Source: Candidatus Nanohalobium constans (GTDB lineage Archaea > Nanohalarchaeota > Nanosalinia > Nanosalinales > Nanosalinaceae). Taken from it: 32,000 bases of DNA. Made by a program: the position numbers and the translations under genes. Below are positions 1 through 32,000 of this stretch, piece after piece. The DNA is taken from assembly GCF_009617975.1 (NCBI RefSeq), contig NZ_CP040089.1:360001-392000 (forward strand), read 5' to 3'. How positions within the stretch are numbered: the stretch's first letter is position 1; the number at the start of each line of letters is the position of its first letter. The notes beneath the pieces were generated by a model that saw nothing but the letters and a program-made list of their open reading frames with translations, had not been told where the DNA came from and ran no database searches.

Positions 1-2
1 GG

Positions 3-272
3 ACGACCAAAACAATAAAACAAGGCTCAGAAACAGGAGAGTACAACGACATAGAAATCGACCACATAGGAAACATCCACACGGCTTACACAAGCCAAAA
101 AAAAGTATACCACACAGTATACAACAAAGGAACCACACAAAAGATACAGTCAAAAACTGATGAAGTGAAGATTGGACTAGGATTGATATCAGCACTACTA
201 CTCATATTCACAGCAATTAGACAGGAAGTAATAGCTAAAATAATCCAGAAAATAGGTGAGATCCAGAGATGA
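3..272 (+). CDS. 3' end of an ORF entering from upstream of the window; surface-protein tail with C-terminal hydrophobic anchor
   Basis: Frame 3 is open from the window edge to TGA 270-272 and reads ...KTDEVKIGLGLISALLLIFTAIRQEVIAKIIQKIGEIQR*. The sense strand has the same A+C-rich composition as neighbouring + genes. The listed antisense ORF 86-319 is probably its shadow. Confidence 0.5.
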   Translation, partial: TTKTIKQGSETGEYNDIEIDHIGNIHTAYTSQKKVYHTVYNKGTTQKIQSKTDEVKIGLGLISALLLIFTAIRQEVIAKIIQKIGEIQR

Positions 273-498
273 AAGATAAGGTGGTCGGGTAGAATACTTT
301 TTTGATCAGAATTGTTCAAACGAGCAGTGTTATCTGGGAATAAGGATCAGATATTTGAGCAAGTATTAATTTTATCATTGACTCAGGAATTAATAGTCCT
401 TATCAGCAAATAAAAAATAGTGAAGTTATCATCTTTGTTTGTTTCAGTCAAATGAGATATCATGGGATTTTTTATCCTAAATCTTCAAATTTAAGTCT

Positions 499-1065
499 GT
501 GGTAGATAGAAAGCTGAAGAGATGGGTTGAGCAGCAGTTGGATAAAGGGGAATCACGTGAAGTAATACAGAAAGCTTTAGAGAATAAGGGCTATGATCCT
601 TCGATAGTAGATGAAGTTGAAGAAGAGGAGGTTAGTTCAAGTATCTCCATCAATTCTGAGGATAAAATCAGAAAAATATCTTTAGGTGTAGAGAAGGGTA
701 TTGAAGGAGCATCTGAAATCCGTGTTAAACAAGTGATAATCCTTTCGACCATATTAACAGCTTTATTTCTAGGATTATACTTTCAGCCATTTGCCACAGA
801 CAAAAAAACATCAGAAGAACCTGCAACAGTAACCTTGGGAAAAGTCTCTGCCAATCCGGCAACAGCTACAATCAACCGTACTGATGCTGTTAAATTCAGG
901 AACAATGCGTCACATTCGTTCAAGGTAAGTTTTGACAGGAATATCTCTTCTTTCAGCATTCAACCCGGTAGTTCTGTGGTCAGGAATTTTAACAGAACCA
1001 CTTATTATGATGCCGACCCATTGGATGATGGACGTACAATTAAGGGAAGTATCTATACTCCTTGA
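499..1065 (+). CDS. single-pass membrane protein: N-terminal short helical 'KGY' module, TM helix, cupredoxin-like beta-rich C-domain
   Basis: GTG start about 27 nt after the T-rich box 467-477. N-terminus KRWVEQQLDKGESREVIQKALENKGYDPSIVDEV, one TM helix (VIILSTILTALFLGLYF), C-domain pattern ATINRTDAVKFRNNASHSFKVSF. Paralogue of 1110-1748, and of 13279-13716 in the C-domain. Fold call is from memory of the motif, not a search. Confidence 0.65.
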   Translation: MVDRKLKRWVEQQLDKGESREVIQKALENKGYDPSIVDEVEEEEVSSSISINSEDKIRKISLGVEKGIEGASEIRVKQVIILSTILTALFLGLYFQPFATDKKTSEEPATVTLGKVSANPATATINRTDAVKFRNNASHSFKVSFDRNISSFSIQPGSSVVRNFNRTTYYDADPLDDGRTIKGSIYTP

Positions 1066-1076
1066 ACACAAGGAAC

Positions 1077-1088
1077 TATTTTTTATTC
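1077..1088 (+). promoter_or_regulatory. TATA-like box for 1110-1748 (leaderless-type spacing)
   Basis: tattttttattc is centred about 28 nt upstream of ATG 1110. Archaeal TATA boxes sit about 25-28 nt upstream of the transcription start. Confidence 0.3.
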
Positions 1089-1109
1089 GAACTTTGACAC
1101 AAAAGAATT

Positions 1110-1748
1110 ATGGAGGATTCAAACATCCGGAAATGGATCGAAAAAGAATTGAGAAACGGAGAGAATCCTCGTGAACTCAAGGAAGCACTTCTGGAAGAAG
1201 GCTACAAACCATCAATAGTAGACGAAGTAAAACAAGAAACAAACCATGAAAAAACGACAAACAATACAGAAGAAATTAAACAAAAAATACAGAAAAGCGA
1301 AACAATAACCGAAAAACTCGAAAAAGAGATAAAGAAAGAATGGAAACCAAGGCTAGCTATAATCATAGTCATAGCAACAGTAGCAACAGGAACAATTCTA
1401 GCAACACCAATAACAAACACAATAAACAACACAGATAAACCTATCCAGGAAAAAACCGGGCAGACCGACCAAACAGAAAAACAAAACAAGGCAGGAAACA
1501 CCACCACAATCAAACTCTCTAATGGTGTAGCCAAGCCATCAAGACCATCAATAACGCCAGAAGAAAACATAAAATTCCAAAACAAAGAAAACTACAAAAT
1601 GAAGATAGTATTCGAATCAGAAAAAGAAAACCTGCAGATACCCGCCCAAGACTCCAAAACAACAAACCTTAACTCACTGACATACTACACTGCAAAACCC
1701 GCAGAAACCACTGCAGAACAAATATCAGGATCCATAATAGTCCAGTAA
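1110..1748 (+). CDS. single-pass membrane protein, paralogue of 499-1065 (KGY module + TM + cupredoxin-like C-domain)
   Basis: N-terminus RKWIEKELRNGENPRELKEALLEEGYKPSIVDEV aligns with the 499 ORF. TM helix LAIIIVIATVATGTILA. C-domain ITPEENIKFQNKENYKMKIVFES. TATA-like box 1077-1088 lies about 28 nt upstream of the ATG. Confidence 0.7.
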   Translation: MEDSNIRKWIEKELRNGENPRELKEALLEEGYKPSIVDEVKQETNHEKTTNNTEEIKQKIQKSETITEKLEKEIKKEWKPRLAIIIVIATVATGTILATPITNTINNTDKPIQEKTGQTDQTEKQNKAGNTTTIKLSNGVAKPSRPSITPEENIKFQNKENYKMKIVFESEKENLQIPAQDSKTTNLNSLTYYTAKPAETTAEQISGSIIVQ

Positions 1749-1834
1749 AAACACTCTCAACCATCAAACACCTCCAACTCAAGAAAAATAGTTTAAACCA
1801 GCAACCAAAAAACATTCAACAGGAACAGATATCC

Positions 1835-3433
1835 TTGAAACCAAAAAGTACAAAGATACTTACAACACTTTTCTCACTTCTAATACTGACAGGAATAGCC
1901 ACAGCCACCGACCTACAAAACATAGAATCAATAACACCTCTAGGATCACAAAACATTAATGTCAACGGAACACTAGACCTAAACAATAACAACCCAATCC
2001 TAGCACCAACAAAAGTAGACGGAGTAGACCTAGACAACCCGGCATGGGGCCTATACCTCAACAACAACCAATACAGAATAGACACAGGAGACACAGACTC
2101 AAGATACCTAAACCGTAATGGCGATGCCATGACAGGAGATCTTAATCTGAAAGATAACAGTATAGAAAACGCTGTAATATCTCCTTTCTCATGGATAAGT
2201 GACCCGGTTATACTTGGTCATTACAATAATTACTTCATTGGTGCCGATGAAAAATGGAGTGTTTCATCCAACACTAATTGTCGTTCAGGAAGCTTAGAAG
2301 ATTTATTCGATCATCAGTGGAATTCAGGATGCGACTTCAACGATGCAGATCTGCCTGTAAAAATCAAAATAGATTTTAACAAAGCAAACACATACTCATT
2401 TTCCAACGACTTCGGCAAAATGATGCTTTACTTCGAGTACGGTAGACATGTTTCAGACGTCAAAGTCGAAAGATACCATGCCGGAGGAGACGACACCTGT
2501 GGAGACGGAAACGAATATTGGGATACCATATACCAAAACTCCAACTTTAAAGGCAAAAAGACCATAATAGACATGAAAGGAGATGGTCAGACCTGTCAAC
2601 TCAGAACCACACTGGACGGAAACTCTGAATATACCGACGACATAAGATTCAGCTCATGGAACATGTATCTCCACGGGGATAGAGGAACTCAAGGAGGCTC
2701 CCTAAGAAAATCAGGAGACAATATGTACGGACCACTGGATATGAGCAATAACCCAATCAAAAATATCGACTGGAGCAACAGCGACCAACCTCCTGGAAGT
2801 ACTGATGATCAAAACCTACAAGACACATCAAGGAACAGTGGTACAGTAACAATTCCAATAGAAAACGGAGGAAGCACGTCCTTCACCGACAAATACGAAG
2901 CCAATACAGACGCTGCCACGAGATGTGGAAGTGATGAAGTTCTTGAGGGAGGTGACAACTGTGTCTCAAATTATGAAGCCGCAGATGATGGAGATACTTC
3001 AAGCACAAACGAACTTCAGAACCTTGGTCAAGTCTTAAGTCGAGGAAGTGATGCCAACAACGCTAACCTAAACAATATTAACGATGTCAGATGGACTGAC
3101 AATTCCGGCAATGATATAGCAGGTTACGTGAACAGTGAGAAACAACTTGCATTCATCCAAAAATCAGGAACTGTAACCGGCGTAGCAATAAAAGCAGGCG
3201 ATCTAGACCTTGAAGGCAACTCCATAAACAATATAGGAGGACTTCAAAACTGTGGTGCAGACGAATTTGTCAACGGAAACGGAAACTGCGTGAAAGACAG
3301 CGATACCTCCAGCAGCCAAAACCTTCAACAAACACTGAGCAACGGAAACAGTGCAGGAACCAACAACATAGATCTAAACGGACAAAGCCTAACATCGTCA
3401 AATGGCGAAATTTGCGCCGGAAACAGATGCTGA
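1835..3433 (+). CDS. secreted fibre-like surface protein with tail-fibre-type motifs and a duplicated Cys-pair module
   Basis: TTG start followed by a Sec-type signal peptide (MKPKSTKILTTLFSLLILTGIATA). Motifs DSRYLNRNGDAMTGDLNLKDNSIEN (nt 2120-2170 covers the GDAMTG part) and SGDNMYGPLDMSNNPIKNI (2711-2767). Internal repeat CGSDEVLEGGDNCV...DTSSTNELQNL / CGADEFVNGNGNCV...DTSSSQNLQQTL. Confidence 0.75.
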   Translation: MKPKSTKILTTLFSLLILTGIATATDLQNIESITPLGSQNINVNGTLDLNNNNPILAPTKVDGVDLDNPAWGLYLNNNQYRIDTGDTDSRYLNRNGDAMTGDLNLKDNSIENAVISPFSWISDPVILGHYNNYFIGADEKWSVSSNTNCRSGSLEDLFDHQWNSGCDFNDADLPVKIKIDFNKANTYSFSNDFGKMMLYFEYGRHVSDVKVERYHAGGDDTCGDGNEYWDTIYQNSNFKGKKTIIDMKGDGQTCQLRTTLDGNSEYTDDIRFSSWNMYLHGDRGTQGGSLRKSGDNMYGPLDMSNNPIKNIDWSNSDQPPGSTDDQNLQDTSRNSGTVTIPIENGGSTSFTDKYEANTDAATRCGSDEVLEGGDNCVSNYEAADDGDTSSTNELQNLGQVLSRGSDANNANLNNINDVRWTDNSGNDIAGYVNSEKQLAFIQKSGTVTGVAIKAGDLDLEGNSINNIGGLQNCGADEFVNGNGNCVKDSDTSSSQNLQQTLSNGNSAGTNNIDLNGQSLTSSNGEICAGNRC

Positions 3434-3468
3434 AAACTCCTGAAAACACTTTAAAAAGCTGATAAAAA

Positions 3469-4098
3469 ATGGAAGACGAAATAGAAGACATTGTGGAAGA
3501 CGAAGAGAAAGCAGAAAAACTCTCACAGCTTATAGAACAAAAAATAGAAGAAAAAGTAGAACAAGTATCAAGCAGAGAAACAGAACAAAGAGAAAAAAAT
3601 ACCAAAGAAGAAAAAGAGGAAGTATCCCGCCGAGGATTCCTGAAAAAACTAGGAGCCGGAGCACTCGGCCTAGGAGCAGCCTCAATGCTCCCATCAGTCT
3701 CAGCCTACGACATCAAATCCTCAGACGGACTAGAAGTCTGGTCAGGAAGCAATCAACTAATAGACGCCAGTAGCGCACCCGTAGAGATAATGAACTCAAA
3801 TCTCCGCCTCGCCACTGGTCGGAGTATCGAGGATGGGAATGGGAACTCTCTGTTCAACATCCGTGACGGATACGGATATATGCTACACGGACAGTCTGAT
3901 GAAACCTCAAGAGCGTTGTTACATGATAAAACAATGGGCAACACTGCTCTAAGTTACACCACGTCGACCAGCGCACCTGGCACGTTGGAATTGACGAACG
4001 CGGATTTGAATGTTGGTTCTAATAAAATTAAAACCAGTAATTTTGAGGTTGTGGAAAACTCTGATACTAATAGTTTGGATTTCAATTATACGGGTTGA
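3469..4098 (+). CDS. Tat-signal fibre-like secreted protein with a long acidic pre-RR extension
   Basis: SRRGFLKKLGAGALGLGAASMLPSVSA matches the Tat consensus S/T-R-R-x-F-L-K plus an h-region and AxA-like site, with RR at residues 54-55. Mature part ends in GTLELTNADLNVGSNKIKT. Paralogue of 13791-14963. Confidence 0.8.
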   Translation: MEDEIEDIVEDEEKAEKLSQLIEQKIEEKVEQVSSRETEQREKNTKEEKEEVSRRGFLKKLGAGALGLGAASMLPSVSAYDIKSSDGLEVWSGSNQLIDASSAPVEIMNSNLRLATGRSIEDGNGNSLFNIRDGYGYMLHGQSDETSRALLHDKTMGNTALSYTTSTSAPGTLELTNADLNVGSNKIKTSNFEVVENSDTNSLDFNYTG

Positions 4099-4107
4099 TT
4101 CTGGTTT

Positions 4108-7056
4108 ATGAGTCTAGTTGGTTGGTGGAAGTTAGATGGCAGTGCTGAGGATTCTATAGGAAGTTATAATGGTTATGAGCAAGGCAGTCCTTCTTATTCA
4201 AATGGGAAAATTGGAGATTGTTATGACAATACTAGTGGAGGTTCCAACGGTGTAGAGTTGATTCGCCATAGTGATTTCGTAGAGTATGAAGATTACTATT
4301 CCTTTTCACTCTGGTTTAAATCTACTACTACATCCGGTAATGGAGGGGCGCGTATCATATCACGCGATTACTCGGAATATGCTACTGTCTTATTAAGCCA
4401 GAATGAGTCATCACCACAGTCCTCCAGTAATAAAGGTCTACCCGATTTCTCTGTAAGCGTGAATCAATGGCATCACTTAGCATTCTCAGTAGATGTGGGG
4501 TCCGATGAAGCAAGGATTTTCCTTGATGGCGAACTTGTCGGTACTAGCAGCACCCATAATACTGAAGCAAATCGCCCCTATGTTATTGGAGGAAACACTG
4601 AAGGAGATGGAGATATAAGCGGCAACCACTTTGAAGGCAAGATAGATGATGTAAGACTCTACGATCATAAACTATCAAAAAAAGAAGTAAAGCAGCTTTC
4701 AAGGGCGAAAGTTTTGCATTACAAGTTTGATGATTTTGCCGAGTATACTGAGAACATAATTAAGGATAGTAGGTTAGAGGAGCCTGACATGGATTATGGT
4801 TGGAAGGGAAATGCTTCTAGTAATACAGTGACTAAAGAAGATAATTCTGCCCCTTATCCCGAGGTTGTTCGTTTAGAGAAAACAGGTTCGGATGATCAGT
4901 GGCATGGAATGCATGATAATACAGAAGTTGTCAGTCTATCATCAGGAGATCATGTAACATATTCAGGGTGGTACAGATTAGAATCGGGTGCGACCCAGAA
5001 AAATTTAGCCGGGTTAAACTGGGTGTCAGATGGTTGGGATACTAAAGGAAGCAAGTCTATCACGATGGAGGATGATGAACTTTGGCACAGGTTTGAGATA
5101 ACAGTTGAAATAACTCAGGATTATTCTGACGGCTTTCAACCTGGTCTAAAATGGGCTTATTCAACAGACCAACAGTGGCTGGAGCTATGTGGCGTACAGA
5201 TAGAAACTAAAGACCATGCAACACCATTTGTAGCAGGAACACGGAAAGATAAAGTAGTTGATAGTAGCGGTCAAGGCAATCATGGTCCTCTGGATTCAGA
5301 TACTCCTACCTGGATTGAAAATTCGAAGATTGGATCTGGTGCTTACAGTTTTGAAGGAGACAAGATTCCTGTGAAAAATCTGTATTATGATTCTGCCAGT
5401 CAACTTCCTGAACTTACTTTGTCCGCATGGATTAAAGTTGATTCTAGTGGACAGGTAATTAATTCATGGGATAGAAGTGAGTTTTGGCGTTTTGGAGTTG
5501 GAGGAAGTACAGGTTCCAACGCTATAGATATAGGATTAGCTGATGAAAACGGCGTATCAGATATCAGTGCTAATACAGATGTAACAGATGGAAACTGGCA
5601 TCACGTGGTCTTCGTATATGACCATGGTTCTGTTACATTTTATCTAGATGGTGAGGTAGATGGAACAGCATCCACAGGCGGTAATGCCATAGGACAGAAC
5701 TTGACGAGATATGGTTTTATCGGCGACTACAGTGAAGCAGATTCATTCAATACAGGGTCCGGAGGATCATTTACGGGAGAAATGGATGATATAAGAATTT
5801 ATCACTCGGCACTCAACCAATCAGAAATCCAGCAACTCTACAAACAGAGAGCCAGTATTGATGGTGGCGGTAATCTTCATTCACATGAATTGCATGAAGC
5901 AGAAAATAAATTTGATGATTTTGCCGGCGGCGTAAATTCAGATACAGAGGTATTAGGAGCTCAGGACGGGTTTGAAAATGTTTACAAGGTCGATGCTAGG
6001 GAGAACGATTCCTATGAGAATTTCTTAACTAATTTAGTCAAGACCTCTGACTGGAGTAACTCGGGCTCAGGAAATTATCTTTATCTAGTGTACTGGGCTA
6101 AGGGAAACAACATTCCGGACTGGAGCCGCTCTGAAAACATACAATATCCTTCACCAAGCACATCCGAATACCAAAAGTATGTATTCCGAAATGATGGTCA
6201 AAATTCTAGAGATGAGTACTTCAGACAGTTCTTCGGCAACTCTGATAGCACCAGTTATGCATACATAGCAGACCCAAAAATCTTTACACAATCAGAATAC
6301 AAAAAGAGGAACGGCGTAAAATCCTCAGGCATTTACTCAATGGACGAATTCAACGAAATAGGGCCTGGCGCTGATTCCCTTGTCGGTTACTGGCCTCTGG
6401 ATGGCGACACCCGGGATTACTCCGGCAACGGCAACCACGGCACCAACAACGGCGCCACAGTTACCTCTGGACTGGGGCAGAGCGCCTATAGTTTTGATGG
6501 TACAAGTAGTTATATTTCAGGTTCTGGAAGCTTTACTTTCGATAATCTGACATTTAGTGCATGGGTAAGATATGATTCTGATGCGTCAGGAGGGTCTGGA
6601 AGCTTAGGAAATGCTGTTATTTCAAGTCAGTCACCTACTTTTCAATCTTCTCTGTATGCTGATATGGATAGCAATGAGCAGTTGTTTTATGTCTATCCAG
6701 ATAACGCTTCGTCTTCTACAATCGTATCTACCTCAATATCAAAAGGTAAATGGCTATTTGTTACAGGCGTAGTTAGAGGTTCAAATGTGGTTTTATACAT
6801 AAATGGTATCGAGAAAGGATCTAACACCTTAGATACCGACGGCAGTATATCATGGGGAGATCCTTTTATAGGCAGAGGCAACAGCAGCGAATACTTAGAT
6901 GGAAAAATCCAAGATGTAAGAATTTTCAACCGTGCCTTAACCGAAGAGGAGATCAAAACTCTCTACAACTTGACTGATCCTCGGCAGGATCAAAGAGCGA
7001 TCCAAGGAAAAGATGGAACTGTTTACACTAAAGGCGAATTCAACGAGTTGTTGTAG
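4108..7056 (+). CDS. 982-aa protein with three LamG/concanavalin-A-like lectin domains; no signal peptide
   Basis: Three copies of the Laminin_G_3-type pattern: LVGWWKLDGSAEDS...GKIDDVRLYDHKLSKKEV; VVDSSGQGNHG...GEMDDIRIYHSALNQSEI; LVGYWPLDGDTRDYSGNGNHG...GKIQDVRIFNRALTEEEI. The N-terminus MSLVGWWKLDG has no hydrophobic segment. The start lies 9 nt after the stop of 3469-4098. Confidence 0.85.
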   Translation: MSLVGWWKLDGSAEDSIGSYNGYEQGSPSYSNGKIGDCYDNTSGGSNGVELIRHSDFVEYEDYYSFSLWFKSTTTSGNGGARIISRDYSEYATVLLSQNESSPQSSSNKGLPDFSVSVNQWHHLAFSVDVGSDEARIFLDGELVGTSSTHNTEANRPYVIGGNTEGDGDISGNHFEGKIDDVRLYDHKLSKKEVKQLSRAKVLHYKFDDFAEYTENIIKDSRLEEPDMDYGWKGNASSNTVTKEDNSAPYPEVVRLEKTGSDDQWHGMHDNTEVVSLSSGDHVTYSGWYRLESGATQKNLAGLNWVSDGWDTKGSKSITMEDDELWHRFEITVEITQDYSDGFQPGLKWAYSTDQQWLELCGVQIETKDHATPFVAGTRKDKVVDSSGQGNHGPLDSDTPTWIENSKIGSGAYSFEGDKIPVKNLYYDSASQLPELTLSAWIKVDSSGQVINSWDRSEFWRFGVGGSTGSNAIDIGLADENGVSDISANTDVTDGNWHHVVFVYDHGSVTFYLDGEVDGTASTGGNAIGQNLTRYGFIGDYSEADSFNTGSGGSFTGEMDDIRIYHSALNQSEIQQLYKQRASIDGGGNLHSHELHEAENKFDDFAGGVNSDTEVLGAQDGFENVYKVDARENDSYENFLTNLVKTSDWSNSGSGNYLYLVYWAKGNNIPDWSRSENIQYPSPSTSEYQKYVFRNDGQNSRDEYFRQFFGNSDSTSYAYIADPKIFTQSEYKKRNGVKSSGIYSMDEFNEIGPGADSLVGYWPLDGDTRDYSGNGNHGTNNGATVTSGLGQSAYSFDGTSSYISGSGSFTFDNLTFSAWVRYDSDASGGSGSLGNAVISSQSPTFQSSLYADMDSNEQLFYVYPDNASSSTIVSTSISKGKWLFVTGVVRGSNVVLYINGIEKGSNTLDTDGSISWGDPFIGRGNSSEYLDGKIQDVRIFNRALTEEEIKTLYNLTDPRQDQRAIQGKDGTVYTKGEFNELL
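6907..7056 (+). repeat. copy 1 (in-gene) of the ~145-nt LamG 3'-end direct repeat
   Basis: Aligns by eye with 7932-8074 and 8775-8910. All three end in gagttgttgTAG. Confidence 0.85.
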
Positions 7057-7067
7057 CAGTTGGTTTT

Positions 7068-7553
7068 TTAGTTTTCTTTGAGTATGTTGTCTGTGTTTAT
7101 TTTTCGGTTGTCTTTTCGTTCTATTGTTTTGATTGAGTCTTTGAGTTCGTCTTTAGAGATTATTTCTTTTTGGTTTAGTAGTTTGGCGAGGTTGTTGAAG
7201 GCTATTGTCTGTACTTCTTGTTTTTCTGCGTATTTGGCGGCGGCTTGATCCATCGTGAAGAATATTGCGTTTCTTGATTCTGCTACTGTGATGGCTTCAA
7301 GTTCGCCCTTGTCAACTGATTGTTCGTTGAATCGTTCTCTGTACTGTTTTCTTTCTTCTTTGGCAGGTGTTTCAGTGTCTAACTTATCGAATATTTTGTT
7401 TGGGTATTTGTAGCCGTGTTCAAGCGGTTTTTCGAGTTCCTCTTCAATTTTAGGAGTAATGACGACTTTGTGGTTCTTAAATAGTTTTAGTGTTTCGTCT
7501 ACAAGTTCGCCTTTGGCTAAGACACTGGCTGCATCTGTATCGATTATAAGCAT
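7068..7553 (-). CDS. PIN-domain toxin (DUF3368 / COG2405-like)
   Basis: MLIIDTDAASVLAKGELVDETLKLF... and ...VDKGELEAITVAESRNAIFFTMDQAAAKYAEKQEVQ match the DUF3368 PIN pattern. I prefer ATG at 7553 (7 nt after the upstream stop) over the TTG at 7577 used in the ORF track. Confidence 0.75.
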   Translation of the reverse strand: MLIIDTDAASVLAKGELVDETLKLFKNHKVVITPKIEEELEKPLEHGYKYPNKIFDKLDTETPAKEERKQYRERFNEQSVDKGELEAITVAESRNAIFFTMDQAAAKYAEKQEVQTIAFNNLAKLLNQKEIISKDELKDSIKTIERKDNRKINTDNILKEN

Positions 7554-7560
7554 ACGGTTT

Positions 7561-7881
7561 TTACAGCCTCTTTTCAACTTCTTCTTTCTCTTCCTCGCCG
7601 CCTTCTCTGGTCTCTATGTTTATTCCTCTCTCCTTGAGTTCTTCTTTGTAGTTTTCCAGGTCCATTTCTGCGAGTTCGGCAGCCCTCATAAGTGAGATAT
7701 CCTTACTTTTGTAGAGCTCTACCGTTATCCTGATCCGTTTCTCAGGGTTCTTCCTCAGGAAAGTTCTGAATGCATCTCTCATGACATCGCTTCTGGAACT
7801 ATATTCTCCAGAATCAACGAGAACATCAATTTCATCCCTCATAGTTTCGGGTATACTGAAAGAAGTACTGGCACTTGTCAT
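7561..7881 (-). CDS. antitoxin, RHH (CopG-like) N-domain fused to a UPF0175-like HTH domain
   Basis: SFSIPETMRDEIDVLVDSGEYSSRSDVMRDAFRTFL is a ribbon-helix-helix pattern. VELYKSKDISLMRAAELAEMDLENYKEELKERGINI matches UPF0175, the usual partner of DUF3368 PIN proteins. ATG 7881 is preferred over TTG 7902. Confidence 0.7.
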   Translation of the reverse strand: MTSASTSFSIPETMRDEIDVLVDSGEYSSRSDVMRDAFRTFLRKNPEKRIRITVELYKSKDISLMRAAELAEMDLENYKEELKERGINIETREGGEEEKEEVEKRL

Positions 7882-7900
7882 AAACCTAACAATAGTTAGC

Positions 7901-7912
7901 AATATTTAATAA
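7901..7912 (-). promoter_or_regulatory. TATA-like box for the RHH-PIN operon
   Basis: aatatttaataa is centred about 25 nt upstream (minus strand) of ATG 7881. Confidence 0.3.
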
Positions 7913-7931
7913 CTTTAGCGCTGTACAGCAG

Positions 7932-8074
7932 ACCCAAGATATAATCCGGCGAATATGACTGCTGAGGAGGTTAAAACTCTATACAATTTGACTGATCCTC
8001 GACAAAGTCAGAGAGTGATCCAAGGAAAAGATGGAACTGTTTACAGTAAGGGTGAGTTCAGTGAGTTGTTGTAG
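7932..8074 (+). pseudogene. orphan copy 2 of the LamG gene 3' end (no gene body)
   Basis: Reads ...NMTAEEVKTLYNLTDPRQSQRVIQGKDGTVYSKGEFSELL* in frame with TAG 8072-8074. Stops lie immediately upstream. 14 mismatches to copy 1 over the last 96 nt (hand alignment). Confidence 0.8.
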
Positions 8075-8108
8075 CTGTAAGAATCTTGATTTTTAGGCGG
8101 TGATATTG

Positions 8109-8510
8109 TTATTTTTTGAATTCTTTTGGTTTATGGACTTCGAGTTCTTTTATTTTGTTGAAGTGTGAGGTGTTTCTTGTCACTATTTCGAGTTCTTCGG
8201 CGAGTATTATGGATGCGATTAGCAGGTCCATGTCGTCTACTTTGTTGCCTTGTCTTTCCAGTTCGGCTCTTTTCTTTCCGAAGATATGTGAGCTTTTTGC
8301 TGTAGTATGTAGAACTTTAACGTATTGTGCTAACTCTTCAACGTCTTCCAAGTGTTTTTCTGTCTTGGTTGATTTTTCGGCGCCGTGGTATAGTTCTGCA
8401 AGTGTTATAGAGGTTATAGCTATTTCCTCCTCAAACTCTTGGATAAACTCCTCGGTTTCTTTGTCTCCGCGTAGAAAATCGATGACAACATCTGTGTCGA
8501 AAACTTTCAT
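8109..8510 (-). CDS. vapC: VapC-type PIN-domain toxin
   Basis: MKVFDTDVVIDFLRGD..., ITSITLAELYHGAEKS..., DLLIASIILAEELEIVTRNTSHF: a classic VapC layout with conserved acidic residues. Overlaps the upstream antitoxin stop. Confidence 0.85.
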   Translation of the reverse strand: MKVFDTDVVIDFLRGDKETEEFIQEFEEEIAITSITLAELYHGAEKSTKTEKHLEDVEELAQYVKVLHTTAKSSHIFGKKRAELERQGNKVDDMDLLIASIILAEELEIVTRNTSHFNKIKELEVHKPKEFKK

Positions 8511-8713
8511 CAGTTGAATCGCCGGGACTCGCCTTCTCTGCGTTCGTAAATCTCATTTTTCATTTCTTCCAGGCTTTCTCCTTCCTCTGTCTCGTAGTCA
8601 GACCAGGCTCCAGCCATCTCTTCAAACGACTCCTTCGACTGTACCTCTGACCTTATCTTCCTTATCTCATCCTCTATCCTATTGAGTCTCGAGGTTATAT
8701 TTGCAGTTACCAT
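8510..8713 (-). CDS. vapB: small acidic antitoxin partner of VapC (VapB-like, family not assigned)
   Basis: 67-aa ORF immediately upstream of vapC, overlapping it by 1 nt. ATG 8713. AT-rich box 8734-8744 lies about 25 nt upstream. Confidence 0.6.
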   Translation of the reverse strand: MVTANITSRLNRIEDEIRKIRSEVQSKESFEEMAGAWSDYETEEGESLEEMKNEIYERREGESRRFN

Positions 8714-8733
8714 GACAGTTATTCATCGAGCAA

Positions 8734-8744
8734 AATATTAAAAT
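8734..8744 (-). promoter_or_regulatory. TATA-like box for the vapBC operon
   Basis: aatattaaaat lies 21-31 nt upstream (minus strand) of ATG 8713. Confidence 0.3.
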
Positions 8745-8774
8745 CTGATGGATAACCCTACTCTTAGGACCTCA

Positions 8775-8910
8775 GGTTTTCAACCGTGCTTTGACTGCTG
8801 AGGAGATTGAATCGTTGTATAATTTGACTGATCCTCGCCGGGATCAAAGGGTTATCCAGAGCAGTGATGGAACAGTTTACACTAAAGGCGAGTTCAGTGA
8901 GTTGTTGTAG
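8775..8910 (+). pseudogene. orphan copy 3 of the LamG gene 3' end (no gene body)
   Basis: Reads ...VFNRALTAEEIESLYNLTDPRRDQRVIQSSDGTVYTKGEFSELL* ending at TAG 8908-8910. 18 mismatches to copy 1 over the last 96 nt (hand alignment). Confidence 0.8.
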
Positions 8911-9031
8911 GAATACAGATTTTTGGTTGTGTCTTCACAGAGGTTAAATTTTTTATCTTAGAGTAGCAGGTTAACTTCAAGAATTTTTGGGAAAGAAAAC
9001 TCCTATTAACTCAATGCAAACCTAAGAAAAA

Positions 9032-9041
9032 CATTAATATT
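9032..9041 (+). promoter_or_regulatory. TATA-like box for 9063-10253
   Basis: cattaatatt is centred about 26 nt upstream of ATG 9063. Confidence 0.3.
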
Positions 9042-9062
9042 CTAAACTGATAAAATATTCCT

Positions 9063-10253
9063 ATGGGTTTGAACGCTGCGGAAGTAATTAATCAAGCAGA
9101 ACGTGAAGAGGACCAACTCTACGATGACATCAGGGATGTTGCAGAGTGGTTCCACGAAAGGGAAGGAAAAATGTTTGAGAGAAGTGAAGCCGAGAAGAAA
9201 ATTAGCTCCGACCTTCAGTTTGAACCAGAACTTGTCAGTGAAGTTCTTGAAGAACTGACAAGCGACATTGTCGACCCTGTAGCACAGATAAACAACTCCC
9301 AAGGAAACTACATAGGCATAATCAATTATGAAGAATTCGACGCAGGTTACGTCTACCTAGACTACCACGATATAAACGGCGTACAAAAGAAAGCCGTCTG
9401 CGCAACATGCGTACAAAACTCAGAGAAAGACTCACAGGTAAAATATACATCATCAACTAAAATACAAGATGAAAAAAACCCCGACTACACAAAACTAAAA
9501 GAAGAAATAAACCAACACCACCAAAAACACCACAACACCAAAATAGAAAAAATAAAAACCGGAGCAACACTAGCAAGCGGAACAACAATAGGAGGAAACC
9601 GCGCAGCAACAAGAAACTGGGTCAACAACAACGCCGACGTTCCCAACGCCGACCATGCTGACAACGCTGGACAGCTTGAAGGTAATACTACCTCGCAAGT
9701 TCAAAGCCACTCTCCACAGGATCACGGAAACGGGTCGCATACCGAAAACTATGCCTCGCAGAATGATTTAGGGTATCAACTTATCGCCTCGGACGGTGCG
9801 AGCGGGTATATCGGCTCTGACGACGATCCTGATGTCTATACGTTCGATATCGGCAGCGGTTACACAAAAAGAGTCTTAACCTTTGAGAACGCCTCCGATA
9901 TTGATGCAAAATTGGGGGCGCGGTCTCCAGGAGTGGATTCATGGGATTATGTAAACCACGCGGAAGGTGCGGGTACTTCAGAGTTCTTCGGACAGGTTGA
10001 TGTGGCCGAAAGCGGTGCTGACATCGGTCCTGGGTATGCGTCATTTGAGGTAACTGAAGTACCCAGACCAGATGGTTCGATAAGTGTGGGGATCACTCGG
10101 TGGCATGACGAGATGAGTTCGGGCAACTATTATATTACCACCGCAGACCCCACGTTCTCGTCATCGTTCAGCACTTTAGAAGTTGTAGTTCAGCCAGACC
10201 CTCTTGACGACGGAGACTATGATTTTAGTTTTGAAGCATACTGCTTGAGATAA
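9063..10253 (+). CDS. modular fibre-like protein: conserved N-module (CxxC), K/H-rich linker, tail-fibre-type motif, unique C-domain; no signal peptide
   Basis: The N-module DIRDVAEWFHEREGKMFERSEAEKK...CATCVQNSEKDSQVKY...KTGATLASGTTIGGN is shared with 10687-11364. It is followed by AATRNWVNNNADVPNADHADNAGQLEG, a motif also found in 13791-14963, then a unique 190-aa C-terminus. Confidence 0.75.
   Translation: MGLNAAEVINQAEREEDQLYDDIRDVAEWFHEREGKMFERSEAEKKISSDLQFEPELVSEVLEELTSDIVDPVAQINNSQGNYIGIINYEEFDAGYVYLDYHDINGVQKKAVCATCVQNSEKDSQVKYTSSTKIQDEKNPDYTKLKEEINQHHQKHHNTKIEKIKTGATLASGTTIGGNRAATRNWVNNNADVPNADHADNAGQLEGNTTSQVQSHSPQDHGNGSHTENYASQNDLGYQLIASDGASGYIGSDDDPDVYTFDIGSGYTKRVLTFENASDIDAKLGARSPGVDSWDYVNHAEGAGTSEFFGQVDVAESGADIGPGYASFEVTEVPRPDGSISVGITRWHDEMSSGNYYITTADPTFSSSFSTLEVVVQPDPLDDGDYDFSFEAYCLR
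9561..9599 (+). repeat. 39-nt junction box, copy A (identical to 11182-11220)
   Basis: ggagcaacactagcaagcggaacaacaataggaggaaac encodes GATLASGTTIGGN. It is identical in both paralogues although the flanks are strongly diverged. Confidence 0.9.
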
Positions 10254-10686
10254 TGCTCAGAGTTAATTACTCCAATTCGTGTAGGTCGCCGTCGGGTGTT
10301 GAGTTAACAGGCGCGTCTCGTTTCGGGCTGCCTGTCGCTCATGGTTATTTGTCTTTGGCTGCGTAGTCGTTACCTGACAGATGCCTTCAGCTACCAGTGC
10401 CTATCGGAGGTTACTGGTTTCAAATCAAATAGTATGATAATGGCAGATAGATTTATCGACCAAGTAGCACCTGCTCACTCCCTTAATCTGCTCGTACTAC
10501 GACATTTTATCTGACTCTTGGATGCCGAGATGGTTATGTATATTCTTCTTTAACTGATTCTTCAATCCGTGTAGGAGCTAACAGTGGCAATGGTAAAGTT
10601 GCTATGCCGATGAAATTTTGAGTGTAAATAGTCTGCTGGAAAAGCTTAATAAGTAGTTTACCTAATGGTTGATTGTAGGTCGTGTT

Positions 10687-11364
10687 ATGAAGGCTGCTGA
10701 AAATGTGTTTGAGGAAGTAGAGGAGGATAACGTAGATATAGACAATTATGTCAGAGATGTTGCTGAATGGTTTCATCAACATGAGGGAGAGATGTTTGAG
10801 AGAGAAGAGGCAGTAGAAAAACTTGAGCAAGACTTTGATCTTAATGAAAAAGTAGCATCCTGTTTAATTGGAGAACTTGTAGGAGATAAAGTAGATCCTG
10901 TAGTGCAGATAAAGACAGATGATACTAGATACATTGGAGTAGTTGATTTCCAAGAGTTTGAAGGCGCCTATGGCTACATAGACCACCACGATGTCTTGGG
11001 CAAGCAAAAAAAGGTTGTATGCGCACAATGCGTAAAAAACGCTGCAACCGACTCACAAGTCAAATTCGAAACCGAAAAAATCAAAAACACAGAGAAAAAA
11101 CCAGACTACACCCACCTAACCAATAAAATACATTCCCACTACAAGAAAAGCCACAAACAAAAACCTGCAAAAGTTGAAACAGGAGCAACACTAGCAAGCG
11201 GAACAACAATAGGAGGAAACATCTCCTGGCACGCAGGCAACGACGGAAAAAACTCAGGACTAATAGCAGACAAAGTAGACGGAAAAGATGCTAATGATCT
11301 CGGAACTACAGCAGCAGAAAAAAGGTTTATCGCACTCAGCAAAACACACGGTAATGGGCAATAA
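10687..11364 (+). CDS. paralogue of 9063-10253: same N-module, short different C-terminus
   Basis: YVRDVAEWFHQHEGEMFEREEAVEK...CAQCVKNAATDSQVKF...ETGATLASGTTIGGN, then ISWHAGNDGKNSGLIADKVDGKDANDLG. ATG 10687 is preferred over the TTG at 10669 because it aligns with the paralogue's N-terminus. Confidence 0.75.
   Translation: MKAAENVFEEVEEDNVDIDNYVRDVAEWFHQHEGEMFEREEAVEKLEQDFDLNEKVASCLIGELVGDKVDPVVQIKTDDTRYIGVVDFQEFEGAYGYIDHHDVLGKQKKVVCAQCVKNAATDSQVKFETEKIKNTEKKPDYTHLTNKIHSHYKKSHKQKPAKVETGATLASGTTIGGNISWHAGNDGKNSGLIADKVDGKDANDLGTTAAEKRFIALSKTHGNGQ
11182..11220 (+). repeat. 39-nt junction box, copy B (identical to 9561-9599)
   Basis: Same 39-mer at the equivalent codons of the paralogue. Similarity stops exactly at its 3' end. 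Confidence 0.9.
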
Positions 11365-11367
11365 ATT

Positions 11368-11730
11368 ATGAATATAGGAGAAGGAACGAGCGGCGATTTA
11401 GAAATTACGTCAAGTGACACATGGTATACTATTAGTGTTCCAGCAGGTGAAACATGGGAGTTTACTACTGTTGGTTTAAGTTCAGGAAATCGTAAGGGTA
11501 ATGCACAGAATAATCATATTAAGGTTGGGTATGAGGATTCCAACGGAAATAACTATGTCTTGGTAGATCCAACAGACGACATGACCCCTCCTGTCGGAGC
11601 ATCACAGTTCGAAAACAACCATAGTCAATCTAAAACAATCCCAATAGATGGAGATACAATGAATGGTCTTTCTGTTAGATCTTCTATTGGGGGATACACA
11701 CTTGTTTGGTCGGCTGTGAGGGTTTCCTAA
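11368..11730 (+). CDS. small beta-rich protein, first of a tandem paralogue pair (MNIGE...)
   Basis: Starts 3 nt after the stop of 10687-11364. MNIGEGTSGDLEITSSDTWYTISVPAGETWEF...YTLVWSAVRVS aligns with 11732-12085. Confidence 0.65.
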   Translation: MNIGEGTSGDLEITSSDTWYTISVPAGETWEFTTVGLSSGNRKGNAQNNHIKVGYEDSNGNNYVLVDPTDDMTPPVGASQFENNHSQSKTIPIDGDTMNGLSVRSSIGGYTLVWSAVRVS

Positions 11731-11731
11731 T

Positions 11732-12085
11732 ATGAATATTGGTGAAACAAAGACGGATACAATTACAGTAGCGGGTGATTCAAATGATACGATTACTGTT
11801 CCATCTGGGGAAACGTGGAAATTCACTCATATAAACGCAAATAATAATAGTAATATATTGAGTAACGCTAATTTGTGCATTGGATACACTCTTTCTAATG
11901 GGGATCACTACATAATCAAAAATCAACGTGACGATCATACACCAGCAATTGGCGGAGAAGTGGCTCCAATAGATGATGCGTCTATTTCCTCCATTATTAT
12001 TGATGGAGATGTACACGAGGGAGTTTCTATTTGGGCTGATAGCAATGATTTAAAAGTATATTGGGCTGCAACACGTATTTCGTGA
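11732..12085 (+). CDS. small beta-rich protein, second of the tandem paralogue pair
   Basis: Starts 1 nt after the previous stop. MNIGETKTDTITVAGDSNDTITVPSGETWKF...LKVYWAATRIS. Confidence 0.65.
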   Translation: MNIGETKTDTITVAGDSNDTITVPSGETWKFTHINANNNSNILSNANLCIGYTLSNGDHYIIKNQRDDHTPAIGGEVAPIDDASISSIIIDGDVHEGVSIWADSNDLKVYWAATRIS

Positions 12086-12310
12086 CGACAAAGAAAATTG
12101 CTACTGACTCAGTACTGTAGGGGAAAACGAGAGGAATTTTTGCTATTATATTTAGCTGTGTTCTTGATAGTGTATTTGGCACTTAGATGATCAAACACGT
12201 AAAAGAACCATGTTAAGTGCAGGTATCTTTTACCTTCGTTTATAGGATCAAATACCAATACAGTTTCAATTCATTGATGTATCTTCTTGAGGTCTAAAGA
12301 GTCATACGAG

Positions 12311-12318
12311 TTATAAAT
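12311..12318 (+). promoter_or_regulatory. TATA-like box for tatA
   Basis: ttataaat is centred about 25 nt upstream of ATG 12339. Confidence 0.35.
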
Positions 12319-12338
12319 CTACACAATAAATTGTAGGT

Positions 12339-12551
12339 ATGGCATTGATTGGTCCGGCGGAGATGGTACTTGTGGGTGCTGCTATTGTGGCATTGATTTT
12401 TGGTCCGAAAAAGCTTCCTGAATTGGCTCGTAGTTTAGGTGAGTCGAAGAAGGAGTTTAAGAAGTCTATGAAGGAGGCTGATGATTTGGCTGATGAGGCT
12501 ACTCCTGATGTTGAGGGGCAGGTGGAAGACATTAAAGGAGACCAGGAGTAA
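12339..12551 (+). CDS. tatA: twin-arginine translocase subunit TatA/E
   Basis: N-terminal TM helix followed by FGPKKLPELARSLGESKKEFKKSMKE, the canonical TatA hinge and amphipathic helix. Acidic tail. Confidence 0.9.
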   Translation: MALIGPAEMVLVGAAIVALIFGPKKLPELARSLGESKKEFKKSMKEADDLADEATPDVEGQVEDIKGDQE

Positions 12552-12561
12552 ATAACTCTGT

Positions 12562-13251
12562 ATGCAGGGATTGGATAGACATGTCCAGGAACTCAGGCAG
12601 AGGTTGAAGTTTGTTTCTATATTCTTTTTGTCATCGACGGTGCTTGCTTTCTATTTTTCATCTAACATTCTTAACTGGCTTCAGAATGATTTAGGTTTTT
12701 CTCTGCATGCTTTGACTGCGTATGAGGTTCTCTACACCGAGTTGATGATTGCTTTCCTCGGTGGTTTTCTGTTGAGTCTTCCTTTCATCCTGTTTGAGGC
12801 TTTGGCTTTCATGAAGCCGGGTTTGAAGGAGAGTGAGTACAAGGCTATGCGTAACTATCTTCCATTCTCGGTCTTCCTTTTCGTTACGGGCTCGGTATTT
12901 TCCTACAATTTTGTTGTGAAGACCAGTTTGAACTTTTTTCAGGCTACTGCGGGCTCAGCTGATGTAGCTGCCCTGTGGGGTCTGCAGAACACTATCGGTT
13001 TTGCGTTGCGTCTCTCTGCTTTCACAGGAATTATCTTCCAGCTGCCGATAGTTTCAATGGTTTTAGCCCATGCAGGAGTTCTTAACAAGGACAAAATGGT
13101 TGAATACCGCCCATACTTTTTTGTTGGCATCCTGCTGGTTTCAGCTCTAGCTACGCCGCCGGACGTGATCTCGCAGGCACTAGTCACAGTACCGGTTATA
13201 TTTCTCTACCAGATCAGTATCTTCCTGGTGTCCCGGATAGAGGAAACTTAA
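12562..13251 (+). CDS. tatC: twin-arginine translocase subunit TatC
   Basis: HVQELRQRL (the HLxELRxRL motif) at the N-terminus, multiple TM helices, and ATPPDVISQ near the C-terminus. Lies directly downstream of tatA. Confidence 0.9.
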   Translation: MQGLDRHVQELRQRLKFVSIFFLSSTVLAFYFSSNILNWLQNDLGFSLHALTAYEVLYTELMIAFLGGFLLSLPFILFEALAFMKPGLKESEYKAMRNYLPFSVFLFVTGSVFSYNFVVKTSLNFFQATAGSADVAALWGLQNTIGFALRLSAFTGIIFQLPIVSMVLAHAGVLNKDKMVEYRPYFFVGILLVSALATPPDVISQALVTVPVIFLYQISIFLVSRIEET

Positions 13252-13278
13252 AAACAGGTAGAAAACTAAAACTCTACC

Positions 13279-13716
13279 ATGGGCGATGGAAAAGTCGTAG
13301 ACGAGGTCAAAAAGAAATCCTGGAGAAACAAGAAATTAAAGGAAGCCAGCCTTGCCATCGGCTTAGTTCTCCTAGGCGGATTAGCTGCCTTCATGCTATG
13401 GTCGGGAACAGAAGATACTCCTGACAGTTACGCAGACGCAGGATCAGATACCGTACACAAAACACAGATGGATGCAGCCGAAGTCTTCAACATCACAGAC
13501 ATAGGTGTCGCACCAGCATCACACACCGTCAAACTAGGCAAATCAGTCGGCTTCAGAAACAAACTAGGCTCCGAAATATCCATAACCTTCGACAGAAGCA
13601 ACGACACCATAGAAATTCCATCAGGCAAATCCGAAACACTTCTAATCAACGGAATAACCTACTTCCAAATATCAGGCAACGACTACTCAGCCCAAGGAAG
13701 AGTAAACGTACAATAA
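13279..13716 (+). CDS. single-pass membrane protein with cupredoxin-like C-domain (third family member)
   Basis: TM helix ASLAIGLVLLGGLAAFMLW. C-domain VAPASHTVKLGKSVGFRNKLGSEISITFDRSNDTIEIPSGKSETL resembles the C-domains of the 499 and 1110 ORFs. Starts 27 nt after tatC. Confidence 0.7.
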   Translation: MGDGKVVDEVKKKSWRNKKLKEASLAIGLVLLGGLAAFMLWSGTEDTPDSYADAGSDTVHKTQMDAAEVFNITDIGVAPASHTVKLGKSVGFRNKLGSEISITFDRSNDTIEIPSGKSETLLINGITYFQISGNDYSAQGRVNVQ

Positions 13717-13790
13717 AAAAACACTCCGCACACAATAAACAATTTTAATCGACACAACCCAAAAAACACTCAGAGGCTCCACCAAGAACA

Positions 13791-14963
13791 ATGAAAAAAG
13801 ACTCTAATACCGACCAGAAAATCGAAGAAATAATAGAACAAAAAGTAGAGCAAAGAGTACAAGAAGAACTAGAAAAAAGAGGAATTGAAAAAGCAGAAAG
13901 CGACGAACAAGAAGAATCAAATAAAAAAGAAGTCACCCGAAGATCATTCCTCAAAAAACTAGGAGCAGGAGCAATAGGAATCAGCGCACTATCACTCAGC
14001 CCAGCCTCAGCACTAAACATCAGAAGCAACGACTTCAGCGTCTACGCAGGCAACGACTCAACCAAAGAACTCCAAGTAAACAGCGGCGGACCAGTAGAAG
14101 TTAAAAATTCTGACCTGGATTTAACTGGAGGCAACTTAGATAATACAACTTTTATTGATTTCGGAGATAGAGATGATGATGGATATTATTGGCGGCAAGG
14201 AGTTCTCTCAGATGACGAATGGTTTCTTCAGTGGAGAAATGACAACGGAGATAATAAAATACCTTTGAGAATACCGATGTCTTCTAACTACATCCGAATT
14301 GATGAAAATATTAGGTTGCAGACAGGTCAATCGCTTGAAGATGATTCGGGAAACAGTAGACTAGAGTTTAATTCATCTACGGCGACTCAGGTCCGTGATG
14401 GAGCAGGAAATCTGGCAGCACAGTACAAGGACTCCAACCATATAAAGTTCTTCCCAAGAAGCGGTCAACCTTTCATCATAAATGATCAGAATGGAGAGTT
14501 TAACGCAGTTAAATACACAACCGACTCAACCAAAGGAACTCTAGAGTTGACCAAAGCGAACCTAGACATGAGGAATAACAATATCAAAAATGTCGAAAAG
14601 ACAACATTCAACAACTCAGGCAATGACTTCTGGCGGATAAATGATGGTTCGGGAGGGTCCAATACCAGCCCGCACACAGCACGATTTGACGATAGAGACA
14701 TGAGGTTCTACTCGGGTACAGGAATTGGAACAGTCTGGAGGCTAAACCAAGACGGCTCAGTAGAATATCCCGAAGGACCAGTAACTATCAATGGAGACCA
14801 AGTAGCAACCCGGAAATGGACTAAAAATAATGCTGATGTACCCAATGCTGATTATGCTGATAGTGCTGGTGATGCTGACACTGTGGATGGTAGTAATGTT
14901 TTTGTGCAGTCTTCTCAGCCTTCAAATCCTTCTAATGGGGATATATGGGTTGATACTAGTTAA
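13791..14963 (+). CDS. Tat-signal fibre-like secreted protein, paralogue of 3469-4098 with a longer C-terminus
   Basis: TRRSFLKKLGAGAIGISALSLSPASA with RR at residues 50-51, after an acidic extension. GTLELTKANLDMRNNNIKNV. C-terminus VATRKWTKNNADVPNADYADSAGDADTVDGSNVF. Confidence 0.8.
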   Translation: MKKDSNTDQKIEEIIEQKVEQRVQEELEKRGIEKAESDEQEESNKKEVTRRSFLKKLGAGAIGISALSLSPASALNIRSNDFSVYAGNDSTKELQVNSGGPVEVKNSDLDLTGGNLDNTTFIDFGDRDDDGYYWRQGVLSDDEWFLQWRNDNGDNKIPLRIPMSSNYIRIDENIRLQTGQSLEDDSGNSRLEFNSSTATQVRDGAGNLAAQYKDSNHIKFFPRSGQPFIINDQNGEFNAVKYTTDSTKGTLELTKANLDMRNNNIKNVEKTTFNNSGNDFWRINDGSGGSNTSPHTARFDDRDMRFYSGTGIGTVWRLNQDGSVEYPEGPVTINGDQVATRKWTKNNADVPNADYADSAGDADTVDGSNVFVQSSQPSNPSNGDIWVDTS

Positions 14964-15865
14964 TGGCGGAACACATTCTTCATGGTCCTGACAGTGAGCA
15001 ATGGACTGTTCCTGAGGGGGTCACCGAAGTTACTATTGAGTGCTGGGGTGGTGAAGGAGGAGATGGAAATGGAGATACTGATGATGGAGCCGGAGGTGGA
15101 GGCGGCTATGTGAAAGGAGATCTATCTGTTACTCCGGGAGAAACCCTGCATTTGGTAGCAGGCGGAGATGCTTACCGTGGAGAGGATTCCGGCGGATTTC
15201 CTAATGGAGGTAGCGGAGACGTCAGAGGTACGAATATGGAGTATCAATTGGTAGAAAGTGGGGGCGGCGGTGGTTCCTCACACGTTATGCAAGGTGGATC
15301 TGACCGCCAAAACGATGTTGTTATCGGGGCTGGCGGCGGTGGTGGAGGTGCAGCCGTTAGTTCAGGAGGTGGCGCAACTAACTATGATGACGGTAAGAGA
15401 GGTGGTCACGCGAACGGAGGTGATGCACCAGATACAATAGAATACGAAGGAGGGCAGGGAGGAGAAAGCAGCAAGTCAGATCCAACAATTGGAGAAGATG
15501 GAAATCAAGAAAAAAAGACAAAGGATGGAGACGCATATCTTGGAGCCAGTGGTGGAGGCGGAGGAGGTTTCAATGCTGGAAGCCGCGGCATAGTAGATAT
15601 TACCTTCAGCAGAAACGACCTCAACGCCACAGGAGGAGGAGCAGGAGAACAATACACTCTAGGCGTAACCAATGTAACAACAAAAGACAATGAAAATACA
15701 GGAAACGGCAAGGTCAAAATTACGTACACAGAGCCTGTAACTGTGAAATACTGGGATGGATCAAAATGGGTTTCAGGCAGGCTAAAATACTGGGATGGAT
15801 CAAAATGGGTTATGGCAAACGAAATAAGCAACTTTGACGGCTCACAATGGCAGACAACATCCTAA
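14963..15865 (+). CDS. glycine-rich-domain protein (phage-associated Gly-rich type), no signal peptide
   Basis: WTVPEGVTEVTIECWGGEGGDG followed by four poly-Gly tracts (GAGGGGGY, ESGGGGGSS, GAGGGGGGAA, GASGGGGGGFNAG). C-terminal KYWDGSKWV repeated. The ATG overlaps the upstream stop (TAATG). Confidence 0.75.
   Translation: MAEHILHGPDSEQWTVPEGVTEVTIECWGGEGGDGNGDTDDGAGGGGGYVKGDLSVTPGETLHLVAGGDAYRGEDSGGFPNGGSGDVRGTNMEYQLVESGGGGGSSHVMQGGSDRQNDVVIGAGGGGGGAAVSSGGGATNYDDGKRGGHANGGDAPDTIEYEGGQGGESSKSDPTIGEDGNQEKKTKDGDAYLGASGGGGGGFNAGSRGIVDITFSRNDLNATGGGAGEQYTLGVTNVTTKDNENTGNGKVKITYTEPVTVKYWDGSKWVSGRLKYWDGSKWVMANEISNFDGSQWQTTS
15746..15811 (+). repeat. two perfect 27-nt copies at 39-nt spacing inside the Gly-rich gene
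   Basis: aaatactgggatggatcaaaatgggtt occurs at 15746-15772 and 15785-15811. It encodes KYWDGSKWV twice. Confidence 0.9.
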
Positions 15866-16003
15866 AACCACAGTTCCTGATCTTAGAAAACTACAGCTAA
15901 ATACTAATGCTGAGAAACACTTTCTCTCAAGACATCAAATTACAAATCTAACTGGAAAAACTCTTAGCCACTGTAATAAAACTTCCCAGACTAACACATC
16001 CCT

Positions 16004-17239
16004 ATGCTTAGTATCCAGGAAAAAGCCGAGAAACTTCTCGAGGAGGAAGACTTGTGTGACCACTGCTTAGGAAGACAGTTCGCACAACTCGGCCACGGAC
16101 TTGAAAACTACGAAAGAGGACAAATAATCAGAAATACAGAAAACTTGGAAGAAGACAGTTTCGTCCGTGAAAACATTCCAGAAGACGCAGAAATAGGCGG
16201 GGAATGCGAAATCTGTAACGGCGTGTTCGACGAACTGGATCGCTGGGTCGACCAAGTAGAAGACAGTTTTGAAAGATATGAACTTGAGACCTTCTTGGTT
16301 GGTATCCGGCCGAGAGAGGAATCAGTTAGAGCCGAGGAAGAGCTCTGGGAAGAATACGGGGTAGAATGGACAGAGCCATTGAAAACAGAACTCTCCCGAC
16401 TAATCGGAAAAAAGATAGAGAAAGAATTAGGTGTAGAGGTTGACTTCGAGAGAGCCGATATAATGGCTGTAATCGATATGAGAGAAGGAAGGGAAAGAGT
16501 CGAATTACAGGTCAACTCGCTGCTGATCTACGCACAGTACAACAAGTATTCTCGGGAGATCCCGCAGACAGAGTGGCACTGCAGGAAATGCAGAGGCAGT
16601 GGATGCGAAGAATGTGACTGGACAGGACACCAGTACCCAACCAGCGTGCAGGAAGAGATACAAAAACCGTTCCTGAGAGAGTCAAAAGCCGTAGAATCCA
16701 AGTTCCACGGTGGAGGCAGAGAAGATGTCGATGCTAAATGTTTAGGTAAAAGAGAGTTTGTACTTGAACTATTAGAGCCGTTAAACAGAGACCTAGACTT
16801 AGAGGAACTGCAGGAAGAAGTCAACGAATCAACGGATAAAGTAGAAATCTTCAATATTGAATTCACGCACAAAGACAAGGCTGCTGATATCAAACAGAAG
16901 CACGCCGACAAAGAGTATCGAGCAGTAGTCGAGACTGAAGAGGAGATAACTGAGGAAGACCTAGAGAATATTTCTGAGGTAGTCGGAGAGATAGAACAGG
17001 ATACCCCAGAGAGAGTAGAACACCGTAGAGCCGAGAAAACACGGAAGAGAGAAGTTTATGAAGTTTCCTGGGAGAAGACAGGAGAAAAAGAATTCGAGTT
17101 AGAGGTTAAGGCCGAAGCCGGGACATACATCAAAGAGTTAATTCACGGTGATGAAGGTCGGACACAGCCGAATATCTCTGACCTGATTGGAACTCGGGCA
17201 GAATGTGTTCAGTTGGATGTGATCTGGATTGAGAAATAG
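16004..17239 (+). CDS. pus10: tRNA pseudouridine synthase Pus10
   Basis: N-terminal zinc-binding CDHCLGRQF...CEICNGVF, a second CRKCRGSGCEEC cluster, and C-terminal GTYIKELIHGDEGRTQPNISDLIG typical of archaeal Pus10. Confidence 0.9.
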   Translation: MLSIQEKAEKLLEEEDLCDHCLGRQFAQLGHGLENYERGQIIRNTENLEEDSFVRENIPEDAEIGGECEICNGVFDELDRWVDQVEDSFERYELETFLVGIRPREESVRAEEELWEEYGVEWTEPLKTELSRLIGKKIEKELGVEVDFERADIMAVIDMREGRERVELQVNSLLIYAQYNKYSREIPQTEWHCRKCRGSGCEECDWTGHQYPTSVQEEIQKPFLRESKAVESKFHGGGREDVDAKCLGKREFVLELLEPLNRDLDLEELQEEVNESTDKVEIFNIEFTHKDKAADIKQKHADKEYRAVVETEEEITEEDLENISEVVGEIEQDTPERVEHRRAEKTRKREVYEVSWEKTGEKEFELEVKAEAGTYIKELIHGDEGRTQPNISDLIGTRAECVQLDVIWIEK

Positions 17240-17245
17240 ATGTAT

Positions 17246-17746
17246 TTAGTCATTTAATTCTTCAAAGTTCCAGTTTCCTTCATTTTCTCCATGTAGCGGA
17301 CTTAAGCTTCTTGCTGTTTCAAGAATTATATTCTCTTCATCTTCAATTGATTTGCCGCTTTCATAGTCTAGTCTCCAGAACGAAGTTGCTTCACCATCTC
17401 TCATTTCTGCATAGAGACCAAGCTCAGCATTATCTGCTCCTGGCCCGGGTTGTAACTTTGTGGAAGATATTTCAACTTCATCGGAGATTGGAAGATCCTC
17501 TCTGCTATTTAAATAAGCTTTTTCTGGATTTTCTGAATCTGTCCAGTAAGGGTTAGAATGGATGAAAAACGATTCAATATCTGAATAAATTTCTGAATAC
17601 TCCGGTTCTTCTACAGTCACTTCGTCTAATTCTTTTAGAGATTCATGGACATTGTCAACAGCTCCTGTATACAGTATAAGCCTATTGGCGATATACTCTA
17701 TATCTTCTGCTTGTGGTTCGATCCCATGATCACCCAAATCGGTCAT
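17246..17746 (-). CDS. hypothetical acidic protein
   Basis: 166-aa ORF convergent with pus10. Sense-strand composition is like other genes. No recognisable motif. Confidence 0.55.
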   Translation of the reverse strand: MTDLGDHGIEPQAEDIEYIANRLILYTGAVDNVHESLKELDEVTVEEPEYSEIYSDIESFFIHSNPYWTDSENPEKAYLNSREDLPISDEVEISSTKLQPGPGADNAELGLYAEMRDGEATSFWRLDYESGKSIEDEENIILETARSLSPLHGENEGNWNFEELND

Positions 17747-17908
17747 AGACTAACCTAGACCAGAACAATTATAACTTGTTATTCTCTAGTTACAACTCTT
17801 ACTGCCTCAGTAATAGGGATTCTCTATAGAGAATTCCAGTAGCAAAGTCCCGTCCTTCTTGTTTTTAAAGATTTCATGCCGTAAACACTATATAAGAGGT
17901 AATCTAAA

Positions 17909-18196
17909 ATGGCACAGAAGAGTCAGGGTTCTCAGCAAGGTGCACGGAACAAGCTTTCCAACACTGCTAAGGACAAGACAACGGTAAACGAATACTTGAA
18001 AGAATTTGAAGAAGGAGAAAAAGTCTTGATCAAAATTGAGCCAAGCGAATCTGAAGGACGTCCACACCAGAGATTCCACGGAAAAACAGTCGAAGTAACA
18101 GGTAAACAAGGAGACAGCTACGAAGTGAAGTTCAAAGACGGAAACATCGAGAAAACTCTCTACATCCCTCCAATCCACCTAAAAAGGACTGAGTGA
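17909..18196 (+). CDS. rpl21e: 50S ribosomal protein L21e
   Basis: GSQQGARNKLS...GEKVLIKIEPSE..GRPHQRFHGKTVEVTGKQGDSYEVKF matches L21e. GAGGT lies 8 nt upstream of the ATG. Confidence 0.92.
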   Translation: MAQKSQGSQQGARNKLSNTAKDKTTVNEYLKEFEEGEKVLIKIEPSESEGRPHQRFHGKTVEVTGKQGDSYEVKFKDGNIEKTLYIPPIHLKRTE

Positions 18197-18543
18197 TTAT
18201 TGTGGAAGTAGTTGATGAGGAAACAGTCTACCCTGTTGAAGCACTTCAGCTTCTTGAAGAACGGGATGAAGACGAACTTGAGCATGAACAGTTAATCGCA
18301 CTCGAGAACCTGTCCCGACACTGCAAAGTAAGAGACCTAGACACACTGGAAGAAATTCACGGAGAACTCTCAGAAATCGACTCCCTGAAGGACAAGCACA
18401 TCTTCAAGCTGCTTGAAGTAGTTCCTCAACACGAATCAACTGTTAGAGCAGTATTCCAGAAAGAAAGGATTAAACTTGAAGATGAGGAGATCGAGGAAAT
18501 CCTTGATATCTGCCAGAGCATTGAGACAGAAGAACAGGAGTAA
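18193..18543 (+). CDS. rpoF: DNA-directed RNA polymerase subunit F (Rpo4)
   Basis: Position directly after rpl21e (stop/start overlap). Pattern ...ALQLLEERDEDELEHEQLIALENL...KLLEVVPQHESTVRAVFQKERIKLEDEEIEEIL is typical of Rpo4. Confidence 0.8.
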   Translation: MIIVEVVDEETVYPVEALQLLEERDEDELEHEQLIALENLSRHCKVRDLDTLEEIHGELSEIDSLKDKHIFKLLEVVPQHESTVRAVFQKERIKLEDEEIEEILDICQSIETEEQE

Positions 18544-18657
18544 ACACATTTTCTCTCCCTTATATTAGGGAAGGTTTTTAACTTCCAGATTTCGTATTAT
18601 ACACAGTGAGAGGGCTTTTCTCTCCCATAAAAACATAATTGAGGTGCAAAAACAAAA

Positions 18658-19194
18658 ATGGCTGACAAAGACGAATATGTCAAAGTACTTGACTTCCTGG
18701 AACACGGGAGGAGCAACGACAGAGACGAAAGAGTCGCACAAGTAATCGGAACAGAAAACTACACACTCCTAGAAGTAGTGATGCGGGAAGAAGAAAGACC
18801 CAAAGGAGGAGAAAAACTGTACATCGGTGAAGGCGACCGAGACAAAGTCGAATTCATCAAACAGAGGATCAGCCACGACGACCTCACAAACTCAGCGCAG
18901 GCAGAGCTCAAATATGTGCTCAAAGCATTGATCAAGGAAAACGAAGACGATTTCGTCGAATTCTTCAACACTGCCACACCAGTAACACCGAGGAGACACG
19001 CATTTGAACTACTTCCAGGCATCGGAAGCAAACACATGCAGAAACTGATCGATGAAAGAGAAAGCGGTGACTTTGAAAGCTTCGAAGACATAGAAGAACG
19101 AGTACCTTCAGTACCAGACCCTGCAGAGACAATTCAGGAAAGAATCGTGCAGGAAATGAAAGGAGAAACCAAACACAAACTACTTCTATCCTAA
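18658..19194 (+). CDS. DUF655 / COG1491 putative RNA-binding protein
   Basis: VLDFLEHGRS...LYIGEG... plus a C-terminal HhH-like LLPGIGSKHMQKLIDERE. Occupies the conserved archaeal position between rpoF and ksgA. Confidence 0.8.
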   Translation: MADKDEYVKVLDFLEHGRSNDRDERVAQVIGTENYTLLEVVMREEERPKGGEKLYIGEGDRDKVEFIKQRISHDDLTNSAQAELKYVLKALIKENEDDFVEFFNTATPVTPRRHAFELLPGIGSKHMQKLIDERESGDFESFEDIEERVPSVPDPAETIQERIVQEMKGETKHKLLLS

Positions 19195-19206
19195 AAACTT
19201 CTTTTT

Positions 19207-19998
19207 ATGGAAATAGAGGAAAAACTCCAAGAGATCGGAGTACAGCCAGGGAAAGGACAAAACTTTCTCAGAACAGACTCAACAGCCGCAGCATTAGCCC
19301 AAGCAGGAGAAATAGACGGAGAAAAGACTCTGGAAATCGGACCAGGAACCGGTATGATAACCGAAAAACTGGCAGAGAAAACCGACGACCTCATCCTAGT
19401 CGAGAGAAACGGAAACCTAGCAAACTACATCAAAAAAGAGTTCCCAGAAGCAGAAGTACTGAAAGAAGACTTCCTAGAAATTGAACTAGAAGAAATGGAA
19501 ATTGAGAGGGTTGTATCAAACATTCCTTTCGAGATATCCTCCGACATAATCGAAAAACTAGGCAAAGCTCAGATGCAGTCCGCATTAATCGTCCAAGATG
19601 AACTAGCCGATAAACTAGTAGCTGAACCCAGCGACAAAAACTACGGATTCTTCACAGTCAAAGCACAGTACTACTTCGTACCAGTCAAACTTAGGACGCT
19701 TTCTTCACGGACCTTCTACCCAGAACCAGAGGTAGACGCAGCCATAGTAAAGCTATACCCGAACAAGGATCGCCACCCTGTCGAAGACGAAGAAGCATTC
19801 TTCGACCTAGTCAAAGCACTGTTTACACATAAGAGAAAGAAACTGCGGAACGCCTTCGTCGACACTAGACACATGCTAGACTACGAAAAAGAAGAAGCCA
19901 AGGCAATTCGCGACGAACTACCTCATTCTGAGGAACGGGTCATAAACCTGGATATCAAACAATTGGCTGAAGTAGCAGAGTTTCTAGAAGAGCGATAG
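19207..19998 (+). CDS. rsmA: 16S rRNA dimethyladenosine transferase KsgA/RsmA
   Basis: GQNFL motif (GKGQNFLRTDS), SAM-binding EIGPGTGMIT, NIPFEISS. Confidence 0.92.
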   Translation: MEIEEKLQEIGVQPGKGQNFLRTDSTAAALAQAGEIDGEKTLEIGPGTGMITEKLAEKTDDLILVERNGNLANYIKKEFPEAEVLKEDFLEIELEEMEIERVVSNIPFEISSDIIEKLGKAQMQSALIVQDELADKLVAEPSDKNYGFFTVKAQYYFVPVKLRTLSSRTFYPEPEVDAAIVKLYPNKDRHPVEDEEAFFDLVKALFTHKRKKLRNAFVDTRHMLDYEKEEAKAIRDELPHSEERVINLDIKQLAEVAEFLEER

Positions 19999-20028
19999 TT
20001 GTTTAAGACTCAAACATAAACTGTAACT

Positions 20029-20457
20029 ATGTCTGTTTTGGAACGAGAAGATAGGTACAAGGCAAAATTAGAGAGGATTGAGAGCCGTCTAGAAAGTGTG
20101 GAGGAGTGGATGGAAGATGTTTCAAAAGAAGAGTTTTCAAATGAACTTCAACTAAGGCTTTCGGTTTACAAAGCCATTCAAGAAATATCTGAGGCTGTAA
20201 CAGACCTGACAGCAATGTATCTATCAGACAAAGAAAGAGTAGTAGGAGACAACTATGAGAACCTAGAAGCATGTTCAGGAGAGCTTTTCAATCAAGAAAT
20301 AACCAGAGATTTGAAAAATCTGAATGGTCTGAGAAATAGAATAGTCCACGAATACGATAAAATCCAACACAATACAGTATACACAGGGATAAAAGATACA
20401 AAACCAGCAGTGAGAAAATTCGTAGAAGGTTTTGAAAAATGGATAGAGGAGAAATAA
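20029..20457 (+). CDS. hepT: HepT (DUF86) toxin of the HepT-MNT type VII TA system
   Basis: LNGLRNRIVHEYDKI carries the Rx4HxY active-site motif. Confidence 0.85.
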   Translation: MSVLEREDRYKAKLERIESRLESVEEWMEDVSKEEFSNELQLRLSVYKAIQEISEAVTDLTAMYLSDKERVVGDNYENLEACSGELFNQEITRDLKNLNGLRNRIVHEYDKIQHNTVYTGIKDTKPAVRKFVEGFEKWIEEK

Positions 20458-20801
20458 AAGAAGATTTTGATTTCCTGAAAGAAAATGAAGATGTACTAGC
20501 AGTACTGATATTCGGATCAAAAGTGAAGAATCAAGACCACAGTCAAAGCGATACCGATATCTGTATAGTAGCACCAGATACAGACCCATGGAGCATCTTA
20601 TCTAAAATATACCCCAAGATAAACATCGAAAAGAAGAATTACGACATCAAAGTATTTGAAGAGTTAACTCTCAGACTAAAAAACAGCATAATGCAAAATC
20701 ACGAAGTAATCTGGACCAGAGACAACACAGAACTTCAAGACTACCTTTTCAGATACAAAAAACTCTGGAACGACCAAGCCAAGAACTGGATAAAAGCATG
20801 A
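20439..20801 (+). CDS. mntA: MNT-type nucleotidyltransferase antitoxin
   Basis: VLIFGSKVKNQDHSQSDTDICIV matches the GSx(n)DxD nucleotidyltransferase motif. Overlaps the hepT 3' end by 19 nt. Confidence 0.8.
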   Translation: MDRGEIKEDFDFLKENEDVLAVLIFGSKVKNQDHSQSDTDICIVAPDTDPWSILSKIYPKINIEKKNYDIKVFEELTLRLKNSIMQNHEVIWTRDNTELQDYLFRYKKLWNDQAKNWIKA

Positions 20802-20980
20802 AAAGATACGGGCAATACGCAGCAATAGCATTTGTAATCCTCTTCTGGATGCTAACACCACTAATAGCTCAGAAATACTTCAATTATTCCGCAATAAATA
20901 TTTCATTCATAATAACAGTATTTTATTTCGTAATCTGGAAGATCTACAACAATAGGCAAACAATCCTGCAAAAGCTTTGA
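20798..20980 (+). CDS. small two-TM membrane protein
   Basis: ATGA overlap with the mntA stop. Two hydrophobic helices (AAIAFVILFWMLTPLIA; ISFIITVFYFVIW). Confidence 0.45.
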   Translation: MKRYGQYAAIAFVILFWMLTPLIAQKYFNYSAINISFIITVFYFVIWKIYNNRQTILQKL

Positions 20981-21035
20981 ATCCGAAAATTTACGGTTTC
21001 GAAGAATATTTATTTCCGGTTTATGTAATTATATT

Positions 21036-22613
21036 ATGCCGAAGTGGATTTTTGTTACAGGCGGCGTTCTTTCGGGACTCGGGAAAGGTCTCGTGTCCGC
21101 AAGCGTTTCCAAACTCCTACAACTCAGAGACCAGGACATGATGCCAGTCAAATGCGACGGCTACCTAAACATTGATCCCGGTACAATGAATCCACATGAG
21201 CACGGAGAGGTTTTCGTGTTAGAGGACGGAACAGAGGTCGACATGGACTTCGGTCACTACGAAAGATTTCTAGGCGTTAAAGGAAAAGGAGACTGGAACC
21301 TTACAAGCGGGAAGATCTTCCAGGAAGTAATAGACAAGGAAAGAAACGGAGATTATCTAGGTAAGACAGTTCAAATGGTGCCTCATGTAACGGACCAGAT
21401 AAGAGATAAATGGGAAAACTCAGCCCAAGAAGAAGATGCAGATATCGTTATAGTTGAAGTCGGAGGAACCGTTGGAGACATCGAGAACATGCTTTACTTG
21501 GAGACAATAAGACAGATGAGATCAGAGCTTCCGGAAGAGGATACCTTCCTGATACATACTACACTAGTTCCGTATCTGGAGACGACTGGCGAGCAGAAGA
21601 CCAAGCCAACACAGCACTCGGTCAAAGACCTTAGGGAAGAAGGACTGAGCCCAGACATGATAGTAGGCAGAAGCCAGGAAAAACTAACGGAAGAAGTACA
21701 GGAAAAGATCTCACTTTTCTGCGATGTAGAAAAAGAAGCAGTTATCTCAGATCCAAACCTCGAAAGCGTATACGAACTGCCATTACTCTTCGAAGATCAA
21801 GGAGTGGACGAAATAATATCCCGTAAGATGAAGCTTCAAACCAGAAACAAAGATATGCAGGACTGGAAGAAAAGAGTAAAAGCATTAAGAAATGGAGAAA
21901 TAGCGATGATCGGAATCTGCGGAAAATACATGGATATGGAAGACAGCTATGCCTCAGTCGAAGAGGCACTGAAACACGCAGCAGTCGAAGAAGGCGGCAA
22001 AATAGGTATCGAATACATAGACACGGAAAACTTTGATCCCGAAAAACTAGAAGAACTTGATGGAGTGGTCATTCCCGGAGGATTCGGAAGCAGAGGCGTC
22101 CAAGGCAAAATAGAAGCAATAAAGCACTGCAGAGAAAACGATATACCCGTACTAGGACTTTGCTACGGACTACAGTTAATGGTGGTGGAGTTTGCCAGAA
22201 ACAAACTAGACATTGATGCCGCATCAGCTGAATTCGGAGACGAAGACCAAGAGTATGTAGTGAAACATATGCCAGACCAAGAAGGAATCGATCAAAAGGG
22301 CGGAACGATGCGCCTAGGCAGCTACAAAGCAGAGCTAACCGGACAAGTAAAAGAAATCTACGGCTCAGAGATGGCTTCGGAAAGGCACAGACACCGCTAC
22401 GAAGTCAACCCAGAATACCATCAAAAACTTGAACAAAACGGATTAAAAATCTCAGGAAAAACAGGGAACGGCGAACTAGCCGAATATGTCGAAATACCGG
22501 AACACAGCTTCTTCATAGGAACCCAGGCACACCCAGAATTCAACTCCACATTCGAAGAACCTAATCCACTCTACCACGCCTTCACAAAGACAGCCCAAAA
22601 CCAAACCCCCTAA
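21036..22613 (+). CDS. pyrG: CTP synthase
   Basis: FVTGGVLSGLGKG, DPGTMNPHEHGEVFVLEDG, and a GATase domain with LGLCYGLQ and HRHRYEVN. Confidence 0.97.
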   Translation: MPKWIFVTGGVLSGLGKGLVSASVSKLLQLRDQDMMPVKCDGYLNIDPGTMNPHEHGEVFVLEDGTEVDMDFGHYERFLGVKGKGDWNLTSGKIFQEVIDKERNGDYLGKTVQMVPHVTDQIRDKWENSAQEEDADIVIVEVGGTVGDIENMLYLETIRQMRSELPEEDTFLIHTTLVPYLETTGEQKTKPTQHSVKDLREEGLSPDMIVGRSQEKLTEEVQEKISLFCDVEKEAVISDPNLESVYELPLLFEDQGVDEIISRKMKLQTRNKDMQDWKKRVKALRNGEIAMIGICGKYMDMEDSYASVEEALKHAAVEEGGKIGIEYIDTENFDPEKLEELDGVVIPGGFGSRGVQGKIEAIKHCRENDIPVLGLCYGLQLMVVEFARNKLDIDAASAEFGDEDQEYVVKHMPDQEGIDQKGGTMRLGSYKAELTGQVKEIYGSEMASERHRHRYEVNPEYHQKLEQNGLKISGKTGNGELAEYVEIPEHSFFIGTQAHPEFNSTFEEPNPLYHAFTKTAQNQTP

Positions 22614-22766
22614 TTTAACTCTTTCAACCCCCTTTATTTCTTCCATAAATCCACGCAGTCACACACGTTCAACCGGGATTTTTCATAACCATCTGTGACG
22701 AAGAATTAAGCATATTCACCACAAATAATATACCAAAAACCAGGAAAAACCACGGAGATTCCAAAC

Positions 22767-23291
22767 ATGAGCGTTTATCCCGTCCGAGAAGACACACTAC
22801 TAGTCAAAAGAAACCTAGAAGAGCAGGACTTAGAAGACAAAGATTTCCTAGAAATAGGAGTAGGTAACGGCGAAAACACAGTCTTAGCAGCTGAAAAAAG
22901 GGCAAAAGCCACAGGAGTAGACATAAACCCCGAAGCCATCAAACACACCCAGGAAAGAATTAAAGAAAACGATTTGGAGGCAGAACTTTTCCTAAGCAAC
23001 CTATTTGAACAGGTTGAAGGAAAATTTGACTTCATCATATTTAACCCGCCTTATCTGAAAGGTGAAGAAGGTATCGGCGATGAAGAGATGTGGCGAGGAG
23101 GCGAAACCGGTTTAGAAGCCGCAGAAAGATTCCTAAAGAAAGTACCTGCCTACCTAACTGATGGTGGAAAGGCATGGATTATACTGAGCTCGCAGACAGA
23201 ATACGAGAAACTGGTGGAAAAGTTCAACCTTGAACAGGTTGAATCTGAGAAAATCTGGTTTGAAACGCTTTTCTTGATGAAATTCGAATAG
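22767..23291 (+). CDS. HemK-related / Mtq2-like protein N5-glutamine methyltransferase
   Basis: VYPVREDTLLV at the N-terminus, SAM motif LEIGVGNGENT, catalytic FIIFNPPYL. Confidence 0.8.
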   Translation: MSVYPVREDTLLVKRNLEEQDLEDKDFLEIGVGNGENTVLAAEKRAKATGVDINPEAIKHTQERIKENDLEAELFLSNLFEQVEGKFDFIIFNPPYLKGEEGIGDEEMWRGGETGLEAAERFLKKVPAYLTDGGKAWIILSSQTEYEKLVEKFNLEQVESEKIWFETLFLMKFE

Positions 23292-23300
23292 ATTTTTTAA
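23292..23300 (+). promoter_or_regulatory. TATA-like box for the surface glycoprotein gene
   Basis: attttttaa is centred about 27 nt upstream of ATG 23323. Confidence 0.3.
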
Positions 23301-23322
23301 CGGTACTTTAACAACTGTGTAT

Positions 23323-26085
23323 ATGGTCGTGCCAAGCATTAAACAAAAGACATTCTTTCTTCTAACAGTTTGTATACTCGCCACCACACTCGGATCAGCA
23401 GCATCAAACTGGAGCATATACGATAACACAGGACTAAACACAGGAGTAGTATCAGCGGACTCTCCTACAGTCCAGGTAGTAAATATAACTGCCGACACGA
23501 CCGATACCACGCTAACCCCTGACGACGACACAGCATATCCCGTACAACTTACCCCAGACTACCTCTCAGAAAACTACAACATAACCGCAGCATACAATGC
23601 AACAAACGGAACTGACAGCGACCTAACCCACCTCAAAAACGGAATGTGGTACACCAAATTCACACCAAACAATACCGCTGGAAACAAACTACTTTTCTCA
23701 GCAAACGGCACAACAACCAAACAGGGCGTAAAAAACTCAAACGAAGAAGCAAACATTACAAAAACCCTGAACATAGGAGACTACACCGTCGAACTACAGG
23801 ACAAATACGACAAACCTGTCAAAGCAGGAATGGAATTCGAACTAGAAGCCGTGGTAACAGACCAGTCAGATAATGTAAAAGACGACAGCGAAGCAAGCGT
23901 TGAAGCATACTTCACAAACCCAGACGAAACAACAACTACAACCAAAATAGACAACTACGAAGCAGGAGAGTTCTACAACTCCAGAGTAAACTACCCAGAC
24001 AACCCGAACTCGACCTACCTGATGCACGTCAAAGCCATAAATGACACAACAGGAGACACCGAAGGAACAACATCCAGAATCATCGACATAGCACCACAGG
24101 TAAAAGGAGAAATAACAGGATTCGACGCAGAAGGAGGCTGCGGAACACAGGAAGAAGTATCAAGCTGCGAACAAGGAGCAACAATCGACATAGAATACTC
24201 TATCACAAGCGCAGAAGCAGAAAACGTTAACCTATCAATATTTGCTTTCAACAACTCAGGAAGAACACGTCTGGACACAATGAACCTGACTGAGGACAGC
24301 AGCACACTTTTCTCAGGCTCAGTCCAAGTACCGGACATAAACACATCAAAATACGACAAAGAAATAGAGTTCAAGTTCAACGCAACAAACAGAAACAGAG
24401 AAAGCGTAGACAGAAGAAACATAACACTAAACACGTTCACAATCGACGACAGAAGCTCAGCAACAACATACCTAGGAAAAGAATACGAACTCAACATCTT
24501 CCTCGGAAAACCATTCTCACTAGACGACTACAGCATGGACCGTTTCAACAACATAGAAGTAGACATCGACGACTCCAACGGAACAAACTACGAAAGATTC
24601 ACAATGAACAACCTGAGCTACTCAGAAACAGAAGGAGTAGTCACAGCATCAACAGTAATAGATGAAGACAACCCTACAGGAAGCTACAGCCTCGAAATAA
24701 CAGCAGAAAACAATTACGGTGAAGAAAAAACAGAAGTCTCAGGCTTCAGCGTCAAAGACGCAGACGCAACCTTTGAAACAGAAGAAAACATAGAAGTAGA
24801 GGTAAACAGGCTTGAACCCGCAACATTCAACATAGAAGCAGAAAACCTTCTACAACAGGAAAACGAACTTGAAGCCGAAGTAACAGAACTAGAAGACCAG
24901 ATAACCATCAACGACAACCCGATAACCCTACAACCAGAGGAAGACACAGACATAGAAATAGAAATCAATCTCACAGAACTAAACGACAAAGAAGGCGAAA
25001 TCAAATTCACAGACGCAAGCACAAACTACAACCAGACCACGGAAATAGAGATAGACACACCAGACTGCAACAGACAAGCCGGAAACCTCTGCCTAGAATC
25101 AAGAGATGACATAGACGTCACAGCAGGAACAACAAGCGAATTCACAGAAACCATAGACCTCAGATACATAGGCGAACAAGACGGCTCAGTAACCTACAAC
25201 ACAACAATAGAAGGAGAAATATCACCATACCTGTCAATCGAAAACGAGAGCGAAGACACAGAACTCTCAGGATCAAAAGAAGTAACAGTAACATTCCAGC
25301 CAGAAGCAACAGGAACATACACAGGCGACATAGTATTCGACACAGAATCAGGAGAAGAACTCACAGTACCAACAACACTAAACTACCAGCCAAACGAAGA
25401 TGAAAACAGCAACGAACAAAACAAAGACATAAGCATCTCAGCAGACCCGACAAGCCTAGACCTAGGATACCTACAGGAAGGAAGCTCAACCACAAAAACA
25501 GTAACAATAACAAACAACGGGGAAGACACGTCAGAAAGCCTGTCAATCACGTCCGACGACTACACAGTAACAAGCTCCTTCCAATCCCAGCTAGCAGCAG
25601 GAAACACACAAGAAATAACACTGAACTTTGAAGACGTAGAAGAAGAAAACGGAAGAATAAACCTAGACATCGGAGAAACCACGTCAATCACAGTAACAGC
25701 CAACATAGTAACCAACAGAGCATCAAGCCTCAGAGACAGAAAATCACGTCTGCAAAGCCAAGTAGAATCAGGCAGCACACAACAACAAGACCTGACAGAA
25801 ATATCAGCACAGATATCAAACTACGAAACAGCACTGACAGCAGAAAACTACGAAGAAGCACAAGAAACCTACCAAGAAATCGACTCAACACTCCAAAGAA
25901 TAAGCAGCGAAACAACAACCACACCACCAGACAACCCGGGAGAAGAAAACAATGAAAACAGTGGAGGACTCCCAATACTTCCAATAGCCGGAGCAGTAAT
26001 AGCCCTACTACTCATCGGATTCATCTTCTACGAAAGCTACATTCCAGAAGAAGGAGACCCACTCTACAGCGTCCTAGGAGAGTAA
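23323..26085 (+). CDS. large acidic surface (S-layer-like) glycoprotein candidate with signal peptide and C-terminal TM anchor
   Basis: Signal peptide KQKTFFLLTVCILATTLGSAAS. At least about 20 N-x-S/T sequons by eye (NIT, NAT, NGT, NNT, NLS...). T/P-rich stalk ETTTTPPDNPGEENN followed by LPILPIAGAVIALLLIGFIFY. ATG 23323 is preferred over GTG 23317. Confidence 0.75.
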   Translation: MVVPSIKQKTFFLLTVCILATTLGSAASNWSIYDNTGLNTGVVSADSPTVQVVNITADTTDTTLTPDDDTAYPVQLTPDYLSENYNITAAYNATNGTDSDLTHLKNGMWYTKFTPNNTAGNKLLFSANGTTTKQGVKNSNEEANITKTLNIGDYTVELQDKYDKPVKAGMEFELEAVVTDQSDNVKDDSEASVEAYFTNPDETTTTTKIDNYEAGEFYNSRVNYPDNPNSTYLMHVKAINDTTGDTEGTTSRIIDIAPQVKGEITGFDAEGGCGTQEEVSSCEQGATIDIEYSITSAEAENVNLSIFAFNNSGRTRLDTMNLTEDSSTLFSGSVQVPDINTSKYDKEIEFKFNATNRNRESVDRRNITLNTFTIDDRSSATTYLGKEYELNIFLGKPFSLDDYSMDRFNNIEVDIDDSNGTNYERFTMNNLSYSETEGVVTASTVIDEDNPTGSYSLEITAENNYGEEKTEVSGFSVKDADATFETEENIEVEVNRLEPATFNIEAENLLQQENELEAEVTELEDQITINDNPITLQPEEDTDIEIEINLTELNDKEGEIKFTDASTNYNQTTEIEIDTPDCNRQAGNLCLESRDDIDVTAGTTSEFTETIDLRYIGEQDGSVTYNTTIEGEISPYLSIENESEDTELSGSKEVTVTFQPEATGTYTGDIVFDTESGEELTVPTTLNYQPNEDENSNEQNKDISISADPTSLDLGYLQEGSSTTKTVTITNNGEDTSESLSITSDDYTVTSSFQSQLAAGNTQEITLNFEDVEEENGRINLDIGETTSITVTANIVTNRASSLRDRKSRLQSQVESGSTQQQDLTEISAQISNYETALTAENYEEAQETYQEIDSTLQRISSETTTTPPDNPGEENNENSGGLPILPIAGAVIALLLIGFIFYESYIPEEGDPLYSVLGE

Positions 26086-26092
26086 AACAACC

Positions 26093-26584
26093 ATGATAAA
26101 CCAGATAACCCAACAACTTGACATCAGCAGTATACTACTAGTAGCAGCACTGATAGCAGCATTCGTAATAGCATTCAAAGTCATGGAAATGATCTTCGAC
26201 ACAATGCTGATCGCAGGAATATCAGCAACATTCTACATTGGTCTAAGAATGATACAAGGAGGACCAATCTCAATCAACGATGTCCTACTATTCACATTCC
26301 TAGGAGCATCCCTCTACATGACATACAGCCTACTAGCATCACTATACAAACTAGGAGCCACAGTACTCCCAATACCAGTCCACATAATCGAAGCAGCACT
26401 CAAACCACTCCAATACACCTGGAGCAAAATAGAAGAACTAAAAGAAAGAGACGACTTCGCACCAAAACAAACCAACAGCCAGAAACAGAAAAAACAAAAA
26501 GAAGAAGAAAAAGACAAGTCAGAAAAATCAACCAAAGAAGTAATTCTCGGAAACAAAGACAAAGAAGATGAAGACGAAGAATAA
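26093..26584 (+). CDS. multi-pass membrane protein with K/E-rich C-terminal tail
   Basis: Three to four hydrophobic helices, then KQKKQKEEEKDKSEKSTKE...DEDEE. Starts 7 nt after the glycoprotein stop. Confidence 0.65.
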   Translation: MINQITQQLDISSILLVAALIAAFVIAFKVMEMIFDTMLIAGISATFYIGLRMIQGGPISINDVLLFTFLGASLYMTYSLLASLYKLGATVLPIPVHIIEAALKPLQYTWSKIEELKERDDFAPKQTNSQKQKKQKEEEKDKSEKSTKEVILGNKDKEDEDEE

Positions 26585-26611
26585 AAACAACTCAAGGACA
26601 AATGATTCAAC

Positions 26612-27289
26612 ATGGAAGCCAAAATACTAGCCGCAACACTCGCCTCACTAGCCGCAATCTTCGCCGGACTAAACGGAGGAGCATTCACAGCAGACGACAT
26701 CAGAAACACAGACCTAGCCAACGAACAACTAACACAAGAAAGCGGTCTACAATCAATGCTTCCAGACATACCATTCATCGACCAGCTAAACCAAAAACCA
26801 GAACCAACCAACAAAGTAAAAGCACAGATACAGATCCAAGACAGCTCAGACCTAAAACTAAAACAAGCAACACTCCAAGCATCCAGCCTAAAACAAATAC
26901 AAACCAAAAACATAGACATCCAATCAGACGAAGAAATCAAATTCAAACAATTCAAAGGCAGACTAAAATTCGACAACACCAGCACAATCAAAGGAACAGC
27001 AAAAGCCATAAACACAAGCGGAGTAAACATCACAACAGGAATAAGACTTAACACAGAAGCAGACACAGACAAAATAAACGTAGAAAACACCCAGAGATCA
27101 GAAATGAAATTCTCAAAAGCATCAATCAAACCAACAAACAACTCAGACTTCGGAATAAACACCAACAACACTAACCTAAACATCAACTCATTTACAGGCG
27201 ACATAACCGTCCACACCAGAAACAAGACACTCATCATAGACGGAAAAGTAGACACACTCAAAGCCGGAAAATACAGCCTAGGAAACTAA
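26612..27289 (+). CDS. secreted T/N/K-rich protein, unknown function
   Basis: Signal-like N-terminus MEAKILAATLASLAAIFAGLNG. Chosen over the overlapping frames 26602-27051 (+) and 26314-27261 (-), which are low-complexity shadows. Confidence 0.6.
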   Translation: MEAKILAATLASLAAIFAGLNGGAFTADDIRNTDLANEQLTQESGLQSMLPDIPFIDQLNQKPEPTNKVKAQIQIQDSSDLKLKQATLQASSLKQIQTKNIDIQSDEEIKFKQFKGRLKFDNTSTIKGTAKAINTSGVNITTGIRLNTEADTDKINVENTQRSEMKFSKASIKPTNNSDFGINTNNTNLNINSFTGDITVHTRNKTLIIDGKVDTLKAGKYSLGN

Positions 27290-27344
27290 AAAACCCTCCT
27301 CCCACTCATTATCCTTCTAACTTTAACTTCCAAAAAATAATTCC

Positions 27345-27902
27345 ATGGAAAAAGTAATTCTTGTCGAACCCGAAATACCGGAAAACACAGGATTCATCGC
27401 CCGACTAGCAGCCAACTTCGAAGCAGAACTGCGTATCATACAACCAGAATTCAATTTGTCAGAAGCCCGGAAAACCACAAACAAATACCAAGACAAACTA
27501 AGAAACGCAGAAATATACGAAACAGTAGAAAAAGCCGTAGAAAACCTGGACTACGTAGTTGGCACCAAACCAGGAAAAGGAGTAGGACTGAAAAAATTCC
27601 AGCCACGCGAGAACATGTCCCTCATGATAGGACGGGAAAGCCACGGACTATCCAACAAAGAACTAGAACACTGCGACACAAAAATCCACATAGAAACCGG
27701 AAAACACTCCTCACTAAACCAAAGCCACGCAGCCGCAGTACTAATGCACAGCTTCTACACAAAACAGAAAAAACAAGTAAAAGTAGATAAACTAGATGCA
27801 ATCAATGAAGAAACCGGCGAAGTAACAAGGAAACTACTGAAAAGAGCAGCACCAACAGAGAAAGAGATGAAAGCTGTTACAGCAGAAATTAAATCCAGGT
27901 AA
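27345..27902 (+). CDS. SpoU/TrmH-family RNA 2'-O-methyltransferase (aTrmJ-like)
   Basis: VILVEPEIPENTGFIARLAANF, LMIGRESHGLSNKELEHCD, SLNQSHAAAVLMH: the three SPOUT motifs. Confidence 0.8.
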   Translation: MEKVILVEPEIPENTGFIARLAANFEAELRIIQPEFNLSEARKTTNKYQDKLRNAEIYETVEKAVENLDYVVGTKPGKGVGLKKFQPRENMSLMIGRESHGLSNKELEHCDTKIHIETGKHSSLNQSHAAAVLMHSFYTKQKKQVKVDKLDAINEETGEVTRKLLKRAAPTEKEMKAVTAEIKSR

Positions 27903-27974
27903 TTAGGTTTCCAGAGTTATCTGGCAATACCTTAAAAAAGATCGGTACGATAATAATTATTGTGTCGATACTTC

Positions 27975-29342
27975 ATGGAATTTTATGATAGGAAAGAGGA
28001 ATTAAGATATCTACAGGAAAGTTTCGAAGAAGATGATTTCAGGTTCTCAGTAATTTATGGTAGAAGAAGAGTGGGCAAAACCGAATTAATCAAAAAAATA
28101 TGTGAAGAAAAGCCGCACATATATCATTTATTCTCCCAGGACACAGAAAAAAGACAAATAGAACGCCTATCCTCCAATATAGCAGATTATTTCAATGAAC
28201 CACAACCTAAACTTGAGAACTGGCGAGAAACAGTAGAGTATATAGGAAGAAAGCTTAATGAAGAGAAAATAATTTTAGCACTAGATGAATTCCCCTACGC
28301 CATTGAATCAGAAAAAACAGTACCTTCACATTTCCAGTACCTAGTAGACGAACTACTAGATGATTCAGACTCCATGCTTATCTTATCAGGATCTACAATA
28401 AGCATAATGATGAATCAAGTATTAGGATATGAAAGTCCTCTATATGGCCGAAGAACCGGACAGATAGACCTGAAACCTTTTAATTTCCAACAAAGCATTC
28501 AAGCAATCGACTACAGTTTCAAAGAAGCAGTGAAATCCTACACAGTAACCGGAGGAACACCTATGTATTTGATGAGCTTCAACTACAACAAAAAACTGAA
28601 AGAAAACCTGACCGAGAAAGTATTAAACCCTAACTCAATGCTTTTTGAAGAACCAGAGTTCCTATTAAGACAAGAACTGAGGAACCCATCAAGATACTCA
28701 AGTATCCTAGGATCTATAGCAGAGGGCTACAACAAATCAAATGAGATAAGCAATAACACCGGAATACCATCAGGAACAATAAGCAAATATCTCAAGAAAT
28801 TACAGAAACTAAGGCTAATAACCAGAGAAACACCAGTAACAGCATCCAAGAAAACAAAGCGCTCAAACTACAAGATAACAGACAACTACATCAGCTTCTG
28901 GTATAGAAACATATACCCTCAAAAATCTGCCATAGAAGAAAAACCAGATAAAACAGCAGAAGAGATACTAGCAAACTTGAAACATCAAACTGCTGAGACA
29001 TTTGAGCAAATCTGTCGAGAAACAGTACAAAAAGATACAGAATACTCACAAGTAGGAAGATGGTGGTATAAAGAAGACGAAATAGATGTAACAGCAACTA
29101 AAGACAAAAAAATTCTACTTGGAGAAGTCAAATGGACCAATCAAAAAACCGGACTAGATTTACTCAAAAAACTCGAAAACAAAAGCTCAAAAGTCCGGTG
29201 GAAAAAAGGAGAAAGAAAAGTAGAGTATGCCTTATTCTCCAAAGAAGGATTCACAAAAAACCTACAACAAGAGGCTGAAAACAGGTCCGACCTGAAAACA
29301 CACAACCTGAAAGAAATCAAGAAAATAATGAAGGCAAAGTAA
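27975..29342 (+). CDS. archaeal-type AAA ATPase with C-terminal DUF234
   Basis: FYDRKEELRYL..., Walker A YGRRRVGKTELIKK, Walker B ILALDEFPY, C-terminal ...DEIDVTATKDKKILLGEVKWTN. ATG 27975 is preferred over TTG 27960. Confidence 0.8.
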   Translation: MEFYDRKEELRYLQESFEEDDFRFSVIYGRRRVGKTELIKKICEEKPHIYHLFSQDTEKRQIERLSSNIADYFNEPQPKLENWRETVEYIGRKLNEEKIILALDEFPYAIESEKTVPSHFQYLVDELLDDSDSMLILSGSTISIMMNQVLGYESPLYGRRTGQIDLKPFNFQQSIQAIDYSFKEAVKSYTVTGGTPMYLMSFNYNKKLKENLTEKVLNPNSMLFEEPEFLLRQELRNPSRYSSILGSIAEGYNKSNEISNNTGIPSGTISKYLKKLQKLRLITRETPVTASKKTKRSNYKITDNYISFWYRNIYPQKSAIEEKPDKTAEEILANLKHQTAETFEQICRETVQKDTEYSQVGRWWYKEDEIDVTATKDKKILLGEVKWTNQKTGLDLLKKLENKSSKVRWKKGERKVEYALFSKEGFTKNLQQEAENRSDLKTHNLKEIKKIMKAK

Positions 29343-29416
29343 ATTAAAACTGCTTCTCAGGACCTAACAACCAAATATTCCAGGTTATTGGAGTTTTCAG
29401 AACTGCATTGTGAACC

Positions 29417-29428
29417 ATTAAAAAGATA
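29417..29428 (+). promoter_or_regulatory. TATA-like box for 29447-30697
   Basis: attaaaaagata is centred about 26 nt upstream of ATG 29447. Confidence 0.3.
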
Positions 29429-29446
29429 CAGTTTTGACAGGTGTGT

Positions 29447-30697
29447 ATGGTCTTACCATTCTTAGATACCGGCAACCAAATAATACAGATACTGCAAATC
29501 CTATCATTCCTACTGTTCCCAATACTCATAGTATTCGGACCAAGAATAATGGTCTGGCAAGCAGACAGGAAACTAAGAGACGTACTAGCAGACATAGAAG
29601 ACTACCACAACACATCCGTCAACTTGTTCAAAGAAAACATGGATGTCACACCTGAGTTCGAAGAAAGACTTGGCTCCATGAAGAACTTCCAATTCTCAGC
29701 ACCAACACAACTCGACCCAGCAGGAATGGTCGACAGACTAGAAAATGTTCTAGACGCATCAGAAGACAAATTCCAAAGATTCGTAGAGAAACACGCAGAC
29801 ACAGAAGACGAAGAAGAACTAGCAGACCTAAACATGGCATTCAAAGGAGTCATGGGCACACAACAAATCTTCAAGGTCTTGAGGCATTACCGAGAACTGA
29901 TCAACAAAACCAAAAACTTCCAGTTAGTCGGACTCATCAACATGATGCTCCCGATCTACGAAGAAATGGCAGAAGCACAGAAAGGCGCAACACGAGCATT
30001 CATGGACCAAGCACCAATCGGAGACAGCATCGGACCAATGGTCGCAGCCAAACTAATCACAGAAGAACCAGAAGAAATCAGCGAAAACATCATGCACAGC
30101 GAAGAAGAAATCAACGACCAAACAGTCCATGTAATCAAGTCAGATGGACCTGGTTCAAGATTAGGAAAGTACGGAGAAGCAATCGAAACACTAGCAGAAA
30201 ACAACGAATTAGAAGCAGTAATCACAGTCGATGCAGCCGGCAAGTTCGAAGGAGAAGAAACCGGAGCAGTCAATGAAGGAGTCGGCGTCATGATGGGCGG
30301 ACCAGGAGTCCAGAAAAGCCGGATAGAAGAAGTAGCGACAGAAGAAGAACTACCACTAGAAGGAATCGTCATCAAACAGTCCGCACCAGAAGCCAGCAAA
30401 CCTATGAAAAGAGAAATCTACGACGCCTACAAACCAGCAGTCGAAAAAACCAAACAAGTAATCAACGAACACGAAGGAGAAGTAGCAGTAATCGGCGTCG
30501 GAAACACCTGTGGAATACCCAACACAAGACAAGAAACCTCAGGAGTACACAACAAACTCCGGAAATACTGGGACGAATACGAAGAACAAGACGACGAAGA
30601 CGTCAGCTACATGGGACTCATGTCAATGTTCGGCGGCGGACAAGCCGAAGAAATGCAGAACAAAGCAAAGTCAATGCTGTGGCGTTTGCCGCGGTGA
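29447..30697 (+). CDS. conserved archaeal membrane-anchored protein (DUF1512-like)
   Basis: N-terminal TM helix (IIQILQILSFLLFPILIVFGPRIMVW) followed by a soluble ~370-aa domain. The overall layout recalls DUF1512, assigned from memory only. Confidence 0.55.
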   Translation: MVLPFLDTGNQIIQILQILSFLLFPILIVFGPRIMVWQADRKLRDVLADIEDYHNTSVNLFKENMDVTPEFEERLGSMKNFQFSAPTQLDPAGMVDRLENVLDASEDKFQRFVEKHADTEDEEELADLNMAFKGVMGTQQIFKVLRHYRELINKTKNFQLVGLINMMLPIYEEMAEAQKGATRAFMDQAPIGDSIGPMVAAKLITEEPEEISENIMHSEEEINDQTVHVIKSDGPGSRLGKYGEAIETLAENNELEAVITVDAAGKFEGEETGAVNEGVGVMMGGPGVQKSRIEEVATEEELPLEGIVIKQSAPEASKPMKREIYDAYKPAVEKTKQVINEHEGEVAVIGVGNTCGIPNTRQETSGVHNKLRKYWDEYEEQDDEDVSYMGLMSMFGGGQAEEMQNKAKSMLWRLPR

Positions 30698-30780
30698 TTT
30701 GATTCAATTTCCTTATCTTCTTTTATTTCTTTTAATTGAGTTTCACAACTGATTTAACAATAGAGAAACAATGTTAATTC

Positions 30781-31019
30781 ATGGCCAGTACTGATGGAAT
30801 AGAGGTCAATCCTGAGATTATGGCTGGCAAACCAGTTGTTAAAGGAACAAGAATACCCGTCTATGTGGTACTTCAAATGCTTGAAGAAGATACACAGATA
30901 GAAGATATACTTGAAGCATACCCTGATTTAGAGAGAGAGAAGATGTACGAGCGTGCATTCGTTACGCCACAAAAAGAGTTCGGAGAGAAGAAGTAACTGA
31001 CTCTAAAACGGTGGCATAA
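30781..31019 (+). pseudogene. DUF433-family antitoxin-like gene, apparently frameshifted in a (GA)5 run
   Basis: EVNPEIMAGKPVVKGTRIPVYVVLQMLEE...ILEAYPDLERE is typical DUF433. After gagagagaga (30931-30940) the listed frame gives an atypical tail, KMYERAFVTPQKEFGEKK*. The frame starting at 30939 gives EDVRACIRYATKRVRREEV...*, the expected DUF433 C-terminus, with its stop at 31017-31019. Confidence 0.6.
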
Positions 31020-31024
31020 AAACC

Positions 31025-31370
31025 TTGAAACTTCTCATAGATGAAAATATATCTCCAAAAACAGCAAATTTTTTGAAAAAACAGGGAAATGATGTCAAGT
31101 CAGTTAGAGATGTTAATCTAGGAAGCCAATGACAAAGAAGTAATAAAGCTAGCACTAAAAGAAGAAAGAACAATAATAACTCTAGATAACGACTTTGGAG
31201 AAATCTACTACTTCTCAAATGAGGAAAAACTCAAAGTATCTGTAATAAAACCAACCAAACAGAAAATACCAGTCATAAATGAGATTTTGAAGAATCAACT
31301 CTCAAAGATAAAAAATGAGGAATATGGTCTATTCATAATCAAAGAAGACCAGATCAGAAAGCTAAAATAA
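31025..31370 (+). pseudogene. DUF5615 (PIN-like, Mut7-C type) toxin-like gene with an internal frameshift
   Basis: TTG 31025: (M)KLLIDENISPKTANFLKKQGNDVKSVRDVNLGSQ* stops at 31130-31132. A shifted frame from 31128 continues NDKEVIKLALKEERTIITLDNDFGEIYYF...IRKLK* to 31368-31370. Joined together, the two parts give a full-length DUF5615 pattern. Confidence 0.65.
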
Positions 31371-31546
31371 GAAGATGACCTCCCAAAATAGAGGAACTAC
31401 TGCTGTTAAAATCAAGAGCCAGAGAAGACTACACAAAAGAAAGCGATGTAGACCTAGAGAATCCCACGGTAAACACATATCCCTCCTTTTTTCCTCCAAT
31501 CCTTTTTACCAATGGTTTTTTTAACCGAGATAACCTTAACGTAGCT

Positions 31547-32000
31547 ATGCGCAACCTAAAGATACCACTACTTCTCACCCTGGCAATTCTACTCACAGTC
31601 ACAGCATCTTCAAAAATTGAGATCACTCCTTCCAATGGCGAAACACTAGAATATGGCGAAAACGTCCAACTAGAACTGGATGAGGACAGTATAGCTAATG
31701 AGATATATGTAACAGGTTGCAACTCCCAGATTAAACTTGGCTCAGGATTTCAGCCTAAACTGTTATATGAATTCAATATTCCTGAAGACCTTTCCTGCGG
31801 ACTTGGCGAACACACAATAACCGCCCACAGAACAGAGGATACCCAATCAAAGTACAAACTAGGAGAAGACACTATAGAAGTTACTTCTCCATCTAATACA
31901 CCTCATAGCGGATCCTACTTGTATATAAAATACAACAGTGATGGGGACGCCCAAATAACAGATGACACATTGCATTGGATGTTTTTATCAGACAATGAAT
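31547..32000 (+). CDS. secreted protein, 5' part (runs off the window end)
   Basis: ATG 31547 lies about 26 nt after the T-rich box (31515-31527). Signal peptide MRNLKIPLLLTLAILLTVTASS. The frame is open to position 32000. The antisense ORF 31429-31722 is rejected. Confidence 0.6.
   Translation, partial: MRNLKIPLLLTLAILLTVTASSKIEITPSNGETLEYGENVQLELDEDSIANEIYVTGCNSQIKLGSGFQPKLLYEFNIPEDLSCGLGEHTITAHRTEDTQSKYKLGEDTIEVTSPSNTPHSGSYLYIKYNSDGDAQITDDTLHWMFLSDNE

Follow-up and report, generated by a model that had tools for sequence, protein, structure and literature searches.

Two gene pairs around tatAC of Candidatus Nanohalobium constans as putative virus-derived cassettes of a Tat-exported fibre and a signal-less partner

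How might a protein without an export signal leave the cell when its gene is tightly coupled to that of a Tat-signal fibre? This question is raised by two gene pairs (loci A and B) of Candidatus Nanohalobium constans, an ectosymbiotic DPANN archaeon (PMC7443923) and thus the kind of episymbiotic cell that an earlier note on this DNA had assumed. The window, which is the whole stretch of 32,000 nucleotides analysed, comprises positions 360,001 to 392,000 of the forward strand of NZ_CP040089.1 (GCF_009617975.1). In the earlier note the loci were read as a twice-repeated three-part module of a cupredoxin-like membrane protein, a Tat-signal carrier and a signal-less cargo. Every ORF was found where the note had placed it, and the ORFs of both loci correspond to the deposited gene calls QGA80320-QGA80337, with QGA80324 and QGA80337 for the two signal-less partners. 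The features are as follows.

499-1065 (+): TM1; small N-terminal cytoplasmic helical domain, one TM helix, C-terminal copper-less cupredoxin-fold domain
1110-1748 (+): TM2; TM1 paralogue of the same architecture, C-domain used for modelling
1835-3433 (+): Sec-signal fibre-like protein; N-terminal hydrophobic signal-like segment, ends ...LTSSNGEICAGNRC
3469-4098 (+): Tat fibre A, 209 aa; putative short proximal fibre and carrier
3469-3705 (+): export module of fibre A; acidic amphipathic helix and linker (aa 1-52), SRRGFLK, h-region, VSA↓Y
4024-4095 (+): C-terminal tail tag of fibre A, KIKTSNFEVVENSDTNSLDFNYTG; common to nanohaloarchaeal and viral fibres
4108-7056 (+): triple Laminin_G_3 protein, 982 aa, signal-less; putative distal adhesin or cargo
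9063-12085 (+): possibly related signal-less fibre-motif proteins and small beta proteins; membership uncertain
12339-12551 (+): tatA
12562-13251 (+): tatC
13279-13716 (+): TM3; single-pass, copper-less cupredoxin-fold domain, travels with tatC in locus L033
13791-14963 (+): Tat fibre B, 390 aa; tail ends ...SNGDIWVDTS before the stop
13791-14012 (+): export module of fibre B; pre-RR helix (aa 1-48), TRRSFLK, h-region, ASA↓L
14963-15865 (+): Gly-rich protein, 300 aa, signal-less; putative distal tip or cargo

Both fibres passed the TIGR01409 Tat-signal model (26.2 bits for A and 17.4 bits for B; curated cut-off 16.7 bits) and are paralogous (E 1e-21), as had been claimed. The motif SRRGFLK occupies aa 53-59 of fibre A (nt 3625-3645) and TRRSFLK aa 49-55 of fibre B (nt 13935-13955); the cleavage-type sites, which were read from the sequence, follow aa 79 and aa 74, respectively. 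In the export module, a conserved amphipathic acidic helix and its linker (37-53 aa) precede S/T-R-R-x-F-L-K, after which come an h-region and an AxA site. The signature (pre-RR helix, invariant RRxFLK, AxA) is retained in an alignment of 13 further family members, which come from other nanohaloarchaeal MAGs and from metagenomes. For salt-in halophiles it is nothing unusual that a secreted protein carries a Tat signal. The Tat-type N-terminus of these fibres was absent from 2.9 M viral contigs. The N-terminal hydrophobic segment of the protein upstream of fibre A agrees with the Sec-type signal attributed to it before. In 6 loci a member of its family (C-terminus GNNITSSGGEICxGxYC) immediately precedes a Tat fibre, and its standing as the conserved upstream neighbour had been missed. 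The earlier note had treated this gene as an aside.

The LamG protein contains three Laminin_G_3 domains (E 3e-64) and starts 9 nt past the stop of fibre A. No TM-like segment was found in it (maximum KD19 1.31), and since an in-frame stop is located 3 codons upstream of its start, no cryptic N-terminal signal is possible. The Gly-rich protein (25% Gly, with a KYWDGSKWV repeat at the C-terminus) overlaps the stop of fibre B by 1 nt (TAATG) and matches ALK_LTK_GRD and Gly_rich_2 just under the Pfam cut-offs. It is also free of TM-like segments (maximum KD19 0.89), and because of an in-frame stop 1 codon upstream of its start a cryptic signal is likewise impossible. These data bear out what had been reported for the two partners and exclude, for both of them, a hidden signal from an alternative start.

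When we searched for similar gene pairs, keyed either on the head of the LamG protein or on the tail of the fibre, the identical pairing was obtained. A fibre ending in ...NSLDFNYTG and followed by a LamG gene starting MSLVGWW was present in 9 further loci, mostly viral contigs (among them L019, L021, L022 and the viral contigs L025, L026, L037, L038 and L040), and a LamG gene came after this type of tail in every locus found. The fibres of this type on viral contigs carry a virion-type N-terminus in place of the Tat signal, whereas L019 encodes a Tat fibre with the NSLDFNYTG tail and LamG, with a Sec fibre ahead. The LamG protein of the window matches along its length a protein of viral contig L025 (10001-13018); the first 221 aa are 59% identical (E 1e-75), and both proteins have the C-terminal ...EFNELL tail. 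The MSLVGWW head forms the first strand of a LamG_3 domain and recurs in an internal repeat (aa ~757), so we would not take it as proof of a dedicated docking peptide.

Fibre-to-LamG junctions were in frame in 8/10 cases with spacers of 3-24 nt, and stop-codon read-through might therefore fuse fibre A with LamG, in which case the Tat signal would be covalent and hitchhiking would not be needed. We consider this extremely unlikely: all three stop codons are in use at these junctions, the spacer of L027 contains a second in-frame stop, the two genes are in different frames in L038 (ATGA overlap), in L040 (7-nt spacer) and in locus B, and the LamG ATG is conserved in every locus.

Locus B has viral relatives as well. 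The core of fibre B is 49-73% identical to fibre or baseplate proteins with virion-type N-termini, and in L024 a fibre with the ...IWVDTS tail overlaps a signal-less gene by 1 nt, as in locus B. L024 is a bona fide myovirus with genes for major head, tail sheath (1.5e-123), tape measure and baseplate wedge. The Gly-rich partners of different loci had no detectable homology to one another; a Gly-rich domain in L008 bears a pilin-type export signal, and this kind of domain is thus extracellular there. Tailed viruses with a separately encoded distal tip are familiar from T2/S16 (gp37 with the Gly-rich gp38) and from branched tailspike systems. The viral contigs L024-L027, L037, L038 and L040 share homologous fibre cores, tail tags (...NSLDFNYTG, ...IWVDTS) and the LamG partner with the window, and virus receptor-binding modules resemble its loci in gene order, tight coupling and modular shuffling of N-terminal anchors. 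On sequence similarity both pairs are homologous to virus tail-fibre or receptor-binding modules, a relationship the earlier note had overlooked. With the same tail tags and partner kinds in at least nine other loci, its pairing of a carrier with a signal-less partner is supported as a real and recurrent two-gene cassette.

Unlike the virus modules, the fibres of the window have a Tat export module where the virion anchor would be, and they belong to a cellular genome, in which tatAC and housekeeping genes are their neighbours and further virion genes are missing. This difference bears on the idea that the loci are integrated-virus remnants without cellular function, in which Tat-like sequences are incidental. 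The strong homology to virus fibre modules, the insertion-like behaviour of the cassettes and the intervening toxin-antitoxin and signal-less fibre-like genes would be compatible with it. However, capsid, terminase, portal, sheath, baseplate and integrase genes and tRNA are all missing from the window, and the pre-RR helix plus RR module, which was not found in the 2.9 M viral contigs, is conserved in many nanohaloarchaeal genomes beside housekeeping genes and tatAC; a family member in L001, for instance, is located between rpl15e and RNase P p30 among housekeeping genes. Thus, we regard a functionless remnant as very unlikely.

Toxin-antitoxin and signal-less fibre-like genes sit between loci A and B. 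The latter comprise two signal-less paralogues that carry fibre motifs (9063-10253 and 10669-11364), followed by two small paralogous beta proteins (11368-11730 and 11732-12085), which resemble, by eye only, the genes after the Tat fibre of L013.

As described previously, tatA and tatC precede locus B; both are intact and clear the Pfam and NCBIfam cut-offs. The proximity of a Tat fibre to these genes recurs, with distances of about 1-2 kb to tatAC or tatC in six loci from separate assemblies (the window, L007, L008, L010, L012 and L020). In Ca. Nanohalococcus occultus, judged by locus tag, TatC (SVXNc_0793) is near LamG/adhesin genes (SVXNc_0798-0813) (PMC10266531). Comparison with the close relative L033 revealed fibre B and its Gly-rich partner as an insertion between TM3 and Pus10: the TM3 orthologue directly follows tatC there, the pair is absent and its slot is occupied by an MNT/HepT toxin-antitoxin pair. 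L034 likewise keeps the TM3 orthologue directly behind tatC and lacks the fibre pair. The cassettes thus appear to be strain-variable insertions clustered around tatAC.

TM1, TM2 and TM3 contain one strongly hydrophobic segment apiece (KD19 1.85-2.19) and are mutually paralogous (E 8e-21, 2e-8, 5e-7). The best PDB matches of the C-domain profile were plastocyanins (E 5e-4). An AlphaFold2 model of the TM2 C-domain, built from 22 sequences, had 8 strands (pLDDT 92.5), and in Foldseek the top of the list held only cupredoxins (TM-score 0.64-0.71). The single-pass, cupredoxin-like assignment thus holds for all three proteins. The C-domain shares the eight-stranded beta-sandwich and an N-terminal sequence motif with Cupredoxin_1 and plastocyanin-like proteins (PF13473; PDB 4hcg, 1pcs, EfeO 7wgu, FtrB 8vuk). 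In contrast to these, it is anchored by a single membrane pass and has neither Cys nor the conserved His/Met ligand set of a blue-copper site; since Cys is absent from TM1, TM2 and TM3, a type-1 copper site is not present.

According to the earlier note, the membrane-anchored cupredoxin-like protein helps to display the carrier-cargo pair. In the window each locus is preceded by a gene of this type in the same orientation, and its domain is a predicted extracellular beta-sandwich. However, a domain HMM found no copy in about 30 other fetched Tat-fibre loci, L033 and L034 retain the TM3 orthologue behind tatC without the fibre pair, and in L035, which has no tat genes, the cupredoxin-like protein comes after a DGR. 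The 1.2-kb contig of L019 encodes Sec fibre, Tat fibre and LamG with no TM gene seen, although its coverage of the upstream gene is limited to 44 codons. The three-part arrangement is therefore real within the window but is not a conserved unit across other genomes, and synteny largely refutes it as an apparatus. The membrane proteins are not supported as parts of the module and are more plausibly neighbours, with TM3 linked to tatC.

As best explanation, to which we assign a probability of about one half as a whole, loci A and B would be two receptor-binding cassettes of tailed-virus ancestry, in which the virion-anchoring N-terminus of the fibre was swapped for a Tat export module in nanohaloarchaea and a hitchhiking tip serves as adhesin. 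Each cassette would comprise a proximal fibre, its C-terminal tail tag and a separately encoded signal-less distal tip, which would be triple LamG and lectin-like in locus A and Gly-rich in locus B. Fibre and tip would be co-translated from the coupled genes and assembled in the salt-rich cytoplasm, where the viral homologues have to assemble too. TatAC would then export the folded complex on the signal of the fibre alone, and the complex may be presented on the cell or set free, to act as an adhesin towards the envelope of the haloarchaeal host. The homologies, the signals and their absence from the partners, the coupling of the genes, the linkage to tatAC and the cassette behaviour are observed, whereas complex formation, co-export and host binding are inferred. 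An obvious cell anchor for the cleaved fibre was not seen.

Co-export of a signal-less partner by Tat is exemplified by E. coli hydrogenase-2 (HybO/HybC) and DmsA/DmsB. As in these hitchhikers (reviewed in PMC6708511), the signal is confined to one subunit, the partner gene neighbours the signal-bearing one or is co-translated with it, and a translocase for folded proteins is encoded close by. Unlike the cited examples, which are cofactor-containing redox enzymes, the putative cargo would consist of virus-derived lectin-like or Gly-rich adhesin domains, with complex formation and co-export as proposals, and the signal peptides have the unusual conserved helix (37-53 aa) before the RR motif.

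Many family members (L001 x2, L004, L005, L007 x2, L008 x2, L010, L015-L017) have no coupled partner, so hitchhiking cannot hold for the family as a whole. The Tat fibres might even be exported alone, with the partners staying in the cytoplasm as assembly chaperones of the phage Tfa/gp38/gp57 type or as non-functional viral baggage. In phages the gene behind the tail fibre often encodes an assembly chaperone, the partners in L012, L013 and L014 are small (101-134 aa), and the majority of Tat fibres lack any partner. It is implausible, however, that a lectin-like protein of 982 aa, with three LamG domains and full-length homologues in viruses, would be a chaperone; the LamG and Gly-rich ORFs are both intact, LamG start and fibre tail are kept in at least nine loci, and the Gly-rich domain of L008 is exported via its pilin-type signal. 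We therefore consider cytoplasmic retention of the partners possible but doubtful.

Size may also limit co-export: if the fibres are trimeric as in viruses, a fibre3-LamG3 complex (>350 kDa) would be larger than the cargoes known for Tat. Alternatively, the partners could exit by vesicles, lysis of a subpopulation or a signal-independent pathway and join the Tat-exported fibre outside, where, judged by gene order, Sec and Tat fibres would likewise need to assemble. We know of no such pathway in nanohaloarchaea, and both the close coupling of translation (a 9-nt gap in locus A and a 1-nt overlap in locus B) and cytoplasmic assembly in viruses favour assembly before export. A separate route is hence rather improbable, even though cytosolic-type glycosyl hydrolases were reported from the coculture secretome (La Cono et al., PMC7443923).

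For nanohaloarchaea and other DPANN, LamG/ConA-like and PKD surface adhesins and SPEARE proteins have been predicted, and N. constans was reported to encode eight strain-specific 'secreted' LamG/ConA-like/PKD-type proteins (PMC7443923, PMC10266531, PMC9765267). Like such adhesins, the cassettes include lectin-like LamG domains and are strain-specific, and the role proposed for them is host recognition. N. constans has no SPEARE proteins. Those reports do not contain the Tat-fibre family, its tatAC linkage and viral cassette homology, or the signal-less state of LamG and its coupling to a Tat-signal carrier. Judged from these genes, a signal-less sugar-binding tip is probably carried out piggy-back and would help this archaeon to grab its host.

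All ORFs that the earlier note had named were found in the window at the positions listed here, and the ten window proteins that we looked up were all identical (10/10) to deposited gene calls within QGA80320-QGA80337.

499-1065: TM1, membrane protein with cupredoxin-like C-domain (locus A)
1110-1748: TM2, same type (locus A)
1835-3433: Sec fibre (locus A)
3469-4098: Tat fibre A (locus A)
4108-7056: LamG protein, signal-less partner of fibre A (locus A)
12339-12551: tatA (locus B)
12562-13251: tatC (locus B)
13279-13716: TM3, same type as TM1 (locus B)
13791-14963: Tat fibre B (locus B)
14963-15865: Gly-rich protein, signal-less partner of fibre B (locus B)

TM1, TM2 and TM3 each carry one strongly hydrophobic segment, which agrees with the proposed single-pass architecture, and they are paralogous (pairwise E 8e-21, 2e-8 and 5e-7). 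The tatA and tatC genes scored above their curated cut-offs. Fibres A and B are indeed paralogous Tat proteins (E 1e-21). Their Tat motifs reached 26.2 and 17.4 bits with TIGR01409 (curated cut-off 16.7), their h-regions are moderately hydrophobic (KD19 1.30 and 1.43), and AxA-type sites (VSA|Y in fibre A, ASA|L in fibre B), which are conserved in the family, were read from the sequence. The three LamG domains assigned to the partner of fibre A were recovered as three stretches of Laminin_G_3 (PF13385; E 3e-64, 216 bits vs. a gathering threshold of 27.6). The partner of fibre B is glycine-rich, as had been described (25% glycine). It scored just below the Pfam thresholds (Gly_rich_2, 22.6 vs. 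24.3 bits; ALK_LTK_GRD, 23.3 vs. 24.5 bits), matched PHROG families without assigned function (up to 2e-16) and had no relative in a PDB sequence search. Both partners had been described as lacking a signal peptide. In-frame stops 3 and 1 codons upstream, together with the lack of any TM-like segment (maximal KD19 1.31 for the LamG protein and 0.89 for the Gly-rich protein), leave no room for an alternative start that would add a cryptic one. Both genes are coupled to their fibres, with a 9-nt gap at locus A and a 1-nt overlap at locus B.

Related fibre-partner pairs were found on other nanohaloarchaeal, metagenomic or viral contigs (comparison loci, designated by L and a number). Locus A is exactly repeated in another organism (L019), in which the C-terminus of a Sec fibre is followed by a Tat fibre ending ...TNSLDFNYTG* and, 12 nt behind it, by a signal-less ORF starting MSLVGWWKLNGNAEDS. 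When metagenomes and viral contigs were searched with the LamG head, we found four loci (L021, L022, L025, L026) in which the upstream fibres end ...SLDFN(Y/F)xG* or ...SLDFNFI* and carry no Tat signal. A search with the tail tag, the conserved fibre C-terminus, yielded three viral contigs (L037, L038, L040) and the L025 contig again. The next gene encodes in all four cases a LamG protein starting MSLV(G/A)(H/W)W..., and the fibre N-termini on these contigs represent three different virion types. The MSLVGWW head is itself part of the LamG_3 domain, of which it forms the first strand. Altogether, the tail-tag/partner cassette is conserved in 10+ loci. The window LamG protein aligned end to end with the product of L025 10001-13018 (59% identity over the first 221 residues, E 1e-75), with which it shares the C-terminal tail ...EFNELL, and the L026 fibre matched a tail-fibre PHROG (1e-20).

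At locus B, the fibre core has relatives (49-73% identity) whose N-termini are of virus type. One relative of fibre B (P0009) is encoded on a viral contig (L024) together with major head protein, tail sheath (1.5e-123), tape measure and baseplate wedge genes. It ends ...AIWVDTS*, and the next, signal-less gene overlaps its stop by 1 nt, exactly as at 14963. Similarly, the LamG genes of the viral contig L027 are preceded by ...NDIWIDTSG* tails. Only the C-terminal KYWDGSKW repeat of the Gly-rich protein matched viral contigs, and pairwise phmmer comparison of the Gly-rich partners of different loci detected no homology. Since tblastn with LamG domain 1 and the fibre B core gave no match in a cultured-phage collection, the evidence for the viral link comes from IMG/VR and Logan contigs that were checked for hallmark genes. 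These contigs appear halophile in character: L024 has a GC content of 0.59 and a HalOD1-domain gene, and the repeats are also present in Halorubrum proteins. Taken together, the carrier-cargo pairs of loci A and B are apparently viral receptor-binding cassettes.

The Tat fibres share an export module. Homologues of fibre B carry a conserved N-terminus of 37-53 residues, made up of an acidic, amphipathic helix with a frequently heptad-like pattern (...EELIEKKVEERV...) and a linker of ~20 aa, which is followed by RRxFLK (invariant in 13 aligned family members), a G/A-rich h-region and the AxA site. The parts that follow this module differ between family members and comprise various fibre and tip domains, and some of their ends (ENRPPYxAL) look phage tail-collar-like when read by eye. 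Wherever a homologue carrying this module is named, it comes from a nanohaloarchaeal MAG; most of the others are unnamed metagenome proteins. Scanning genomes with an alignment of 5 closer sequences, we detected seven nanohaloarchaeal Tat-fibre loci (four of them from one MAG), and family members also reside among housekeeping genes, e.g. between rpl15e and RNase P p30 in L001. When the N-terminal alignment was compared with 2.9 million viral contigs, the sole match was a generic bacterial oxidoreductase Tat signal. The Tat-type N-terminus is thus missing from viral contigs, which indicates that the export module is cellular. The idea that the loci are a provirus remnant is contradicted by this cell-specific module and by the gene content of the 32-kb window, in which no capsid, terminase, baseplate or other virion structural genes were found.

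The stretch preceding the RR motif (window 3469-3624 and 13791-13934) is present in all Tat fibres of the family alignment. Its helix and linker greatly exceed the n-region of ordinary Tat signals in length and conservation, and the helix would be removed together with the signal peptide. It might serve as a chaperone/proof-reading handle or drive oligomerisation before export.

We also compared ten fibre-to-LamG junctions (window 4096-4110, L019, L021, L022, L025, L026, L027, L037, L038, L040). The two ORFs are in the same frame at eight of them, with spacers of 3, 3, 3, 6, 9, 9, 12 and 24 nt. Such a share exceeds the expected one third, although the junctions are not independent of each other. 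Such a bias would be consistent with a read-through of the stop codon that fuses fibre and LamG protein. This mechanism is unlikely, however, as all three stop codons occur at the junctions, one spacer holds a second in-frame stop and the ATG is conserved at every locus. Moreover, locus B and two junctions (L038, L040) are out of frame, and the latter two rule out read-through fusion as a general mechanism.

Tat-fibre genes are located within ~1-2 kb of tatA-tatC or tatC in the window and in L007, L008/9, L010, L012 and L020; in L012, where TatC is 71% identical, Tat fibres lie on both sides. With an expectation of ~1% per locus, which is our own rough estimate, the finding that 6 of ~14 independent fibre loci lie within a few kb of tatC in ~1-Mb genomes is far beyond chance. 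Candidatus Nanohalococcus occultus is a further case from the literature: its TatC (SVXNc_0793) is close by locus tag to LamG/adhesin genes (SVXNc_0798-0813; PMC10266531), a proximity unremarked in that paper. Its authors judged the Tat system of this organism 'likely inactive' (PMC10266531), and the distribution of TatC within the nanohaloarchaeal phylum is patchy (PMC9765267).

A close relative (L033/L034; Pus10 89% and CTP synthase 85% identical to their window counterparts) is collinear with the window for tatA, tatC, the TM3 orthologue, Pus10, Rpb4, DUF655, RrnaAD and CTP synthase. Here, the pair of fibre B and Gly-rich protein is missing and an MNT/HepT toxin-antitoxin pair fills the slot between TM3 and Pus10 (window 13717-16003 vs. 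L033 2281-3242). This synteny indicates that TM3 belongs with tatC and that the fibre pair has been inserted as a cassette that varies between strains; the slot itself is a variable cassette site adjoining tatAC. The earlier note had suggested a three-part apparatus, in which the cupredoxin-like protein helps to display carrier and cargo. This suggestion is contradicted by the synteny, and the cupredoxin-like protein did not hold up as a conserved part of the module, BLAST and the family HMM being negative in all other fibre loci.

TatC (59%) and TM3 (51%) are far more diverged between window 12562-13716 and L033 1120-2280 than Pus10, CTP synthase and RrnaAD (80%), the housekeeping genes that flank them. 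A fibre-like ORF 5' of tatA in L033 was not counted as a family member because of its weak similarity (E 0.009). L035, a nanohaloarchaeon-like contig, carries a TM3 homologue immediately downstream of a diversity-generating retroelement (Avd and RT; 909-3534) and has no tat genes.

The cupredoxin-like nature of the C-domain was substantiated. A profile built from the C-domains of TM1, TM2 and TM3 retrieved 131 cluster representatives, most of them 140-270 aa long and sharing the layout of N-terminal region, TM helix and C-domain; a word-indexed homology search with TM2 retrieved nothing except TM2 itself. Several family members matched Cupredoxin_1 below threshold, and plastocyanins ranked first (E 5e-4) when the PDB was searched with a 22-sequence C-domain profile. 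AlphaFold2 modelling was useless with 3 sequences (pLDDT 43), but with 22 sequences an eight-stranded model of pLDDT 92.5 was obtained, for which Foldseek ranked plastocyanin, Cupredoxin_1, EfeO, FtrB, amicyanin and the N2OR CuA domain on top (TM-score 0.64-0.71). The His/Cys/His/Met copper ligand set of blue-copper cupredoxins is absent from TM1, TM2 and TM3. Cysteine is entirely lacking in the three window proteins, and the alignment of 22 family members has no invariant His, Cys or Met position; despite their predicted cupredoxin fold, these proteins are therefore not of the blue-copper type.

The conserved upstream neighbour of the Tat fibre is a Sec-signal fibre, which lies directly upstream of it in the window, L007, L010, L012, L019 and L020. 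Sec fibres of the 1835-3433 family end ...GNNITSSGGEICxGxYC, and a Cys-rich secreted protein is often encoded next to them on the opposite strand. This Sec-signal protein of ~300 aa lies beside the Sec-fibre/Tat-fibre pair at the following positions:

L007, 3142-4053, (-) strand
L010, 1993-2928, (-) strand
L012, 39-950, (-) strand
L012, 1457-2371, (-) strand
L020, 733-1662, (-) strand

It is conserved in these four other organisms, and inspection of the window ORFs by eye revealed no counterpart.

Further genes of the window were noticed. Two paralogous signal-less proteins (9063-10253 and 10669-11364; 49% identity) consist of an N-domain of ~170 aa (CxxC...HHxxHH) and fibre repeats shared with fibre B; the N-domain of 9063-10253 had no match in viral contigs. 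Behind them, two small paralogous beta proteins (11368-11730 and 11732-12085) resemble by eye, without a BLAST match, ORFs behind the Tat fibre in L013. The 9063-12085 genes may form a third class of fibre cassette. Two toxin-antitoxin-like pairs on the (-) strand (7068-8713) separate the fibre loci, and a large surface protein is encoded further downstream:

7561-7902, (-) strand: RHH/UPF0175 antitoxin, overlapped by a 169-aa ORF without Pfam match
8109-8510, (-) strand: PIN toxin, with a small upstream partner at 8510-8713
23317-26085: large surface protein with Sec-type signal, Ig-like domains, 22 N-glycosylation sequons and a C-terminal TM anchor

As the last of these shows, big surface proteins of N. 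constans can also be exported in the ordinary, self-contained manner.

Assembly of virus fibres and their tips takes place in the cytoplasm and requires no signal. In the nanohaloarchaeal cassettes the fibre alone has gained an export signal, of the type that transports folded proteins, and the partner gene has remained translationally coupled and signal-less. On the simplest reading, both proteins would assemble in the cytoplasm and the complex would be exported by Tat on the signal of the fibre, which would result in an external lectin-like or Gly-rich tip. The homologies, signals, gene coupling, tatAC linkage and cassette behaviour were observed directly in the sequences; that fibre and partner form a complex, are co-exported and bind the host is our inference. 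Alternatively, the partners could be cytoplasmic chaperones or baggage, which is plausible for the small ones but implausible for a 982-aa triple lectin, or they may leave the cell by another export route. The tatAC/fibre island of L008 encodes two archaeal class III (pilin-type) signal proteins (1608-2090 and 7071-8228), and the latter carries a Gly-rich C-terminal domain, so that such a domain is exported there by a different route. Many of the Tat fibres occur without a coupled partner, the size capacity of Tat might be exceeded by a trimeric fibre-LamG complex, and reliance on Tat is nothing unusual for salt-in halophiles. After AxA cleavage, the fibre would have no obvious anchor; judged by gene order, the upstream Sec fibre is a candidate for this function.

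Several points agree with a role of the cassettes in host attachment: the organism lives as an episymbiont, strain-specific LamG proteins have been predicted to mediate attachment (PMC7443923), the related viral contigs are halophile in character, and a Gly-rich domain carries a pilin-type export signal in L008. A more far-reaching reading is a tentative one, with a probability of roughly 0.3. Nanohaloarchaeal Tat would be a largely dedicated exporter of pre-assembled, virus-derived fibre-adhesin complexes; cassettes of tail tag and signal-less tip would be exchanged with halophile-type tailed viruses and plugged onto the nanohaloarchaeon-specific 'helix + RR' module, the pre-RR helix acting as an assembly/oligomerisation checkpoint.

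Our full-text literature searches retrieved no description of the Tat-fibre family, its tatAC linkage, virus-type fibre cassettes in nanohaloarchaea or Tat hitchhiking of adhesins. Both elements, Tat hitchhiking (co-export of a signal-less partner on a signal-bearing subunit) and domesticated viral receptor-binding proteins, are known, and their combination appears to be new. In a different DPANN system, cryo-ET visualized 'antennae' that end in bulb-like tips and were likened to phage tail fibres (PMC11329633); they are borne by cells named AS-7, which we take to be the host.

These findings address the question of how DPANN episymbionts recognise and hold specific hosts. To our knowledge, the candidate adhesins of these organisms have so far been mere lists of LamG/PKD 'surface proteins'. 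The locus offers a concrete mechanism in a cultivated pair (the ectosymbiont Candidatus Nanohalobium constans LC1Nh and Halomicrobium LC1Hm), with proposed tailed-virus-derived host-binding modules that would be exportable via a dedicated Tat module and inserted at tatAC in the form of exchangeable cassettes. Should co-export prove true, Tat hitchhiking would extend from redox enzymes to adhesins, and this would suggest why patchy tat genes, called 'likely inactive' (PMC10266531), persist in tiny genomes. The host-range evolution of virus and symbiont would then be connected and, if Tat is indeed such a dedicated exporter, the symbiont would find its host with viral receptor-binding proteins.

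Follow-up and report, generated by a model that had tools for sequence, protein, structure and literature searches.

The window analysed here, a 32-kb stretch of the Candidatus Nanohalobium constans chromosome, carries an intact gene for a LamG protein (100% identical over its 982 aa to the N. constans protein P0001 at NCBI), followed by two toxin-antitoxin (TA) operons, TA1 and TA2, each with a further copy of the LamG 3' end on its far side. Comparison across the LamG family showed that the N-terminal domain and a C-terminal tail of ~31 aa are conserved and the middle is variable, and at the 3' side of these hypervariable genes the tail is the sole conserved DNA. The conserved neighbour 3' of the array encodes a product that has its N-terminal domain in common with the protein encoded at 10669-11364. 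Coordinates of all features are collected in the table.

Table 1. Features of the LamG gene, the TA array and its downstream neighbour (positions in the window).
Feature	Position	Strand	Basis and remarks
LamG gene, intact, 982 aa	4108..7056	+	Three Laminin_G_3 domains; Pfam Laminin_G_3 3.4e-64
T1, live gene end (reference copy of the repeat), through the TAG stop	6923..7056	+	Repeat search, alignments
Spacer, 11 nt, T1 stop to convergent TA1 toxin stop	7057..7067	.	Part of an oligo-T run; sequence read
TA1 toxin, DUF3368, PIN-like, 161 aa	7068..7553	-	Identical to P0121 with precomputed PF11848
TA1 antitoxin, RHH + UPF0175, 106 aa	7561..7881	-	Pfam UPF0175 3.2e-09, RHH_8, RHH_1
TA1 putative promoter/operator block (CATAAnCTTAACAATAGTTAGCAATATTTAATAACTT)	7882..7917	-	Hardly varies between the window, L026 and L027
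Junction, ~35 nt, TA1 module to T2	7918..7952	.	No significant LamG similarity; part weakly resembles the L027 flank
T2, orphan LamG 3' end, no gene body, upstream in-frame stops	7953..8074	+	Repeat search, alignment
Spacer, 34 nt, T2 stop to VapC stop	8075..8108	.	Sequence read
TA2 toxin, VapC (PIN), 133 aa, tRNA(fMet)-endonuclease type	8109..8510	-	Pfam PIN 2.8e-14; NCBIfam VapC 4.2e-27
TA2 antitoxin candidate, 67 aa	8510..8713	-	Stop overlaps VapC start; position only
AT-rich region upstream of TA2 (AAAATATTAAAATC) and T3 junction	8714..8776	.	No significant homology to the LamG gene
T3, orphan LamG 3' end, abrupt left edge	8777..8910	+	Repeat search, alignment
Conserved neighbour 3' of the array	9063..10253	+	Gene next to LamG on its 3' side in L015/L017 has 47% aa identity

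As an earlier sequence-only reading of this DNA had proposed, the LamG gene end recurs twice downstream in the same orientation, giving three direct copies (the live end T1 and the orphans T2 and T3), each of which ends with GAGTTGTTGTAG, at 7056, 8074 and 8910. A repeat search placed them in one family (D1, with T1 as the reference copy) at 6923-7056, 7941-8074 (75%) and 8777-8910 (80%), and gapped local alignment gave clear homology to the gene end at 7964-8078 and 8777-8910. The repeat had been put at ~145 nt, but secure homology spans only 134 nt in the third copy and 111-122 nt in the second; the hand-counted mismatches over the last 96 nt (14 and 18) were exactly reproduced, and the orphan translations given at that time also hold. 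A chance origin of the repeat is excluded because, on both strands of the 32 kb, every other 96-nt stretch stays below 55/96 matches. Over the last 111 nt, T1 and T2 form the closest pair (84% identity, against 78% for T3 with either), and the abrupt left edge of T3 begins with a 13-nt block identical to that of T1 at 13/13 positions (TTTTCAACCGTGC). T2 and T3 begin at different positions of the gene. Both orphans are closely preceded by in-frame stops and hence lack a gene body, in line with the initial reading, and no significant LamG homology or trace of a body was found left of ~7953 (T2) or 8777 (T3); the orphans themselves contain 0 stops and 0 frameshifts across 38-45 codons. The array is unlikely to be an assembly artefact, given the 16-22% difference between copies, the closed genome and an independent metagenome assembly in which this architecture recurs at a different gene.

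Each interval between the gene-end copies holds one intact minus-strand TA operon, exactly as first described (RHH/UPF0175 and DUF3368 at 7068-7881; VapC and a 67-aa partner at 8109-8713). The DUF3368 domain of the TA1 toxin was not reached by the Pfam scan of the window and was assigned through the precomputed domain of P0121; 28 homologues of this toxin were found, at 50-91% identity. Homology of the TA1 module to two other loci, L026 and L027, ends at 7916-7923, so that the near-invariant block upstream of the antitoxin forms the end of the recurring module; this block may act as the TA1 promoter. The VapC protein of TA2 is 33-41% identical to plasmid VapC proteins. Pfam and NCBIfam profile searches gave no credible family match for its 67-aa partner, a candidate TA2 antitoxin solely by virtue of where it lies and of the overlap between its stop and the VapC start.

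Divergence among the three copies is of a coding type. In all three pairs, dN/dS is 0.12-0.13 (dS 0.7-1.1), synonymous differences exceed the neutral expectation (P = 7e-5 to 1e-3), and third codon positions hold 11/18, 15/24 and 14/24 of the differences. Even between the two orphans dN/dS is 0.12 (P = 7e-5), with synonymous sites near saturation and amino acids conserved. As the differences are mostly synonymous, the orphans must have diverged while they were working gene ends, and did not decay in place. This substitution pattern contradicts the possibility that the target was duplicated in place at insertion, by a long target-site duplication or template switching, with copies that were identical at first and orphans that have decayed since: direct repeats of similar size do flank each insert, but non-coding copies that decay neutrally would reach dN ~ dS, and we regard such an origin as highly improbable. 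The copies are also mosaic (P = 0.0006 in a runs test on nucleotides and P = 0.004 on codons), a pattern that points to homologous exchange among them.

The TA1 module is mobile independently of the LamG gene. It is a discrete unit of ~870 nt that recurs in unrelated contexts, with 89% nucleotide identity in L026 and 80% in L027, and both loci show the same architecture. At L026, an unrelated convergent gene has copies of its 3' end, 121-129 nt long, on both sides of TA1 (91% identical, dN/dS 0.16); next come a second, distal PIN-type TA pair with a pseudogenised toxin and then a third, partial gene-end copy. At L027, TA1 lies within a 1.58-kb segment that has tRNA-Thr(CGU) on one side and a 23-nt copy of the tRNA 3' end (22/23 identical) on the other, a mini-island that bears the classic integrase footprint.

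A relative in which the locus is syntenic (L015/L017) provides the state without the units. There, a homologue of g3469, a single LamG gene with the same tail and a homologue of g9063 follow one another, and the LamG stop is separated from the g9063 homologue by 61 nt, with neither a TA operon nor an orphan copy. This locus is an empty site, the sole one found, in a distant relative (47-65% aa identity). It bears on the two origins initially considered, namely TA units inserted serially, each with a replacement 3' end of its own, and relics of a tandem LamG array. In the latter, three adjacent LamG genes with the conserved tail would have received TA modules between or inside the second and third, and their bodies would have been deleted with the tails left behind. 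Tandem LamG genes are indeed common in relatives (L018, L021, L028); in the viral relative L018, two live neighbouring paralogues share DNA only in their last 175 nt (77-79% identity; pS 0.43, pN 0.15), a divergence that is the same as that of T1 and T3, and a low dN/dS would likewise be expected of paralogues that were once live. However, the syntenic relative has but one LamG gene and body sequence is absent left of T2 and T3; each orphan would need a deletion from ≤11-34 nt past the previous stop to ~30-35 nt before the surviving 111-134-nt copy, on the TA promoter side, and such a deletion would be needed four times, L026 included. Tandem paralogues moreover do not explain why TA modules lie between gene-end copies at a tRNA gene and at an unrelated gene. 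The relic option, the main rival, is weakened by these points, yet the L018 pair matches the divergence, and we consider it unlikely but worth keeping in mind.

Profile searches found no integrase or other recombinase in the whole 32-kb window, the units included; the first reading had likewise seen no integrase in the layout. A further origin deserves weighing, in which no site-specific enzyme took part and 'tail + TA' DNA of related cells or viruses entered by homologous recombination at the conserved tail, either by one crossover that involved a circularised fragment or by homology-facilitated illegitimate recombination, both of which duplicate the tail. The tail as sole conserved DNA at the LamG 3' side, the mosaic copies, the differing left edges of T2 and T3 and the units without extra DNA, together with the lack of a recombinase in the window, all agree with this reading; it leaves the arrival of TA1 at three unrelated targets unexplained, cannot account for the 23-nt repeat at L027 (too short), and presupposes a donor in which a TA module already followed immediately after the orthologous gene. 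We judge it to be quite improbable.

Akin to the array described here, integrative elements at tRNA 3' ends are bracketed by displaced 3'-end copies, and successive units can pile up at one site, where derivatives that lack an integrase (CIME-type elements) persist. The likeness lies in the bracketing copies, the stacking and the persistence without integrase, and the TA1 family itself occurs in such a tRNA-Thr island (L027); in N. constans, however, the target is protein-coding and the repeats exceed the 23-nt tRNA repeat 5-6 times in length. Orphan modules behind rhs/cdiA likewise follow a full-length gene, in units that start with a fragment of its conserved region and carry a toxin and its antidote, older units being distal. 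The N. constans locus shares this order of gene, unit array, gene fragment, toxin plus antidote and, as proposed below, older distal units, but the rhs/cdiA fragment precedes an in-frame toxin tip, whereas here it is the extreme C-terminal tail, with a separate TA operon mostly on the opposite strand.

A close parallel in a protein gene is e14 at E. coli icd/icdC, where the duplicated piece runs for 165 nt through the stop codon with 92.7% identity, 11/12 differences at third codon positions and an abrupt left edge. In e14/phage 21 at icd as in N. constans, the last 111-165 nt of a protein gene are directly repeated through the stop, the gene stays intact by virtue of its proximal copy, an orphan copy closes the insert at the distal end, the repeat begins abruptly on its left side (T3) and the differences are mostly synonymous (PMC13626634). 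Unlike e14, which spans 15 kb and has its own integrase and excisionase, the N. constans inserts measure 0.7-0.9 kb and consist of a TA pair only, two units are stacked, the copies are far more diverged (78-84%), and the host is a DPANN archaeon.

The array had also been called integron-like. Its layout invites this label, with short cassettes and TA modules that have their own promoters, mostly in reverse orientation as in chromosomal integrons, whose TA cassettes are described as often reversed, self-promoted and thought to stabilise the array (PMC13108822). The repeats of ~135 nt would then be structured recombination sites such as attC; they are ordinary coding sequence homologous to the upstream target gene and differ between arrays, neither of their strands forms a hairpin (z-scores -0.9 to +1.2), the units lack terminal inverted repeats, and no integron integrase was found in the 32-kb window. 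The failed hairpin test and the missing integrase contradict an integron-like array, to which we attach almost no credence, and the label does not hold.

We favour, as the probable though by no means secure origin, serial integration at the LamG 3' end, in which each insert brought a replacement end and was reduced, or limited from the outset, to an addictive TA module. Of the first option in the sequence-only reading, the serial insertion of units with replacement ends remains the best fit (coding-constraint divergence, the empty site, the tRNA-Thr island, L026 and e14); its site-specific part is less well placed, with no recombinase found in the window and mosaic copies that also allow homologous recombination. 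Two TA islets would have been inserted one after the other by recombination within the last ~115-135 nt of the gene, each incoming piece with its own gene-end copy, of which the latest now completes the reading frame (T1), and the formerly live end would each time have been pushed downstream and kept as an orphan, T3 first and then T2. With this order, the distal unit (vapBC and T3) would be the older and the proximal one (DUF3368/UPF0175 and T2) the younger; the T1-T2 pair as the closest and the decayed distal toxin at L026 both fit a youngest proximal unit. The abrupt left edge of T3, with its 13/13 match to T1, and the recurrence of the TA1 module in unrelated contexts also speak for serial integration. 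T2 lacks the 13-nt block common to T1 and T3, and TA1 has no flanking repeat in two other contexts (L028-L033 and L034); both observations speak against serial integration. The mosaic copies also count against it because they point to homologous exchange, as does the distance of the relative that has the sole empty site, and the differing starts of T2 and T3 mean that the two are not accounted for by one site-specific enzyme acting at a single core.

The present inserts are self-promoted TA modules alone. They may be larger integrative elements stripped to their addictive part, or non-autonomous units of ~1 kb moved by a recombinase supplied in trans or through homologous recombination at the tail; under erosion, units without any other element DNA are surprising because the equally dispensable orphans survived. 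In light of the proposal that mobile elements bring in TA systems and that the genes linked to these are then streamlined away, for which TA 'islets' alone between core genes are cited (Belot et al., 2026; PMC13617665), we note that the N. constans modules resemble such islets in being lone TA systems amid chromosomal genes, away from any mobile-element genes and clustered in variable regions, and that the pseudogenised distal toxin at L026 resembles the erosion step. That work concerns bacteria, N. constans being an archaeon, and a term search of its main text returned no mention of direct repeats or tRNA. Finally, the modules may stabilise the array themselves: cells losing a TA module would be killed, which would oppose the loss of units by recombination between the repeats.

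The LamG gene (4108-7056) encodes a protein of 982 aa that is 100% identical to an N. constans protein at NCBI, and its 3' end recurs twice downstream. The live end (T1, which keeps the LamG open reading frame (ORF) intact) and the two orphan copies (T2 and T3) share the same orientation, end in GAGTTGTTGTAG at 7056, 8074 and 8910, respectively, and are each closed by a TAG stop. An earlier sequence-only reading had described these repeats accurately, down to the 14 and 18 mismatches it counted by hand over the final 96 nt, which proved exact, and it was also right that neither orphan has a gene body upstream: in-frame stops lie directly upstream of both. Elsewhere in the window, neither strand has a 96-nt segment with as many as 55/96 matches to the repeat. 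The left end of T3 is identical to T1 at 13 of 13 positions, with nothing homologous further left, and the edge of T2 lies 15-40 nt further in, without that block. Similarity to the LamG body left of T2 and T3 was not significant (230/500 and 382/500 shuffles, respectively, scored at least as well), and a common boundary at ~160 nt, suggested by eye as a leftward extension of both orphans, was therefore dropped.

Predicted toxin-antitoxin genes and orphan LamG gene ends (window coordinates)
Feature	Position	Strand or orientation	Basis or remark
Unit 1 toxin, DUF3368, PIN-like	7068-7553	minus	family assignment
Unit 1 antitoxin, RHH/UPF0175	7561-7881	minus	domain assignment
T2 orphan end	7953/7964-8074	same as LamG gene	secure homology 111-122 nt
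Unit 2 toxin, VapC, PIN	8109-8510	minus	domain assignment
Unit 2 antitoxin candidate, 67 aa, no known family	8510-8713	minus	overlaps VapC gene
T3 orphan end	8777-8910	same as LamG gene	secure homology 134 nt

Each interval between the copies holds exactly one minus-strand toxin-antitoxin (TA) operon, as that reading had stated, i.e. TA1 (unit 1) between T1 and T2 and TA2 (unit 2, vapBC) between T2 and T3. In type II TA operons the gene for a small DNA-binding antitoxin precedes, and adjoins or overlaps, that for a toxin of a known family; both units have this two-gene layout and are predicted modules of this type, the antitoxin candidate and the VapC gene of unit 2 being linked by a start/stop overlap. 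Outside the repeats the units have no sequence in common (best local score 25). They encode TA pairs only, and no recombinase (integrase or other) was found in them or in the window ORFs scanned; the window also contains no tRNA gene and no Rfam family. Exact-sequence look-up of VapC, the long TA1 ORF and ribosomal protein L21e returned no record. Elsewhere in the window, between a ksgA-like gene and the CTP synthase gene, an overlapping gene pair (20029-20801) resembles a HEPN (RNRIVHEYD motif)/nucleotidyltransferase TA pair, a family assigned by eye only, and 30781-30996 encodes a DUF433 protein (Pfam 1.6e-19), for which no partner gene was identified; DUF433 proteins are frequent antitoxin-like partners in two-gene modules. 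Neither of these loci is surrounded by duplicated gene ends.

The layout had been called integron-like. Integrons are recognized by an IntI-type integrase with an adjacent attI site and by cassettes whose borders are attC sites, able to form imperfect hairpins. When both strands of each of the three repeats were folded as single-stranded DNA, the z-scores were -0.9 to +1.2 and no attC-like hairpin emerged. No terminal inverted repeats flank the units, no integron integrase is encoded in the 32-kb window, and the repeats have their origin in the target gene itself. An integron-like system thus fails its defining tests, and the label is not established.

In all three pairs of copies, the orphan pair T2-T3 included, dN/dS is 0.12-0.13 at a dS of 0.7-1.1, and synonymous differences exceed the neutral expectation (P = 7e-5 to 1e-3). 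Copies that had been non-coding since a duplication in place would show a dN similar to dS, and the low ratio observed argues that each orphan served as a functional gene end through almost the whole time since the copies separated, and was orphaned recently. A simple duplication of the target in place, followed by decay, is ruled out by this pattern, as the synonymous excess extends to T2 versus T3. Identity among the copies is 78-84%, highest between T1 and T2, whereas the LamG tail of the closest relative detected is 66-73% identical to them. Positions at which one copy departs from the other two are clustered (15 runs versus 24 expected, P = 0.0006; at the codon level 7 versus 12.7, P = 0.004), which points to an exchange of short tracts among the copies or their ancestors.

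A comparable pattern is known from integration of the e14/phage 21-icd type, where the two copies of the gene end differ mainly synonymously because both were functional ends. Our measurement in E. coli K-12 (background on this case in PMC13626634) gave 92.7% identity between the last 165 nt of icd, which reach into the e14 prophage, and the icdC fragment displaced to its far end, with 11 of the 12 differences at third codon positions and a similarity that ends abruptly at the left edge. The window repeats are akin to those of e14 in that they are of like size and orientation, run through the stop codon and show the same substitution pattern, and the left edge of T3, with a block of 13 identical positions that T2 lacks, appears similarly abrupt. 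Unlike e14, the window has no integrase, carries a stack of two units and has nothing but a TA module as inserted DNA. In outline, the model of Belot et al. (2026; PMC13617665) has TA systems arriving on mobile elements, linked genes being streamlined away and the TA system then eroding, and it offers a route to bare TA islets like those in the window.

The TA1 module also occurs in other places. Its DUF3368 toxin has 28 homologues (50-91% identity), and at the DNA level window 7047-7916 is 89% identical to an ENA metagenome scaffold (L026) and window 7091-7923 is 80% identical to a second contig (L027). The homology stops within a few nt of the toxin stop codon on one side and just past a nearly invariant predicted promoter block on the other, and these sharp ends mark TA1 as a discrete unit of ~870 nt that occurs in unrelated places. 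In L026 the module is convergent to an unrelated gene (ending in EGEDYRVYNVAVGVK before its stop), lies 5 nt past the stop codon of this gene and is directly followed by a 121-129-nt orphan copy of the gene's end (91% identical, dN/dS 0.16). Behind these lies a second TA pair (L026 825-1424), composed of a 47-aa ORF and a PIN-type gene that, at its end, passes into a third copy of the gene end, 27 nt long; with two in-frame stops in its frame, this PIN toxin is a pseudogene. L026 thus has the architecture of the window, but at another gene and with decay of the distal unit. In L027 the module resides in a 1.58-kb segment flanked by a tRNA-Thr(CGU) gene and a copy of its last 23 nt (22/23 identical), a classic integrase footprint, and no integrase or remnant of one was found inside the segment, non-coding parts included.

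Flanking repeats are not a constant companion of the module: none was found around TA1 behind small LamG genes (L028-L033) or in another genome of Nanohalobium (L034), where TA1 lies between the genes for eIF-1A and RIO1. Viral contigs contained no match to the TA1 promoter pattern, and neither they nor plasmids contained relatives of the TA1 toxin. About ten of the toxin homologues are on contigs of only 1.0-1.2 kb, close to what the module with a repeat on each side would measure (870 + 2x150 nt); these could be assemblies broken at the flanking repeats or could simply reflect the ~1-kb median contig size of the collection.

That T2 and T3 are relics of a tandem array of LamG paralogues, the second option of the sequence-only reading, seems unlikely to us. 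In a virus-like contig (L018), the similarity between live tandem LamG paralogues is indeed confined to their last 175 nt (77% identity), which mimics the divergence of T1-T3. An origin of this kind, however, requires four precise deletions, should have left some trace of the gene bodies of T2 or T3, of which there is none, and leaves both the unrelated gene of L026 and the tRNA of L027 unaccounted for. On the same viral contig a duplicated gene end also brackets an insert, but on the 5' side: 88 nt of the terminase 5' end recur as a diverged direct copy (74%; 19601-19688 and 20714-20801) upstream of a gene for a 319-aa HTH-domain protein, which directly precedes the terminase gene.

We lean instead towards serial integration of the units at the 3' end of the LamG gene, with each insert bringing a replacement end. 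The vapBC unit would have entered first, displacing T3, and the DUF3368 unit second, displacing T2, which would make T1 the last-arrived gene end; we infer this order because T1 and T2 are the closest pair and because the decayed toxin in L026 is the distal one. Serial site-specific insertion had been the first option of the sequence-only reading, and it is the better of the two in view of the coding-type divergence, an empty site in a relative (L015/L017), the arrangements in L026 and L027 and the likeness to e14; its 'site-specific' part is not established, given the mosaic copies, their differing edges and the failure to find a recombinase in the units or the window ORFs scanned. The responsible enzyme may be a site-specific recombinase that acted in trans or has since been lost; the footprint at the tRNA gene of L027 and the resemblance of the edges to those of e14 speak for it. 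Alternatively, the units may have entered by homologous recombination in the conserved LamG tail, a route consistent with the mosaicism of the copies, with left edges that differ between T2 and T3 and with the lack of other element DNA. Very doubtful is a more far-reaching version, in which nanohaloarchaea harbour a class of ~1-kb integrase-less TA cassettes whose att-like site mimics the end of a host gene (LamG, the unrelated gene or tRNA-Thr) and which are inserted serially behind that gene by a recombinase that the cell or a virus provides in trans. If true, such cassettes would be a gene-capture and gene-stabilising platform, integron-like in its working, with coding 3' ends in place of attC hairpins.

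The empty site comes from L015/L017, which is syntenic with the window and carries homologues of the genes on either side of LamG and the array, i.e. that starting at 3469 and that starting at 9063 (47% aa identity), with a tail-bearing LamG gene between them. Only 61 nt separate the LamG stop from the homologue of the latter gene, with neither TA operon nor orphan copy; it is thus an unoccupied site, but in a distant relative only. Orphan tails were likewise absent from the roughly nine related loci examined. Searches of genome, viral and metagenome contigs with the tail matched only the generic LamG-domain end, and a tail-specific alignment detected three viral contigs that match the LamG tail, none of which has an orphan copy. 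A 66-aa C-terminal query in a word-index protein search returned no candidate, though the identical full-length protein is in the database; short queries can therefore go entirely undetected, and this result is a false negative.

LamG relatives conserve an N-terminal domain and the C-terminal tail (LYNLTDP..Q..IQ..DG.VYTKGEF.ELL) around a variable middle, and are frequent in virus-like settings: a Baseplate_J gene adjoins in L019, and in L018 (identical to the IMG/VR contig L025) LamG lies alongside terminase and BppU_N genes. LamG proteins with the same tail are encoded on these and other virus-like contigs (L020, L023 and L024; some from IMG/VR), so that N. constans may have obtained its chromosomal gene from viruses or exchanged it with them. 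It resembles virus tail-fibre and baseplate proteins, and its role is probably contact with the haloarchaeal host. The gene belongs to a 14-kb block (1835-15865) whose products are secreted or tail-fibre-like and include several pairs of diverged paralogues (499/1110, 9063/10669, 11368/11732 and 3469/13791), two proteins with twin-arginine signal-like motifs (RRGFLKKLGAGA) and a glycine-rich-domain protein at 14963-15865; tatA-like and tatC-like genes (12339-13251) interrupt it.

To our knowledge, very little has been learned so far about mobile elements in DPANN archaea. Gene-end integration of the e14 type, tandem accretion and TA islets are kinds of event already described; new here are the DPANN archaeon, the probable host-contact gene and the TA module as the only cargo. 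We take the window locus and two other nanohaloarchaeal contigs to show 3'-end integration with a replacement end in this group, the surviving footprint of which is an addictive TA module and displaced gene ends. A diverged copy of a gene's 3' end beside a TA pair is a search key that could reveal integration sites, and perhaps the missing recombinase, also in genomes without annotated integrases. For the host gene, the orphan ends are ready recombination substrates for a tail swap or the deletion of a unit, deletions that would be penalised by killing after loss of the TA module. They are also dated fossils of earlier LamG alleles at a gene of host-contact type, and would thus record turnover at a host-interaction locus.

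Follow-up and report, generated by a model that had tools for sequence, protein, structure and literature searches.

The tail-fiber genes of tailed phages are reportedly mosaic, with a conserved N-terminal part that attaches to the baseplate and C-terminal parts that are exchanged horizontally, a picture credited to Haggard-Ljungquist et al. in 1992 and Sandmeier in 1994. Two genes of the nanohaloarchaeon Candidatus Nanohalobium constans, called A and B here, lie within the window that we analyzed (one continuous stretch of 32,000 nt) and belong to an uncharacterized, unannotated family that invites comparison with such fibers. As in the phage genes, a constant N terminus is joined to many unrelated C termini, a family gene comes after baseplate genes in viral contigs, and tandem family genes are found on one contig. 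Unlike the phage genes, the family has an N-terminal module that is undescribed, and many of its copies are chromosomal, beside a LamG adhesin and not in a prophage.

In the adhesins of the T-even phages, short conserved glycine-rich motifs separate the variable receptor-binding segments, and exchanges within or beside these motifs give rise to chimeric adhesins (studies of 1996 and 1998, as cited in PMC3157838). The present family is like gp37/gp38 of these phages in that a Gly/Thr-rich box and the GNDGxGSGLxAD motif that follows it mark the breakpoints. It differs in being unrelated to gp37/gp38 in sequence and fold, in its archaeal or halophile hosts (those of the T-even phages are enterobacterial), and in the place of the junction, which is where a constant, globular N-terminal module meets the fiber and not a point within a specificity domain; exchange is moreover deduced here from natural sequences and not from crosses. 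The locus is a new example of this known pattern (compare T-even adhesin mosaicism) and presents no new mechanism. A preliminary description of the DNA had drawn a parallel to modular viral fiber genes, and both the layout of the family and its exchange of C-terminal tips, comparable to T-even mosaicism, bear this out. The features of the locus are as follows.

4108-7056, + strand: large LamG/concanavalin-like protein, 982 aa (Pfam Laminin_G_3, E = 3e-64).
9063-10253, + strand: gene A, 396 aa, tail-fiber-like, minority RVATRxWV subclass (open reading frame; 100% match to P0001).
9063-9557, + strand: N-module of A, residues 1-165 (family alignment; AlphaFold; Foldseek).
9561-9599, + strand: box copy in A, encoding GATLASGTTIGGN, putative recipient of conversion (exact match; Ser-172/Ile-176; 10 informative sites).
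9600-10253, + strand: C-terminal part of A (sequence; composition).
10254-10686, no strand: spacer between A and B without recognizable gene remnant (tblastx/blastn self-matches only; short open reading frames only).
10687-11364, + strand: gene B, 225 aa, tail-fiber-like, canonical subclass (open reading frame; identical to P0004).
11182-11220, + strand: box copy in B, putative donor of the conversion tract (exact match; commonest peptide variant).
11221-11364, + strand: short C terminus of B, ISWHAGNDGKNSGLIADKVDGKDANDLG..., the canonical post-box fiber motif (tblastn; column statistics).
11368-12085, + strand: two small tandem paralogs, 120 and 117 aa, 35% identical, directly 3' of B.

P0001, a Candidatus Nanohalobium constans protein annotated as hypothetical, is identical to A, and neither A nor B matches a Pfam family. 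The two proteins are 49% identical over 179 aa (E = 2e-57), in keeping with the N-module shared at about half amino-acid identity that had been reported for them, and outside the box the figure is 42-43%. The upstream DNA is as diverged as had been claimed (42-71% identity per 45-nt segment), with a rise to 98% in the segment that holds the box; over the 129 nt ending at the box, A and B are 74% identical. By inspection neither protein has a hydrophobic or twin-arginine N terminus, which agrees with the signal peptide having been described as absent.

The 39-mer, GGAGCAACACTAGCAAGCGGAACAACAATAGGAGGAAAC, is present in the window in two exact copies, at 9561-9599 and 11182-11220, just as first described. 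Both lie on the + strand, as direct repeats 1621 nt apart, and encode the peptide GATLASGTTIGGN. No third copy exists in the window, even allowing 3 mismatches, and the number of matches expected there by chance is 0. The bases flanking the 39-mer are unlike between A and B (acC/acA on the 5' side, Cgc/Atc on the 3' side), and the A-B protein alignment ends exactly at ...GATLASGTTIGGN, where similarity had been said to stop. The box had also been placed exactly at the boundary of the shared module. This holds for the A-B pair but not for the family as a whole, because conservation continues for ~17 residues past the box (TAxHxGNDGxGSGLxAD) in ~90% of 153 family members; in B the box is followed by xxWHAGNDGxxSGLxAD. 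A search of related genomes for the 39-mer, which had been proposed as a check, gave 0 exact matches in the GTDB collection (one genome per species), and a profile-guided scan of the same collection found no relatives. The degenerate back-translated box matched one locus in IMG/VR, with quite different codons.

All 13 box codons are identical between A and B. Given identical peptides, the probability of 13/13 is ~1e-4 to 3e-4 with amino-acid-specific codon frequencies (3e-4 with those of the strongly A/C-ending open reading frames elsewhere in the window) and ~7e-4 from the A-B same-codon rate at identical residues outside the box (39/68). Other pairs in the 0.4-0.5 amino-acid-identity bin, into which the A-B pair itself falls, share 29% of their box codons (n = 27). 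The box is not conserved as DNA across the family, because synonymous sites vary as freely there as elsewhere, with same-codon fractions in the box and outside it of 0.29 versus 0.40, 0.59 versus 0.48, and 0.63 versus 0.59 by divergence bin; A and its nearest homolog, P0002, share 5 of 10 box codons. The preliminary description had held that the box is maintained at the nucleotide level and had named, as an observation that would speak against this, a conserved peptide with freely varying synonymous sites. This is what the homologs have, and the claim was abandoned. What conserves the motif is the protein and not the DNA. The conserved peptide accounts for the similarity of the two box copies, and their exact identity probably records past recombination and does not mark DNA under selection.

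The identity of the tract is above what divergence and codon bias lead one to expect, and its phylogeny conflicts with that of its flanks. In a neighbor-joining tree of residues 1-165, 57/60 bootstraps make P0002 the sister of A and 0/60 do so for B, which pairs with P0027; by identity, too, A is nearest to P0002, from another organism (61%), and B to P0027 (51%). A triplet test of A, B, and P0002 over the N-module gave 166 informative sites, of which A shares 98 with P0002 and 68 with B, and the last 10 of these sites (9566-9599) are all B-type (run-length permutation p = 0.008). Within the box tract A is identical to B, whereas 10/39 nt and 3 amino acids separate it from P0002. Position 172 is Ala in 6/6 other RVATRxWV members and position 176 is Val in 5/6, so that within this subclass A alone has Ser-172/Ile-176 as in B, and its Ser-172 codon (AGC) differs at all three positions from the GCA/GCC of its relatives. 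The peptide of the B box is the most frequent exact box variant in the family. Identity between A and P0002 is flat along the module (58-76%), and for this reason we rejected a recent import, from P0002-like donors, of the 5' parts of A or B in which A/C-ending codons are few.

Most likely, the identical 39-nt stretch was copied between the paralogs, and we consider it probable that it represents a short gene-conversion patch, from B into A, at the most conserved hinge motif of the family. Several observations count against conversion. The tract spans no more than 39 nt, which is very short, between flanks of just ~74% identity, the subclass of A is monophyletic in just 29/60 bootstraps, and other tandem pairs on single contigs are inconsistent (8/13 box codons shared versus 0.67 outside in L016, 11/13 versus 0.55 in L018). 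The signal itself consists of 13 synonymous sites and 2 amino-acid states in a tract whose peptide is invariant. Codon bias by itself already produces high similarity: between the box of L039, from a different nanohaloarchaeon, and that of N. constans only 5/39 nt differ, so the chance probability given above may be an underestimate. Compared with known cases of ectopic (interlocus) gene conversion, the A/B tract is similar in being a short stretch of identity in diverged paralogs, with discordance confined to the tract and its edge at the end of homology. It is unlike them in being unusually short and in lying on an invariant peptide.

From these data we infer a mechanism of heteroduplex formation and repair, the direction from B to A, and roles for the parts of the proteins, the N-module as anchor and the C termini as binding tips. 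A and B, side by side on the chromosome, are anciently diverged members of a virus-type tail-fiber family, and each protein has three parts, namely a globular N-module of ~165 aa, the motif TGATLASGTTIGGN, and a variable C terminus that would be the fiber or receptor-binding part. TGATLASGTTIGGN, the most conserved motif of the family, would form the hinge into the fiber part and, being the longest near-identity between any two members, would offer a place for homologous pairing to start. In N. constans a heteroduplex may have formed between the tandem copies A and B, with mismatch correction then putting the B version into A over a tract of ≤39 nt whose 3' end would be fixed where homology stops. 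In virus populations, crossovers at the box motif and at the next conserved motifs downstream combine one N-module with different tips.

Coincidence between a structurally invariant peptide and strong A/C-ending codon use, with no recombination at all, is an unlikely source of the identity, even though codon usage at the locus lends it some substance. In a central patch of both genes 85-100% of the codons end in A or C, which is the prevailing style of the genome, about 10 of the 13 identical residues upstream of the box inside this patch already have the same codon (counted from the sequence), and the L039 box comes within 5 of 39 nt. Against this, the amino-acid-specific codon frequencies make 13/13 a rare outcome (the ~1e-4 to 3e-4 above), and coincidence leaves unexplained both the Ser-172/Ile-176 pair with its AGC codon in A, alone in its subclass, and the 10/10 run of B-type informative sites. 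A recent tandem duplication of which the box alone was held identical by purifying selection is very improbable. The genes do stand in tandem, point the same way, and have a domain in common, but purifying selection on the protein leaves synonymous sites unprotected, A and B are too dissimilar outside the box (42-43%) and each is closer to a gene of another organism (61% and 51%), and with A and B as sisters in none of the 60 bootstraps the neighbor-joining tree rules a recent duplication out. It is scarcely credible that the box doubles as a nucleic-acid signal, whether as a binding site in RNA or DNA or as an element of translational control. Its exact identity is all that favors this; Rfam families and tRNAs have no match anywhere in the window, the box is almost purely A/C/G-poor coding sequence in which stable pairs are impossible, and the freedom with which homologs alter its nucleotides while keeping the peptide largely refutes the idea.

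We regard it as quite improbable that the 39-mer is a selected DNA site for swapping C-terminal cassettes within the genome in a programmed or semi-programmed manner. The exact identity and the shared region do end at one and the same base, C-terminal exchange at the junction is real in related viral populations, and the C-terminal domain of A is foreign in composition (GC ~51%). However, box synonymous sites are as free as elsewhere across homologs, the window holds only two copies of the 39-mer, and composition in A switches ~50 nt past the box and not at it. With the copies in direct orientation and 1621 nt apart, a crossover from one to the other would remove the A C terminus and the B N-module and swap no tip. 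The locus is like shufflons, pilE/pilS, the invertible segments of phages Mu and P1, and diversity-generating retroelements (DGR) in combining a constant N terminus with alternative C termini. Unlike those systems, its repeats are direct, and it lacks inverted repeats, cassettes, and an invertase, recombinase, or reverse transcriptase: we found no silent C-terminal cassettes, no relevant inverted repeats, and no such enzyme among the neighboring open reading frames scanned with Pfam, and programmed switching was rejected on these grounds.

The family comprises at least 189 clusters. Its members have a constant N-module of ~165 aa, then TGA(T/S)LxSGTTIGGN, then a variable fiber-like C terminus, and the N-module always occupies residues 1-180 although total lengths range from 165 to 1031 aa. 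The earlier suggestion of a constant N-terminal anchor with exchangeable C termini agrees with the family throughout. The N-module, a unit not described before, matches nothing in Pfam, PDB, or BFVD; Foldseek searches of the A and B models against PDB and BFVD returned sub-threshold winged-helix matches only, all with E > 0.04, which assign it no function. It is predicted to consist of a winged-helix-like subdomain followed by a β subdomain with a CxxC...Hx4H part, in which Cys-113, Cys-116, His-152, and His-157 are near-invariant in the family alignment. AlphaFold pLDDT over residues 1-165 is 65-89 in A and 88-98 in B, and everything past the box has a pLDDT < 55 in the monomer models of both.

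One family member, P0010, lies in a viral tail module, after tape-measure, gpU-like, and Baseplate_J genes, and the contigs with this locus also carry a family-B DNA polymerase. The N-module is present on four IMG/VR contigs, and 50,697 isolated phage and virus genomes gave no DNA or protein match. The tail and baseplate placement refers to family members in viral contigs and not to A and B, which are surrounded by cellular genes. Many copies of the family are likewise chromosomal in Nanohaloarchaeota, adjoining the LamG adhesin and outside prophages.

In viral metagenome contigs, N-modules that are 93-99% identical are joined to unrelated C termini, and the breakpoints fall either where the box ends on its 3' side or 25-130 nt further downstream. 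L016_3038 and L017_2600 are 97% identical over the 339 nt up to the box, and from within the last box codon identity falls to 40%, 20%, and 30% in successive 30-nt segments. L016_1195 and L035 break at the box in the same way, and the remaining pairs break at approximately +25, +45, +55, and +130 nt. Identity after the breakpoint is at chance level in the swapped pairs (~20-40%). These contig sequences support modular C-terminal swapping at this hinge in related viruses. The box had been proposed as a recombination site for cassette swapping, of which the recombination survives, as probable conversion in N. constans and as tip swaps in viruses, and the selected DNA site does not.

Nanohaloarchaeal LamG/ConA-like lectin proteins have been proposed as a host-specific attachment system (PMC7443923), in a paper that makes no mention of A and B. 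Like that system, the fiber-like genes are tied to LamG by position, since they directly follow such a gene in N. constans and in six or more further contigs. The LamG gene is the conserved upstream neighbor of the family in nanohaloarchaeal contigs and one viral contig (L002, L003, L037, L038, L040, L041, and viral L009), and A and B themselves have no LamG domain. Conserved adjacency alone suggests a functional link between A/B and LamG. The gene order of LamG adhesin, toxin-antitoxin cassettes, and fiber-like gene marks a candidate host-attachment locus, testable in the cultivated N. constans-Halomicrobium system. A speculative and rather unlikely extension is that nanohaloarchaea have domesticated a viral tail-fiber cassette for host attachment, the N-module docking on LamG, perhaps onto its highly conserved 40-aa tail, and the box serving as the crossover for tip acquisition, so that new tips would be gained from viruses or relatives via the box and the motifs after it. 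If this were true, the cassette would give the symbiont a means of retargeting its haloarchaeal host, and the conversion patch would be a trace of ongoing exchange at the hinge. A sizeable unannotated family with a confidently predicted N-module is in any event found both on nanohaloarchaeal chromosomes and in halophile viral contigs. Through it the T-even rule of tip exchange at conserved motifs is extended to an unrelated hypersaline fiber-like family, and the probable patch would be a documented case of ectopic conversion over a very short tract in a DPANN archaeon.

No gene remnants were found upstream of A (8911-9062), and the spacer (10254-10686) showed no similarity to the fetched loci by tblastx or blastn. 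In relatives, an "IDG..ITIDG" or glycine-rich partner protein stands, by synteny, at the place of the 120- and 117-aa paralogs, with marginal similarity to them (E = 0.007). Fiber motifs had been described past the box in both proteins, and these were recovered. In tblastn the C terminus of B (11221-11364) matches numerous viral and metagenome loci in their post-box region. PHROG 25563, a group of unknown function, is matched by B residues 170-218 (E = 1.9e-6), and residues 167-185 show a weak match to the beginning of a PHROG named "long tail fiber distal subunit" (E = 0.018). The C-terminal part of A opens with the RAATRNWVNNNADVPNADHADNAG fiber motif, followed by an orphan domain of ~190 aa with GC ~51% and codons unlike the native A/C-ending style, the compositional switch falling ~50 nt 3' of the box. 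We found no homolog of A residues 210-396, and hence no donor for this compositionally foreign part. The ATRNWVNNNADVPNAD motif of A recurs in many halophile fiber-like proteins (P0012-P0024), its NNADVPNADxAD repeats are common to many such proteins, and the RAATRNWVNNNADVPNADHADNAG motif is found in P0012-P0024 and also in the window at 14799-14939.

The shared 39-nt box lies in two tail-fibre-like genes, both on the plus strand:

9063-10253, plus strand: gene A, encoding a 396-residue protein
9561-9599, plus strand: exact copy of the 39-mer GGAGCAACACTAGCAAGCGGAACAACAATAGGAGGAAAC in A
10687-11364, plus strand: gene B, encoding a 225-residue protein
11182-11220, plus strand: exact copy of the 39-mer in B

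Protein A is 100% identical to a Ca. Nanohalobium constans hypothetical protein, and B is homologue P0004, encoded on the same 973,463-bp contig. The two proteins are 49% identical over 179 residues, in an alignment that ends at GATLASGTTIGGN, and along the shared N-terminal module their DNA is 42-71% identical per 45-nt window, with 98% reached in the box-containing window alone. The preliminary description of a 39-nt identity amid diverged DNA, at about half amino acid identity, is thus borne out. Its statement that similarity ends at the box holds for this pair but not for the family, where the boundary usually lies ∼17 residues further on because ∼90% of members, B included, keep a post-box segment TA(W/F/I)HxGNDGxGSGLxAD; the R(V/A)ATRxWV type found in A occurs in only seven members. 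No further copy of the 39-mer was found in the window with up to three mismatches allowed. The exact 39-mer and the module profile gave no match in a one-genome-per-species collection, in which the N. constans chromosome itself was likewise unmatched, the source region seemingly being absent or masked there.

N. constans strongly prefers A/C-ending codons, and the central patch of both genes, box included, uses them almost exclusively, a style that raises the chance of matching codons. Shared bias alone is nevertheless not enough to account for 13 identical codons of 13, with p = 3e-4 from amino acid-specific codon frequencies in those other ORFs of the window that are strongly A/C-ending and p = 7e-4 from the same-codon rate of A and B outside the box (39/68). 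The homologues give the outcome that the preliminary description had itself set as refuting maintenance of the box at the nucleotide level: the peptide is kept and synonymous sites vary. Compared with the N. constans box, those of seven further nanohaloarchaeal homologues carry differences at 5-13 of 39 positions, the identical peptide is encoded in a viral contig by GGTGCGACTCTCGCAAGTGGGACGACCATCGGTGGAAAC, and A shares only 5 of 10 box codons with its nearest homologue, P0002. Across all pairs of 16 homologues from outside the window, binned by amino acid identity, the same-codon fractions at identical residues in the box and in the rest of the module were 0.29 and 0.40, 0.59 and 0.48, and 0.63 and 0.59, which we read as no higher in the box. 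These codon comparisons place the conservation of the box at the level of the peptide and not of the DNA.

On sequence grounds, the A/B identity is most simply read as a short tract that conversion carried from B into A. Besides the excess codon identity, three independent lines of evidence point to gene conversion. A neighbor-joining tree built on residues 1-165 makes A the sister of P0002, a protein of another organism, in 57 of 60 bootstraps and never of B, which pairs with the homologue P0027. Within the RVATR subclass to which A belongs (a clade with modest support, 29/60), the other members have Ala-172 (6/6) and Val-176 (5/6), and A alone has Ser-172 and Ile-176, as in B, with codon 172 being AGC in both and GCA or GCC in the RVATR relatives. 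Finally, the A/B/P0002 triplet has 98 informative sites that agree with P0002 and 68 that agree with B; the last ten, all in the box, are of the B type (permutation p = 0.008 for such a run). The tract would be bounded 5′ by an acC/acA mismatch and 3′ by the end of homology, and it is very short. Tandem pairs on single contigs elsewhere in the family show a weak excess in one case (L018, 11/13 box codons shared, against 0.55 outside) and none in the other (L016, 8/13 against 0.67). The suggestion that the box is a recombination or gene conversion site is partly supported, by a conversion footprint here, but nothing points to a dedicated mechanism.

Neither A nor B has a Pfam match. A profile of the shared module matched at least 189 clusters among 1.84 billion representative proteins. 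Among the matches listed, the module is N-terminal (approximately residues 1-180) in every whole-profile match, and all listed proteins together span 127-1031 residues in length. Column statistics over 153 members show that the box, with consensus (T/P/V)GA(S/T)L(A/V/L)SGTTI(G/A/S)GN, is the best-conserved segment of the family, and that Cys-113, Cys-116, His-152, and His-157 are near-invariant, forming a CxxC...Hx4H pattern that may bind metal. AlphaFold modeled residues 1-165 of B at pLDDT 88-98 (78-sequence alignment), with a helical, winged-helix-like first part and a beta second part, and with low confidence for the box and beyond. Foldseek found no significant structural relative in the PDB or BFVD, the winged-helix matches all having E > 0.04. 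This previously undescribed family adds moderate interest.

Comparison of metagenome contigs identifies the hinge as a place of C-terminus exchange in the family, as read from the points where nucleotide identity collapses.

Pairs of homologous loci with high identity upstream through the box and divergent C-termini
L016_3038 and L017_2600: 97% over 339 nt; collapse in the last box codon; C-termini of 40 and 268 aa
L016_1195 and L035: 93%; collapse at the box 3′ end
L014 and L017: 91%; collapse at ∼+25 nt, after HxGN
L023 and L033: 99%; collapse at ∼+45 nt, within GSGLxAD
L023 and L032: 94%; collapse at ∼+55 nt, after GSGLxAD
L024 and L028: 94%; collapse at ∼+130 nt

Distant modules also have a tip in common, YEIQKNGSDGNGIINFKT, found in P0002, in P0003, and in P0010 from viral contigs. 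The hinge is a real site of recombination, both as a conversion footprint in N. constans and as crossovers in viral populations, and the family resembles known mosaic fibre genes in exchanging at conserved motifs. In A itself, codon style switches from native to foreign, with a rise in GC, ∼50 nt after the box, inside an NADxADNAG motif. If the tip of A was imported, its composition suggests that this motif, and not the box, was probably the junction; no donor for the tip was found. Swapping of C-termini onto a constant module, as first proposed, accordingly stands for the family, with breaks from the box end to ∼+130 nt, but no programmed system accompanies it in the window. We rejected such a system, the window having two direct box copies only and no notable inverted repeats, silent cassettes, recombinase, reverse transcriptase, or RNA family. 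If one box crossed over with the other, 1621 bp would be lost and the module of A would be joined to the tail of B, with no swap of tips.

On viral contigs of 25-57 kb, which encode a family-B DNA polymerase as well, the P0010 gene lies after tape-measure, gpU-like, and Baseplate_J genes and ahead of a gene for a 371-residue protein; other viral contigs carry tandem pairs of module genes with a glycine-rich protein after each copy. Nanohaloarchaeal contigs with the gene have cellular neighbors, e.g. tRNA synthetase, DinB, and a CPSF-type (beta-CASP) nuclease. The neighbors of A and B are a LamG protein, two toxin-antitoxin pairs, TatA/TatC, Pus10, L21e, KsgA, and CTP synthase, with no recombinase found among them. 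Given the viral tail-gene context of their relatives and these cellular neighbors, A and B are fibre-like genes of viral type carried by a cellular chromosome. The nanohaloarchaeal order runs from a LamG protein through toxin-antitoxin cassettes to the module gene and a small protein, whose "IDG..ITIDG" N terminus is shared with the viral downstream gene. A viral contig (L009, IMGVR_UViG_3300007631_000005, 5861-9558) has LamG-domain, fibre, and glycine-rich-domain genes in the same three-gene order as the chromosomes, so the LamG-fibre pairing may be viral in origin. LamG proteins of N. constans have been proposed as host-attachment factors in a report that makes no mention of A or B (PMC7443923), and the conserved chromosomal association of the module family with LamG adhesins in Nanohaloarchaeota is of added moderate interest. 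Directly after B, in the place of the relatives' "IDG..ITIDG" or glycine-rich partner, lie two small tandem paralogues, 35% identical and with no family match:

11368-11730: 120-residue protein
11732-12085: 117-residue protein

The window has two orphan copies of the last ∼134 nt of the LamG gene (∼40 residues, LYNLTDPR..GEFxELL), with 75-80% nucleotide identity and one toxin-antitoxin pair ahead of each:

6923-7056: LamG 3′ tail
7068-7902, minus strand: toxin-antitoxin pair
7941-8074: orphan tail copy
8109-8713, minus strand: toxin-antitoxin pair
8777-8910: orphan tail copy

Three independent nanohaloarchaeal contigs (L004, L039, and L040) share this layout, from the LamG end through tail copies to a fibre-like gene. 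The 2-4 further copies, which bring the total to 3-5, have small toxin-antitoxin, nucleotidyltransferase, or TumE cassettes between them. The arrays, at which no integrase is visible, look like repeated cassette insertion via recombination within the conserved LamG 3′ tail.

Most ORFs in the window, on either strand, have A/C-ending codons at 70-95% of third positions; balanced or T/G-ending codons mark LamG, TatA/TatC, 11368-12085, the first third of both A and B, and the second half of A. Sharp internal switches, within a few tens of codons, occur in 9063-10253, 10687-11364, 1835-3433, 3469-4098, and 13791-14963. Mosaic ancestry, expression-linked bias, and selection for unstructured mRNA are candidate causes of this codon pattern. 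The genes at 3469-4098 and 13791-14963 are paralogues with a twin-arginine signal, RRxFLKKLGAGA, and an N-terminal region (43% identity) in common. The longer ends in GDQVATRKW..NNADVPNADYADSAGDADTVDG, the post-box fibre motif of A in T-ending codons, so that the motif also occurs on a protein with predicted export. Directly after it, ORF 14963-15865 matches Pfam glycine-rich-domain families weakly, below threshold, and contains a perfect direct repeat of 27 nt with a spacing of 39 nt:

15746-15772: first repeat copy
15785-15811: second repeat copy
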